A stretch of DNA of 64,000 nucleotides from Amoebophrya sp. A120. Taxonomy: Eukaryota; Protista; Dinoflagellata. The notes beneath the pieces are model-generated. The model was not told the DNA's origin, did no database searches, and saw only the letters and a program-made list of their open reading frames with translations. Every line of letters begins with the position of its first letter. The first letter of the stretch is position 1. The stretch spans positions 3,336,013 through 3,400,012 of the forward strand of contig CAJINV010000008.1 in NCBI GenBank assembly GCA_905178155.1, given 5' to 3'. Positions 1 to 64,000 of this stretch are shown here, one piece after another. Made by a program: the position numbers and the translations under genes.

Positions 1-170
1 GGGCGGATCCCCTGGGGGAAGGCGGATCCCCGGGGAGCGGGCGGATCCCCCAAAAAAACACACAAATCGAAATCGCGACGGTGTGCTTATTTTTTTCCCA
101 TCATTCGAAACACAAACAAACCACGCTGCCGTCGTGTTTCGCTGGTTTGGGTCTCACAGCGTCAGGGTCT

Positions 171-2293
171 CTACTTATAGTCAGCTATCCAACGCAACCG
201 CAACAAAACTGGCTGAAGGGAATTTGTCATGCATTTCGCAAATGAAGTGTGCTTGTCGTGTCGGGCACGGTTGTAATTTTCGATCACATAACGACTTCGC
301 CGGTCGCAAAGCTGCAATTTGAACTGCACATTCCGATGCACATCGTCGAATTCGTCCGCGATTCTCTTTATGCAACAGAAATACGACCCTCTCCCTCCCT
401 GCCCCCGGTTACATTTTTCTCTCATGCCCACATTCATTGCAGCGGTCGTTCGACCTGTTCTGTACCTACACTTGCAGGCAGCTCAATATCAAAGTCAGAC
501 CGCAGCGAAATCAATGATTGCTGCAAGTCGGTCCTCTATAACGCAAAAATTTGTCTTGCCATCAGTCCGGCGCTTGCCTCTCTTGTCGGGTACCTCGCTA
601 TTCAACATCCTCGATGCAACGCAAAAAACATTCTTTCATACATCTTCCGAGCAGCAGGGAAAGAAAGCGGAAGTATTTGGCATTGCATACGGTCCACAAG
701 GGAGTTGAACGCCACCTTCATATCCTCTTCCAGGTGCTGGCTCTGGTTGCTCTTCGTTGACGCGGCGGTCGGTGGTGTGTTCGGTGGATGAGAGTGCGTG
801 CGGATCTGTTTTCAGAAATCAGAAATCGAACAAGGAGCTGCATTGATTCTCCTCATCCTCACTCTCAGAAGGGAAAAAAAAAGGAAGAAAAACTTCGCGC
901 TGCAGGTAAGTAACACTCACACTGCATCGGCGCCATCGCAGAATACAACTCGTGGCTGCTCTTCGTGGACGGAAGTGGTGACATCTTCATGCTAGAAGAA
1001 ACTCGTCCAGCAAAAAAAAAGTAAATAGATAAGTACTGAGCGCATTTCCTCTTTTAGCGCAAACAACTCCTGACGCAGCGCCGTCACTGTGGTGCCCCCT
1101 CCGCTTGCGCTGCCAGTACTAGTGTGGTGCCGACCGCCAGACCGTACCGCCGAAGCACCCCCAATCGCGGTGTACGTGATGCAAGCGACAAACGCGGTCC
1201 GTGATGCTGATACCGTCAATTCATAATTCTCACAAGCACTACAAGCAGCATTTGCAAGCCTGGCCTGAGATGCGTTTTGGAAAACCACGGCAACAGTGTA
1301 GCAGCTGTATGGATCTTCTAAACATAGCAACTAGATGAACAACCGGACTGAGACTGGAACATTCCCGCGGATACTGGAAGATAATACTCATCATGCGTCG
1401 TGGTATGCACATGGGGTTCCCTGTCGTGCAGCATAGCTGCTCTAATCGTGGTGCAGTATCTACTTAGAGGGTTCAGCAATCAGAGTCACAAGGAACAACA
1501 GCGTCGAGAAACAACGACCTCCCACATGCAGACAACACAGCAACCGAGACCACGTCTTTTCGCTTTCGTACGGGTGCTGTGGCCCCCGGTGGACGTCGCA
1601 CTACTGCTACTACTGCTGCTCCCCCCACCGGCAGCCGCAGCAGCATTCAAGTAGCCGTGTTCGTCCTGCATGCGCGCCGCAGCGGCCGTCGACGAGGAGC
1701 TGCTACCACCAGCAAAAACGCTCGAGGACCCATACGAGACTTTCTCGTGGGGGGGCGTATACGGCTGCTTAGAGCTGCTACTCGCACTTCCGCCGACAGC
1801 TCCGTGGTCCGTGTGATGATGCGGGTGGCTCGGATGATGGAATCCTCGTGCAAAATATCCTGTGTAAATCAAACCTACCCACTCTTCTAGGGTTGTATTG
1901 CATTGGTCGTATGTGCAGAAGGTCGTGTCCTCTTATGCGGCTCCCTATCTGCAGAGGCGTTTTCTAGTGTATGGGGATTTCTTTCTCAGACACTGAACGA
2001 ATTCCGTTTATTATACGTGAATCTCTGAAACGGGTTGTAATCAAGAACTACATGAGTACTACACACGCTGTGTGGAGCGCAGCCTTGTCATGCGTGCTCC
2101 ATCATCCAAACGCGTCTAGATTTCTGGTCTTGCAGAAGCCGCATCGATCTGGGGGTTGGGAGGTTTTTGCTGAGGATAGTGCCGCCCGATTCGCTCCACG
2201 AGAATGGTGTCCGTGACCGTGATGAGAACCGCCTCCCTGCTGCGGGTGCAGCTCATTGGGGTGCGACGACATCGGACGCATCTTCATTTTCAT
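171..2293 (-). CDS. Multi-exon hypothetical protein (His/Ser/Gly-rich N-terminus); 3' end uncertain
   Basis: ORFs 2102..2293 and 1486..1872 join across the 1856-2178 element. Exon ...VAFNSLVDR joins IADEFDDVHRN (ORF 171..437) across the 369-689 element. Middle exons are only partly resolved. Confidence 0.55.
369..689. mobile_element. Decayed TIR intron element
   Basis: Left end TATGCAACAGAAATAC; reverse complement of right end TATGCAATGCCAAATAC. DR decayed. Removing element+5 nt gives LVDR|IADEFDD in frame. Confidence 0.65.
1856..2178. mobile_element. Decayed family-B TIR intron element
   Basis: TATCCTGTGTAAA...TTTTTGCTGAGGATA, internally similar to 6229-6508. Removal fuses GANRAA to RGFHHP. 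Confidence 0.7.
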
Positions 2294-3076
2294 GAAGTTA
2301 GTCAGTAGAACTATAAAAGAAGGTAAGGGAAAACTTAAACATTTTGTTTTTTAACCCTACAAAATAAACTTCAGCAGCGCTTGGAAACTGCATGTAAGTG
2401 TTGTAGCACAGTTAAGTTCATCTTCACACACGATACGTACAAAATACTCCACAAGCGCAAGCATAGACACACGACAACTTCAGGCATTCGTGGCACCGCA
2501 CACTAGAGACCAAAACGCGCCGGCTTGGTGTGTGAGCTGGCCAATCCGCCACGACTTCTTGGCCGCTCAACGTCCTCTACTGACGTTGATCCACTTACAC
2601 TGTGGACTGCAAAAACATGGTGCAGATAACGAAACACAGACAGCCAAGTCGCTCGCTCGTTTGCAGACAAAATGATTTACACTGAAACCTCTAGATACGA
2701 AGCTGTCACTCTAGTGGTGTACAACTTCACCTCCGATGAAAATCGCGTTCATCGGTGCGTTTATTTTCCTGCAAAAATCCTCTATACTCACCTCCCCGAA
2801 CCACTTTGGCGATATATTGTGCGAACAAGGAGAAGAGAGAAAATTCATTTGCATTATGCGGGTGCTCGTTTCAAAAATGAGGCAGATACGAGAACGAGAA
2901 ATGCGGTTCAAAATGACAGAGGCTCCTAGAAGAAAGCACCCCGCCAGATACCTTGTCTGGTCCTATTTTCCGAGACCGATCGAAAACATTCAAATTCAAG
3001 AGAACTCTGGACTTTGAGCGTCGCACAGAGGACGAGCGCGCAAAACTTCCGGCCTGGTCCAAGATGCGCGAGGATG

Positions 3077-6000
3077 TCAAGCACTTGTACTCTTTCTCCA
3101 CACGATCTCGTACTCCCTTGCGCCGGCCTCGAGTTCTCAACCTGAAAATTGGTACAACCTCACCCCCCCGGAGCACTATTGTCGACCGGACGTGCAGTCG
3201 CGCAGGGACGATGCGATGAGTCATTCTTTCATGTAGCTACCCCGACTGAGACACGCTCGGCCTCCAGGTCCTCGTCTGAGCGAAGTACTTATGAATGTGT
3301 ATTCGTATTGCAAATGAAAAACCTTCGCAATAACATGTCTCGCTACTACAAAAAACTGAGACCTTTGCGGGTTTTCCTACTTTTCGTGTTTGCAACAGCT
3401 GCAAGAAGACAGGACGGAGCCATGAAAGAACATGATGCGTTTGCTGTGGGAGTACCACTTAGCAAGTAGCAAAGACGCGGTATGGACAATCATCAATGTG
3501 CCGTCCTCGGGGGTGTCAGTGGTTTTTTTCGCAAGGGATACCACCAGGGTTTTTTTCACACGCTTCAGCTTGAATTTGCTGTCAGCGACTGCAGCGCCCG
3601 CGAACTCCACCATCTGCCATCCGACTTGAATGCCCAGCTGCTGCGCTTGCCCGCCGGGTTCGACGCTTCTTACCGTGAACTCTTTGGTGAACTCCAGCCC
3701 AGCGGTATCCTGTGCAAAAACGTGAAACTATTCATCCCAAATCCATACCTGTCATCTTCTCGGTCAACATGCATACTTATTCAGTCGGTCCCCTCAAAAA
3801 ACGTGTCTAGAACAGGTGCGTGGTCTGCTAGTGAGAACCCGAACAAAGAGGGAATGTGGCTACTTAGTGTATACAGAAACTTTTTTCCTGGGGGCAGAGG
3901 AGGACAAAGATCGATATAAATGCGATTCACGAAGATCGTGATCGTAGTCGTACTATGCGCTCCAAATGCATGTAAAGCGCAAGATCATTCAGGGCGACGG
4001 GAGACGTAGTTTTTACACGAAATACGCAGACCGCGGCTCGCCGCTCTCCGTGAATATTTGCAGCTTCGTGCGCACCGTCGCGGGCTCGACGGTCGGCTCG
4101 CTCTCAATCTGCGATCGCTTTCCCGCCATAGCGTCGCCTGCCACTGTAGCGCCATCTGAGGCACCAGCCTTCGGTGTGCTGGTGGCGGGGGCGCTGTCAT
4201 GTCCCATCCTGGGCGCGGTCTCCTTCTCCGCATTTTCCTCCGCTTTCCCTGCTTCCGCCGCCGCCTTTCGCGCTGCCGCCCTTTCGGCCTTGGCCTATGC
4301 CCTTTCGTTCACGGCTACCGCCTCGGCAGCGGCCTGTTGCCGCTTATTGGCGCGCTCGGCTTTGACTCCCGTTTTTTCCTCTGCTGCCAAAACTGCTGAC
4401 GCTCTTTCTCCTTGTTCGGCTGTTGGAATGACGCTCGCTCTCGTCATCATCCCGCTCTCCTCGTCCTGGACTTCTGGGGGTAAAGGTGCTGAAACAAGTT
4501 CTCCTTGCTGCGCCCCTCCCGCAGCCAGATCGGTCACCTTAGGAGGCGGGATCTCCACCCCCGCACAAGCCGCTGCTCCGCTAGCAGACGGCTCTTCTGG
4601 ACCTAGTAACACAACGCGCTGCTCGCCCTCTTCGTCGTCCTGCGCCGCAACCACCACCGGCGCTTGCTCTCCCTCCACAACAGCAAATTTACCGGGGTCT
4701 ACTTCCCGGGAATGCGCCGCAGATGGTGCGGGCGCTCCAAGATCGTGTTCCTCCTTCCCTCTCGTCCCCGAAAGCAGTGGCTCGCCTTCCGCCTCGACGT
4801 CGTCCTTCTCGTGTAGTTTCTGCAGTGCAAGAACTTCATCGTCACCCAAACCGACGGCTGGAGCGGCGGTCCGCTGCCCCTCCTCGCTTGGTTCACGGCC
4901 TCTTTCGCCGACCGAGTAGGCGGGTTTCGCGTACTGGACCGCGTACAGGAAAATTCCCGCGGCCGCAAAAAAGCCCGCGAGCAGGCCGTAGAAAACACGT
5001 TCGGCATCCAGACCGTGGCCGTGGCCGTCGCCGGCCGCCGCCGCGTTTGTGTTTGTCCATGTCGTCGTCGCAGCAGGAGAATCCAAATTTTTATCTTGCT
5101 TTTCATTCACCACGCCAGCGACAGTGTCCGTCGTGGGACTAGGTGTGGTAACTTTCGTGGCGGCGGCTTCGTCGCTAGCCGCGGACCCGCTTCCCGGCTG
5201 CTGCGGTTCCTGACCACCGCTAGCGTGATGGTCTACCGCAGTACTACCACTCGCCTGACCACCCGCTGCGCTCGACGCAGCGAGCACGCTAGCACTGTTC
5301 ACCACTGTCAAGGAGGCCGCCAGTGCGGGGATGGACGCGACTTCCTGCTCCACGTGGTCCACCAGTTCCAGCAGCATGCCCTTGCTGCTGTCCAGCGTGG
5401 CGCTCTCGTTTCGCGAGGACCAAATGTCGTTCAGAAACCCGCTCTTTGCGCGAATGCCCCGCGTCGAGTTGGACCGAATCCAGGGCTTGATCACGAACTG
5501 CACGTGCACGACCTCCCTCTCGGTCGAGGTTGCGACAAAATTACCCAGCAACCGGCTGCCGCTGTCACTCCTGTTCGATGACGCGGCATGACGAGGCGAG
5601 TAGAACTGGTTCTTTTCCCGCTTATTCCCTTCCTTCCCCCGCGGCTCTGCTTCAGCTTCCTTGCGCAGCAGGAGGCCTTGACTATGAGAACGCGCTCCGT
5701 TCTGATCATAATGCTCCGCCCGCGCTGGCCCATCTTCCGGTCCTTCCTCTCGCTGTGGACGAGGGACTCGTTCCCCTCCTTTCGAAAAAGAAGAATGCCC
5801 TTTTTCTTGAAGAGTGCTCGCTTTTTTATTTTCCGTCCCGTCCTCCCGAAGAGACGCGGTGACCGACTCCAACTGTCGCGGGTCCAGATCGACAGCACCG
5901 TGGCGCGCGATATCAAATGTAAAAATGTCTGGGTCTGGAAGAATCCAACTTGTCATGCTGATTTTGGATTCTAAAAAAATCTGTATGGCATGAGCAGCAA

Positions 6001-7781
6001 AGAGAGTCCAAGTTTTCCTACACGGAAAGAGCATTTGTCATGCGGTATGCGCATCAGGAAGCCCTCACGAAATCTGTGATGCTAGGGCATGCATCACAGA
6101 CATCAGGAGTCATGCAAAATGTGCATGACAAACCTGGCAATCTTCCAGACCCAGACATTTTTACATTTGATACGCGAACAGCTTGAGCAAGCTCTGCGTG
6201 ATCGCGGCCTTGAATTCGGCGCGGTTCATATCCTATTTAAAAACGTCCCCACCCCATAGTTGTAATGCAAATCTGCATGCTGAAAATGTGTCTCATGCGG
6301 AGCCCCATGCGAGTCATTTTCTAATCGTGTTTCGCAATTTGTCATGCTCCAATCAGCATGGTATGCTAGATCTGTGATGCTGCTGAGCTAGCTCAAAAAG
6401 CACTACACTACGAGTCCAAATTTGTCATGCAAAACAGCCAAAACTTGTGGATTTGTCTAGCCGATTCCCCATCCTGACTCTGGTGTGGGTACGTTTTTAC
6501 TCAGGATAGTTCAAGACCTGTCGCAAATCCGCCCTACTTTGCGTACTCTTCCTTTCCACCTCGAAATCGAAGGCCCGCGTTTGCATGTTCTTCACCAGGT
6601 GGATTATCAAAAGGAAAAATCCCCCCTCCCCATATCAAAACGGAACTCTGTGATGCAGATTTGTTGTCACAAATCAGCTTTGTCATGCTACACGGGAAAA
6701 GATGCGGACTGTAGTGCTGGGTGCCGTGGTCAAGCCTTGCATCTTCAGCATGATAGGAGGCAGCTGAGAGCGGGAAACAGCATGTCAAATTGCCTGCAAA
6801 CGAGGCCACGACTGCGGCTCTTGGCCTTCTAGCATGACAAGTCGATTTGTGACCTCAAATACAACATCACAAATTTCGTTTTCGATATGGGGAGGGGGGA
6901 TTTTTCCTCACAATATGGATGTCCCGATGCTTGCTCGACGCGCTGCTGCTGGAGGTGCTGGTGCTGTTATTGTTGTAGACGTCCAGAGCAGAATCACCAC
7001 CAGGGCTTCTCGTTGTACCTCTAGTACTGCTGGTGGTCAACCACGTGCCGCGACTCGAAGATCCAGCTGCAGGAGCTACCGACGAAATAGACGCAGAAGC
7101 CAGTGGATTTCTCCCAAACTGCGTGGTCGGAACATCTCCCTGACGACTTATTGTCGACGCAGCAACCGGGCGGTTTTTTGTTTTTCGATCCCGGTCAAGA
7201 ATAAAATCGTCAGAAGTCATCTGCACGATCCGGGGGCTGGTCCTTTTTCGAGGTGCTACGTCAACATCGTGAAGTTGTCTTGAAGATGGCGACCACGGCG
7301 CTGTTACTTTCTTCACAGCAGTGGTCAGAAGTGTTGTTTCCTCCTCGTTATTTGCTGCGTCGCTGACTTTCCCGGCCGACCGAGCGCCAGGCGCGTCCTC
7401 TCGCGTTTTGCTGTAGTTGTCGTCCTCTTCTAGTAGTACTGCGCCTTGTCCCACGGAGACGGTTTTATTCCGTGCTTCCGCGCTGTCGACGGCAGATCGA
7501 GAGTAAGGCTCCTCGACAAGATCCGCGGACCTGCTGCGGCCTCCAAGACGACCGCCAGACGCGACGTCCACACCGCCACCCTTCTCAATATCTACAGCCA
7601 CCTGCTCCTTCGAAGCAGAGGCAATTCCGACAGAGGCGAACACGATGTGAAAACAGAACAAGGAAGAGAAGCCGCTCCGCTTCTTGCTACTCCCCGACGG
7701 GCACGACCTCAAGGCAGGATATGCTGTTGCTGCACTCCCCATGATCTGGGTCCCCCGAGACAGACACATCACTAGTGACAT
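3077..7781 (-). CDS. Putative membrane protein with C-terminal PDZ-like domain; 5 TIR introns and one in-frame TAG at 4295-4297
   Basis: ORFs 6867..7781 and 4295..6034 join through two small exons (HRDIHLVKNMQ...RQVLNRAEFK...KLFARHGAVD). Hydrophobic segments: LFCFHIVFASVGIA and VFYGLLAGFFAAAGIFLYAV. Distal exons read SAGLEFTKEFTVRSVEPGGQAQQLGIQVGWQMVEFAG (PDZ-like). Could be two genes. Confidence 0.6.
3138..3540. mobile_element. Strongly decayed TIR intron element (B-like)
   Basis: Right end GGTTTTTTTCGCAAGGGATA; left end degenerate. Removing element+5 nt gives KKTLVVEAGAREYEIVWRK. Confidence 0.4.
3706..4024. mobile_element. Family-B TIR intron element (decayed)
   Basis: TATCCTGTGCAAAAAC...GTTTTTACACGAAATA; DR AGCGG/CGCAG. 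Removing element+5 nt gives EPRSA|GLEF. Confidence 0.7.
5911..6172. mobile_element. Family-A TIR intron element (intact, 262 bp)
   Basis: Perfect TIR TATCAAATGTAAAAATGTCTGGGTCTGGAAG; perfect DR CGCGA at 5906-5910 and 6173-6177; frame restored. Confidence 0.93.
6229..6508. mobile_element. Family-B TIR intron element (280 bp)
   Basis: TATCCTATTTAAAAACGT...ACGTTTTTACTCAGGATA; perfect DR GTTCA; frame restored (RQVLNRAEF). Confidence 0.92.
6605..6915. mobile_element. Family-C TIR intron element (311 bp)
   Basis: TATCAAAAGGAAAAATCCCCCCTCCCCATATC...GATATGGGGAGGGGGGATTTTTCCTCACAATA; perfect DR TGGAT; frame restored (HRDIHLVKN). Confidence 0.92.
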
Positions 7782-9187
7782 GCTTATGTATACTGGTCTA
7801 TTCTACAGCAGCGCACAACGCACTTCTTTCTGTAAATCTTCACGAAAGTAGAGCCTGAGTGAAAGAGGCGACTTCAACAGCTTCTTTCTCCTTAACAAGT
7901 TCGATTGATTGATGCCTTCGACGACCCCCGCCAGCAGCACAATCACGAACGAAAACGAAAAGTCGGGCAGCCTGTATTTATATCGTTCCTTGCTCTCGTA
8001 CACTGCAAATTTGAGATACGACAGGTGTAGTACACATCTTTATTTCGCGAAATCACGTATGAAACGAGAATAACAGGACGACCTCGATTGCCCACGATGC
8101 AACGAAACTCGAACCAGCAAACCTGACATCAACAAACACGAAACATCACTACGAAAAGCAAGAGCTCGCATCTTCATGCAGCCAAAGGACGATCCGAAGC
8201 ACTTTTCCAAGTCCCTACTTCGCGCGAAACTATATTAATTGCATGCGAAGACGAACAAGACATCCTGCCGGAGAGGAAAAACATCCTTTAGAGCCAGGCA
8301 AGCCGGTTGAGTTGTTCTCAAAGGAATGCACTACTGTCGAGTGGGAGCACACAGTCGTGCGGGGAAATAATGACTGAGGCTGAGAGAGGAGGGCAGACAG
8401 CTACAGCACGATTTATGATCGTTTCATGTAGCTGTTCATGCGTATACTTACATGTAGCTGTTCAAAAAGGGTTTCTGCACGTTGGACATCCTACCTGCTG
8501 TGTCGTCGAGCACAGGGAGGTAAACACTGTGGAGGTCGTCACGAGTCACTCATCAAGTGGGTTTTTAAGTGCATAGATTATCCACGAAAGCTATGACGTG
8601 CACAACAAAGCCGGACTGGTGGAATTATTTATGTTTTGATACGTGATCTTTTGTTCAGACAACTCACGTGTACTTACAGTTATCTTACAATCGTCAAACT
8701 ACTGATCTTTAACTGTGCGGGATATAAATATGGGCTGTGCTCTTGGTGGGAGAAACCACTATTCTTTTGAAGTGCATTTTCCACAGGGAGGGTTTGCGCT
8801 TGCCAACGCTGGCCCGGCAATCAGATCTTTCATTCCAAGGCTCTTGTTTTCATCATCATCTTATACTCACCCTCTTGCTGCTTCACATAAGGTGATGATG
8901 TAAGAAGACCATGATATGGCGACCTCCGCCCTCCGTACTGCCTGCAGTACAGCGAGCAACAGACAATGGTTAAAGAGTCGAAGTCACCATGTGCAATTTA
9001 TTCATGTGCCCCAATTTGCGTGACTGCCAGTACAGTTCCATGCGCACAACGTAAATGAAAAACGCAGAGCCGAGCAGCCGAAGTTCTAGCTCTCTTCACT
9101 TGCTTTCGATTAATTGATGCTCAAAAGTAGAAAGCCGCGACTTATCACCATGTCCACTATCTTTCGCTGTTTTCTTCTTGGACGAGT

Positions 9188-12100
9188 TTACCCTCTTTTC
9201 TTCCGGCCGCCGCAGCAGCAACTGGAAACATGTTGTGGTGCTGACTTGCTCTTTTTTCCATCATTTTCTGCGGCCTTCGCACCAGCAACTTTTGTTCCTG
9301 TTTGTTCCGCAGGTACATCGATTGCTACCGCGGGTCCGAATCCTATCCTGTGTAAAAACGGCGCCCACGTCCCAGAGTCCAGTTGGGAATCCTGCAACAT
9401 AAGAAAACCAGAAATCAATTAATCTTGGGAGTCGCGCATGACCACAAGGCTCTCTCTGTAGAAGTGTACTGCAGGTTCGTAAGCGCTGCAGCCGAGTCTT
9501 AAGCCATCAACTTCAACTTTATACTAATTACAGCATTACAAGCGCCGAAACACGACCAGGACCGCTTTACCTCATGGGTATGTTCCTGCGGGTGCAAATC
9601 TGCATGACAGGCCCGGGGTGATCCAACGTTTTTACAAAGAATATGATCCTCCTCTTCAGCATTATGAGCGCAGTCCGCGAAGGCACCGTCTCTCGTCCCA
9701 TGATAATCCTCTTGCAAATCTGGACAATCGTTGCTCACCTCCTCGACACAGATTTGATAGCCATCCGCCTCCCCCTGGACGGGCCGCACCACCGACCGGT
9801 AGCGTCGTCCAGCCAAATAAAAAGTTCCGTCCGGCGCTATGACAATGAAAAGCGCCCCACGAGCATGAGGACCTACTAGATCATGCGCGCGGCATATATA
9901 AAGTCTCTCTCTAGTATTACGTGAAACTTTTCCTCAATGTAGGTGAATTCCTTGTCCACTAGGTGAAAAATTCTTTTTGCTTTGGAATGGGAACACGCGG
10001 CCACGCCGCTCGCCCTTGAAGCCACGTTTATTTTTCGAAGCAAACTACAAGAACACAGATTTTTGCTATTCTCCAGTGGAAATCTGCTTCTGTTGCTAGC
10101 ACCATGCGCAGGATGTTCATTTCCACCGAGAAGACGAAAAAGTTTAAATCATAGCAGTACTTTTTAAGTGGTCCGGATCGTCGTGGGTAGACTTTGTTTC
10201 ACGGTGGTATGATACATCATCGGGAGATGGTACGCCGAACTTGATGAACTTTCAGCCTGCCCTGCCGGGTAAGCGGTCAGCACGGCGTCGTCCGTACGTG
10301 TACCCGTTGTACTAGAAGTTGTTGCAACTACTGCACCATTTTCCAGCACGTCGATGCGGTGTTGCTGCTGCTGGCCCGTACGACCGACGGATGACGCATG
10401 AGAAGTCCCACGACCCGCGAGAGGTGCGGGGGCGCTAGCCATCGTCTTGAGCACAGTGTCTCCCATCGGAGTGGTTTCCCAGGTCTCCCCCGTTAACAAC
10501 GTCAGCAGCTGCTTAATCCGCTTGAAATCGAGATGGTCGTCTATTGTATGGAAAATCGCCCCGCCCCGACCCGAGGATTGATGCAAAAAAGTGCTTCATC
10601 CGGTTTGCAAATGCTTTATCATTTTGCGCATTATTTTTGATCGAAACAAAGCCGCGTGGTGATATGGATCATTTCCGTCCAGACTATTTATGGAAAAGCG
10701 GGAAGCGGCAGGAGCCCACTGCACATCACTACCACAGCTTGTGTACCTCCTGCATTAGTTCTCTACTGTCATGTAAGACCCCCGGTTTTTGCTGCTATTC
10801 CTGTCGAAATTTTGCAAGTAGTGCGCACGGGATTCCAAGCTGAGAATCATATTTCCGTGCGGTGGATGTGGAACATCAAGATCCGCATGACAAGAAATAT
10901 TCTCTCCCATTTCTGGGGTCGACGCGGACGTTGCATTTTTCAGGTTGATATGCTCCGCGCTGGCCAAGCCCAACACCTGGGCCGTTGGGCTCGAGCGGTA
11001 CTGGTGCTCCCAGGTGAGACGGCCCAGGTAGCTGTAGGCGGACGCTACGTCGAGCACAGCCCGTTTCTCCCGGGGAGAAAGCTCCACCTGGTTATTTCCA
11101 CAATATGCACTACGAAAGCATCTTCGCACTGCTTCTACGATCGGTCCAGGCAGAAATTTTTGCGGAGAAAAAGAACACCCTCTAACTTTTGTAAAAATGC
11201 ACAAATAGAGATGAAAGAGATCCGCGAAGATGCAAGATTGCACCACTGCTCTTCGTCCGAACAATAAACAGATGCGATACAACATCAACTTTTGCACGTG
11301 ATACATTTTCATCAACAGCTCCGGTTTTTTTCTCGTCCTCTACCATTTCCTTCAGCGCCCCGAAGGATTCCGCTAGGGACAGGTCGGTCGTGGTCACCCC
11401 GTAGCAGTACAAAACATCTATGACGATGCACATCTCCCCAAAGGAGCACTACCACCCTCTTGCCATGCAATAAAGTGCCGAAATTCATTCGTTGCTTTGT
11501 TTTCGGCTGCTTGTTGTGAGAAACTGTTGGATGAACGAGAAGCAGTCCTCCGTACAACAAGAACAGCAAAACTATACGCATTTGATTTTTCATGTGGACA
11601 AGCAAATGTGAAAATATCATGTAAAAAAACATGCATAGTTGCTGTTGCTTGTGTGTAGTAATTTTCAACGCTTGTGTGTAGTAATTTGTGGCGCTCCTAC
11701 CACCTTCGGGCACACCACAACTTACACTCCAAATCAATTATGTGGAAACAAAGCGAGAGGCGGGGGTTAAACATTGGACATGTGCACTCGTCGGATAAGC
11801 TTCGCCGCCATTTCGAAACTGCGGCCGGACAGACAAGCCTGGTACAGGAGGCGGAAGGATTTTTCACTCGGCAGATGCGCCATCGGCTGGGACGGGCTCT
11901 GCTGCATCTCCATGGGTAAACTCGGCAGGTAGTCATTGTCAACGAACTCCCCATGCGATCTCGCCTCCAGATCCGCCCCGTAAGCCTCCACGAGTATGCA
12001 TTGCAAGTATCAATCTGGGTGCTGGAAGAGTTGTGCACGGTTTGTCATGCTCGTCCAGCATGATCCTCAAGTCTGTTATGTAGCCCGTTAAGAACTTCTC

Positions 12101-15100
12101 CAAGTGCTGCCCCACGCTTTTGTCATGGAGCAGCGCAGTTTGCGGCCACGCAGATGAATAGGACTCAAGAACACCTAGCGACTCAAAACTACTTGTCATC
12201 ATGCTCATGCTCGGCCACCAATTCAGGCGGCGTCATGATTTTCCAACCTCCCATATCACAGATTTCTTCCAGACCCAGACATATTTCTTTGCATTGGATA
12301 ACGAGCAACTCCACCATTTCCGCTCTCCCCGCCCGCACAGCGACGGAGACCACGGGCGTCGCGAAGTTCCTATTGACCACCGCCGGCTGGTTTTCCGCGA
12401 CTCGCTCGTCGCTCTCCATCAGCCACATCATCATCCGGACCCACCCCTTCGCGGCAGCGGCGTGCAGCGGCGTCAGGGCGGAATGGTGCGGATGCGGGAC
12501 CGTGAGCAGGTCGAACAGGTCGTAAGTAGGAGAAGATCTTCCAGCCTGCTTCTTCTTCGAACACGTGCTTGTTCCGCCACCTCGTCCAGTCGAACATGAG
12601 GACGCCCGGAAAAACTGCCCGCATAAATACTGCACCGTCTCCAGCGCCTGTTCCTCGTGCGCCTCCGTGTAATGCGGATAGGAAATCGCAGAGATGATCG
12701 CCAGCTGCACCGTCGCGAAGTCTAGTACTCGTGATGCGGAACAACCGGTCGAAATTCTACTTCTTGTGCGCTTTATTGTAGTTCCCGCAGCTGTGGTCTG
12801 CTGCAGCTCCTGCGGTTGAAGTGCGGGAGCGCTGCATGATGAAGATGTTGTACCAGTGGACGTCGTCGTCCTTCTCCTTCGGAGAGGACTACTGGCGGTG
12901 AGCTGGGCAGGAGCGAGGTGGACCAACTCTACTGCTTCTTCATTTGTAATTATGCCTTCTGCACTTTTCATCCTGCTCGTCCTCCGGGTAGCAGTCTGGA
13001 GGTGTACCGCTGGTTGCACGTTCAGTCCCACCTCTGGTGATCCTTCATGATGGCCATCAAGTGGAAACACTACCGTACTGTCGGCTCCGTCCTGCTCAAC
13101 ATTTGACGTTGATGTGCAGTAACCCTGCTGCAGCAGCCTTTGCTGTACTTCCGTATAATTATCCGTGTCAACCTCCACTACAGGAACAGCTGCAGAAGCG
13201 GCGACTTCGCTGCTTTTTCTTTTCACCTCTGTTGAAGATGTTCTACTTGGCGAGGTGAAGGGTTCTTCATCTACTTCCGGGTTCTCGGACCTTGTGGCCT
13301 CTTGCAGCTGCGACTGCCTACAACTTTTGCTTTCCCCGCGTAAAACTACATGCTCGTCACCTCCTTCCGCGCCTGCTTCGATCCAGCCCGCGTAGTATTC
13401 TTCAACGAGAATTTTCAGCACTTCCACGTCGTGCTGGCGTGCGAACACCTGCAAGGGCGTCTCCAGAAACGAAACCAGGACCGGCGTGCGCCGGGCCTCC
13501 TGGTGCGCGAGCCCCGGGTCGAGGTGCAACAGCTTCCGCACGATTTCCACGCGCTTCCGCGGGTTCGAAATCTCCCCACACACGTGCAGGACGCCCAACT
13601 TGGTCCCGGGATCCGGGTGAAGGTCCAAAACGAGTTGTGCAGCGTCCTCGTCATCCGGTGCCCCCCGGTCACCGCGACGACCAGAGGTGGTGCTGTTGTT
13701 CTTGTTCCCTTCTGCGTCAAGTAGGACTTCCTCAAGTGGTACTTCGCCACCGGCGGCGTCGTCGGCCGGACCAGCGGTTCGCGGCGAGCCGCCGCTCTCT
13801 GGTACTAATACGGCCTCTTCGACGAAGGACGAAGTACCACTACCACTCTCCCCTGTCGTCCTTCGCTGATCTTCGTCCGGCCCTGCCTTTGCGGCCGCCG
13901 CGTCACAAAGATTCAGGAAAACGAGTGCGGTCTCCGGGGCGTCCTGCATCAGCGCCTGCACCACCGGCCTCCACCCCAGAATCGTTTCCTTCACGGTCGC
14001 TTCGTCTTGCATCACCCGGATTTCGCACCGCACGTTGACGTCCAACTGCGCGCGAAACGCGGGACACTGCTTCCGTTTCTCCAGCAAGTAACTCGCGACC
14101 GCACTGCCCACCTCGTCCTCGAGAAACAGCCCGCACGCGTGCAGCAGACTGCTCCCCAGACACATCGCGTACGGCCCGCGGACCAAAGACGCGCCGTTCG
14201 TGGTCGTGGGTGGAATGGTTCCTCTAGTGCAGCTGCTGACACGGTCTTCTTCATCTACTTCAGATGTGCTGGTGTGTTCTTCGTCTTGTTGTTCCGAGTG
14301 TCTCACTGGCCAACCCTTCTCGACAACGACATGATCATCGTCTTCGGGAGCAGGACGATGCCCTGGCCTTTTTTTCAACGTCGTTGTAACAAAGCCGCCC
14401 TTGTTCGTAGGACGGCGGCGAGGAGTAGAATGCTTCTCCTCACGGTAGTCCTTATTTCCGCTTCTTCTGCTTTTTACCTGCTTCTCATTCCAGTAATAGA
14501 AGCACTTCCTTGGTTCCAGCAGCGCCACGCCGCCCGCGTAGTTCCAGTCGAACCCCCCCTTCTTGTGCACCAGGTCAATCACCTTAAACAGGAACTCCCG
14601 CGACGGGCCCGCCACCTGGTTCGCCTCGGAGGGCTTCCGCGGCTTCGACTCCGTGCGCCAGAGGAGCAGCTGCAGAAAATTCGTGTCGAACACCTGGCCC
14701 TGGGCAGAAAGTTCGTGGCTCAGCCCGTTCAAATCCACACTGTGGATGTTATTGTTCACTTTCATTTCCGCGGGCCCGGGCTGGTGTTCCGCTCCGCGTG
14801 CAACGGACTGCGTTGCTGTTGTTCCTCCGCCCGACGAGCCGGGTTGCTGGTGAGCCCGCTGTTGGTCCTGTGGTTGTGCCACAACATGATCCTGGCCAGG
14901 GGGGGTGGAGTCCCTTTGTTCTTCCGTCGCAGAAGATGAATCAGCTATTGATACCTGTTGTTCAGCATCTTGTTTTTCGTCCCCACTTCTAGAAGCACAG
15001 GCTGGATTTCTTTTTGCAGCTGTTGGTGATGTTGCATTCGCGTCAGAATCTGGTCCCTGTTCGACGACCACGGGGTCGTTGCTGCTCCTGCTCGACAGGT

Positions 15101-18100
15101 GACTGCAGCTCTCGCCTTCTACTTCGTACGGAAACAGGAGCGCCTTCAGGTGCGCCAGAACTTGCAAGTCCAGTCCGGTGGCGTTCCACGCGAGCCAGTG
15201 CAGCAGTTGCGCCCCGTTGCAGTTCCGCAGGTTCGGGTTCGCGCCATAGTTCAGCAGCAGGTTGCAAATCACCGGCTTCCGCGCCTGCCACAGCGGAAAG
15301 GCCGGCGTGGGATCGAACGAAACAGGAGGTCGTTCGCCTCCTTGATCCGCGGTTCCGTTGTTTCCTGACAAGGAAATAACACCGGCTGTGGCGCTCGGAC
15401 CCGTCGTGGTCAAAGAACTTCCAGCCCCGGGCCCGCCCCGGCCGCGTGCACTTGATCCTCCGGCATTAGAATTAGTACTGGTGCCGGCGGGGGCACCGGG
15501 CGCTGGTGCTGCTGGCCCCCGAATTGTACTTCCTGCTGCAGTTGAAGTTGCAGCACTCGTTAGGCCGTGCCTTGGCCCGGAAGTAGTAGTTGAAGCTGAC
15601 GCCTCCTGTCGCGTCTGGTTGCCACCGATCTCCTCGGCCCCCCGAAGTAGACTAGACGGCCTCTTTCGCCCGGCGAACATTCCCAAATTTGGATCGCACT
15701 GCACCTCGGGCCCCAGCAGGTAGCGAACCAGCTCCACGTGCCCGTCCCCCACGGCCGGGAGCAACACGCTCACCGAGTGCATCTTGGTCGCCTCGTTGTG
15801 TTTCAGAAAGGAGGCGCCGTACAACTCGACGACCTGCTTCACCACCTCCACGTCGCCCGTGTGAATCAAGTCCAGGATCTGCTCCCCGAGCCACTCCTGC
15901 TTGCTGCTGCAGGTGGACTGCTGCAACACCTGCGGGGGCAGCGTGTCCAGGACTTGCCGGAGGTCCTGCACCGTGTGGCAGTAGTCCGCCAGCCCAAACT
16001 TGACCCGGGCGCCCGGCATCTCAGCCCGGCACGTGGGGCAGGTCATATGAAAAGGAAAAAACCCCCCACCCCATATCGAAAAGGAAACTTGTGACGCTGG
16101 ACTTGCGTACACAAATCCGAGGCGTCTTGCTGGAGGGCACTGAAGGCCCATACCAAGCGTGAGTAGCGGGGCTTTGGCTTAGGCGCTTAGCACGAAATAC
16201 GTCCGCGCTGTAGGCCGAACAGCATGACAAACCGCCTGCACAATGCGGCGGAACCTGCGGAGTTGCCTCCTTGCGAGACAGACACGATTTGTGGTCACAA
16301 ATCAGCATTACAAATTTCCAAAAATATACCTTTTCAGTATGGGGAGGGAGGATTTTTCCTTGCAATAGGACACGAACCCCGTTTTGGGCGCCTCGTAGCT
16401 CCAGCAGGCCGCGCACTCGTAGCAGAACGAGTGCCCGCACAGGTAGTCGACGGACACCAGTTTACGGCTGTAGCAGACGGGGCAATCCACCAAGTCCGCG
16501 TTATAAAACCGGTAGAACCGGCCCTGAATCGGCACTCGGGATGCTGTCATCTTCGTCGAGGCCCTTATCCCGGTTGGAAAAAAGAGCTCTAGTATGCACA
16601 TTTTCTTATCTCGGGCCACACAAGTAGGAAGACAACCTCTGCCACACCGGAAATGCTTCCACCACATCTCGAGTTTCATGCGTGTCACTTTACCTATATG
16701 ATCTCCGCACTCTTCTAGTTTTTCTTTGTCATGCCGGGCTAGTTTCGGTTCTAGTACTCTAGAACGTCGCACGAATTTTTATATCAATAAATGCGTAACT
16801 GTAGATACTAACACTTTTTTCCTTGGATACAAGAAGAAGTCCTCACTGAAAGAGGACTTTTAGCCACGGTAGAGGCCGTCGGAAGAGAATCCTGAGCCCC
16901 CGGCTCGCTCGCCGGCGTTCCAAGAATCGACGGCGGTGGTGAAGACGACCTCCCTGCCGGCGTAGTTCGAGCGTCGCTGGTGGTAGAACAAGTGGGCCGC
17001 GTCTCAGCAAGGGCTGGACTGGACGAGAGAGAAGCTGGGGAACGACAATTTAACTCCAAATTCTGCTCTGTGCTCGTCCCACCATTTCTGTGCGAGTCAT
17101 TCGACGCCGCTTTGGATAAATTGTATTGTATTTGATCCGCTCTTGTTTCAAACAGACGCGGCGCCCGCTCTTTAGCCCTGCTATACTTGCAGCAACCCGC
17201 CGGACAGCGAGGCTGTGGAGGCCCGGCGAAACGTAACCCTCCTACGCAGTCGCCACATCAAGTGGCGAGAGCTGGAGGAGAACAGCGCGCTGGAGGTTTG
17301 TGGCCTTGGCAGACCGGCTCTTGCACTCGTTCCGTATAGTAGCACCAATGAATCAGAGGGCGCACACCAGGTGGGCAACACAGATTGATTATACTACGGC
17401 GAAAGGATCCCGATTCGCGCTACCTGGGCGCGTCCTTTAATTGTCGTCTGACTTTAGGCCGGACACTATCTGTGCGGGAAGGGCGCGGCCCTTCTCCGCC
17501 ATGGGCGGCGCGCGCGCGGGCGGGCGCCCTTCGTCAAGAAGGGCGGCGCCGGCCCCGCCAGGGGGCTGGGGGTGCCCGCCGCGGCTTTCCCGAATAGCGC
17601 AGGCCCCACCGCTTCCTTCCATCCCCGGGAAGTGCCGCAAGCTGCTGCGCGCGGCGTAGGGCGCTAGGGCTTACGGCGGTGCGAGCGTGCCCACTAATTC
17701 GGCCGAAGGCCGAGAGGGACACACCATGCCGGGCCTCTTTGCACACGACGCGGCAACACACCCGAGGGCCTTCCTCGGAGTGGTCGGGCAGGGTGTGGCG
17801 CTGGGCTGTTCAGGTTAAGCCGGCCGAAGCCCCACAACCATCTCACCCAAAAGAGACGGCGAGGCGCCTCGCCTGCTCACCAGGAGCCTGCAAGGCTCGC
17901 CCGCTTCCAGAGCGGGGCTCTTCTTCAAGAAGAGAACACCCACCAGGGGTAGGGGGATCGCGCGCAGGATTGCGGGCGCCGCCCTTCTTCACTCGCCAGG
18001 AGCAGCGGCGTATTGCCGCTTAGTTTGCGCGATTCGATGCGTCTACTTCTAGTAGCGCATCTGGGCACAAGGCCCCTGTCACGACTTCCCTTCCCACCAG

Positions 18101-18310
18101 GGGCGGGCCCGCTTTGGATAAATCACTCTTCGTGGTAGAAGCCACTTCCGGGCTCATTTCGTTGGAGATCTCCACGGAGAAGGTAACATCGATACGATCG
18201 TCCGCCGGCCCGGCTGTCTCGTCAGTACAAAACGTTTTCACCGTGGTCCCTTGGTAGGTGGGCGTTGTTCCAGCACCCATTGCAACTTCGTCGCCGCCTC
18301 TGTAAGACAT
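9188..18310 (-). CDS. Large RING-finger (C3HC4) + ankyrin-repeat protein, putative E3 ligase; about 12 exons, ends uncertain
   Basis: Spliced RING CPVC...CGHSFCYECAAC...VSCPTCR across 16046-16367. Ankyrin motifs LTPLHAAAAKG and GRAEMVELLVEAYGADLEAR (across 11995-12300). ORFs 18020..18310, 17181..17381, 16808..17059, 12189..16151, 11767..12006, 11182..11433, 10755..11315, 10164..10586, 9499..9816 and 9188..9418 mostly join in frame; the junction near 11160-11280 is unresolved. Confidence 0.75.
9344..9643. mobile_element. Family-B TIR intron element
   Basis: TATCCTGTGTAAAAACG...CGTTTTTACAAAGAATA. Removing element+5 nt fuses AEEEDH to GPAVAID. Confidence 0.8.
9838..10209. mobile_element. Decayed family-D-like TIR intron element
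   Basis: Left end TATGACAATGAAAAGCGCCCCAC; right end degenerate (rc TACCACCGTGAAACAAAGTCTACCCAC). Removing element+5 nt is in frame. Confidence 0.45.
10542..10950. mobile_element. Decayed family-C/D-like TIR intron element
   Basis: TATTGTATGGAAAATCGCCCC...GCATTTTTCAGGTTGATA; DR TCGTC/TGCTC; gives SAEH|HLDFKRIK. Confidence 0.65.
11419..11797. mobile_element. Decayed TIR intron element
   Basis: TATGACGATGCACATCTCC versus rc TATCCGACGAGTGCACATGTCC. Removing element+5 nt gives EMAAKL|LYCYG. Confidence 0.65.
11995..12300. mobile_element. Family-A TIR intron element splitting an ankyrin repeat
   Basis: TATGCATTGCAAG...CTTCCAGACCCAGACATATTTCTTTGCATTGGATA; perfect DR ACGAG; restores ELLVEAYGADLEAR. 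Confidence 0.88.
16046..16367. mobile_element. Family-C TIR intron element splitting the RING finger
   Basis: TATGAAAAGGAAAAAACCCCCCACCCCATA...TATGGGGAGGGAGGATTTTTCCTTGCAATA; DR GGTCA/GGACA; restores GFVS|CPTCR. Confidence 0.92.
16566..16829. mobile_element. Decayed TIR intron element
   Basis: TATCCCGGTTGGAAAAAAGAG versus rc TATCCAAGGAAAAAAGTG; internal TTTGTCATGC. Removing element+5 nt gives TSSC|STKMTAS. Confidence 0.7.
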
Positions 18311-19881
18311 TGCTGGCGAGAAAAGCCTCTAAACTTTTTGATGGGCGGCCGAGCGAAAAAAGTTGTGATTATACAAAAGCTTTTTCCTCAACGAACGGAT
18401 GATAATAGAAGTCGTGTAGTAACAAGGGTAAGAGGCAAGAAATCGAAAGCATCCTTTAATTGTGGCCAATATGATATGATAGCACTGTTAGGGAAATAAG
18501 ATACAACAAAAGCAGTACTTCGTGTTGTCGCTCGTTAGATCATACTCTAGTGCTATTACTGTCATCGCTGTTGCTTGTGAATCCACACTTCACGTACCTA
18601 CTACAATGTTATCCTACCTGTACTTGTATCACCGTGTTTCTGTCTACACTAAGCGAAGTAGGCGGAAGCGGAACCACGACTTCTGCATGAAACTTCGACA
18701 CAGCTATACCCCGATTCGATCGACTTGGTCCCTGCACCGGGATTAAGCGCGTCGATCTAGTTCTCTACCCACTGCTGGAGGATCATATACATGGACCAAT
18801 TTCTTGCAAATTAACTGAAGGGCAAAAGCGCGATAAAAACAGAGCAGTTTGATCGATCATTTTCTTCGCAGATCCGCGCGCGGCAAGATCCCGCAAAGTA
18901 GAGATCACGACTCGGTGCGCTTTCTGTGTCTTGCTTATCGCTTTCTTGTGCGTGATGGCTACGCTGGAAGGATCTTTTCTTTGATAGATTCGGCTCAGCA
19001 ACGAGCCGCAGTTTCCGAAAAGGGAGCAATATCCGCAAGAACAAACCATCCTGGCATAGTCTTCCGGTCTCGGCACGCTGTCAAAAAAATTGAACTTTAT
19101 CGTTTCGCACAACCCACGGATCTTACCTTCGCGACATCACTTCGCCCAACCGCCGAAGTCTTACGTGCGGTCGCGGGCACTCGCAATTTCTCCTCTACCT
19201 ATCAATCTGTTGTAAGTCCTGCGACGCATTTTTCAGTAAAAACCTGTTGTGGAAGTGGAAAAAGCAGAAAGTTGCATCAAATACATTAACAAACCTTCAG
19301 TCCGGTCGAGCCGATCAAATGAATCCGTCAGATACGTCTTAGCTTATCTTAGTGCACTTAAATATTCAAAATAATCATACACGGTGTCTTAAAGGAAGGA
19401 AACAACGCAGGTCATTGATAATATTGTTTTTTTATTTACATATTAATTTGGACGAGAAACATCGACGCGCGCTTTTCTTGTAAGGAAATATCTGGGCAGC
19501 GCCTTTATTGGTATTTTTTTCAGGTCTTTCGCCCTACCGGTAATGTCTCAACCGAAGGCTGACAGAGGCAGAGTAGGCTGGCCCTTTTTAATACCCACAC
19601 CCACAGCCACGCCTGCAGCTTCGACCGTAATGCATTATTTCTTTCTCTCAGGTAAGATGAGATCATCGTTTGAAATAGCCTCAAGAAATGGAGGAAGGTG
19701 TCGAGGAAGATAGAATGAAGGTACAACCATCAGATCAAGTGAGGCTTCTCGTCCTGTCAAAAACTTATCTTTACTTTATCAATTCTTCCTAGCTGAGTAG
19801 AAGAAATGTTCCACATCCGAGCAGGGTACTCGGCGTCAAAACGATACAGAACTACAACTACTGCCCTGCTTTTGCACTGGC

Positions 19882-22569
19882 TCAGACAGTGCTGCCAGCA
19901 GACACTCCGACATGCCCCATGGAGGATGGCGAAACCGATTGCAATATCCTGAGCAAAAACGTCCGCACCCGAGTTGGCAATTTTTCTACAACACAAATCT
20001 GCAGACTTTGCCTTTGGGAGTCACGCATGACATACACAGACTGTGCATCTGCGCCAACGCATGACAAGCTTCTCTCTGTATGAACAAACTGTGCGGCTGC
20101 AACTCTCCGTATAAACAGACAAGCTTCTCGATGTAGTGTAGTTCAGTTTAGCAAGAAAATAAACATACGAAATCCATCGGCTTATCCTGTTTACAGTCTT
20201 ATCGTTATCAATACCAAAACACAAAAAGAAATGCTTTTCGTGCTGGGGGTGCGCATGTTTCTGTAGATGCAAATCAGCATTACAACTCTGGGGTGGGGAC
20301 GCTTCTACACAGGATATGGGAAGCCCCCGAGGTCGACTCCGACAGCAACGGGGTCGTGGGAGAAGCAGTGTAGGCTCGTCCATTCTCCTCAGGTCGGAGA
20401 GCGTCCAGCCAAAGCGCGCCCCCGGCACCGTCATACTCGTCTTGCTCTCTCTGCTCAGCGAGATCGCTGGTGAGCGCCGCTGCAGACGGGTAGTTGGCGG
20501 TGGAAAGCGATGTACTGGACGAAGGTGTTGGAGAAACAGGCACTGCAGCGGTCCCGATCTCCTCCATCCGGCCAATTTCCTCGCCCCTCAGCTCTACGGC
20601 CGAAACAGCAGGTGCAGTTTCTGCGTCAGTGACGGCCGCAGTTGCAATTGACGGCGTTTCCGCTTGTTCGGCGGTCTGGCCAAGGAACTCCGTGCTGCTG
20701 GTTCCAAATTCACCTTCGTAAGGAGCGATAGCATCTGCACTCTCCCCTCGAGTTTCGCTCACCAGCAGTTCTGGTAACCCGGCAGAAGAAGCGGGAACCG
20801 TCGCTCTCCGGTCTCGATCATCAGCCGAAAACTGCACGAAGGAACTCCGCCAAAACCGCCACCCACCCCCCGTCCCGGTTGTTCCTTGGGTCGACGTACT
20901 CTCCTCGCTGTCGTCATTATCGCGGTCACCTATCGGAAACGTCTGCCTCGTGCTTGCCACCGTTGCATGCACTGTTGGTTGCGTTTGCCGCAGAAGCCAG
21001 TCTTGCCAGCGCGCTTTTTCTTTGTCTTCCTTCCATCCGCTGCGACGAGTAACAGCCGTGTAAGGGATAAACGGGCGCGAACGTGGATTACCTTCGCGGT
21101 CTCTCGTGAAACGATCTCTTGCAGCTGCATTCCCTCCGACGCGGTTCACAATTCCGTCATGTGCATTTTGATACATGGCGCCCGTTACTCTGTTCCCTTG
21201 CGCTTTTTCGTCTCTTGCCGTGCCCAGCATTCCCCAAAATCCATCGTTGCCCGCTGCGACCCCAAAACGTCCTGTTTCCGTATCCAAGGCGGGTCTCACA
21301 CCGGCACAGTCGAACCTTCTCCTTCTTCCGGTACAATCGGTAATTTCAAAGTCGTCTACCTTGAACGCGCGTCCGGTTGTAATGACACCACCGCTGCTGG
21401 GAGGAGTCCAGCCTGGAGGACGACGAAAGCCAGGAGGACGCGTTTCCTCAATCTCCATTTCGATTTCCTCCTCGCTGCTTGCTGAATTACAACAGCACGA
21501 CCACCACGATGAGTCCTCTGCATCCTTTTTCCTCCTGGGTGGTCGCACTGCAACTTGTACCAGGGCCGAGGACGCAGCAGGAGCTCCTGTCGTGTCGTTC
21601 GCGGACGAGGTTGTGCTTCCTCTCGCTCCATACCGGTCAGAAGATTCCTGGGGAAACACGTCGCGTCCCGCGCTCTCTTGATGCTTGCAGAACTTCGTGT
21701 ACTCAACGACGTCCACAACACCGTTTCCGTCCAAGTCTAGCGTTGCGAGCGGACACATCGGCGGACTTTCCCCCGTCCTCGGGTCGAGCACGAAGTCGCG
21801 ATTCTTGTCGTGCGCGTACATATTGTCTGCCACGCCCAGGTCGCACATGTCCTCGAGGAGGAGCGCTACCGTCTCATCGTTTGTCACGTTTTGTGTCGCT
21901 GTTGTATTCATCAGATTCGCGGCCAGTGCCACTTCGTATTGCCCGCGTTCTTGTTCGCCGTTNTGTTGTATTCATCAGATTCGCGGCCAGTGCCACTTCG
22001 TATTGCCCGCGTTCTTGTTCGCCGTTAGACTCCTCCTGCCCCCCCCCCCCCCCCCCCCCGCCCGCCTGACCAGCGGAGGTGGGTTCTACTTCTTCCGTCA
22101 CGCCGGTGTCACTCACCGCTAGAACAGCGGGCGCTGGCGTCACGGTCCTCGTGGTCGCAGCCGTGGAACTACCTCCCGGCGCACCATCATGTAGCGGAAG
22201 GTCATCCCGGGGCAAAGCTGCACTCTCCTCCTCGTCCAGAAACATCGTGCCCGCTGCGACCTCGTCGGAGAACTCATCTTCCGCGTAGTCGGTGATCAGC
22301 ACCCTCGGGGGCGCGACGTGGCGCCGCGGTTCCGCCGCAGCCGACGTTACCGCACTCTTATCATCCCCCTCACCGAGTCGGCACAACACCGGCACCACGA
22401 CATAGAACATCCATGCCAACGCGACAGGAGAAAGTGTAAAAAAGTACATCGGCGTTGTGGTGGCTGTCGAAGAAGATCTAACAGCACGGAGGAACCGAGG
22501 AGAAGCGAACGCACTGCGGTTACCGGCAACAGAAGAAGCGCTGCGCGAAGTACTGTTCTCAGACGCCAT
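19882..22569 (-). CDS. EF-hand-containing putative membrane/secreted protein
   Basis: EF-hand loop DLDGNGVVDVVEY; hydrophobic segment FFTLSPVALAWMFYVVVPVLC. ORFs 21874..22707 and 20280..21932 fuse once the duplication around the N is removed. Last exon joins across 19945-20316. Confidence 0.65.
19945..20316. mobile_element. Family-B TIR intron element
   Basis: TATCCTGAGCAAAAACGTCCGCACCC...GGGGTGGGGACGCTTCTACACAGGATA; DR TGCAA/TGGGA; joins GAS to QSVSPSS. Confidence 0.8.
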
Positions 22570-25031
22570 CTTCTCCGCAGCCCTTTTAACGTCGGACTCG
22601 AGGACGATATTCTGGCAACCAAGGATCGTCGTGCCTGGTGTAGAGAAATGAACATGGACATTAAGGAGCAGTCGCCTCAATTCCAGACTATGTGCGATCT
22701 TATTCAATCCTCCAAAAACTGCCTACGCGAGATGCACATGCTGACTACAGAAAAAAAACATCAAAATTCGAACCTAGTGCCTACAGACATAAAATCACTT
22801 AGTGCCTTTACTCAAGATACCACTATCCAGCTCCCGATGTGGTGTGCTCTGGTTCTGCAACCCTGTTGGTTCGTTGCTCTTTCCTGGCGGTCCTGCCGAG
22901 TCAATCAAGCGAAGAAACCGCCCACGGTAAAATTGTTGTGGCTCCGCCGCGCTCTATCAACCAGAAAAGTGCTATACGATAACGGTTTATTTTCACAGAT
23001 TCAGATTGCTTTTACCTGTCTTCATGCATGCTACGGAAGGCATAGTCATTGTCTTTGCATACATTCTTCCGTCACAAATCCCGTTAACGCTGAGGCTGGC
23101 GCTCTTTTCTCTGATATGCTCGAAGACCCTTGCAATCCTCCTCGTGCCTGTTATTGATTGGGTGAAAATTCAGATCGAAAATTCACGAGCCCAGACATCA
23201 TGATACAGTGACATCAATGAACACCAACACAGTCAGAGCCACTCCCAATCCCCCTCCCACAACGATCCGTCGGCAGAGGCGCGACGGCCGATGCTTAAGA
23301 GACCTATAAGCATCCTTGTAGCTGGCATGTGCAACCAACCAGTCGCTGTCGAAAGACATCCGCGGCGACGGCGTGGCTCAACTTATCGATTAACTAGATC
23401 TAAATCTTCTGACGCAAAAAAAAACAAGAAAACGAATAAAGTACTAAAAGTGGTTGCGGCCCGATTCAGCTCTTCTCTTGTCCTGCCTAAGTGGAAGTAA
23501 TCGATCACGAAGAGAAAAATGTTCCCGGCGCCAGTTGTCGTGCAACTCCTCCACGACTACGAGGTGCTGGAGGCGGACAGGACGGCCTCCCGAAGTTCCG
23601 ATGTGACGCGCGCCTCTGTGCCTCTTTGCCGTGCGCCAGAGCCTTTCACGTAAAGTGGTCCGCGGTCTCACCGCGCGAAGTAAGAAGAAGAAGAAGAAAA
23701 AGAAGAAGACTCTGCTCCGTTTCTGCTCTGTTTTTCCGGCACTCGCTTGGGAGCGAAACTCACGCGTCTGCTATGTAAGCTGACGGATCTTCGGCAAACG
23801 CGCAAGCGCTTGGTGCTAGAGTGGGCCTACCACGACAATAGATGCGTGATGACTCAACAGCGACAATGCGTGGCCAAGATTGTTTCAAGCGCCGTCGTGT
23901 TGCACCGTGCTACTCATACTTGTTCAGTATCTCCGCCAGAGAAAAAAAAAGCTTCTGAAGCAAAAGCGTTTTCTTGCTACTGAAATTTGTTTTCAAGATA
24001 ATGAGGATGAGTCCTTTTGTGAGTAACCATATTTTATACGAACTGCTCTCAAAGGCGTCGGCTGTTCGTGATCCACATTATAAGCATCCTTGTGCTTGTC
24101 GTTCGAAGATTGATTACGTATGACGACGATGGATGTGTAACGAAGAGATTACGTATGAAACCGTCTTAGGCGGCGATATGTTCAGGTGACGATAAGTCAT
24201 GGTGACGATGTCTCCCTACGATGAAGGTATGACGATAGCCTGACCATCGATGTGACAAACAACGGTCCTCATCTCCCTTGCGATCTTTTCGTTTTCACAG
24301 CCGTACATGTCCGATTTTTGACATCCACGAGTTCAACGACGCATCTTCATCGTAGTGCACACGATCATTACATCCGATCAAGATCGGAATAAAGATATCC
24401 AAGATCTTTCTGAGTATTTTTTCCGGACGAGGTGCGGAGTGCCCTTCACACCCGCTAAGCTGGATACATAGCGCTGCCTTTTTTAGACGTGGTACCTGAT
24501 TGCGCGGAGAAAACGGGCAGGGAGGCAGCCAGCTGATTTATTGAAATTAACACCTCGGGTCGTGCTCGTGTCCCATTCTTGGAGTTCCACCCGGTACCAA
24601 GAAGACGGACACTTTCGCTTCACCAGCAGTTGCGACACAAGTTTTGCTGTCCTGTCAGTCCTTGAGCTTTCAATTTTTCTATAGTAAGTACACAAAAATA
24701 GCCAGCAACGGCGCAACTTTCTGGTGTCGCCCGGTATGCTGAGCCTAGTCTGGCTAAAGAACCTGTGTCCATTGATTTGCTACATTGAATGTCCATACAC
24801 AGAGTCAGTAACGGGGTGGTTTTTATTTGCATCATCATACAATAAAGTCACTCTTTTGATATCTTCAATAGCCTCTTCTCTGGCGTAGCTCTCGGCCCCA
24901 AATGGGATGGCTCACTTTTCTAGTTATTTTTCATTATTTCTGCAGAAACACGAACAGAATCATATCTAAACTTCTGTAGCAAAATGCAACAATTCATCCA
25001 GCTCGGCGAAACAACTTTTCCTTCGTCCCTC

Positions 25032-26975
25032 TCAATCATCCCACCGCCGCAACATCCTTTGGCGCTTCGGTCGTTTCTGGAGCTGTTCTTCTTCCGGCGT
25101 CGCGGTGGCCCCGACTTCCTGCTCCACGGTCCTCGCACTGTTGTATCCAGTCACAACTTGTTCCTGCAGAAACGACAGCGCGGAAGCCAGGTAGGACTTG
25201 TTCTCCGCGTTCTGTTCTGCGCCGTTTGACGCTTGCGGTGGTCGGGCCTCACTTCCTTCTTCCGTGAATGAGGTCGACGTGGATGCTGCTCTCTTGCCTC
25301 CACCGCCGGTCGTCGACAAAACTGCACCAGCTCGTGCAGCATCAGCAGGCGCTTCTTGTTCTTTCCCTAGAGCGGCCCCGGAAACTACCACACCTCTTTC
25401 AGAGGACAATGCCGCGCCTGCTGCGGAGTGCTGCGCGTCGTCCACAGGCGGAGTGGAGGCAGCTGGTGGTGGTGGTGGTGGTGGCGCTGCGCTATGACCA
25501 TCGCGCATAGAGGCGGTTCCCGCTTTTTCTCCACCAGCAGCAGGAACAGCCGCTGCTGTCGTGCGGTCACGACCATCCATTTTCGTACTTGAGTCGCCCT
25601 TCACCTCAACCGCCGACGCAGTGGCTATCGTCTTGAAAAGTGCCCCGGCCCCAGATAGTGTCGTCCATGTCGAATCTCATTTGCATAATTTGCATCCGTG
25701 TATCTATCAGCATGTCAAATTTTCGGGCCAGACTTTATTATACCAAGAATCTGCACTGTACAGCACCGCATTGCACACGAGATCTGTCGCGTTATGTTCA
25801 AAAACTGAGTCACATTGTGCAACAAAATAGGTCGTATTCCTATGTATTCGTATTTCTGCGATACAAAAAGCTTTCATGTGGAACGTTTGCGACGCAAACT
25901 CTTCGGTCTTCTGGAAGAGGGGCACTTGTTTTCACTTTGATAGCGGCTTCCTCTCCTCCGCCGCTGAACGCCTCGCTGTTTTGGGCCGCGTTTTTCGCTT
26001 GGAGCTGGTACACGTTGCCACTGGTTTCCGCCTGGTGGACAGCGTCTGTTGAAACAATGCGAGAAAATGAAAATGAAAACATGATCCATCCTCAAATGCA
26101 GCCGCGCTGCTTTCCTATTCCTCAGTTGATATAATTCGTCGTCCTGCATTAAGTAACAGCATGAAGATCTTTTTCTTTATGCATGTAGTGAATCAGGAGC
26201 AACCGTGATAGGTGACACTGGTAGTGCCTGCGTCTCCTTTTAAATTGCAACTATGCGGGTTGTCCGCGGTAAAAAAACCACCACGAGCACGATGTTCTCA
26301 CGTGGTGCAATCCCATTCATTCGTGGTGGACTACACAAAATCGACTTCCCGCATACTTGCCATTCGAATTTGAAAAAAACAATTATGCAAAATTCAATTA
26401 TTACCGGACCCCGCTCGCGCTGGGTTCGCATTGTACTTTTTCAGCACCGCGTCGTGTACGAGCTCCGCCCACTGGTCCACGGCCTCATGCAGCGGGGAAT
26501 TCTCCGGAAGCTCCTTCCCCAAGGCCTGCAGTAGGTTTTTCCTATCAAATGCAAAAGTGTCTGGGTCTGGAATGTGATGCTAACTCTGGCCTCTAAAAAA
26601 ATCTGTATTGCATGATCAGCAAGAGGAGTCTAGTTTGTGCTACGCGCGGAGGGCATTTGTCATGCGGATTAGGCATCAGGAAGCCCTCTAAAAATCTGTC
26701 ATGCTAGGTCATGCATTACAGACATCCTGGGTCATGCAAAATATGCATGACAAACCCGGCAACATTCCAGACCCAGACATTTTTGCATTCGATATTTCCG
26801 GACCGATTCCAATTCTTTCATGTCCTCCACGTACATGGATACCGCGTGGGCCAGCTCCGCGCCCTTCTGCTGCAGCACCAGCGCGGTGGCCTCTTTCAGC
26901 GAGTCCTTAATTTCCCCATCCACACTGTGGCCCAGCAGCGTTCTATCCGGTGGAAAAATGAAAATCCCTCCTAGG
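25032..26975 (-). CDS. Multi-exon hypothetical protein; 5' end uncertain
   Basis: KELESVRK|NLLQALGKEL across 26543-26794 and GGEEAA|ASAVEVKGD across 25626-25942. Confidence 0.55.
25626..25942. mobile_element. Family-D-like TIR intron element (decayed)
   Basis: TATCGTCTTGAAAAGTGCCCC...GGGGCACTTGTTTTCACTTTGATA; DR GTGGC/GCGGC; frame restored. Confidence 0.78.
26543..26794. mobile_element. Family-A TIR intron element (252 bp)
   Basis: TATCAAATGCAAAAGTGTCTGGGTCTGGAA...TTCCAGACCCAGACATTTTTGCATTCGATA; perfect DR TTTCC; very similar to 5911-6172. Confidence 0.93.
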
Positions 26976-28205
26976 CCTACGCACCATAAGTACAACCTCA
27001 AAAAAAAATCATAGTGCCCGAGTTGAGTGGCTCTGTTCTTGTAGTGCACCAGTCCACCGAGTTGCATGATTGCAAGAAGGCAAAGCTACCAGCGAAGAAG
27101 CGGGACAATACTTGTCGTAGATTGCGTGGGCATCAATTTTTCCTGTTCTCTACTTTCGGCATGGTGCGTCACACGACCTAGTAGAGAACCACTGCAAGAA
27201 ATCTATTCCGTTTCGAAATCTCCCTTCTAAGCTTCACCATATGTTAATGTTCTTCGCAAGTTGATTTGTGGTGACGAATCATGCAAAACATCAAGCGCCT
27301 ATTGTTCACGGTACAGACACGTGTCGGGGGAGTAGGGTTTTCCTGTTTGATACATATCCCGAATGTCGGAGAGCTGGGCGTCGGAAGCCGCGAACAAGTT
27401 GTCTTTCCACTCCTGGCCGCGGCTGCATAGTGGGAACGTCGCTGCTACGACACAAGCGACCACGAAGCTGCAACTGCTACGAAGGCGATGCATCGTGCGA
27501 TCTCTCCTGGGTTGGGGGCCTCTAGATGGACCGAATGTAAAATTATTGTGGTGTTAAATTATTCCCGAGGGCAACTACTACCTGTTGCGAAAGAGCATCA
27601 CTTTCACTAGGTTCGAAGAAATGATGAAGTGCACCGCCAAACTACTACCACTCACGAGCTTCAAGACAGAAGATAGCAACGATGCCGTCAGTTTTACTGT
27701 GTCGAAAAAGTTCTAGCTGCCGAGACTCGCAAGAATGAAGGGGTCTTTCTGCTAGTAAAACAGACAATGGTAGGTAGTGCGGAACTCCTGAACTGCATTG
27801 CCATTAACGTCATCAAATCTCTCTCGTTCCACTTCCTCTGTCGAAGCCTGAGCGGTCAGATCATCGATGAAGATTGCGCGAGCCTTCCCATCAACCATGC
27901 CCTGTTCATCACGCACACGCGATTGAAAGTGCTATCTACTATATTCCGCATCTCTGCTCGAAGATTTCACGCTCTCGAAGATACGAATAACAGAAACGCG
28001 CCACAGTCTGCTTCTTTCTGACGATGACCTCCCCACACGACGACGCGTGCTGTTTGTCATGCAGTCATTGGAACAAAAATACTACAGAAACTACGACAGG
28101 AACGGCAATCTTCTGACAAAGTGAAAATAACGAACAAGAGGACCACATTCACGGCCTGTGTATCTGTCTGACGTAGGTACTTGTACTTCCTCTCTCTCTC
28201 TCTCT

Positions 28206-30197
28206 TTATAGAACCTTCCAATCGATAATGCAACTGGTCGCGTCGTACAGATTTTTCATTTCACAGTGTACCAAGGGGAACGTGAATCGTGGGGCTTTTT
28301 GAACGTCGTCGGAACCGGACAAGGAGGCCGAACGTTCTTCGCACTCGGTGCGGATCGGCAACGGAATGTCATGGACAAGTGTGTGCACGAATTCGAAATT
28401 CCCCTGCTCCGCGAAGTACGCCCGTGCCGGTGCGGCGGGCGCGTGACAGATTCCAAATTGGTCGACGAGCAGAATCAATACTGGCGCCTCGGGCTGGTCA
28501 AGTCGTCTCGTGGTTGTACAAGTGAACTTGTGGTGCGCCGCAAGAACGTCGTTATTTTCTACTACGCTCTTGTTTTCATCCCCGGCGACCGATGCCAGCT
28601 GAAGGTCCTCCTGTTCCTTCTCCAAAAAAACTAGTACCTTCGACACCGCGTCTACGTCTATCCCATTCCAAAATGTCGCGCAGTAGTTCACCCCAATAGA
28701 TTATTTGTCATACACAACATTGCATCAGCGAGCAAGAGTCACAAAAACGGCGTAAAACTTCATCGTCGAATTCCGCCCAACGAGAAGGTTTCCTAGAAGT
28801 CGTTCTCATCATCGTACTTGCATATGGTATTGCGAGAGCAGTTCAGTTCAACTGGTTCCAATCGGAAAGTTGAGAAAATGAATTAGTGATGCAAGTTTGA
28901 CATTGACCAAGCAGAGACCACCTTACACTGCGTGAGCGTGTCCAGAGTTGTCACCTCGGAACAAGATCCTAAGCAAACCTTCTAGAAAGATCTGTCTTGC
29001 ACGAGAAGCCAAATAGTGATCTTGACTACGGGTTCTCCTGCACGACGTTCTTTTCACACCGGGCATACCACTTCCGGGGTATTCGATGCTCTGCGTTTGT
29101 GCGGCGAGGAAGGTTTTCCGCCTGCTCAAGGTCATCGCTCCTGCGACCAAAAAGAGCGGGTGGTAATGCGGCTTTCCCTGGCGCTGCGCCGCGATCTCGC
29201 GATGCTTCTCACGGATGCGTTCGTAGAGGGCACGAAAGCTCTCGGCGTGGGGGAGGGGAGAGGTGCGTGCTCGTGCTTGATCCGGCGACAGAACATCCAT
29301 ATCTAGCTCCGCATTGTTGCTCTCCCGCTGGACGACCGGCTCGCAACACTTGCTGACCTCCCCCCCGAAGGCTTCGCAGTCGTCCCGCTTCTGGCCGATG
29401 AAACAGCACCGGAACCGCCACAGGTCCTGCATAAAACAAACCGTGTGCCGCCAGGAAGTGTTCGTTCTAGTACAGCTTGTCGTGTGGTCATCTACAACCC
29501 GAACATTGTCTGGATCTGCATCAGCGTCAAGCACTGCGGAATCACAAGAACTCGCCCCATTTTTACTAACCTCCCCTTTTGAGGCCACGAGGTAGATGGG
29601 AACCCTTTTCTCGTAAATGCCAAAATGCTCCGCCATGAACTCGCGGCACATCGCCCCCGGGGCGATGAAGTCGGGGCTGTCGGTCAGGATTACCAACTGC
29701 TGCACATCCGCGTCTTGGTCCACGGTTCGCAAATGCGTGAGAGCGACCCGCTCCGCACAGACCCCGGAGCACAGCCCGGTGGATTCCATGTTGGCCCCGA
29801 CGGCAATTTGTGCCGTACTATCGAAGCATCGGGAATCGGGCTCCAGAGAACCGGCGGCAGTCTCTTGCACCGAGTCCCCGTCCCCCGCAGAACGTGCTCC
29901 TTTGGACGGAAAATACCGGACCAAGCAAACCACACGAAACTGCGACCCCTCGGGTTTGCGCAACCGGTTCTTCTCCCACTCCGCCCGGTGTATCAACGCA
30001 AGAAGCTCGTCGTTATCGAGGAGGAGGCGGTTTTTTCCGTCCATGTTTCTGCGTTCTTCGGTACTGCTAGTACCATAGGCTTTCTTGCACTGCAAGCTTG
30101 TTTCGGTATCGACTACCTCGGCTGTAGCTGCAGCGCTGCCAGGTTGCACTTCTCTTAGCAAGTGCTCCGCCATCTTTTGCCGCTTGCAGTTGGTCAT
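28206..30197 (-). CDS. Cytidine deaminase-like protein (two-domain type)
   Basis: GANME...CAERVAL and APGAMCREF motifs. The second half (IEYPGS..DAVSK...LLVDQFGICHAP) lies in ORF 28206..28691. Confidence 0.75.
28659..29067. mobile_element. Decayed TIR intron element flanked by G on both sides of the sense strand (GT...AG possible)
   Basis: TATCCCATTCCAAAATGTCGCGCAG versus rc TATGCCCGGTGTGAAAAGAACGTCGTGCAG. Removing either +5 or +2 nt joins the deaminase ORFs. Confidence 0.6.
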
Positions 30198-30781
30198 AGT
30201 TTCTTGCTTCTGTAGTGGTAGCGAGCGGCGAAGGGAAATGCTTCTGCAGTCAAGTGCCGGAAGATGTTTGACCGTGCAAATCAAGAAGCGCCACAACTGT
30301 CAAGAATGCGAAGACGATTTGGCAATAAAAAGAGATTTCTATATGCAGCGAAAACCTGAACCAAGGCACAGAACGATCAAGATCGAGATACTTGAATGCA
30401 AGAATAATCAAAAACAAGTTTCCCTACGCGCGACGTTTGCCTCATCTTACCACTGAACAGGAACTGCAACCATCTGAAAGCGCATCATGATCTCAGAGGA
30501 TAGATCCATCATATTGGACATCCGCAAACACAAAAAAGAAAATGAAAAACTGCTCCGTTCTTCTTCCGAGCGAACACTTTTGTGTGTCACAAAAAGATAT
30601 CACACTCCGTCGGCAGTTTTTTCACAAGATAACTCGGCTATGAAACCGTTTTGTAAAAAGCAGTCTCGAGGCAGGTCGTGCGGGCGAGACGAGTGAATTT
30701 ACTGTATGATAAACATGTTTTCATCTCCTAATTTCGCCAAGTCATTTGAAGGGACCTTTTCTGTGAACAAGCTGCTGCAGC

Positions 30782-33675
30782 TCACATCATCCTGTAGTAG
30801 CCGCCGTTGGAGAAGGAGACTTTCCCGTCGGCCTTCTTCCACGTGTCGCAGTAGAGGAAGGAGGGCACCACCCGGAGGTCCAGGGATACGCGGGAAAATT
30901 CCGTCTCGTTCAGCTTGGTGAAGTGCAGGTTTTGGTTTCCGTAAAACTGCACCACCTCGCCGTACCCGCAGCAAAACGGCGCGAAATCCTTCCGGCCCGG
31001 CTGCGACTCCGCGAACAGGCTGTTGGACGCGAACACCCGGTGGCTCACGGGCCACCAGAAGTTGATTTCCCCGGGTTGGTGGTAGTAATCCGCGTCCGTG
31101 TGCGGAATCCCCAGCGGCTTCACGTCCTTCACGTGCGCCCGCAGGGAGGGTTCGTACTGGTAAAAAACTTTGAAGTCCTCCAAAAGCTGCGCGATCATCT
31201 GCTCCTGCTGCTCCGATGCTGCAGTTGTGCTTCTTTCCCGGGCTGCGGCTGAAATAACCGGTGCGGTTTCCGGAGCGCAACTGGAGTCATGATCCCCCTC
31301 TAGTTGTACCATCATTGCCTCCTCGTTCCTTGTTCCGCGGCCTCCTCGTTCCCACGACCCGCATTCCGGCTTTCGGTTCTGGGCCAGACAGTCCAGCAAA
31401 TACTCCCTGTACTGCTCTTTCAACCGCGGCTTGATCACTTCCCGCATGAACTTCTCGAACAAAGCATCTATCCGCTTGCGAAATGTCGGTTCCTTCAGTG
31501 CGTACATCCAGCCCCGACGGAAGGGATCGTGCCCCGACCGCGGCGGAAACTTCGCCATGTTCTTCCCCTGTGCGGTGAGGTGAATCAGCGAGAGCTGAAA
31601 GTCGGGCCGCTGCTGCATGCTCTCCGCAAAAGTTTGCCTGCGCTGGTCGAGGTCAATGCGGTGCAAGTCTTCCTCGCGGTGGTCGTGATCCTGGTCCCCT
31701 GCCCCAGTTCTTGCTACAATTGTACTACAACTGCTGCCCCTCATCTCGACATCGTCGGCCAGGTCGTCCAGAACAAGCGACCCAGTCAACAGCGGGCCCT
31801 CACCTCTGCTGCGCGAAGAACTGCTGCGGTTGATGCAGCTGCTCTCCGTAGAGGTAGACTGCAGTGCAGCTGTCCGAGGACAAGCCCCGCAGCTGCGATC
31901 TTCCGACACAGGTGACGATCCCGTGGACCACGGAGTAGAAACCTCCGACCTCGATGAAACTTGGCCGCCTGTTGTCGTCTTCGCACTACAAACTTCAGTC
32001 GACGAGTCGCTGTTACTGTTTTTTATCGGCGTGCTACTTTCCACCGCCGCATGTACAAGATGTTTCTGTTCTTGAGCTTGTTGATCATTCCCACTTAATA
32101 TCAGACTTACGGGGGAAGTCGACCCGAGCACTTGTCCTGGCAGCAGACTAGTAGCTCCAGCGGTATGATGAAAATAATCCTCAACGCCATCGTCCTGGGG
32201 ACGAGATGCTGTTTTTGATGACGTAGCGGAGCTGCAGCTTTGGTCGCGCCGTCCTTCTGGAGTTATGGAGGCTGAAGTTGTAGTTGTACCACTAGAGTAG
32301 AATGATTTTTCACAGCAACCCGACCGATCGTTCCGGTTACTCTCCGCCCGCCGATTGTAGCAGTGCACGGAAGTTCGTCGATTTACGGCACTCGGCAGCA
32401 CGCCATGCTGCTGCTGCTCAGACGCGGAGGTAAAACTTTTATTTCCCGTGATACTTGTCTCATAACCTTGGGTAGGTGCAGCAGCTGCTCCGCGATCGCG
32501 TTCTTCTTGTTTCACTGAAAATAAGCCGCAGCTGCTCGACTCTCCGGCAGGAGCCACAGCACCGCGATGGTGCGGCCCCTCATGATGCACACGAGGACCA
32601 CTCAAAGTAGGGGATGAAGATGATGAAGATGAACACGACGACGACCTTGTTACAGCCAAATCTTCAGCGGCTTGTAGGCAGGAGGTAGCTCTTTTGCAAT
32701 TATTTTCCCGCCCTATCGGGGAGGTGGTCGGTCTAGAAATTACAGCTGCGCCGTCTTCATTCATACTGATCTTCTCCTCTGCTGCCGACGTAATTCCATT
32801 TGAGCTGCTGGTTCTTTTGGTCGTTCTTCTGTTCGCTTCCTCCTGAAGATCATAGTACTCTTCCACAATCTCTCTGCGATCCGGGCCCCAGGAGCTCACG
32901 TGCTTCTCGAAAACGTCGCTCACCAGGTCGGCAAACGGAAACTCGGCGGCATCGAAGGAGAACAGGCTGGTGGCACTGAAAATGGTGTTTTTGATATCCA
33001 CCACGTGCTCCGGGTTATATTTTTGTAGGTCGAACGCCTTTATGGATTGTAAAAATGTCTGGGTCTGGAAGGATGCGAGCTTGTGATGCGCATTTCACAA
33101 CACAGACAAATCTCTCATGCATAGGCAGCAAAGGGTGCCCATTTCCTGTCACCAAAATGGGGGATTTGTCATGCGGAATAAGCAATGCGGAAGCTTGTCG
33201 AAATCTGTGATGCTAGGGCTTCCATGACAGACATTTTGTGTCATGCAAAAACAGCATGACAAAAATCTGCATTCTTCCAGACCCAGACATTCTTACATTT
33301 GATAGCCTTCCGCCGACACTCGATGTTGGGCACGGGGATCGCACAATCATAGTAGTCAAACGCCGGCTGCGTCTTGGGCAGGGCTTCGATCAGATCCGAC
33401 AACGTGGCTGCCGTGTCGCTGCTCGGAAGGCGGACCATACTTGTCCTGTTGTTCTCGTCGTAGTTTACTGTCCTGGCGCTGATGTCATCTTGTCTAGTCG
33501 TACTAATATTATCGTCAGAGCCCCCGCAATCAATCGTCGTCGTAGCAGCTATTTTCAGTATTCCGTGCTCTTCGAGGGACGCCGCCAAAACCCTCCTGTC
33601 CTTGGCCTTCATCATTTTTTTCTTGTCGCGCATGCTTTGTTTTTTCGTCTGCCGCTTGCTAGTCGTGGAGGACAT
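30782..33675 (-). CDS. StrG-like / 2OG-Fe(II) oxygenase-fold protein with a long low-complexity insert
   Basis: C-terminal YQYEPSLRAH...HTDADYYHQPGEINFW...SNSLFAES...H...SRVSLDLR (HxD...H). ORF 33241..33675 joins 30782..33004 across 33041-33304. Family assignment is from memory of the motif. Confidence 0.7.
33041..33304. mobile_element. Family-A TIR intron element (264 bp)
   Basis: TATGGATTGTAAAAATGTCTGGGTCTGGAAG...CTTCCAGACCCAGACATTCTTACATTTGATA; perfect DR GCCTT; gives CRRKA|FDLQKYN. Confidence 0.92.
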
Positions 33676-36610
33676 TTCACGTACTTACAACGTAGCGGGG
33701 TGGTCGCAAAAATGGAAATAACCAAAGGGAAGGACATAAACTACTACACCCAGCGTACTAACAAGGGATCTTCCTACGAGCGAAAAAGTTTGTTTGTTCG
33801 CGTACATCAGCCACCAGTAGTACTTTTTACCAATCGGTGACAGACAGATCAAGGTCGTTTCTAGAGCTGTCGTCGTACCATCTTCTCGAGGATTTTTACG
33901 ATTTGTGTCCTTTTTCCAGCAACACAAACGACACTTGCGAATAAGTAACTCGGAAAAATGATCCTGCAGCTGCTGAATTTCCAACAAATTCTTCGATACA
34001 AAACCAGGAAACTCTGAAGGAAACGCGCCAGACATGGCCGCGGGCCTATCAAAAACGTAACGCTTTCTACAACGCGGAATGACAGCTCAAAAATCCGGAG
34101 AAGTCACGAACCAGCTACGCGCCGCGGCATTCTTCCTGTCATTCACGATCTTGCATTCATTTCTCTTGTTCCGCGATCGAATTCAGTGAAAAGACTCTTC
34201 TTCAGAAGGGTTGCAGTAGTAAGTCTGAAATCAATTTCTTCATTCCATATCTTGCAGATCCTGCTGATTAACACCTTGTTGAGCCAGAAGAGATCCCTCG
34301 GCTCACCCGCATAGCATCGGATCTGAAGAGAACCTGCAACTGTTCACATCAGAGATCACCTATTCATAGAACTACGCATACACCAAAAAATCAAGTTTAC
34401 GATCGGACCAGAAATAATGTAAGCACACCGGGAGCAGCGACAAAATTATTGCCTGTCTCCTAGTCACGTACTCTTCGACACGACAGGACTAAACGCCTCC
34501 TATTTGGTCTTTCCTGACCTTTTTCCATTGTCCTAGCTCGAGGTCGAAGTCGGTTCAGATTCACGTCTTCTGTGGTTTTCGTTTCACAGACCAGGATTTT
34601 TTTTACACCGCCTAGACGGGACCCTTACGGGCGAATTCGCTTATACCCAGCGAGGGAGGAAACGGCTCCCGGGTACCCCAGAAACAGGATACCAAATAGG
34701 GGTACCAGCTATCTCTGCGTGTATACATGAAAGTCGTAGAAAAATTGAAAATAACAGAACTGCGTGAACCCTACTGAAGATCATGATCGAAGTGAGCGAA
34801 AAAAAAATGTTTCCGGGGATCTACAAATCTCACAAAAGTGCCAGGCAAAGTACCCAGCTCGCACATCGTACAATGAGGCGCCGGCACAATGCAGTGGAGG
34901 GTGCGGCTCCACGAATACAAATGATGGCAGAACAAGCGATCATAGCGTTTCCGAAAAAAGCGGCTCGGAGACAGCTATGGGAAATACATACGAAGGGCGG
35001 GATCACAGAGGATGCGGCTCTGCGAAAGCACACAAAAAAGTCATACCAACAGAACTCAACACAGCTATTTCTAAATCGAAATGTAAAGGAAGGGATGCTG
35101 AAAGCACGACACCAACATCACAACCAAATCATCCTCCTCGAACGCTGGCGCAGGTGGTCCAAAAACTTCGCGACCGGAGTGGGCGGGCAGCGCGGACAAT
35201 GCAGAAAGTGCGCGTCGTCTGGCGGCAAATGAATCTACACGAATAAGACCGAAACACATCCTACTGTCCGGACAGACAATCAATCCCAATATCTAAGACT
35301 AGCAGCCTGCTGCTGCAAAAAAAGAAACCCCACCAAGCCTGAAATTGATTGGGAAAAAAGACAAGCCGACGGGCTTCACCAATCGCCTCGGCAAACCTGC
35401 AGCGATGGATCACCAGCCGTCTTGAAAATTGATGTATGTGGCAGTGCGACGAGGTCCTAGCGCTAACATGATGATAAGAACGAAGATCCAACATACAAAG
35501 CAGCAGCGGGGAACGCGAGGTCCTCCCAAATTTATTGTTTTTTTCTTAACAGAAACACATGGACGAACCGGGACGGATGGTTGTCATTGGTCATACTGGT
35601 ATTCGTCTTTTGGTTCAACGCGACAAAGTAAATCTCGTCTACTTCATCGCGACTAGAAAATTTACTACCTGCCAACAGAAGCAAATCGAAAATTAATACA
35701 CAGGAATAAACAAGAAAAACAAGAACTTATATTGACACTGCTGCAGGTAAGATTGTTTTTATCCGACCACATATCTTGCCCCTACGAAGACTACCAAAAA
35801 AAGGCACTCGAATACTAGAAACACGAAATTCCGTAGAACATACTTGGCTACTGAAATCAACGCGCCAAACAGAAACCCTGGAAGTCATATTTTACTGATG
35901 GGTCGATCAGCCTTTCTATCGGTTTCTATCGGATACTCAGTTTGTCCGAGTATAAATCGAACTGACCTTACAGATAACAAGAACAATCACAGAGCAGAAA
36001 GTCACGCTCTCACAGCAAATGCGCAAAAGAAAAACAGCGAAACATCCTCCAAATACTTCCATTGCAAATCCTGACAAACGGAAAAGAAAACTGAAACAGA
36101 AGAATCTTGACGCGGCAAGGCAGCTTTATTTTTCTCTTTTGAACTCGATTCAAGAACCAATAAATATAGCAGCTACGAATGTCGACGATGTACCACTTCC
36201 CCTAAGTCAATACCGTTCTTGAACTTTTTCAAATATCCCCGTGCCCAATCTTCCGTTACTGCGGACGCTGAGGAAGAGACTACAGCAGCGCCAGCGCGCT
36301 GTAGGTCCTTCATAAACTACAGCAGAGCAGCGGCAAAACGACGTCCTACTTTTCGTTACACCCAGCGCCCGCTGTTCCCTTCCGCTTCAGCAAGTCAGAC
36401 ACGGCATCGATGTTCCACTCCACGTCGGGCGGCAGCAGCTCGTGCAAGTTATGCATGCGGAAAAACGCGAGTTAACAACCGTGTAGTACGTGCACAAATC
36501 ATAAACAGTCTGTAGTTTGTATTCGTGCAAAATAAAAATACCAAGAGCTGCGCACGTTGAACGTCACGTCGCAGTACGTTTCTTTGCACGTATACATGGT
36601 CAACGCAACA

Positions 36611-39600
36611 TCATCGTTTCTCTGGATATAAGTTTGGCGAAGACAAGTCGCGGTGCAGTTGCTTCGTCTTTGGTTTGTTCCGTCCGCCGGAAGATGTTGT
36701 ACTTGCACGCGGCCCGCCCCAGGTTGAAGAACCAGAATTGTCGTGTGATCGTTCCAGCTCCGGTGAGGAGCACGAAGTCACTTCCTTCCCTTTTTTCCCT
36801 GGGGGCGATGAAAAAGCACAAGCAGCCGCCGCCATCTGCTGGCTGCTCCTGTTGTAATTATTTTCTTCTCCTGGAGGTGAGGTTGCTGTTGCACCAGAGC
36901 AGGCAGCAGCCGCGGACGTTCGAGTTCGGGTTTTTGTACTGGTACAATTCATCCCATTGAGCACGTTACAAGCACCGGGGCCCACCACCCGCGGAAGCGT
37001 GACCGTCACCACTGGTGCTAGGATTAGGTTCTCGGAATCCATTACCGGATCAAGAACACTGCTCATCTTCGACCCTTGTTCCGCGTCAACACCCAGGCGG
37101 GGGCTCCCCTCCTGCACTCTTTCAACACGAGTTGAAGTAGAGGTCGGGGCAATTATGTGTACGAAGGGTGCAGCTGCTGTCGTGCTGCACACACTTGCTC
37201 CACCGCGCCAATCCGCCGAGCTGGAGTTGTCATGCGCACTGTCGACGGCCGACGTCGGAACAGTTGTCGATGCGTTATCTTCTTCCGAAGTACTGGTGGT
37301 CGGGGACATCAGCTTCATCTCCTGTGGTTGTGGAGATGATGAACTCTCAGGATTTATCACTTCTGGCACTGCGGTGGGACGATTCAGCTGCCCATGTTGA
37401 AGATCTGCCCCGCATCGCTCACGACGGCCGAAATTTCGGTTCCCAGAATTCAGTCCCGCCTTTTTGCCAGTGCGGATTTTTGCCAGGAAAGCCTTCGTTT
37501 GCGCACTGGCCTCAACGACTGTACTACAAGAAGCTTTGGCCGCACTCCTATTAATTGTTCCTGCCGCCGCGGAGGTTGTCCTATTACGAATTCCGCCGCG
37601 GAACGTAGAACTACCAGAGGTGCCGGCCGCCGTCGCTGTTGCAGTTTTTCCGACTGACGTTGCTGATGGCCGAGAAAAAGTACGAGACCCGCCACCAACG
37701 GTCGCACTGCGGCTTCGCGGCTTGAAAAAGCCGATACTAGCAGGGGTCGGTGCAATTCCCGTGACAACCGCAGACCGACGCGGCTGCTCCGGCTGCTGCT
37801 CCTGCAGAGTGGTAGAGGCTGCTGCCAGGCCGGCTTTCACCTTGCTATTGCTGAACAAGCTCGCACTTTTGGCGCAGTTCCGCGCCCGCGACGTGGTGCC
37901 AGCGCTGGTGGATGTGGTACAGCCTCCTCGCGATCTTTTTTCTTCTTGATGTGCCCCAACAAGAAGACCTTCCGGACCGCAGTCTACTTCACCAGCTGTC
38001 GCCTGCTTCGCGCCCGAGGCCGAAGCTGCTCTCGCGGATCGCGGTGGGAACGTTGAGGGCCCGCCGCCCCGGGTGACCGTTGTTTCTTCGGCGGCGATAT
38101 CACGGTGTTCATCTTCGTCCTGTTGTGACGATGCAACAATTGCAGTACCCGAAAAGCCGTTCGGCTGCGGCGACATCGACGGACTCGGAGCTCCTGAAAA
38201 GACATCACCGCCGGAGGAGGACCCTCTGTGCTTCATCTTCATCCCTGGATCATCTTGTCCCTCTGCTAGTGGATGAGCTCCAGCTGATGTTGGAGTTGGC
38301 GCTATACTAGAACGCTGATAAAGAGTCTGTGGCTGTCTGTCCGCACCATAATTTGATATTCCAGTTCTATCCCCGAACATCAGGATCCGCTGTGGCGAGC
38401 TAGCCGCCGTCGTTGGACAGGTGCTCGCGGGTCTTGTACCCGGGCCGCATCGTCCCGGAGGACCGCCTCGGCCGGCGGAGGAGGCCAACCGTACCACTGA
38501 CCGGTGCTGGCCCGACGTGCTCCGGCCGCTCTTCCCGGAGCTTGCTGTCAGCGTGCTGCTGCCCCTGTCACCTCCGAATGCAGCAGCGGAGGAACCCGAA
38601 GGGGGCGCGGCGGTCGGGGCCAACGGCACAGGAGAGAGGTCGGGTTTCTGCAGCATTATCTTTTGCTCCATTCCCTCCACTTTCTTCTTGTTCCTTACGT
38701 TCAACCGCTCGATCGCCTTGCTGAAGTCCGCATTCTGGTACCGAACCTGAAGTGCATAGAAGGTGATTTGTGTTTTTGATGCAAAAAATCTACGCAGCGC
38801 AACTTTTTTCTTCCGCGAGTGGTACTAGACTTTCTCTTCTCTGATCTGTCCCTGCGTCGAACTTCTGCATTCATTAAGTAACCCGCAAAAACGAACCCCG
38901 CGACTGTCCTAAACTGATGTGAGTGCAGCTCAATAATAAATTCTGCGCAGTGATGCAAGACAAGTAGAACAAAAACAAGCGCAGAAGTATACGCAGCTTT
39001 TTCTCCAGCCTTGAAACTCTACTTAGAGGCCGTGATATGTATCTGTATGATCCGACAGAAGTTACTCCCAATGATGTAGTAGTAAATATCAAGTTCTCCT
39101 AGTTGCAAGTACCACATCCGCATGCTCCCTTGCCTTTTCCACCGCCTCCCTGCCGCCCCCGAAGACCCCGTTGGTATGGATGCGTCAGGATTGAAATCGA
39201 CAAAGTTGAAATAACTTGCAATGCATAAAAGGGATGAAAGTTGTACCGCAGTTTCCAAGTGGCGCATGACAAATTTGAGTAGAGCCGAAATCCAGTTTGT
39301 AATGCTGTTTGGGTAAGGAAGACGCCCTTTGTCATGCCACTTCAGCAGCTCCATTTCTACCCCGCAACAGGCTTACAATCAGCCTCCCTTGCCTACTCTG
39401 CAAGACAGGCATTTTGTGGGTTGCATTTTACGCATGACAAACTATTTCAACTTTGACGATTTCGATCCTGACGCTTCCATAGTTGGCCTGAATCTCGTAC
39501 CACGCCCGGATCTTCCGGATCTCCTTCGCTATTACAATGAAAAATGCCCCCACCCCGGAACTTGGAAGCGTTTGTCTTGCAAACCTTTCCAAATAAAACA

Positions 39601-42300
39601 TTCGCCCTCTTGCATCTATCAGCATTACAGATTTTCGATCGTGATTAGCAAAAATTTGTATTGCAAAAGATGCCAGCAAGAGCGGCGCTTGTCATGCAAG
39701 CGATGCTATGTACGCCCAGACTGTGCATCAGAAAGAGTCATACTCCTTTCTTGCATGACAAAAAGTTTTCGTTTGGAAACTTCGCATCACAAATCATTGC
39801 AACTTTGGGGGTAGGGGCATTTTTCACTACAATATTCGCGTGCTGGTGTTTCTCGCCCTGTAGCTCCGCCCGCAGCTGGAAAACCTCCTTCTTCAGTGCT
39901 TGCTTTTCCAGTTCCACCTTCACACTGCAGTCCTTCTCGTATGCACGAGGACAGACTCCTCGTCCCCTCATTTGCAATCAATGGCAGGTTGAGCAGCAAC
40001 AAAAACTATAACAGCCGAAATCTACTAGTAGCTTCAGCGTAAACAAATCCAAGCACATGTACTCCAGTAGTGCTGCTGTCGTCGACAAGAACCTCCCAGA
40101 CTCAATTACTATAAAAGCGTAAAAGTATTTCTGGCGGTGCCACTTCTATGCACGAGAAATGAGGGGGATAGGAATTCCAAATGGAATTGTCCGCTATCAT
40201 AGTTCAACCTGACGAAAATCCTTCTCCAGGTTCTTCTTCTCGCGCTCCAAGTGACGCAGACTGCTTATGCAAGCGCCAGGTGTTGAAGCAAATCTGTACT
40301 GCGCAAAATGGGCCACAGCGAAAATGAAAATCGTAATCCGGCCATCCACTTCTGAGCGGCGCGATACTCATTTTGCCACGACCTAGCACCAACCTGTTTC
40401 TGTCTCCAACTCCATAGATGACCGAAGACCGGGTTAGTACAAGCGAGTGCAGCTCTTGTCATGCTATAATTCAGCGCCCAACGAGTCATTATTACGTCAG
40501 GTGTACGATTCTTGGCTTCACGCGTCTCGCACTCGCTGCAATGCAGATGCTTAGCATTATTTCAATTTGATGATGTGTAGCAATATTTATTCAATTTCAT
40601 GCATAGCCGCCCATTTATCCACTTTGATGCCTTTCCACATGACACTTCCATACTGCCATCGAAAAGAAAAGAAATACTGCGCCCCTTGTCCACGATAAAT
40701 TCCGATGTGTACCGGAACCGAGCCTACTTGCCCGACCCCCGGTGATAGATCGAACTGGTGTATGAAAAGCTACTTAGTACTATAATGCGAGGCAAGAGAT
40801 ACAGCGAAACAAATCGTGCGTTCAGGATCGAAATGCAATTTTCTTGGACGCGGCGACGCAATCCAAAAATGAGGGGTCCCTAACTGCTCTCGTGCCGCCA
40901 CAGGGCGGTTTGCGCCGTCTGGACCTCCTTTTTGAGCAGAGTCTCCCGGTCTTTGAACTCTTGCTCCAACCGCCGGAGCTGATGTTGTGCAGTTTATGTT
41001 TAGAGTGTCCCTAGGCAGTCCCGAAGAATCACACGCTTCCCAGTAGAAAGAAAAGCGCACGACTGCTCCAAATATCTTCTAATATGCGCATCTATTTACT
41101 TGCCCGAAATGAATTATCTGCTACCTTACCGTGGTCTGAAACTGGTCCTCCACATTCAGCAGCGTCTCTTCCAGCGAAGCGTTCGCGGCCTCCAGCGTAT
41201 TGATCCGCCTCTGCAAATGCTGCGCCTTCTCGGTCAGGAGTTTAGTATTTCGGTCGTCGGCTTCTAAAACGCAAACGGCCTCTGTTTCTTGCCCCTTCGG
41301 CCTGATGGTCACCGGGGAGCTGTGCGTGATGGATGCGCCAATCAAACGCCTGTTGCAGATAATTTTCAAGATACCTACATCACTCCGCCTAACTCTGGCC
41401 CACGGGCCTGCAGCTGCAGGTTGTGTATGTTGCTTTTACAAGATCCCGCGGTAAGAGTCAAACAATCTCCCTCTCCCGTACCCTGAGCTATGTGATAAAA
41501 AGGGGAGAATCAACTGAAACGACATGCCGCAATAAGATCTTGACCTTGACTGTCTAGATTCAGCTCCGGCTGCTCCATCTCGTCCATTCCCAGCGCCGCT
41601 TGGCCCGCCGCAATGGATTCTACGCGTAGCAGATCCCTCTGAAAAGCGATCACTACTCGTCACCCCAACCTTCTTCCGCTCTCCGCCGGCCTGATGCCCC
41701 GATTCCGTCCGCGGTAGTGATTCGCCCTCGGCGGTCGCATCTGTACTTTCGCCGTCGAAACCGCGCCCGAGCAAGGTCAAGTTCTCTAGTTCCAGGCTCC
41801 GCACTTTCTCCTGCAGTTGCGCGAATTCCTGCTCAAGAAAGCGCTTCTGTTGCGTCTCCTGTTTCAGGTCGTGCTCCAGGTGCGCGTTTTTTCGCTCCAG
41901 CCTATGCATTGGAAAAGTATCGCCCTATCGCAGTAGGATAAACTGCATCAGGAATTTTGGCAAGAAGAAATGTGGAATTTTGTTGTACTTACTGCTGATT
42001 CAGGTCACGAAAGGTCTCAATTTGCCATGCATGACTGGTGCAGTAAATTATACGCAGAATGGGTACGATGCTTTTGCAGAGGATACAGCCCGTCGACCTC
42101 CAATTGCCAGGCGCGGGCTTCCATCTCGGTCGCCGGAAGGCTGCGGAACTCCGCCAGCTTGTGCTTCGGTGATGTCGTGCTGGGCGCAGGCAGCTCTTGA
42201 AATAGGGTGTTCGGCTTTTTACGCCACCGCGCATCGACATGGTCGTGGATGCTCGGCATCCTGGCAAAATGCGACACGTGCCCGGGCCGCGTGCGGAGGA
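36611..42300 (-). CDS. Multi-exon coiled-coil protein with long low-complexity C-terminus; start and some junctions uncertain
   Basis: Heptad-rich exons LERKNAHLEHDLKQE, LQRRINTLEAANASLEE, QLRRLEQEFKDRE, LRHLEREKKNLE and LEKQALKKEVFQLRAEL precede ORF 36611..38704. Confidence 0.6.
39175..39481. mobile_element. Family-E TIR intron element (307 bp, ~39-bp TIR)
   Basis: TATGGATGCGTCAGGATTGAAATCGACAAAGTTGAAATA...TATTTCAACTTTGACGATTTCGATCCTGACGCTTCCATA; perfect DR GTTGG. Confidence 0.9.
39530..39834. mobile_element. Family-D TIR intron element (305 bp)
   Basis: TATTACAATGAAAAATGCCCCCACCCC...GGGGTAGGGGCATTTTTCACTACAATA; perfect DR TTCGC; gives HQHAKEIRKIRAWYE. Confidence 0.92.
41903..42085. mobile_element. 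Short TIR intron element (183 bp)
   Basis: TATGCATTGGAAAAGTATCG...CGATGCTTTTGCAGAGGATA; perfect DR CAGCC; gives EVDGL|ERKNAH. Confidence 0.82.
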
Positions 42301-42784
42301 AAAGTCCGATAATGCTCGGTCCCTACTGCAGTTTAATACCGGCGTTCCCGGAGGAACTAGTCCTCGGGAGGAAGACCTACGCAACTGCACGGGACGAACG
42401 AGAACAAAGAACCTATTAAGCGGGTGAAGACCATTTTTATCTTTTGTGGCCCCTCTGCAGATTTTGAAACTGTCGCTCGCGGGTTGGATTGACGCCCTCT
42501 GTGTTGGAAAAAGTCACTCACGAGGACGGGCGGCAGCGAATGAAAAAAAGGAAACCGAATTTTTGCCGACCAAAGCTGAGAAAGAAACCGGCTGCGTGGG
42601 AAGCACGAGAGGAATGAACACAACATCTCACAGCACGGGAGATAACTGCCAGCCAGCAGACAGAAACGGATCATGAGCTCCAAAGCTTCCTCTGTTCTTA
42701 CTAGGGTAAGGTTCATTTTCATATGACAGAACTTCTTGTCGCTACCACTTCGTCGTGAAGTAGAAATGATTCATTTTTTTCATA

Positions 42785-45577
42785 TCACCTCTTCCGGAAC
42801 AGGAAAAATTGGCATTGTTGATATCCTGCGTTGTTGAGCATCAAATTCGACACCAATTCTAATTCTTTCTCGAAAAAGGAATGGTAGTCGCGCAACACCT
42901 GTTTGGTGCGGATCGTGACCACCCCGAGCAGTCCCGATTTGTCGCGCAACACCCGCACCCACTCAGTCATCCACTTCTTCCAGTTCTTTTGGATTAGCGT
43001 GTGCGAGCCGTGGCGCTGCCCCCACGGCGGGTCCACGAAGATCAGATCGACGACCCCGCTGCGGAAGGGAAGGCGGTTGCACGTGGTTTGGCTCAGAAAG
43101 TCCACCGGTGGCGGGTGCTTGCTCGAGGTGGCTTTCAAGTTCTCCGCCAGCTCCTTGCAGTCCGCGCCAAGGAGGTGGAACTTCGTCGCCGGGAAAAGGA
43201 GTTCTTCACGTGCTTTAATATTGTTCCGCCCAGAAGATGAATTCGAAACTGCGATTTGCTCTGTCTCTGGTCTGCAAGAATCCACCGTGTCGTGGTTTTC
43301 GCCATCGTTTTCATCGTTTTCCCGGCGCCTGGAATTCGGGGCCGGTAGAAGTTCTTGGTCCTGCAACACGGAGCCGGAACTTGACGCCGAGGTTCGACTA
43401 CTACTTGCTCTTCCACCCAACAGCCCCTCTTTATTTGCAGCTTCCCGTTGTTGTAGCCATTCCGCGCCGAGCTCAGTGTCCATCAGGATCTTCGCCCTCT
43501 TCACTTTCCGATCTTGGTCTTCTGCGTCCTGCTGCTTCGTAGTTCCATGTAGTAGTAGCTCTCCTTCTCCGTCCGCACTGCACGATTTCAACACTCCTTC
43601 CTTTGATCGGGAAAAAGTACCAGAGAACGGAGAAAGGAAACAGCCTGCCTGCGGCTGGTGGTCCGAGCCCCCGGACGAGTGTGACGTATTCTTGTTAAAC
43701 CGCGAAGACAATGCTTGCATCACCAGCGGCAACGTGCCTGTCCCGCACATCGGATCCAGAACGGTCAGACAGCGACTCGTTGGAACCAAAGAAGGATCAT
43801 TTTTGCTTTCACCATGGGGGAGTCTCCCCGTCGAGCCGGGATCAACTACATCCGGAGGAGCCGTCGTTCCCTCAACACAACTAGTTTGTCGTCCCTTTTC
43901 AACATCGTCCCTCCGTTCCGCCGCCCGGAGCATCGTAAGTCCCAAGGCCGCCGCCACGGCAGTGTTGGTACCGGTCGTGCTGCCGTTGAAGAGGTGTGTT
44001 TTCCGCTTCATCCGGACCCCGAGCGCCCACAGGTCGCTGCCCGTCACCTGGCGGGCGAGCTGGTCCTTGGCGAGCAAAGCGGACAGGTTGTTGATACAAC
44101 TACACGTGGATGAAGTCGCCGGGGTGGACGACCGGGTCGACGCAGAAGTAGAGCACGAGAGTGATTGTGGTACTGCAGGGCCGCGGGGGTTCCTCTGATC
44201 ACAAGAGCCTGGAGGTCCCGGTGTTGTTCCTGGTGTCGCTACGGAAGTAGTCTCCAGCATCTTGTTCACCCCCGCGGCAGAAGTCGTCGAGTCACCAACT
44301 TCAGGTGATGCTCGGAGTTCGACGGAGGTGGTCCCATCGAGTTCTACTCTAGAATTAGAACTAGAACTAGATGACTTACAACTGCGCTGCTCATGCTTTG
44401 GAGGAGTACGAGTACTAATTTGTTCGCCGCGGGCGAAATAAGACTCTTCGAAGGACATCGATGAATGCGCAGCAAGTGGGTTGTAGTCCTCCTTCTCCCC
44501 CACCGGTTTTTCGCGTGATGCGTTGTTCCTGCAGGCACTGAGCCAAATGCTCGAAGTGCTGTGGTCTCGTCGTCGCAGCTCCTGTTCCGAATCATCTATA
44601 GCTCCGGTTGCAGTTCCTTCTCCTTCCTCTGCTTCTCTTTGGCCTCTTTCCCACCTGTTCGGATGACCATCCTTTCCGTCTTCACTGACTACGGACCGTT
44701 TCATCTCCGCCGCCGCCCGCTTTTCCCCCGCCGCCCGCTTTCCCCCCGCCGCTCTCCTCGCTCCGGGGATTTCCTTAGAGAACTCGTCGCCGCGCTTGTG
44801 GCTGACAAAGATGACGATTTCTAGTTCGAAGTCTTTCATCGACACCGGGGAGGATTTTTTCTCCTCCTCCGTGCGCTCGGGCAGCAACTCGGTCGCCAGC
44901 TCCCCGAACAGGCTACAGAGGTCAATGGACTTCACGGCGAACTCGCCCACCTTCTCGCACGTCGCCCGCCACGGCTTCCGCTGGTTCAGGATGCGCAGCA
45001 GATTCTCGCGGTGTTCCAGGATGAACGGCTTCAAAATCTTCGTTTTCGCTGCCTCCTTGGCCGCATCACTTTCCACCTTTTTCCGCTGCGGGAACTTCTT
45101 GTTGTTCCCCACCCGGTGCTCGATCGCCGGGAACGAGTGCTGCTCCTCCTTGAAAAAGGACTGCGCCGGGAAAGGGATAATTCCGGTTCTTCCGCTATTT
45201 TCCCGCGAAAAGTGTTCTTTCTCTTGGTGCTGAGGGACCTCCACTACATTTGGATTTATTCTTGCGCTCCTGTCGCAGCTTTCAACACCGTCGCAGCTTC
45301 TTCCCAACAAACCCGCCGTTGCGATGGGTTCGAAGAGCAAATCGAACGTCAGCGGTAGGTCTTCGACGGTAGTTTCGTTCTCGGGATGATCATGTACCAC
45401 CTGGTGCACCGGCAACCGGAACACAATCAAATCGTGCACCAAATTTTCGCACACAATCTCTGCTTTGAAAAGCTCAAGCTCGTACAAACACGCCAGACGC
45501 AACCCGTGCTTGTAGACCCCGATCCACGTGGTCGTGTGGAGGGAACCAGGGCCGGGTTGCGGCGGGGGAAGTGACAT
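42785..45577 (-). CDS. THUMP-domain / UPF0020-type RNA (guanine-N2) methyltransferase-like protein
   Basis: 930-aa ORF with SAM motif VLDPMCGTGTL, catalytic DLIFVDPPWGQRHGS and THUMP-like WRATCEKVG...VSMKDFELEI. Confidence 0.8.
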   Translation of the reverse strand: MSLPPPQPGPGSLHTTTWIGVYKHGLRLACLYELELFKAEIVCENLVHDLIVFRLPVHQVVHDHPENETTVEDLPLTFDLLFEPIATAGLLGRSCDGVESCDRSARINPNVVEVPQHQEKEHFSRENSGRTGIIPFPAQSFFKEEQHSFPAIEHRVGNNKKFPQRKKVESDAAKEAAKTKILKPFILEHRENLLRILNQRKPWRATCEKVGEFAVKSIDLCSLFGELATELLPERTEEEKKSSPVSMKDFELEIVIFVSHKRGDEFSKEIPGARRAAGGKRAAGEKRAAAEMKRSVVSEDGKDGHPNRWERGQREAEEGEGTATGAIDDSEQELRRRDHSTSSIWLSACRNNASREKPVGEKEDYNPLAAHSSMSFEESYFARGEQISTRTPPKHEQRSCKSSSSSSNSRVELDGTTSVELRASPEVGDSTTSAAGVNKMLETTSVATPGTTPGPPGSCDQRNPRGPAVPQSLSCSTSASTRSSTPATSSTCSCINNLSALLAKDQLARQVTGSDLWALGVRMKRKTHLFNGSTTGTNTAVAAALGLTMLRAAERRDDVEKGRQTSCVEGTTAPPDVVDPGSTGRLPHGESKNDPSLVPTSRCLTVLDPMCGTGTLPLVMQALSSRFNKNTSHSSGGSDHQPQAGCFLSPFSGTFSRSKEGVLKSCSADGEGELLLHGTTKQQDAEDQDRKVKRAKILMDTELGAEWLQQREAANKEGLLGGRASSSRTSASSSGSVLQDQELLPAPNSRRRENDENDGENHDTVDSCRPETEQIAVSNSSSGRNNIKAREELLFPATKFHLLGADCKELAENLKATSSKHPPPVDFLSQTTCNRLPFRSGVVDLIFVDPPWGQRHGSHTLIQKNWKKWMTEWVRVLRDKSGLLGVVTIRTKQVLRDYHSFFEKELELVSNLMLNNAGYQQCQFFLFRKR

Positions 45578-47423
45578 AGTATGTCGAAGATGAAATTAAA
45601 ATGAGGAGTAGAGCAAAAGAAATTCGAGGGGCGCACCGTTTGCGACAAGTGGCGTGCTGCTGTGTGATAGATTCGACCACGTCTCAGGGAGGGAAAACAA
45701 ATCTCAACAACATCACAACTTCTGAGTGGTAACTTGCTAGCGTCGGCCTGATATATGTTGTATGATGCAGCTTGATTTGATGTTCTTTCAGCAGTTCAAG
45801 TTCGCATCGAAATAGAAAAATTTAGATTTACCGTCGTGGATCATCATCATTCACATCAACTTGCATTTCCTTCGGGTCCATTTTTACTGGCGACTGCTTG
45901 TGCACCAGCAGAGTGCAGATCTTCTTCGATCTTTTTCAGATCCACGAGAAACAACTCGAACGCTCATCGCATATTTCAACTTTCGATCTTCCCTACCGCA
46001 ACTCTACCTGGAACAAAACAAAGTAGACCCGCTTCGATCTCAGAGCTTCAGATCGCTGATTGAACCGAAAGCCGTAAGATTTTTGCAAAGGATCTTCCAG
46101 AACGGGACCGCCTTCTGCACCGTGAATTCGCAAGCGAACAGCATATATTTTAATGAGCTGCAAGTCAGGCCGCGGCACGCCCGACCGCGGAAAAACTGAC
46201 TACTCTTGGGCCCGAGGGTGCTGGCGGGCTTTATTTCTGTTTTTGTTTTAGCGTCGTGTTCCACCATAATGTGAGAAACGAAAAAACTAGCCACGTCTCG
46301 TTCGATCGATGCTGAAGCGGATGGTCTCCTGAGTCGTCCACTCCTGATGTCCGCCGGCAGTGTGTCGCCTTGCACCTTACCGACTCGCCCATTATGTTTT
46401 TCGAAATAAGCAATCTTCTAGTAGGTACTACTGCGACGAATGGCTGTAGAGCAAGTGTGAAAATGGAATAAACTGGTGGTGCTAACATCAAAATGGCATC
46501 TGCTTCCCGCAATCGCACCCCTGCAGATATCAGATCTTTTTCAAAGTCCATTTGTACAGTTTCACCGTGGACAGTAGAATTCCACTGCCTCACCTTCCTA
46601 CCCTTCCCCGGCCCGCGATTGCGAAGCATGCCCTAGCACAACTTTGTACATTGAGGTCGGAAAAATGGAAATAGAAGCATTAGTACTACTCATAGTCATC
46701 AGGTAGAGTTAGAATAGTGGAGATGTGAGATGTTATACTAGCTTTATTCTCGACAAATATAAACACAGGAAAATGAGGTGCGTCTTCGGCGAAATAGAAA
46801 TCCGATCCGCGCCTCCTCCAGGAAGATTGCGGCTTCGCTTTTATTTCTCGTCCTGACGAAGGGCTGAAACAACTACCGAACCAACCGTAAAGCTGCAAAT
46901 CGGACCTTCTTTTCCGCGTCTGTCGTTTTGTGTTGCCACAAACAAAACACCAATGCACGTCGCACCAGAGAGCCGTTACTCACAGCCTTTCCCGAGCGCA
47001 TGAAGTGGTGTTTTTGAATGGACTTGGAAGAGGTGAATAAAGAGTTTTACATTTGTTCGTGTACTCTGTGCAGCAATGCACAGCTCTCTGTAAGATAGCT
47101 TCATTATTGCCAAGATAATTATAACGTTGGTGGTCAAAAACTTTTAAAGGTGAATGTACTATCCAGAACTTCAAAGTTAGAAAAACGGCCAAAACATCAG
47201 TAAGGATAAAACCGACGCGGTGGCACGACAACACCGTAAGAACAGCATCTGATCTGCTCTGTGGTCTGGTCGTACCCCGTCTGTCGTCAATGCGCCATAT
47301 TCTCAAAAAATTCTCCCCCGTGGCAGCTCCGTAGAACCAAAACACCAGCAGCCGCAACACAGACTCCACGGCAACACAGACACGTTGATATCTGGCGCCC
47401 CAGAGTAGTTAGTTGTTGCCTTT

Positions 47424-50400
47424 TTACCGCCCCCTCTTCTGCGAGGCGCCCGGGTTGTAGCCGTTTCCGCCATTTTGTGCCAGCAGCAAACCCAACAAAA
47501 GTCCGCCACCCACCCAAACGAGCGGGGCCGCAACGGAGGTGGAGACGATCCTTTGCTGCTGTCCGCTGCTGTCGTACGCGACCGTACTACTGCTCGTCGT
47601 GACAGAGGAAAACACAAAGTAGACGAAGTTTGAGACCCCGGACCGGAGTCTCGCCGGCAAAAATGTCGGCAGCACGCGGTTTGTCGCGTTGTAGCACCGC
47701 AGGGCGAAAAACGATGATCCGGCAGGGGAGTTGTAGTAGTTGTTCGACCCGGGAGCTGCATTACTGCCCTCCTGCGGCCACATCATGGTCCCGTCCGGGT
47801 TGATCTTTGGGTGTTTTGGCAGTTCCAGCCCCAGGGTCTGCGGAATGCGCAAATTCCCCTGGTGATCCAGCAGGTCGTTGTTCGCCCCGACGACTGCCGC
47901 GGCGCCCTTGCTGCTGCCCGGCGTTCGCGGCAGCTGCAGTTCTCCGGGGAGGGTCGTGCCAAACTCCGAGGAGTTCAGGCCTGCGTTCTTCGACGCCGGC
48001 GCCGGAAGCAGCACGTCGTCTTCAAAATTCCCCATGTCTGCGTAGTCCGCCTCGTAGCCGTCGAGGCCGGCCTGCGCGAAATTCTTGCCGCCCTCCGCGA
48101 TCTCCTCGGCGTCCTGGATAATTGACGAGTAATTCTGCGTCAACTGCTGCAGTTTCGCGGTGGACAGCTCCAGGTGCGAGGACGAGGACCCGGCTGTGGG
48201 CCCCTTCACCGGTCCCGAATGCTCGTGCGCGTAGGCCTGGGCGGACAGGTGTTCCTCCTCCAGGGGCAGCGTCAGGCTGTCGGTCATCTGCACTTGCGAG
48301 AGGAGCGGAAGAACCATTTCCTGCGGGTTTACGCTCACCCGCTATCAACGATGCAAATTTTACAGGTGTCTGGAGCTGGATCTGGAAGAAACACGTGCCT
48401 TGCATAATCATATTCATTTCATTCTGAGAAACGACGACGACCTATGTAGTTGCATGAGCAGCCAACGTAGTCGTTCGAATAGTACTAGCGATTCGCTAAG
48501 CGAGCTTCTAAGTAGGCATCAGAAAGCGTGGTCCAAACACTTTTCATACGTCGCTGTCGTTGCAAACCTTTCTAAACTTTCAGAGAGCCACCACCTCCTA
48601 GACACCATTATATTTGCGATGCTTAGCCGCGGCGGCGTCGCGTCCTTGTTCCCCCGAAATTGCATGTCCGCGCTCGATCCGGTGGCGGAAGCGGTTTGCT
48701 GCTGCATGCTGTGCGACGGGGAGCGAAACAAACTCGCATTGTTCATCGGGTTGTTCACGGCGTTCGCTACCACGTTGCTGGTGGACACCTGCCTGGCTTT
48801 GGGGGACAGCAGCAGCAGCTGGTAGGAGTCCTCCCAGTCGCTTTGGTCCACGCCCTCTTCCTATCAAAATGAAAAATGCCCCCTCCCCATATCAAAGCGG
48901 AAATTTCTGTTGCTGGATTTGTGAGGCGTGAGGCGTGAGGCGTAACATGATCGCACTCGGAAGAGGTGGAACAGTCAGCAGCCCGAACTCATCGGTTTTG
49001 CCAGGTCCACAACCCCCTGGGGGTTGCTGGATTTGTGTACACAAATCAGCTCTGTCTTGCTGTGAGGCAATGCAGGCAAAGCCTAAGCCTCCGCAGGGTG
49101 TTTTGGTATAGGCGCTTAGCATAGCAGAGGCCTGCCATGTTGGCGCAACAGCATGACAAACCGCCTGCATAAGGCGGCAGACCATTTGCGTTTGCCCTCC
49201 TGCAAGAGAGACAGGATTTGTGGTCACAAATCAGCATCACAAATGTTCAGAAGGGTACCGCTTCAGTATGGGGAGGGGGAATTTTTCCTCACAATACTTC
49301 CCCGTGCAGGCTCATCCACTCCTCCCGGAGACTTCGCCGCCGGAACTTGAATCGACTATCCGGGACGTTGGTGTGGTAGATGCTGTTTTTCATGTACAGT
49401 TCCTCCGGCCGCTCGAGTCCGAGCCAGTGCAGCACGGATTTTCTATGCAAGAAAAAAACTGAGTAGGCACAAGAACTCTGTTGATTGTGTTGCAGGCGAA
49501 GCAAGACAGTGACGCTTGTCATCACGGTCGACAGGCGTGGTCCTAAGCCACTTTCATGTTTCAGCCTAGTGCCTGCGCATGACAACTTTTTGCTGTCAAC
49601 ATGTTACACGTATTTTTCCCAAAGAGTTCTTTTTCTTACACTCACACAGTTCTTTTCCTGGATACTCCATGGGGTAGGAGCACTGCAGCACGCTGTTGCG
49701 CGCGACCTCGCACAGGTCGGACGGGGACAGCTTCCACAACTGCTTTGCGATGGCGTATTCCTCCAGGAGGGGTTCCTTCGTCTGGTGGAAGAAATATCCT
49801 TCAGAAAAGGAAAAGAATACACCCATACCAGAACAAAATCAATTTGCGTTGCCCAAATAGTCCTCAACAAAAATGCAGCGACCGCAACACAGGCAAAAAT
49901 TGTGTGTTATTCCGAATGCAGTCTGTCATGCTAGTTAGCGCGGTCTAAAGACGAGGTGCCAAGAACTACACTTGTATTGCTGCCCTACCAGCCAAGAAAA
50001 GGCTACTTGTGACACGAAAAACTGCAACGCAGTTTCCTCTTTTTTTGGCACCAGATGGGCGTGCTTTTCCGTAGGATAACATCAACGGATCGTCCGTGGA
50101 CAAGGTCACGTTTAAACCTGTTATAGTCATGTTGCAGAGATCATTTTCTTTGCCAACAGGTTCAAACTCAAAGCCAATGCACAGGAAACAAAATGCAATC
50201 TTCACACTCGATTTCCAATCACAGTGCAAAAAAGATGAAGACCCTGTACCTGTTTGGAAGAAGTGATAAAAGGGGTTCTTGTCATAGCGGAGGAAAAGCT
50301 GGTTGTTGCTGCAGGGCGACATGCTGATTCCGATTTGGCAAAGGTAAAACAGGTACCTGCGGTGGATTTTTTTTATGCCGACTTCCTGCCGGGGGGTCTA

Positions 50401-53400
50401 AACGTCAAGAACTGGAAAAAAATGCAAAACAACAGATACTTCAGGGAACGGTTCCGATTCTTCACTTAAGCCTCAAAAGAAGCACTATTATATACTGCAG
50501 TGCTGGATTTTTCTTCAAATTTATCCCGTGGTTGATGCCGTCCGCCAGCAGAAAGGCGGTGTCCAGGTGGTGTAGTTCGCCCAGTTATGCTATGCAAAAA
50601 CCTAGTATGCACACCCAAGTACCCATCTTCATATGTAATCCGAATCTCTGTATCTATCACTCTCTGATCAAGATCGATAAGGCGCCGCTGTGCCACCCAA
50701 ATTCAATTTCTGGCGCCGCTGTGCCACTTTCTTGCAGCTCGTCGCCACGACTAAACTACAGGATCATTTGTCTAGCACAAATCCTGGGAAGTAGATGATG
50801 TTGGGTACTACAACTACGTTTACTTTCCCCCGGATACAGCTTCCCCCGCGTGCGGCCGGAACTTGAACTGGTTTAGGTGGAGTTTCGCCCGGAGCTGGTT
50901 CAACACCCGCATGTTGGTCTGGATGTAGTAGCTGTAGTACTTGTAGCTGGGATTCACGCACGCGTCCCACTCCTTGGGGGCCTTCATCATGGCCGCGAAC
51001 GCACGCTCCTGCGGCCCCGCGAACTTTGACTCGTCGTTATTACAGTGAAAAGTGCCTCCCCAACACCTGAAATTTGTGATGCGAAGTTTTCAAATGAATA
51101 CTTTTTGTCATGCATGAAAGGAGTATGAATCTTTCTGGTGCCGAGTCTAGTCGTGTATCTATCGCATCGCTTGCATGACAAGCGCCGCTCTTGCTGGGAT
51201 CTTTTGCAATACAAATTTTTGCTATTCACGATTGGAAACCTGTGATGCTGATAGATGCAAGAGGGCGAATATTCCATTTGGAAAGGTTTGCAATACAAAT
51301 GCTCCCAAGTTCGGGGGTGGGGGCATTTTTCATTGTAATAGTCGTCCACCGTGTCAAAGGCGCCGATGTACTTGCAAAACTCCTCCAGTTCGGGGTGCGA
51401 CTCCGGGTCCACGGTCACTTCGAACAGCGGTATGAAAATGTTGTCGATCATCTCCTGGAAGTTCTGGAGCTGGTTCGCGGACTTGTAGGCCTCAAACAGC
51501 CGCGGAATCTGGATCATCCACTGGTTGTTCACGCTGATCAACCGGGTTTGGTTCCCGCTACCGCCCTTCCCCAGCGCCCACTTCGCCAGCTTGTCCCACT
51601 CGTCGCGCTTGCGCCCGTAGATCGAGAGCCGCCACTTATCACACGCGTAAACGCGTCGTGGAGGTCCCCAGCACCCCCGGGTCAACAAAATGGGAAATCT
51701 GCTACAGAAATCCAGAAGATTTGCGAACGATCTTCACGCGGGACATAAAACAGACGTGTGAATCACGCACGTTGCCAAATTTGGGCTCGAATGGCACTGG
51801 TGTCTTGCTAGTGGTGCATCCACATCACAAATTCCTTGTCTTGCTAAGTTATCCTCATTATGCATACATAGCATGGGAAAATCAAAACCACCACTAAAAA
51901 TTGCTTCTCAACATCATGGAACTAGCTTCGCATGAGAAAGAACATTTTGGGCACGACCATACAGATTTGCATGACAACTCTGGGGTGCTGCCTGTCCCCC
52001 CCCCTTTTCATTACTGAGGATACCACTCCGTGTGCTGGTACTTGTACTCCTCCAGGTCGTCGAGAAGTTCGCGCGTGATTTCGGCAAAGTACCGCCCGTT
52101 CATGATATTGTCAGTCTTCAGAAACAGGGTCCGCAACTTGGACTGCCCCATGGGCATGTACTTGTTATTGAACCGGTCAAACCGGTGCATGCAGCTCCGG
52201 TCGGTCCACATCTGCAAACTGTTGATCGTGAGGGAGGACCAGTCGACTCCCATTTCCTTCGCCAAATCCCCGAGCGTAACCGGCTCGTTCTCCTCGCTGT
52301 ACCCGACAATGTCGTCCGTGCCCTTCTTGAACTTCTTCTTCATGAACCGCGTCAAATGCTTCACGTTCATCGCGGCGGCGTGGTGGATGTGGTTGTCCAC
52401 CTTGCGCACGTTGTAGAAGTCGCGGTGCCGCGTGTTCTTCTGCTGCTCCTGCTCCTCGCCGTAGTTCACCATGTGGTACAGCTCGAACTTCGCACGCAGC
52501 ATCTTCAGCCGGTAGAAACAGTGGCTCACCACCGGGCCGCAGGTGCGGATGTGGAACATGCGGTCCATGTCTTCGAAGTACTCCTGTAGTGACGGTTGCG
52601 GGAACAGGTTGGTGGGCGAGGAGGGGGCGGAGGCGGTGGTGGAAGAGGACACAACTGGGGCGTCGACAGTGGAGGTAGTTGATGTCGCTGTACCACCTCC
52701 TGTAGTTACAGCCGCTGCACTTTCCACGAACACGCTGTCCTTCACATAGACCTCGGCCACGCCCGTGGCCTCGTTCATCTTCCAGGTAAACGGGATGTTT
52801 TCCCGTACGGGCGCGCGCCCGAACTGGTGGTCTTCCCAAAGCGGCGCGTGGTCGCCGCACGGCGTGTACTTCTCGCGGAGCTTCGCGGCTTCCAGCAGCA
52901 TCTGCAGTGCAAATATCGATTTAGGTTTGGAACAACCTGGTGTCAACATGGTGCTCACGACCTAGTATCAATGAAAGAGAAAAAGTTGTAGAGTACTACG
53001 CAGCCAAACATGATAGGCTTTTGAAGTGTAGTCCTGTGCTGGCGCGTCAGGCGCAAATAATAGGCTGCGTTTTTGCATGACACAGATGAGCCCGTATTAC
53101 AACTTGAACTTTTCTGCAAGAACAGACATATAATACGGAGTTCGGGAGTCGTGTGCGAGTTCAGCCTTAGAAGTTTTGCGCCAATCTTCCAGACCCAGAC
53201 ACATCTGCAGTGCATACAAAAACCCCAGGATTTCCCTCTGGTCCTCGTCCGCGTTCAGTGTAGTGGTGCCCTATGACCCAGAAAAAAAGCTAGCATATTT
53301 AGATTTGTGACGCAAGAAGCACAAATAGACGCGAAGATTTGCTGTAAGCAAAAGTAGCCCACACAATGCTGCGTCATGAGCTATGCGTCAACGTGTATTT

Positions 53401-54378
53401 GCGTCAACCCTTTCTGATTCTGTTTCTGTGACTGTGTATTTGTTCTTGCATGACTACACCTGTCTCATGCTCGCTGTTTTCACTGTGTGGTAGGAACCTG
53501 GCCTTACTATAGGTTTCGCTCGCGGACAGCGTCTTGGGGAGTAGCAGATTCTCGGGCCCTCCTCCTCCCCCGGGATCATTCGTCGTTGCCCCGGTTGTTC
53601 CTTGGGGCGTGCCGTCCAGCATCACTGGTGGAAGCCCAACCACTCCACCTGGGGCGGTTGGAACGCCGACCGCCTTGTTGTTGGCGCTCAGCGCAGTAGT
53701 TCCCGCCGCTGCACCAGCAGCAGCCCCCGGTAAAAAATTTCCGGCAGTGGACGACGCGGATGCACTCTGACCCACGCGAAGTTGCGATGTATTGGTACTA
53801 TTTCCACCACCAACCTCGGTCTCCTCGTGGCTGTTCGAGTTACTGTTCTGCAGCTGCTGCAAGTGCTTCTGCAGGGACATTGCGTCCAGCCGGTTGCGCG
53901 GGTCGTTTTGCCCCAGAAGCTCGGCGTGCTCGTCCACGGACCGCGGGCCAAAGTTCACCAGGCTTGCCTTCGACCCAGACGCGCTCATCGCATTTTGCAA
54001 AACGGAGGTCTGGTGCGCAAACGGATTGTACAGGGCGTCCTCATCGTCTAAGCGCACTTCACTCCCCCGGCGTTTCGGCTTCTTCTGCTTGTAGGCCGTG
54101 TCCCCGGTGCCGGCCCCGGAAAAGGAGCCCGGGCCAGGCGTGCCGCTGGTGGGGTACACATCGTCCTCGTTCGTCGGGGTTTGCGACTGCTCCGCCTCCA
54201 TCTCCTCCTGCTGGCGTTTTTTCCACTGCGCCGTCGTGGAAGTTTCGTCGTCCGGCGCCTCCTCCGGCCTTCCTTTAGGCACCGGCACGTCCGGCAGCGT
54301 GGGGCTGGCTCGCCCGCTGATGTGGGGCGACATGCTGGTGTGAGAGTAATGCGGAACGAGTTGCTTATTGCGGCTCAT
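47424..54378 (-). CDS. AMPD: AMP deaminase (12 exons; 9 TIR introns and 2 GT-AG introns)
   Basis: [67 protein letters not shown] and [25 protein letters not shown] are reassembled across the introns. Confidence 0.93.
48343..48625. mobile_element. Decayed family-A TIR intron element
   Basis: TATCAACGATGCAAATTTTACAGGTGTCTGGAG versus rc TAAGCATCGCAAATATAATGGTGTCTAGGAG; DR CCCGC/GCCGC; gives TPPRL|SVNPQ. Confidence 0.7.
48862..49296. mobile_element. Family-C TIR intron element (435 bp, with nested insertion)
   Basis: TATCAAAATGAAAAATGCCCCCTCCCCATA...TATGGGGAGGGGGAATTTTTCCTCACAATA; perfect DR CTTCC; similar to 16046-16367. Confidence 0.92.
49444..49664. mobile_element. Decayed TIR intron element
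   Basis: TATGCAAGAAAAAAACTGAG versus rc TATCCAGGAAAAGAACTGTG; gives SYPME|SVLHWLG. Confidence 0.75.
49795..50078. mobile_element. Decayed TIR intron element in the AMPD DDPLxFH motif
   Basis: TATCCTTCAGAAAAG versus rc TATCCTACGGAAAAG; DR lost. Removing element+5 nt gives [13 protein letters not shown]. Confidence 0.8.
50118..50249 (-). other. Canonical GT-AG intron (AMPD)
   Basis: G|GTACAG...AACAG|GT restores [11 protein letters not shown]. Confidence 0.8.
50357..50495 (-). other. Canonical GT-AG intron (AMPD)
   Basis: CA|GTATAT...CGCAG|G restores PALQYLFYL. Confidence 0.8.
50586..50836. mobile_element. Decayed TIR intron element in the AMPD GEAG motif
   Basis: TATGCTATGCAAAAACCTAGT...ACGTTTACTTTCCCCCGGATA. 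Removing element+5 nt gives RPHAGEAGELHHL. Confidence 0.78.
51038..51340. mobile_element. Family-D TIR intron element (303 bp), inverted relative to 39530-39834
   Basis: TATTACAGTGAAAAGTGCC...GGGGCATTTTTCATTGTAATA; perfect DR GTCGT; restores FDTVDD|ESK. Confidence 0.93.
51637..52022. mobile_element. Family-B-like TIR intron element (386 bp)
   Basis: TATCACACGCGTAAACG...TTTTCATTACTGAGGATA; perfect DR CCACT; restores KYQHTEW|RLSIYGR. Confidence 0.87.
52901..53216. mobile_element. Family-A TIR intron element (decayed left end)
   Basis: TCTGCAGTGCAAATATC...CTTCCAGACCCAGACACATCTGCAGTGCATA; DR CAGCA/CAAAA; gives EILGFL|[10 protein letters not shown]. Confidence 0.8.
53272..53492. mobile_element. 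Decayed TIR intron element
   Basis: TATGACCCAGAAAAAAAGCTAGCAT versus rc TACCACACAGTGAAAACAGCGAGCAT. Removing element+5 nt gives SKARFP|TTLNADED. Confidence 0.62.
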
Positions 54379-56332
54379 CGTTGGTTTGATTTTTTTTACT
54401 TGCTGCGCCAAGAAGACCTTTTCGATAACACGCTGGTTTCTATTCTTGCTCGTCACAGAGCCTAGTGAAGCTGCCTCGAAGTAGCCGATCTATATTTTGT
54501 CCTCTAGAAACTTTTTTTAGCACCAGCCGACATCAAGTCTTTATCTCTACAGTTCAGGAGGACCCACTGTGAGTCTAAGTACAACTAACACTGCGGGCTG
54601 ATTTTAAATTTGAAGCAGGACTATGGAAATAAAATCACCACTATTTTTATGCCCAATTATACCTCGTCATCAACAGCTCAACTGCGCCAAGAAATGAAGC
54701 GAAAGAAGAATTCACGCGAAATCTTGTTGAACTCGATATTATTTCTCTACCTTTCGATTTGAGCTTTACAACCGATGGACAGGATGTGTGTGGGTCACAG
54801 CTACTACGGAGATTGCGGTGCAGTCACTGCGTTCAAACTCGAAGGCAGAGTCGAATCCTCTTCCTCATAGACCACTTCTTGCATTACAAGCCATCGCTGT
54901 ACCGCTACCGATTTCTTCGCATTTTCACGTGCTAGCTATCAATCAACTTCCCACGAGATTATTGGATTTTTTTTCGCACATGTCGCGCTTCTTTGAGATC
55001 CTTTTTCGTCGCATTTGCAGTTTTTCATACTCACGCACGCACGGTTTGGATTTTTGCCGCTCAAAAGTGACTTGTCTTTTCTCCTCATCGCCGTTCTTGT
55101 TTTCAGAAAAACAATCTTACAAGCTGCCTCTCGACTGACGCACCACAGAATTGACTACCCTGGTCACAAACGCGCCACCTTGCCACTGAGCATCAAACAC
55201 GATTCTTCTGTTTTTCCTGAGGCTCAACGAACACGATTTGTCTCGTCCGAAACGGGCGTTCTCCCAAACTGCTGCCACGCGAGGCTCGTGTTTTTGATAT
55301 ACGGGACATAGCTTCAATCAATCGATCCGAAAAAAAATCTATCGTTGAAGGAAGTCTACTTTCCTCAACGGTACAGGTTTTTGGAACTGCAGAAGAAATA
55401 GCTTCCTTCATTTCACCGCGAATGTAGTATATGAAGTGCGTCGATTTTTTTTCGTTCAAATCGGTTTGTGAAAGCTGCTAGTGCCCGGGTTATTTTGGTA
55501 GAGACCCCTAAGCGCCGGAACTACAGGATGAATCAAGCTAAATGCAAGACCGCACAATAGCGAAATTCACAACTCCTACCGCCGGGCTAGTATAATCCGT
55601 ATGGCTCAACAGAATCGAAATTAGTGCCACCAAGTAGTCTGTTCCCAGTAAAAGTTTACCGAGAGCAGCAGCGACGTATGTCATTTTTCCCAACAAGAAA
55701 GAATCCATACGCACCAGCTGTGCTCGGTTTTCTCCTCCTCAGAATAGCCTATCAGTAGTTTGTTCCGTTTTTGCGAACCACGACGGAGTTTTATTTTTCA
55801 AAAGATGTAGCAGTGAACTCGGAGATAAAAACGAAGCAGCAATGAAGGTGAAAGCGAATTGATGTTCTCACCAGCACTACCACCCTGCATACCTCGAGAT
55901 TTCACATCATACATATTGCGCGCTTGCGTCGATGCGGTGAGAAAAGCATCTTCGCAGCTCACAGGTTGTTCTTTCGTAAACCCATCTAAATAAAGATAAA
56001 GTTTTTAGTGGATCGCCAGGATTTTTTTTAAAGGAAAAGTTGTGATTGGTAATCACTCAGGGAAGTAATACTTTGGATTCGCTTGTTTATTTGGGATGAA
56101 ACTTACTTCGCGTCTCGACGTCTCTACTTTGTCGGACTTGTGCTCTGAGAGGGATAGATCGTTGAGAAAGGAGTTTTAGAAAAATTTTATTACGGTCGTT
56201 TGCTGCGTCGAAAATGTAGCTGTCTAGTCGATTGGATTCTTTGTTTCCGCGTCTTCGCAAAAGCAAAGGTTGCTTTTGTTTTTTTTTGTTGCTATATCAC
56301 AGAAACAATTGCTTACTCCTTCTCGGAGTCAC

Positions 56333-57502
<1,170 letters not shown>

Positions 57503-58220
57503 CTAGTAGATTCGCAAAACTAGAGACTGATTGCTCAGGAAGCAAAAAAAAAGATTGTTGGTTCAAAACTTTTCCTACTGTTGGATGATTCAAGGTTTCG
57601 CTTAGGTTTGTGTTTCGTGTTTTCAACGCACGAACTTTGGGTCTTTTGGGTCGCAAATGTGGGCTGCTGTGGGAAGGGAAAGATTTTTTCATTGAGGATT
57701 CACATTCATATTTATACTTTTCGCTTTCGGCAACTCAATGTGGAATCTACTAGCAACATTTAGCAATTGCCTGCAATCGGTACGGGATGAAGCCACAGGC
57801 CAGAGTATTGATTCATTTGCGGAGCAATCGAACGAAGAGCATTGATTCCGACCCAACGGGAGAAAATTTTGTTTCTCACTTCGATCTGCCTACTTTTTGT
57901 ACGAATTACGGGCAAAAAAATGTAGATCACCGAAGGTCTATGACTCTCTTTCATTTCTTGATTTTTCTAACTTATTGTCTTTCTTTCACCGGCGAATGAC
58001 ATTTGTTGTATGAACACTGTACTAGCAGGTCAAATGATGAAATAGACAAAATTTTACGCGAGTAAGTTGCAACGCTAAATACCACGGGGAAACACTGCGC
58101 TAATGCAAAAATTGATTTCTGATTTTGATTCTCCCTCAGTGAGATATTTTTTTCCCACCACCCCGGTTCGTCGAAGATTTACATACATTGAGTGTTCCTT
58201 TGCTCCTTCGTGCGGTCTTT

Positions 58221-58564
58221 TCTGCATTGCAAACATGTCTGGGTCTGAAAGAGTGCGACTATGGCATGCTACGTCGGGCCGGCGACGCAAAAATCTGTAC
58301 TGCGTGAACCTTTTTACACCTCGAGGCATAATCATCCACTTTACGGTCCACGCCTGACGGCATGATCTCGGTAAGATTAGGCCAAGCTCTAGTACGGAAG
58401 GAGCGCAAGCATATCACTTTTGGGCGCGTAGAGATGTCATTTCTCATGCAAGATAGGCAGTACGAAATGCACCATCGCAAGTTTCTCCGAATTTGTAAAG
58501 ATTCAGGTCGCATTTTATGACAGATCTTGCAACCTTCCAAACCCAGACATCTTTGCAGTTGATA
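58221..58564. mobile_element. Family-A TIR element (344 bp); host gene unresolved
   Basis: TCTGCATTGCAAACATGTCTGGGTCTGAAAG...CTTCCAAACCCAGACATCTTTGCAGTTGATA; perfect DR TCTTT. Confidence 0.85.
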
Positions 58565-59452
58565 TCTTTCGTGGTTCATTTCAGCGCCGCCCCAGCGTAC
58601 AAGATTTCTTTACTCCACTACGCCGTCGAGTATAAACCAAAGTATTAATTCAGTCGCTGTGATGTTTTCTGCTGCTGTTCTACTGATCCATTCTATTTAT
58701 CCTGACTAGGACGTCGGAAGTCCCGTGGTAAAACATTTCATGCTGTTTTTAACTATCAATGTCGTGAATTCATAAAGCAAAGCCAGACTAGGCCCGAGAA
58801 GTGCATCGGAGGCAAGTAACTAGCTTTTCACGAATTCCGTCATGCTTTGGTGCGTTGTATTGCTTTTATGTGCTTTATGCCCATCCCCAATCGTCTTGTT
58901 GAAACTAAAAGTCAGTTTCGAAGAAGGAATGGAAACGTGTCACTGTATCAATACTGAAACAACCACTTCAATACATCCTGTCGCGTGGTCACTCCTAGTA
59001 AAGTAGCTAGAGTTCTGGCAGAAGCAATCCCCTTGTCCTCCATTCCAATATTTACATCTGCTTTTTCCGCTCCTTATCAGCCGCTTTCTCCTTGGCCCGC
59101 TGAGTATCAACCCAGAGAAAAAAGCACCCAGGTTTTATGCAAAAATGAATACACAGACGGAATAAACTGACTAGCATCTGCTCTCGCGCAACCCATGCTG
59201 TGGGCGGGCCCCTTGAGATGTGAAGATGTTTCTCGGTTTATTCTACCCGATTCTAGTGCTGCGTGCATCACAAATAACCCTGGTACGCTTTTTTCTCCGT
59301 GATACAGAGACTTCGACGTCGGCTGCTTTTTTCCTGTGCCTCCGCCCACCTGCACGCCCTGCTTGGCCATGTACAACTCATTCGACTGTTTAGGGATTTT
59401 GGTGATAATGGAAAATGTCGATTTTATTCCCGGACGACCGGGGCGGCAATTT

Positions 59453-62400
59453 TCAAAACTGATCACAGCAACGGCGGCCGATAAGCTCCTGCAGGAGCTG
59501 CAAGCAGTACATACTACTAGTATGTATGACACTACAAAAGTTTTTTCTACTTCTAGCGCATCTACTAGTAGTAACTACTAGTAGATGCGCTAGAAGTAGA
59601 AAAAAAGTTTGATAATACCTTATCCTGCCACCACTCCATCATTGCCATAGGGTCGCCCATTCCCGGTTGGTTCACCCAGGGTCGCTTCAGCTGTGGATTA
59701 TCCGATTGGTCTTGATTCAGCAAATGAATCTTCCGCAGTGGCGAGTTGTACATCACAGTGTACCTGTATAGAAGTAATAGAAGACCTCCTCTTGCATCAT
59801 AGTAGCGTCGGATCTACTTCACGCGAGTCTCTTCCGCGAAGCCACATTCGTTGTATGCGACACGGATGAACGTTCGCAACTTGTAATTACAATTTGTTAC
59901 GATCAAGTAGACCATGCGGCGCAAAAATCAAACGACCAAAAAAATTTTATCGTGGTAGATACTATACGTTGCAAAAATCGCAAACATCAGGGGTGCCGTC
60001 ATGCCCCATTTCCAGTGGACAAACATGGCCATCAGCGTATCACATTGAAACGAGCAGTCCGGCGGAGCGTATTTTGAGCTAGTAGAGGCAAATGTTGACG
60101 ATGCACCTACGAAAGAACATTGTTTTCGCAACAAGGAAAATACATACTCACCCTATTTGCCGTGGTGCATTAAAAATCAACCCTTGTGGCTTGCTGGTAA
60201 CTGTCGAAAGTATGCAGCTAATAAATCCTGAGAGCAACAAGTCCTTTGCGAAAGCTTGAGAGAGCTAACGCACTACAGCAAAAAGTTCTTTTGGCCACAT
60301 CAAACTCATAGATACAAAATGCAACAGCGAACAATAGTAGAAGACCCTCCCAGCTGCCAATAAAATATTAGCCTCAGTTCATCACACACGAGGCTGCACT
60401 TTCCTGGTTTGATACGCCGACTGAAAAACGACCTTTTTCACGATGTCCTGCAGCTTTTCTTTGTCGTACTCCCCAATGGTGATCGCTGCAAATATATTCA
60501 TTTAACCATCATGCTCGTCTCGAAAAAAAAAAAAATGCGTAGCTCAGCATCACTGCAAGGAGGAAAGAGTAAAATAGCATTCTGTAATATGTCCGACAGC
60601 AAAAAAATTATTACGCTCCTCCATGGTGTCCATTTTCCACGTTTCCGCGTTCATCTATCCTGCGTAAAAACGTCCCCACCTTCCCATAGTCAAGAGGAGA
60701 AGCCTGCTAGACAAATCAACACGCTTTGGTTGTTTCACATGACAAGTTCTTTAGCTTCGTAGTGAGTGTGATCATGTTTAGCTGGAGGTTCCGCAGCATC
60801 ACAGAGCCAGCATATCATGCTGATCGGAGCATCACAAATTCCGAAAAACGACTAGAAAGTGCCTCTCTTGGGGCCTCCGCATGAGAAACATTTTCAGCAT
60901 GTAGATTTGCATTGCAACTATGGGGTGGGGACGTTTTTACATAGGATATCATCTCCTTCTTTTCTATGGTAATAATCTGGTCCATCTCCCCGTCGCTCAT
61001 TTTTCTTGCAATCACCTATCCAAAGGAAAACAGATCGCCCCACACCCCTCGCTTAGCAATAGACAGCAGGTACTTAATATTAGTTGTCATGCTGTTTTTA
61101 ACGGACACAGTTGTGTACTGTCGCGCTCTGCGACGCTTACTGATCCCCGAGAGGCAAGTGTGGATTCCGTTCTTTCTTCTCTACGCCTGACTACACACCG
61201 GTCTTCTCCCGTCTTGGCAGGGCAACACAGCATAAACATATGCTAAAGTAACGACTACTCTGCTGTGAATAGGGAAGCAGATCGTGGGCACGATGAAAGT
61301 ATTCGCTTCGATAGGGCGAAATGCAGCTTCACAAAGTAGTAGAACGCGATATGGAGTTCTCAAATGTTACATTCTCAACTGTTACATGAATTTGCCACGC
61401 AAAACTGCCATCAACATCCACACGATCAAGCTGCTTCGCATGACAAATTTGAGAAGGGCTAAACAGCGTCTAAATCTGTGCGAAGTTTGTAATGCTAGAG
61501 GCGCAACCTCCCCCCTTTGACTTTTGCTATTCTTGCATGACAAATTCATGTAACAGTTCAGAATGTAACAGTTGAGAACTCCATACACGACTCCGAGTTT
61601 GGTCACAAAGAGCAACCGCCCGACGCTCAGCGAAATTTCTTCGCCCACCAGGGAGGAAAATAGACCCCACAGAGACAGCGCAAAAAGCGGCAGAAACGTT
61701 CGGACAAGCTGCGGATCCTACAAGAAAGTGCGCCCATACAAGAAAATAAAAAACTTGGCGCGCTCTTTTGAGGCACGACCTTTGTCATGCTGGTCCGCGC
61801 TACACCTACAACGTTCTCCATTATGCATAAGAAAAGGTCACCCATGGTGCAGATCAGCACACGATGTTTTTTTTGTGACGCCGGGATTGAAAACAGCAAT
61901 ACAATTTTCTTTCCTCGTATGGTGCACTTTTTTCCGGTAGGATACTGCATGTCTTTCATGTAGAACACTACGTTCAAGAAGACCCGGAACCAAGAGACAT
62001 CGTGCCAGAGCGAGTTTATGTGCTTTGCGGACGGGGACCCTGCGCTTAGTTCGTCCGTGCCATCTGCCGGGGATGAACCCGCATAATTTGTGCTTGTTGA
62101 CGTCGTTGCGGTGGTGGAAACTGCACTGCCGCCGCTGGCGTTATGCCGTAGTATTGCGTCCTTGAAGAACAGAGTTTTCCGGTTCTGCCGTACGAAAGAG
62201 ATCGCGAGGTAGTGCGCCCCGGAGGCCGCGTTCAGACAAACGTCCTTGGCGAAGGTGAGCGCCGCCTGGCCGTCGAACGGGGGAAGGCTAGTAGTCTTGG
62301 CGGGCTCCTGCTGCATAGACGGCGATGAGGTTGTCCTTGCCGCGCCGGAGAGAGCAGCGGAACCTAGAAGGGGCGACTCGTGCAGGTGCCCGGCAGTTCC

Positions 62401-62604
62401 TTTTTCCGGCGACTGCTCCGATGATTCCCCGGCGGGCGATCCCGACTCGCCGGCGCCATCCCGCGGCTCCGTTGCGCTTGGCGACACGGTTGTGGCGTTT
62501 TTTCTCTTGGCGCCCTTTTTGTTCTTGTTCGCGGGGGTCACCTTGGGAGTGGCGGGGGCCGTCGCCGGCTGCTGCACCTGCGGTTCAGCGGCACTTGCCG
62601 TCAT
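59453..62604 (-). CDS. Pho88/SND3-like ER membrane protein (multi-exon; last exon uncertain)
   Basis: Spliced exons give ITIGEYDKEKL, FVHWKWGMTAPL and KIHLL...LKRPW, which I recognise as the Pho88/SND3 motif series. Confidence 0.72.
59541..59605. repeat. Perfect palindrome, 32-bp arms with a 1-nt spacer
   Basis: TTTTTTCTACTTCTAGCGCATCTACTAGTAGT-A-ACTACTAGTAGATGCGCTAGAAGTAGAAAAAA. Confidence 0.95.
60038..60414. mobile_element. Decayed TIR intron element
   Basis: TATCACATTGAAACGAGCAG versus rc TATCAAACCAGGAAAGTGCAG. Removing element+5 nt gives VVFQSA|MAMFVHWKWG. Confidence 0.68.
60656..60948. mobile_element. Family-B TIR intron element (293 bp), inverted relative to 6229-6508
   Basis: TATCCTGCGTAAAAACGTCCCCACC...GGTGGGGACGTTTTTACATAGGATA; perfect DR TCATC; gives KKEM|NAETWK. 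Confidence 0.92.
61017..61313. mobile_element. Decayed TIR intron element
   Basis: TATCCAAAGGAAAACAGATCG versus rc TATCGAAGCGAATACTTTCATCG. Removing element+5 nt gives KLHFAL|ARKMSDG. Confidence 0.68.
61350..61585. mobile_element. Family-F TIR intron element (236 bp, ~53-bp TIR)
   Basis: TATGGAGTTCTCAAATGTTACATTCTCAACTGTTACATGAATTTG and its inverse; DR CGCGA/CACGA; gives KLGVV|FYYFVK. Confidence 0.9.
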
Positions 62605-64000
62605 CGGTTCTTGGGGAACGAAGCTATGTATGAGCTGCGAGAAAAATTTGCCCTAGAAAAATTCCGCGCACAGATTTTCCTCTTCGTGTTGCCCCTTCTG
62701 GGCGGGTACGTTGATCTCTCGTCTAGAGCCGGACTCTACTAACCCTACAACCTTGGAAACTACTTTCGATTTACTTCTGCAGCTACTTATTGGAAGGGAG
62801 AAGCACTCTAGGGATTCAGACCTGGTTGCAAAAAAGTTCGGATCTTTCGGCTTACCGGATTCTGGAACAGCGGTATTTAGTTTCATCAATCGCGTTTACC
62901 GCACGTACTTCGATCGCGTAGCTTCGGATAGCAAAAAACTTCAACAAAGAAACAAAACGGCGATCTTGAATCTACACGCAGAAAACAAACAGGCCACGCG
63001 GCAGAGAATACAAATCAGCGCTGTTCTGCGGGGAAGAGCGGAACACATGGCGCGAACCGCGAGTGTGCATATAGCCCGAGCGCCGCCACTACAGAAAATG
63101 CTGCGCCGCTCCGGCCGGCCCGTTTTATTATGTCCGACGCGGCTAGCAGAATGGCACACCGTCTGGCCCTGATAAGAAGCAGCGCCCGGAGAGCGGGGCG
63201 AAGCGCAGTCGACCCTCGACTGAAGCACGAGAACCCGAACAGCGGCACCGAAGGCCGCACGAGGGGGGGTTGGCACCGAAAACACGAAGACACCATCGCA
63301 GAGAACCCCCAACAAGCCTCAACCGAAGGTCGACCAAGCGACGAGCCGCTCTCCCGAGCTGCCAAAGTGTGTGCCGCGGGAGGACAGCGCAAGCACTGCT
63401 CCCGGCACACCTACGGTGTGCGCAAACTACCAACCAGCTGCGGCAATGGCACATGCCTGCATGACACACGAAGGAAAACAACACAGGCTACACAGCCGTA
63501 AACCGAATGGCCTGAACCTTTGACAGGCCCTGAAACAGAAACTGACCGGCAGGGCCCCCCGAAAGGGGCCAAAGGGAAGAGACAGTGACGCGCCCAGCGT
63601 CTTGCACTGATTGCTGGCGCGCGCTGACCACAGCCTGGCGCCATCACAGCAAACTAACCTAAAGCACGGACTGCAGTCGCATGCTGGAGACAGAGACAGC
63701 ATCTAGGACCGGATAAAGCCAGTAGCAAACGCCCTCAAACGTCTTCAAAGGCCAGAAAGTGCAGGTCGCGCAAGCGCCTCGCAGCACAAATGTCGTAGGC
63801 GCCCCACGAGACACAGCACGTGCTGGGTTGTAGCGCAAAACTGGCAACAGCGCCGGCACCTACGGCCGCCTGAAGACGCCTCCCACCGTTGCATGCCCCA
63901 AAATACGCAAGCGTGCGTGTTGTAGGCGAGGGCGCATAGAAAAAGCCAGGCGCGACCAGCGTGGCCTGCGAGCCTGTACGAACAACATGCCGACCCCAAA

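Follow-up and report, generated by a model that had tools for sequence, protein, structure and literature searches.

The 64,000-nucleotide stretch of Amoebophrya sp. A120 DNA analyzed here (the window) carries MITE-like elements with TAT...ATA TIRs, and these are the published introner elements (IEs) of this strain. Bulk DNA retains the elements, and it is from RNA that they are lost, at sites other than GT-AG. Support for this comes from the RNA-type contigs of run X3 and from the A120 protein models, both of which are short by exactly element+5 nt, while the DNA contigs of run X1 keep the elements. Very probably the whole pattern is that of A120 IEs that are MITE-like, stay in the DNA, and leave the transcript at element+5 nt by what would be a spliceosomal route. 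The A120 introner phenomenon, transposon-made introns removed without GT-AG ends, is already known; the present case is no new kind of system, because Farhat et al. 2021 (BMC Biol 19:1, PMC7789003) covered this very strain. Possible additions to that work are a single splice register and a 9-mer, GCATGACAA, common to element families.

Identity and Structure of the Elements

The 1329-aa exon encoded by the minus-strand ORF at 12192-16178 has 100% identity with the NCBI entry 'unnamed protein product [Amoebophrya sp. A120]'. An earlier note, made from the letters of this DNA, had drawn a parallel with introners of Amoebophrya A25/A120; the relation is closer than that, since the DNA of the window comes from A120. 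Farhat et al. 2021 (PMC7789003) describe A120 inverted repeats (IRs) made of TAT, 7 less-conserved nt, and at least 3 A, with 3-5-nt direct repeats (DRs) over the exon/intron borders and non-canonical ends. Their IEs form hairpins and occur in thousands of copies in strain-specific families, with splice sites variable relative to the hairpin, border positions given as 'unknown/variable', and the splicing mechanism left unresolved. TIR tips in the window follow TAT-N7-AAA(A), and tips such as TATCAAATGTAAAA, TATCCTGTGTAAAA, and TATTACAATGAAAA fit the published TAT + 7 nt + AAA signature.

TAT...ATA elements with perfect 5-bp DRs were found at the positions given in the earlier note (Table 1). 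Under strict criteria (TAT/ATA tips, DR 5/5, TIR at least 10/14), the window contains 11 elements, whereas 40 local shuffles average 0.05. A perfect 5-nt DR surrounds 13 elements; all 13 DR sequences previously listed are present, 12 of them on TAT/ATA elements and the 13th, CCACT, flanking 51637-52022. Pooling all levels of evidence gives ∼28 supported elements, of which 6 are supported by RNA contigs, 7 by annotated protein (3 overlapping the RNA set), and 5 by homologue tiling, the remainder resting on structure and ORF continuity. Measured sizes run from 183 to 435 bp.

Table 1. Elements and introns of the window, with supporting observations (window coordinates)
Feature	Position	Strand	Observations
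Weak candidate element	369-689		TIR 9/16, TAT/ATA tips, one GCATGACAA-type box; structure only
Candidate old element	1856-2178		TATCCTGTGTAAAT ... rc TATCCTCAGCAAAA; structure only
Old element	3706-4024		TIR 12/16, DR 3/5; in-phase ORFs either side
Young element, DR CGCGA	5911-6172	-	TIR 32/32; intron of minus-strand gene 7781->4295; 267 nt missing in RNA contig X3 record 9; hairpin z -12.5
Young element, DR GTTCA	6229-6508	-	RNA contig skips 285 nt = element+5
Young element, DR TGGAT	6605-6915	-	RNA contig skips 6600-6915, 316 nt = element+5
Old element, degenerate DR	9344-9643	-	RNA contig X3 record 12; DNA contig X1 record 8 retains element
Old element	9838-10209	-	Intron 9834-10210 (377 nt)
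Old element	10542-10950	-	Intron 10537/8-10950/1 (414 nt)
Old element	11104-11303	-	P0001 intron, 205 nt
Old element	11419-11797	-	P0001 intron, 384 nt
Young element, DR ACGAG	11995-12300	-	Interrupts ankyrin motif LLVEAYGAD
Element, DR 4/5	16046-16367	-	Interrupts RING finger just before CPTCR
Element	19945-20316		TIR 12/16, 3 boxes; structure only
Young element, DR TTTCC	26543-26794	-
Young element, DR GCCTT	33041-33304	-
Young element, DR GTTGG	39175-39481	-
Young element, DR TTCGC	39530-39834	-	Family of 51038-51340, reversed orientation
Older element, DR 4/5	40266-40652
Element, 183 nt, DR CAGCC	41903-42085	-	TATGCATTGSAAAAGTATCG family
Element, DR CTTCC	48862-49296	-
AMP-deaminase intron, degenerate DR	49444-49664	-
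AMP-deaminase intron	49795-50078	-	DDPLM/FHQTKEPL restored on removal
Canonical GT..AG intron, AMP deaminase	50118-50249	-	Starts GTACAG
Canonical GT..AG intron, AMP deaminase	50357-50495	-	Starts GTATAT
AMP-deaminase intron	50586-50836	-	Between PHAGEA and GELHHLD
Young element, DR GTCGT	51038-51340	-	FDTVDDESK restored on removal
Element, DR CCACT	51637-52022	-	YQHTEW/RLSIYG restored; MFE fold without terminal stem
Young element, DR TCATC	60656-60948
Young element, DR 4/5 (CGCGA/CACGA)	61350-61585		53-nt arms, 92% complementary

The proposal that these are non-autonomous MITE-like DNA transposons holds on the basis of TIRs, a 5-bp target-site duplication (TSD), small size, and high copy number; the elements also contain no ORF, their TSD is of fixed length, and the mRNA junction corresponds to the empty site with a single TSD copy. 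One family has at least 40 copies at 96-97% identity (4550 first-look candidates in a genome of 115,520,608 b), and a second has more than 40 arms. Young copies fold as hairpins with z = -6 to -12.5; old copies keep the terminal stem, their interior having decayed. One family works both ways round, the copy at 39530-39834 lying opposite to that at 51038-51340. A common subterminal 9-mer, GCAUGACAA, lies ∼40 nt from either element end and may serve as a two-way branch site or be a site for the transposase.

A search for rve found no cognate transposase. It returned a single 8.35-kb unit flanked by TIRs, with a TSD of 5 bp, but this 'Copia pol' unit was rejected as the autonomous partner: it proved to be an LTR element of the Copia type sitting inside a MITE, and its other copy is without TIR arms.

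Removal from the Transcript

Precise removal from the transcript without canonical sites had been proposed, with junctions lacking exactly element+5 nt as the check. Such junctions are seen. Contigs of run X3, RNA by inferred type only but with behavior and annotation that agree, jump over precisely element+5 nt in five places (267, 285, 316, 305, and 377 nt). The annotated, transcript-based A120 model P0001 has seven introns of the element+5 type, and the plus-strand genes of P0152 and P0153 together have nine such introns, eight of which equal a single element +5 nt.

The reading frame is restored at all junctions tested. Taking out three elements (+5 nt each) merges two minus-strand ORFs, 311 and 580 aa long, into a single 879-aa ORF. 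The conserved motifs expected to be rebuilt are indeed found: annotated protein P0001 contains both GFVS/CPTCR of the RING finger and MVEL/LVEAYGADL of the ankyrin repeat, and AMP deaminase has YQHTEW/RLSIYG and FDTVDD/ESK, its exons tiling the homologue with no gaps.

Splice Ends and Register

Young copies have no GT...AG register, as had been claimed: none of the 13 perfect-DR elements has one on either strand (0 of 156 combinations, from 13 elements, six registers, and two strands). GC..AG ends occur in two of the 156. Among mapped annotated introns, 16 of 17 are of the TIR type; 15 of these contain a single element, and the 16th is a composite exception. At locus L012 (7157-7569), two abutting elements are removed as 413 nt, off the +5 rule.

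All 15 single-element TIR introns, in both gene orientations, fit one register in which the sense-strand intron is N + TAT...ATA + NNNN. A single nucleotide separates the 5' cut from the start of the TIR, 4 nt separate the end of the TIR from the 3' cut, and the pattern flips with gene orientation. Only ∼9 of these 15 introns carry information on the register, one of them with a unique solution, and most are protein-level solutions of a transcript-based annotation. The unique solution comes from P0001 at junction 9340-9644 of a minus-strand gene, with 4 nt to the left, the element, and 1 nt to the right. For the other degenerate-DR introns, sense (1,4) is the one solution common to all sets, and the plus-strand genes rule out (4,1) in plus coordinates. 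In the fixed register the TAT tip sits at intron +2..+4, as in GUAU; the canonical introns of the AMP-deaminase gene start GTAT and GTAC.

Possible Routes of Removal

The non-autonomous MITE-like transposons of ∼180-440 bp have inserted by the thousands into coding exons with a 5-bp target-site duplication, and transcript removal of exactly element+5 nt restores the pre-insertion reading frame. A putative transposase making 5-bp staggered cuts would mobilize them. Pairing of the element tips (U-A, A-U, U-A...) may draw the exon ends together, and the UAU tip at +2..+4 may mimic a GUAU 5' splice site. Insertion into NNAG/G in the same register would yield a perfectly canonical GT-AG intron. The spliceosome would then read the tip and hairpin, not the terminal dinucleotides, with G1 and AG no longer needed.

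The organism's own major spliceosome may well be the remover and is the likeliest candidate, because UAU lies at +2..+4 and an NNAG/G insertion would give canonical GT-AG ends. More tentatively, it is possible that A120 introner splicing is not 'signal-free' but uses the fixed register N/UAU...AUA-NNNN/, with signals at +2..+4 (UAU) and -7..-5 (AUA) that the terminal stem would keep paired, G1 and AG being dispensable and NNAG/G insertions being born as canonical GT-AG introns.

A spliceosome-free route, in which a structure-specific endonuclease cuts at fixed distances from the hairpin base and an RNA ligase joins the exons, is rather unlikely. It would resemble tRNA or HAC1/XBP1 splicing, or the route suspected for euglenid nonconventional introns, which have the hairpin, the non-canonical ends, and the TSD-like repeats in common with the A120 elements and are released as circles (PMC11282704). 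No nucleotide is conserved at either cut, cut-to-TIR distances stay fixed even where the DR is lost, and both the function of one family in two orientations and the persistence of the terminal stem in old copies are as a hairpin-measuring nuclease would have them. For such a ruler nuclease, however, UAU at +2..+4 and the conversion of NNAGG to GT-AG at AG/G would be coincidence, and a bulge-helix-bulge is impossible with random flanks. Canonical and IE introns also share transcripts, and Farhat et al. 2021 (PMC7789003) found the IR/DR organization in 15% of canonical A120 introns. The same study reports an almost complete spliceosome, which again speaks against the nuclease; U2, U4, U5, and U6 were reported and U1 was undetected, the last point being in the nuclease's favor. 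Here, U6 is present in 10 places and searches for U1 and U2 snRNA were both blank, a joint result that is uninformative.

Retention in DNA

IES-like DNA excision had been named as an alternative. Were the elements excised from the DNA of the expressed nucleus, as ciliate IESs are, transcripts would never contain them, and the TA-bounded element ends and the frame restored by precise removal are in keeping with this. The X1 DNA contigs make this very improbable. Record 8 of X1 is unbroken across 6891-11399, through older elements, and other X1 contigs reach young elements from unique flanks at a depth of ∼25-29, as for single-copy DNA. No precise-excision joint appears among the DNA joints listed, although a minor excised fraction may lie among 71 further joints, and the assembly, made from bulk parasite DNA, includes the elements. 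A reading of the interrupted genes as pseudogenes, with 'spliced' models that are annotation or assembly artefacts, is hardly credible: the RNA nature of run X3 is only a guess and raw RNA runs X12 and X13 have almost no reads at the window, but in independent contigs five elements are missing with nucleotide precision, tested junctions restore frames and rebuild the AMPD, RING, and ankyrin motifs, and each of 66,565 validated A120 introns had the support of 3 or more RNA-seq reads (Farhat et al. 2021, PMC7789003).

Significance

A120 introners are among the clearest cases of genome-scale intron creation by transposons and of splicing without GT-AG. If the register and the UAU/AUA tip signals hold genome-wide, 'variable, unknown borders' would become a precise, testable rule. 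Such a rule, if true, would predict which insertions turn into canonical introns, guide the mapping of branch points, lariats, or circles, and make gene models of A120 and A25 easier to predict well. It would also mean that the spliceosome has shifted its recognition from terminal dinucleotides to the transposon tip.

Comparison with Other Intron and Excision Systems

The closest system is that of the A120 IEs of Farhat et al. 2021 (PMC7789003), with the same organism, IR signature, borders, hairpin, and copy scale and no difference in kind. Where that study gives DRs of 3-5 nt and variable borders, the DR here is 5 nt and every resolved single-element intron has one register.

Canonical introners of Micromonas and Aureococcus (Huff et al. 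2016), of Polarella and Symbiodiniaceae (Roy et al. 2023), and those of Gozashti et al. 2022, 2025 (PMC12130899) are likewise non-autonomous TIR+TSD transposons that make introns. In these too one part of the splice junction comes from the TSD, and introns have been gained recently and on a massive scale (PMC12130899). However, their GT/AG is either built in or co-opted, and they are normal substrates of the spliceosome, whereas A120 young copies have NT..NN ends for which GT-AG is impossible.

Euglenid nonconventional introns (Milanowski et al. 2014, 2016; Guminska et al. 2018, 2021; PMC11282704) have non-canonical borders, paired ends that join exons, TSD-like repeats, and a suspected MITE origin. 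Window elements show the same combination of paired intron ends and non-canonical borders. The euglenid introns differ in lineage, in their short pairing (+4..+6 with -8..-6), and in having no known high-copy near-identical families; their excision as full-length circles is demonstrated (PMC11282704).

In Fritillaria and Oikopleura, which have non-canonical, MITE-derived introns (Henriet et al. 2019; PMC13326754), most introns are likewise non-GT-AG and of transposon origin. Their removal by a modified major spliceosome is a precedent for the mechanism preferred for A120. They keep lineage dinucleotides, AG-A(N), whereas A120 conserves none and would have its signal at +2..+4 and -7..-5. Ciliate IESs, such as the TA-IESs of Paramecium, are TE-derived, TA-bounded coding insertions that are precisely removed, but they leave the DNA via a domesticated transposase, whereas the A120 elements stay in DNA and are absent from RNA only.

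Removal from RNA and Retention in DNA

The introner elements of the window are removed from RNA and kept in DNA, a conclusion supported jointly by the skips in transcript contigs and by the continuity of genomic ones. Reads and contigs were placed on 5400-11399 from two raw RNA runs (X12 and X13), a run of RNA-like contigs (X3), and a run of DNA-like contigs (X1); the RNA evidence consists of the X3 contigs and the annotation. X3 record 9 aligns to 5400-5905, 6509-6599, and 6916-7119, and the 51 letters between the first two of these correspond exactly to a single CGCGA and 6178-6223. The record therefore lacks 267, 285, and 316 nt, each corresponding to an element plus 5 nt. X3 record 12 omits 9340-9644 (305 nt) and 9834-10210 (377 nt), with an exon end at 10536. 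Transcript junctions lacking exactly an element plus 5 nt, which the earlier note had proposed as support, are thus seen at five sites in X3 contigs and in the annotation of the A120 protein P0001.

X1 has a depth of ∼25-29 in unique sequence. Excision from more than a minor fraction of the DNA is argued against by X1 contigs that run through elements, one of them continuous over 6891-11399 and crossing three older elements, and by the absence of precise-excision joints among the X1 DNA joints listed for 5400-11399. X1 contigs also extend from unique flanks 25 nt into young elements. X12 and X13, which carry the same species label and date from 2026, gave 4 and 28 partial reads on 5400-11399, all on element sequence and with zero junctions. 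The X13 reads match only 6423-6480, in the interior of element 6229-6508 (95-99% identity), and run into unrelated sequence on both sides; the reads therefore represent relatives of this element that are transcribed at another locus or in a different strain.

Coding Sequence Rebuilt by Removal

Database searches were run with individual exons, and joined translations served for the frame and junction tests. When 5911-6172, 6229-6508, and 6605-6915 are taken out with 5 nt each, two minus-strand ORFs (311 and 580 aa) become a single ORF of 879 aa. The open minus-strand exon 12192-16178 (1329 aa) is 100% identical to P0001 ("unnamed protein product [Amoebophrya sp. A120]," 1679 aa), which maps to the window as eight exons; each of the seven introns consists of a TAT...ATA element and 5 further nt. 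The RING and ankyrin motifs said to be rebuilt by removal are found at P0001 junctions (GFVS/CPTCR and MVEL/LVEAYGADL).

AMP-deaminase exons match consecutive profile blocks of Pfam PF19326 and tile P0003 without gaps across five elements, P0003 being a 56%-identical homologue used as reference, with A120's own protein absent among cluster representatives. The tiling restores the predicted motifs EWRLSIYG and VDDESK. The same transcript has two GT..AG introns alongside at least five TIR introns, and CATGACTA, which resembles the 9-mer box discussed below, lies 8 nt before the 3' end of one of them (50118-50249).

Elsewhere in the window, 56430-57338 holds a run of four open segments on the minus strand, each exactly 75 aa long, with a 228-nt period, and long ORFs occupy both strands (56270-57523 plus, 56333-57481 minus); the region looks like a tandem coding repeat. 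A near-perfect palindrome lies at 59535-59611, with 38-nt arms that are 95% complementary and a 1-nt spacer.

Coordinates of features in the window and of the nested unit on C1
Feature	Position	Strand	Basis or detail
9-mer TTGTCATGC/GCATGACAA, examples	5950, 6123, 26745, 33254, 39432, 61535		
9-mer outside listed elements (n = 6)	224, 16726, 28054, 37227, 61084, 61782		
P0001 introns		minus	Protein mapping; 327, 311, 384, 205, 414, 377, 305 nt
AMP-deaminase element	51637-52022	minus	P0003 tiling; restores YQHTEW/RLSIYG
AMP-deaminase element	51038-51340	minus	P0003 tiling; restores FDTVDD/ESK
AMP-deaminase elements	50586-50836; 49795-50078; 49444-49664	minus	P0003 tiling
AMP-deaminase ordinary GT..AG intron	50357-50495	minus	GTATAT...GCAG
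AMP-deaminase ordinary GT..AG intron	50118-50249	minus	GTACAG...ACAG
8.35-kb nested unit	L027:247-8598 = G000:C1:15330547-15338898		LTRs ∼225 bp, 96-98% alike

Element Ends and Shared Motifs

Inverted-repeat scans of the window return many TAT-start/ATA-end pairs 180-440 bp apart. With strict criteria (TAT/ATA tips, a perfect 5-bp flanking repeat, and a TIR of at least 10/14), 11 elements are observed, and 40 local shuffles of the window average 0.05. Two further elements have weaker tips yet a perfect direct repeat, 48862-49296 (CTTCC) and 51637-52022 (CCACT). About 28 elements are backed at some level in the window, where all 13 direct repeats named earlier are present; a looser TIR scan (at least 11/16) proved too noisy for counting. 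No Rfam families were found in the window. The family of 5911-6172 has at least 40 genome copies at 96-97% identity, and a first look at the 115,520,608-base assembly gave 4550 candidates. With one copy retained in the mRNA and the frame restored, the 5-bp repeat has the behavior of a target-site duplication.

Young copies form hairpins that run from end to end (z = -6 to -12.5). In their TIRs, arm pairing is 60% at positions 5-8 versus ∼90% at positions 1-4 and 9-24, and the terminal stem therefore has a conserved internal mismatch. Old copies are still 75-83% paired at arm positions 1-4 and 9-16 and fall to background past position 16; in folding of old RNA-verified copies, global stability is gone (z = -0.4 to -1.7) and the terminal stem is kept. 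One family works as an intron in either orientation, as the central identity between 39530-39834 and 51038-51340 is 0.87 reversed and 0.60 forward.

The 9-mer TTGTCATGC/GCATGACAA occurs exactly 35 times in the window versus ∼0.5 by chance, and 29 of these occurrences lie inside listed elements, which make up 12% of the sequence. It is common to elements of otherwise different families, usually as inverted copies lying ∼40 nt in from either end, and inner copies are present too. The six outlying occurrences probably mark unlisted elements. Two roles are conceivable for the box, as a repeat bound by the transposase or as a splicing signal that works in both directions.

A Fixed Splicing Register

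The earlier note's observation that the young copies checked give no GT...AG intron holds for the perfect-repeat elements, with GT..AG in 0 of 13 when six equivalent registers are read on both strands; GC..AG arises in two register/strand combinations. A decayed direct repeat makes the junction position unambiguous. The minus-strand RNA junction 9340-9644 is unique, with 4 nt left and 1 nt right of the element, and every solution set of the other six P0001 introns includes its offset. Two further A120 proteins, P0152 and P0153, map to the plus-strand locus L012, where eight of nine introns are an element plus 5 nt. Its three decayed-repeat introns allow (3,2), (2,3), (1,4), (0,5), or fewer of these offsets (nt of intron before and after the element) and exclude (4,1). 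The sole offset common to all single-element introns, on the sense strand, has the 5' cut 1 nt ahead of the TIR and the 3' cut 4 nt beyond it, giving the register N + TAT...ATA + NNNN. With the unique case taken as given, the other eight sets would all hold this offset with an estimated probability of ∼0.004 (set sizes divided by 6 and multiplied together). In this register, each of the 15 annotated introns made of one element begins N-TA(T/C) and ends TA-NNNN.

The exception in L012 is a pair of abutting elements (7158-7413 and 7426-7570) whose annotation is a single 413-nt intron lacking the extra 5 nt. The pair, 12 nt apart at L012:7157-7570 (G000:C5:5007157-5007570), is off-register, and its removal as annotated would not restore the ancestral frame; a micro-exon may have been overlooked by the annotation.

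Candidate Machinery and Mobilizer

The tip register, the hairpins, the kept terminal stem, and the use of both orientations are consistent with a symmetric tip and its stem being recognized. The register would set UAU at intron positions +2 to +4, as in GUAU, and the two canonical AMP-deaminase introns start GTAT and GTAC. An NNAGG target-site duplication at insertion would yield a GT-AG intron at an AG/G site. On balance we lean toward the major spliceosome, with relaxed terminal-dinucleotide needs, as the remover. The A120 spliceosomal protein set is nearly complete, with no U1 reported (PMC7789003), and a genome search finds U6; searches for U1 and U2 were both blank, although U2 is reported present (PMC7789003), making the blank uninformative. 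Removal by a hairpin-measuring endonuclease and a ligase, by analogy with euglenids, seems less likely.

An integrase (rve) search of the genome found no autonomous partner of the introners. It led to a unit of 8.35 kb on C1 that carries introner-type TIRs, the perfect 5-bp duplication GACGA, and a pol of Copia type (rve, SH3_retrovirus, and RVT_2). The unit has direct repeats at L027 347-570 and 8319-8540 (TG..CA), and its other copy, on C7, lacks the MITE arms; it is thus an LTR retrotransposon that sits inside an introner-family MITE of ∼160 nt, and it was rejected as the mobilizer. The nested unit mimics a TIR-flanked retroelement and calls for care with families defined by "TIR + Copia/Gypsy homology."

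Relation to Published Introner Elements

The Amoebophrya A25/A120 introners cited in the earlier note proved the right comparison, the window (G000:C8:3336013-3400012) being A120 by the full identity of its 1329-aa exon to P0001. A search of later literature on A120 introners found no splicing mechanism; a later paper adds a TE classification (PMC12130899). The tip pattern common to different families in the window, TAT-N4-TG-N-AAAA, corresponds to the published A120 inverted-repeat signature of TAT, seven less-conserved nucleotides, and at least three As (PMC7789003). The elements of the window show all the features that define the published A120 ones and are therefore a re-discovery of the known introner system. 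Farhat et al. 2021 (PMC7789003) described intron border positions as variable or unknown, and the fixed-register rule, with few introns behind it, may therefore be new relative to that description.
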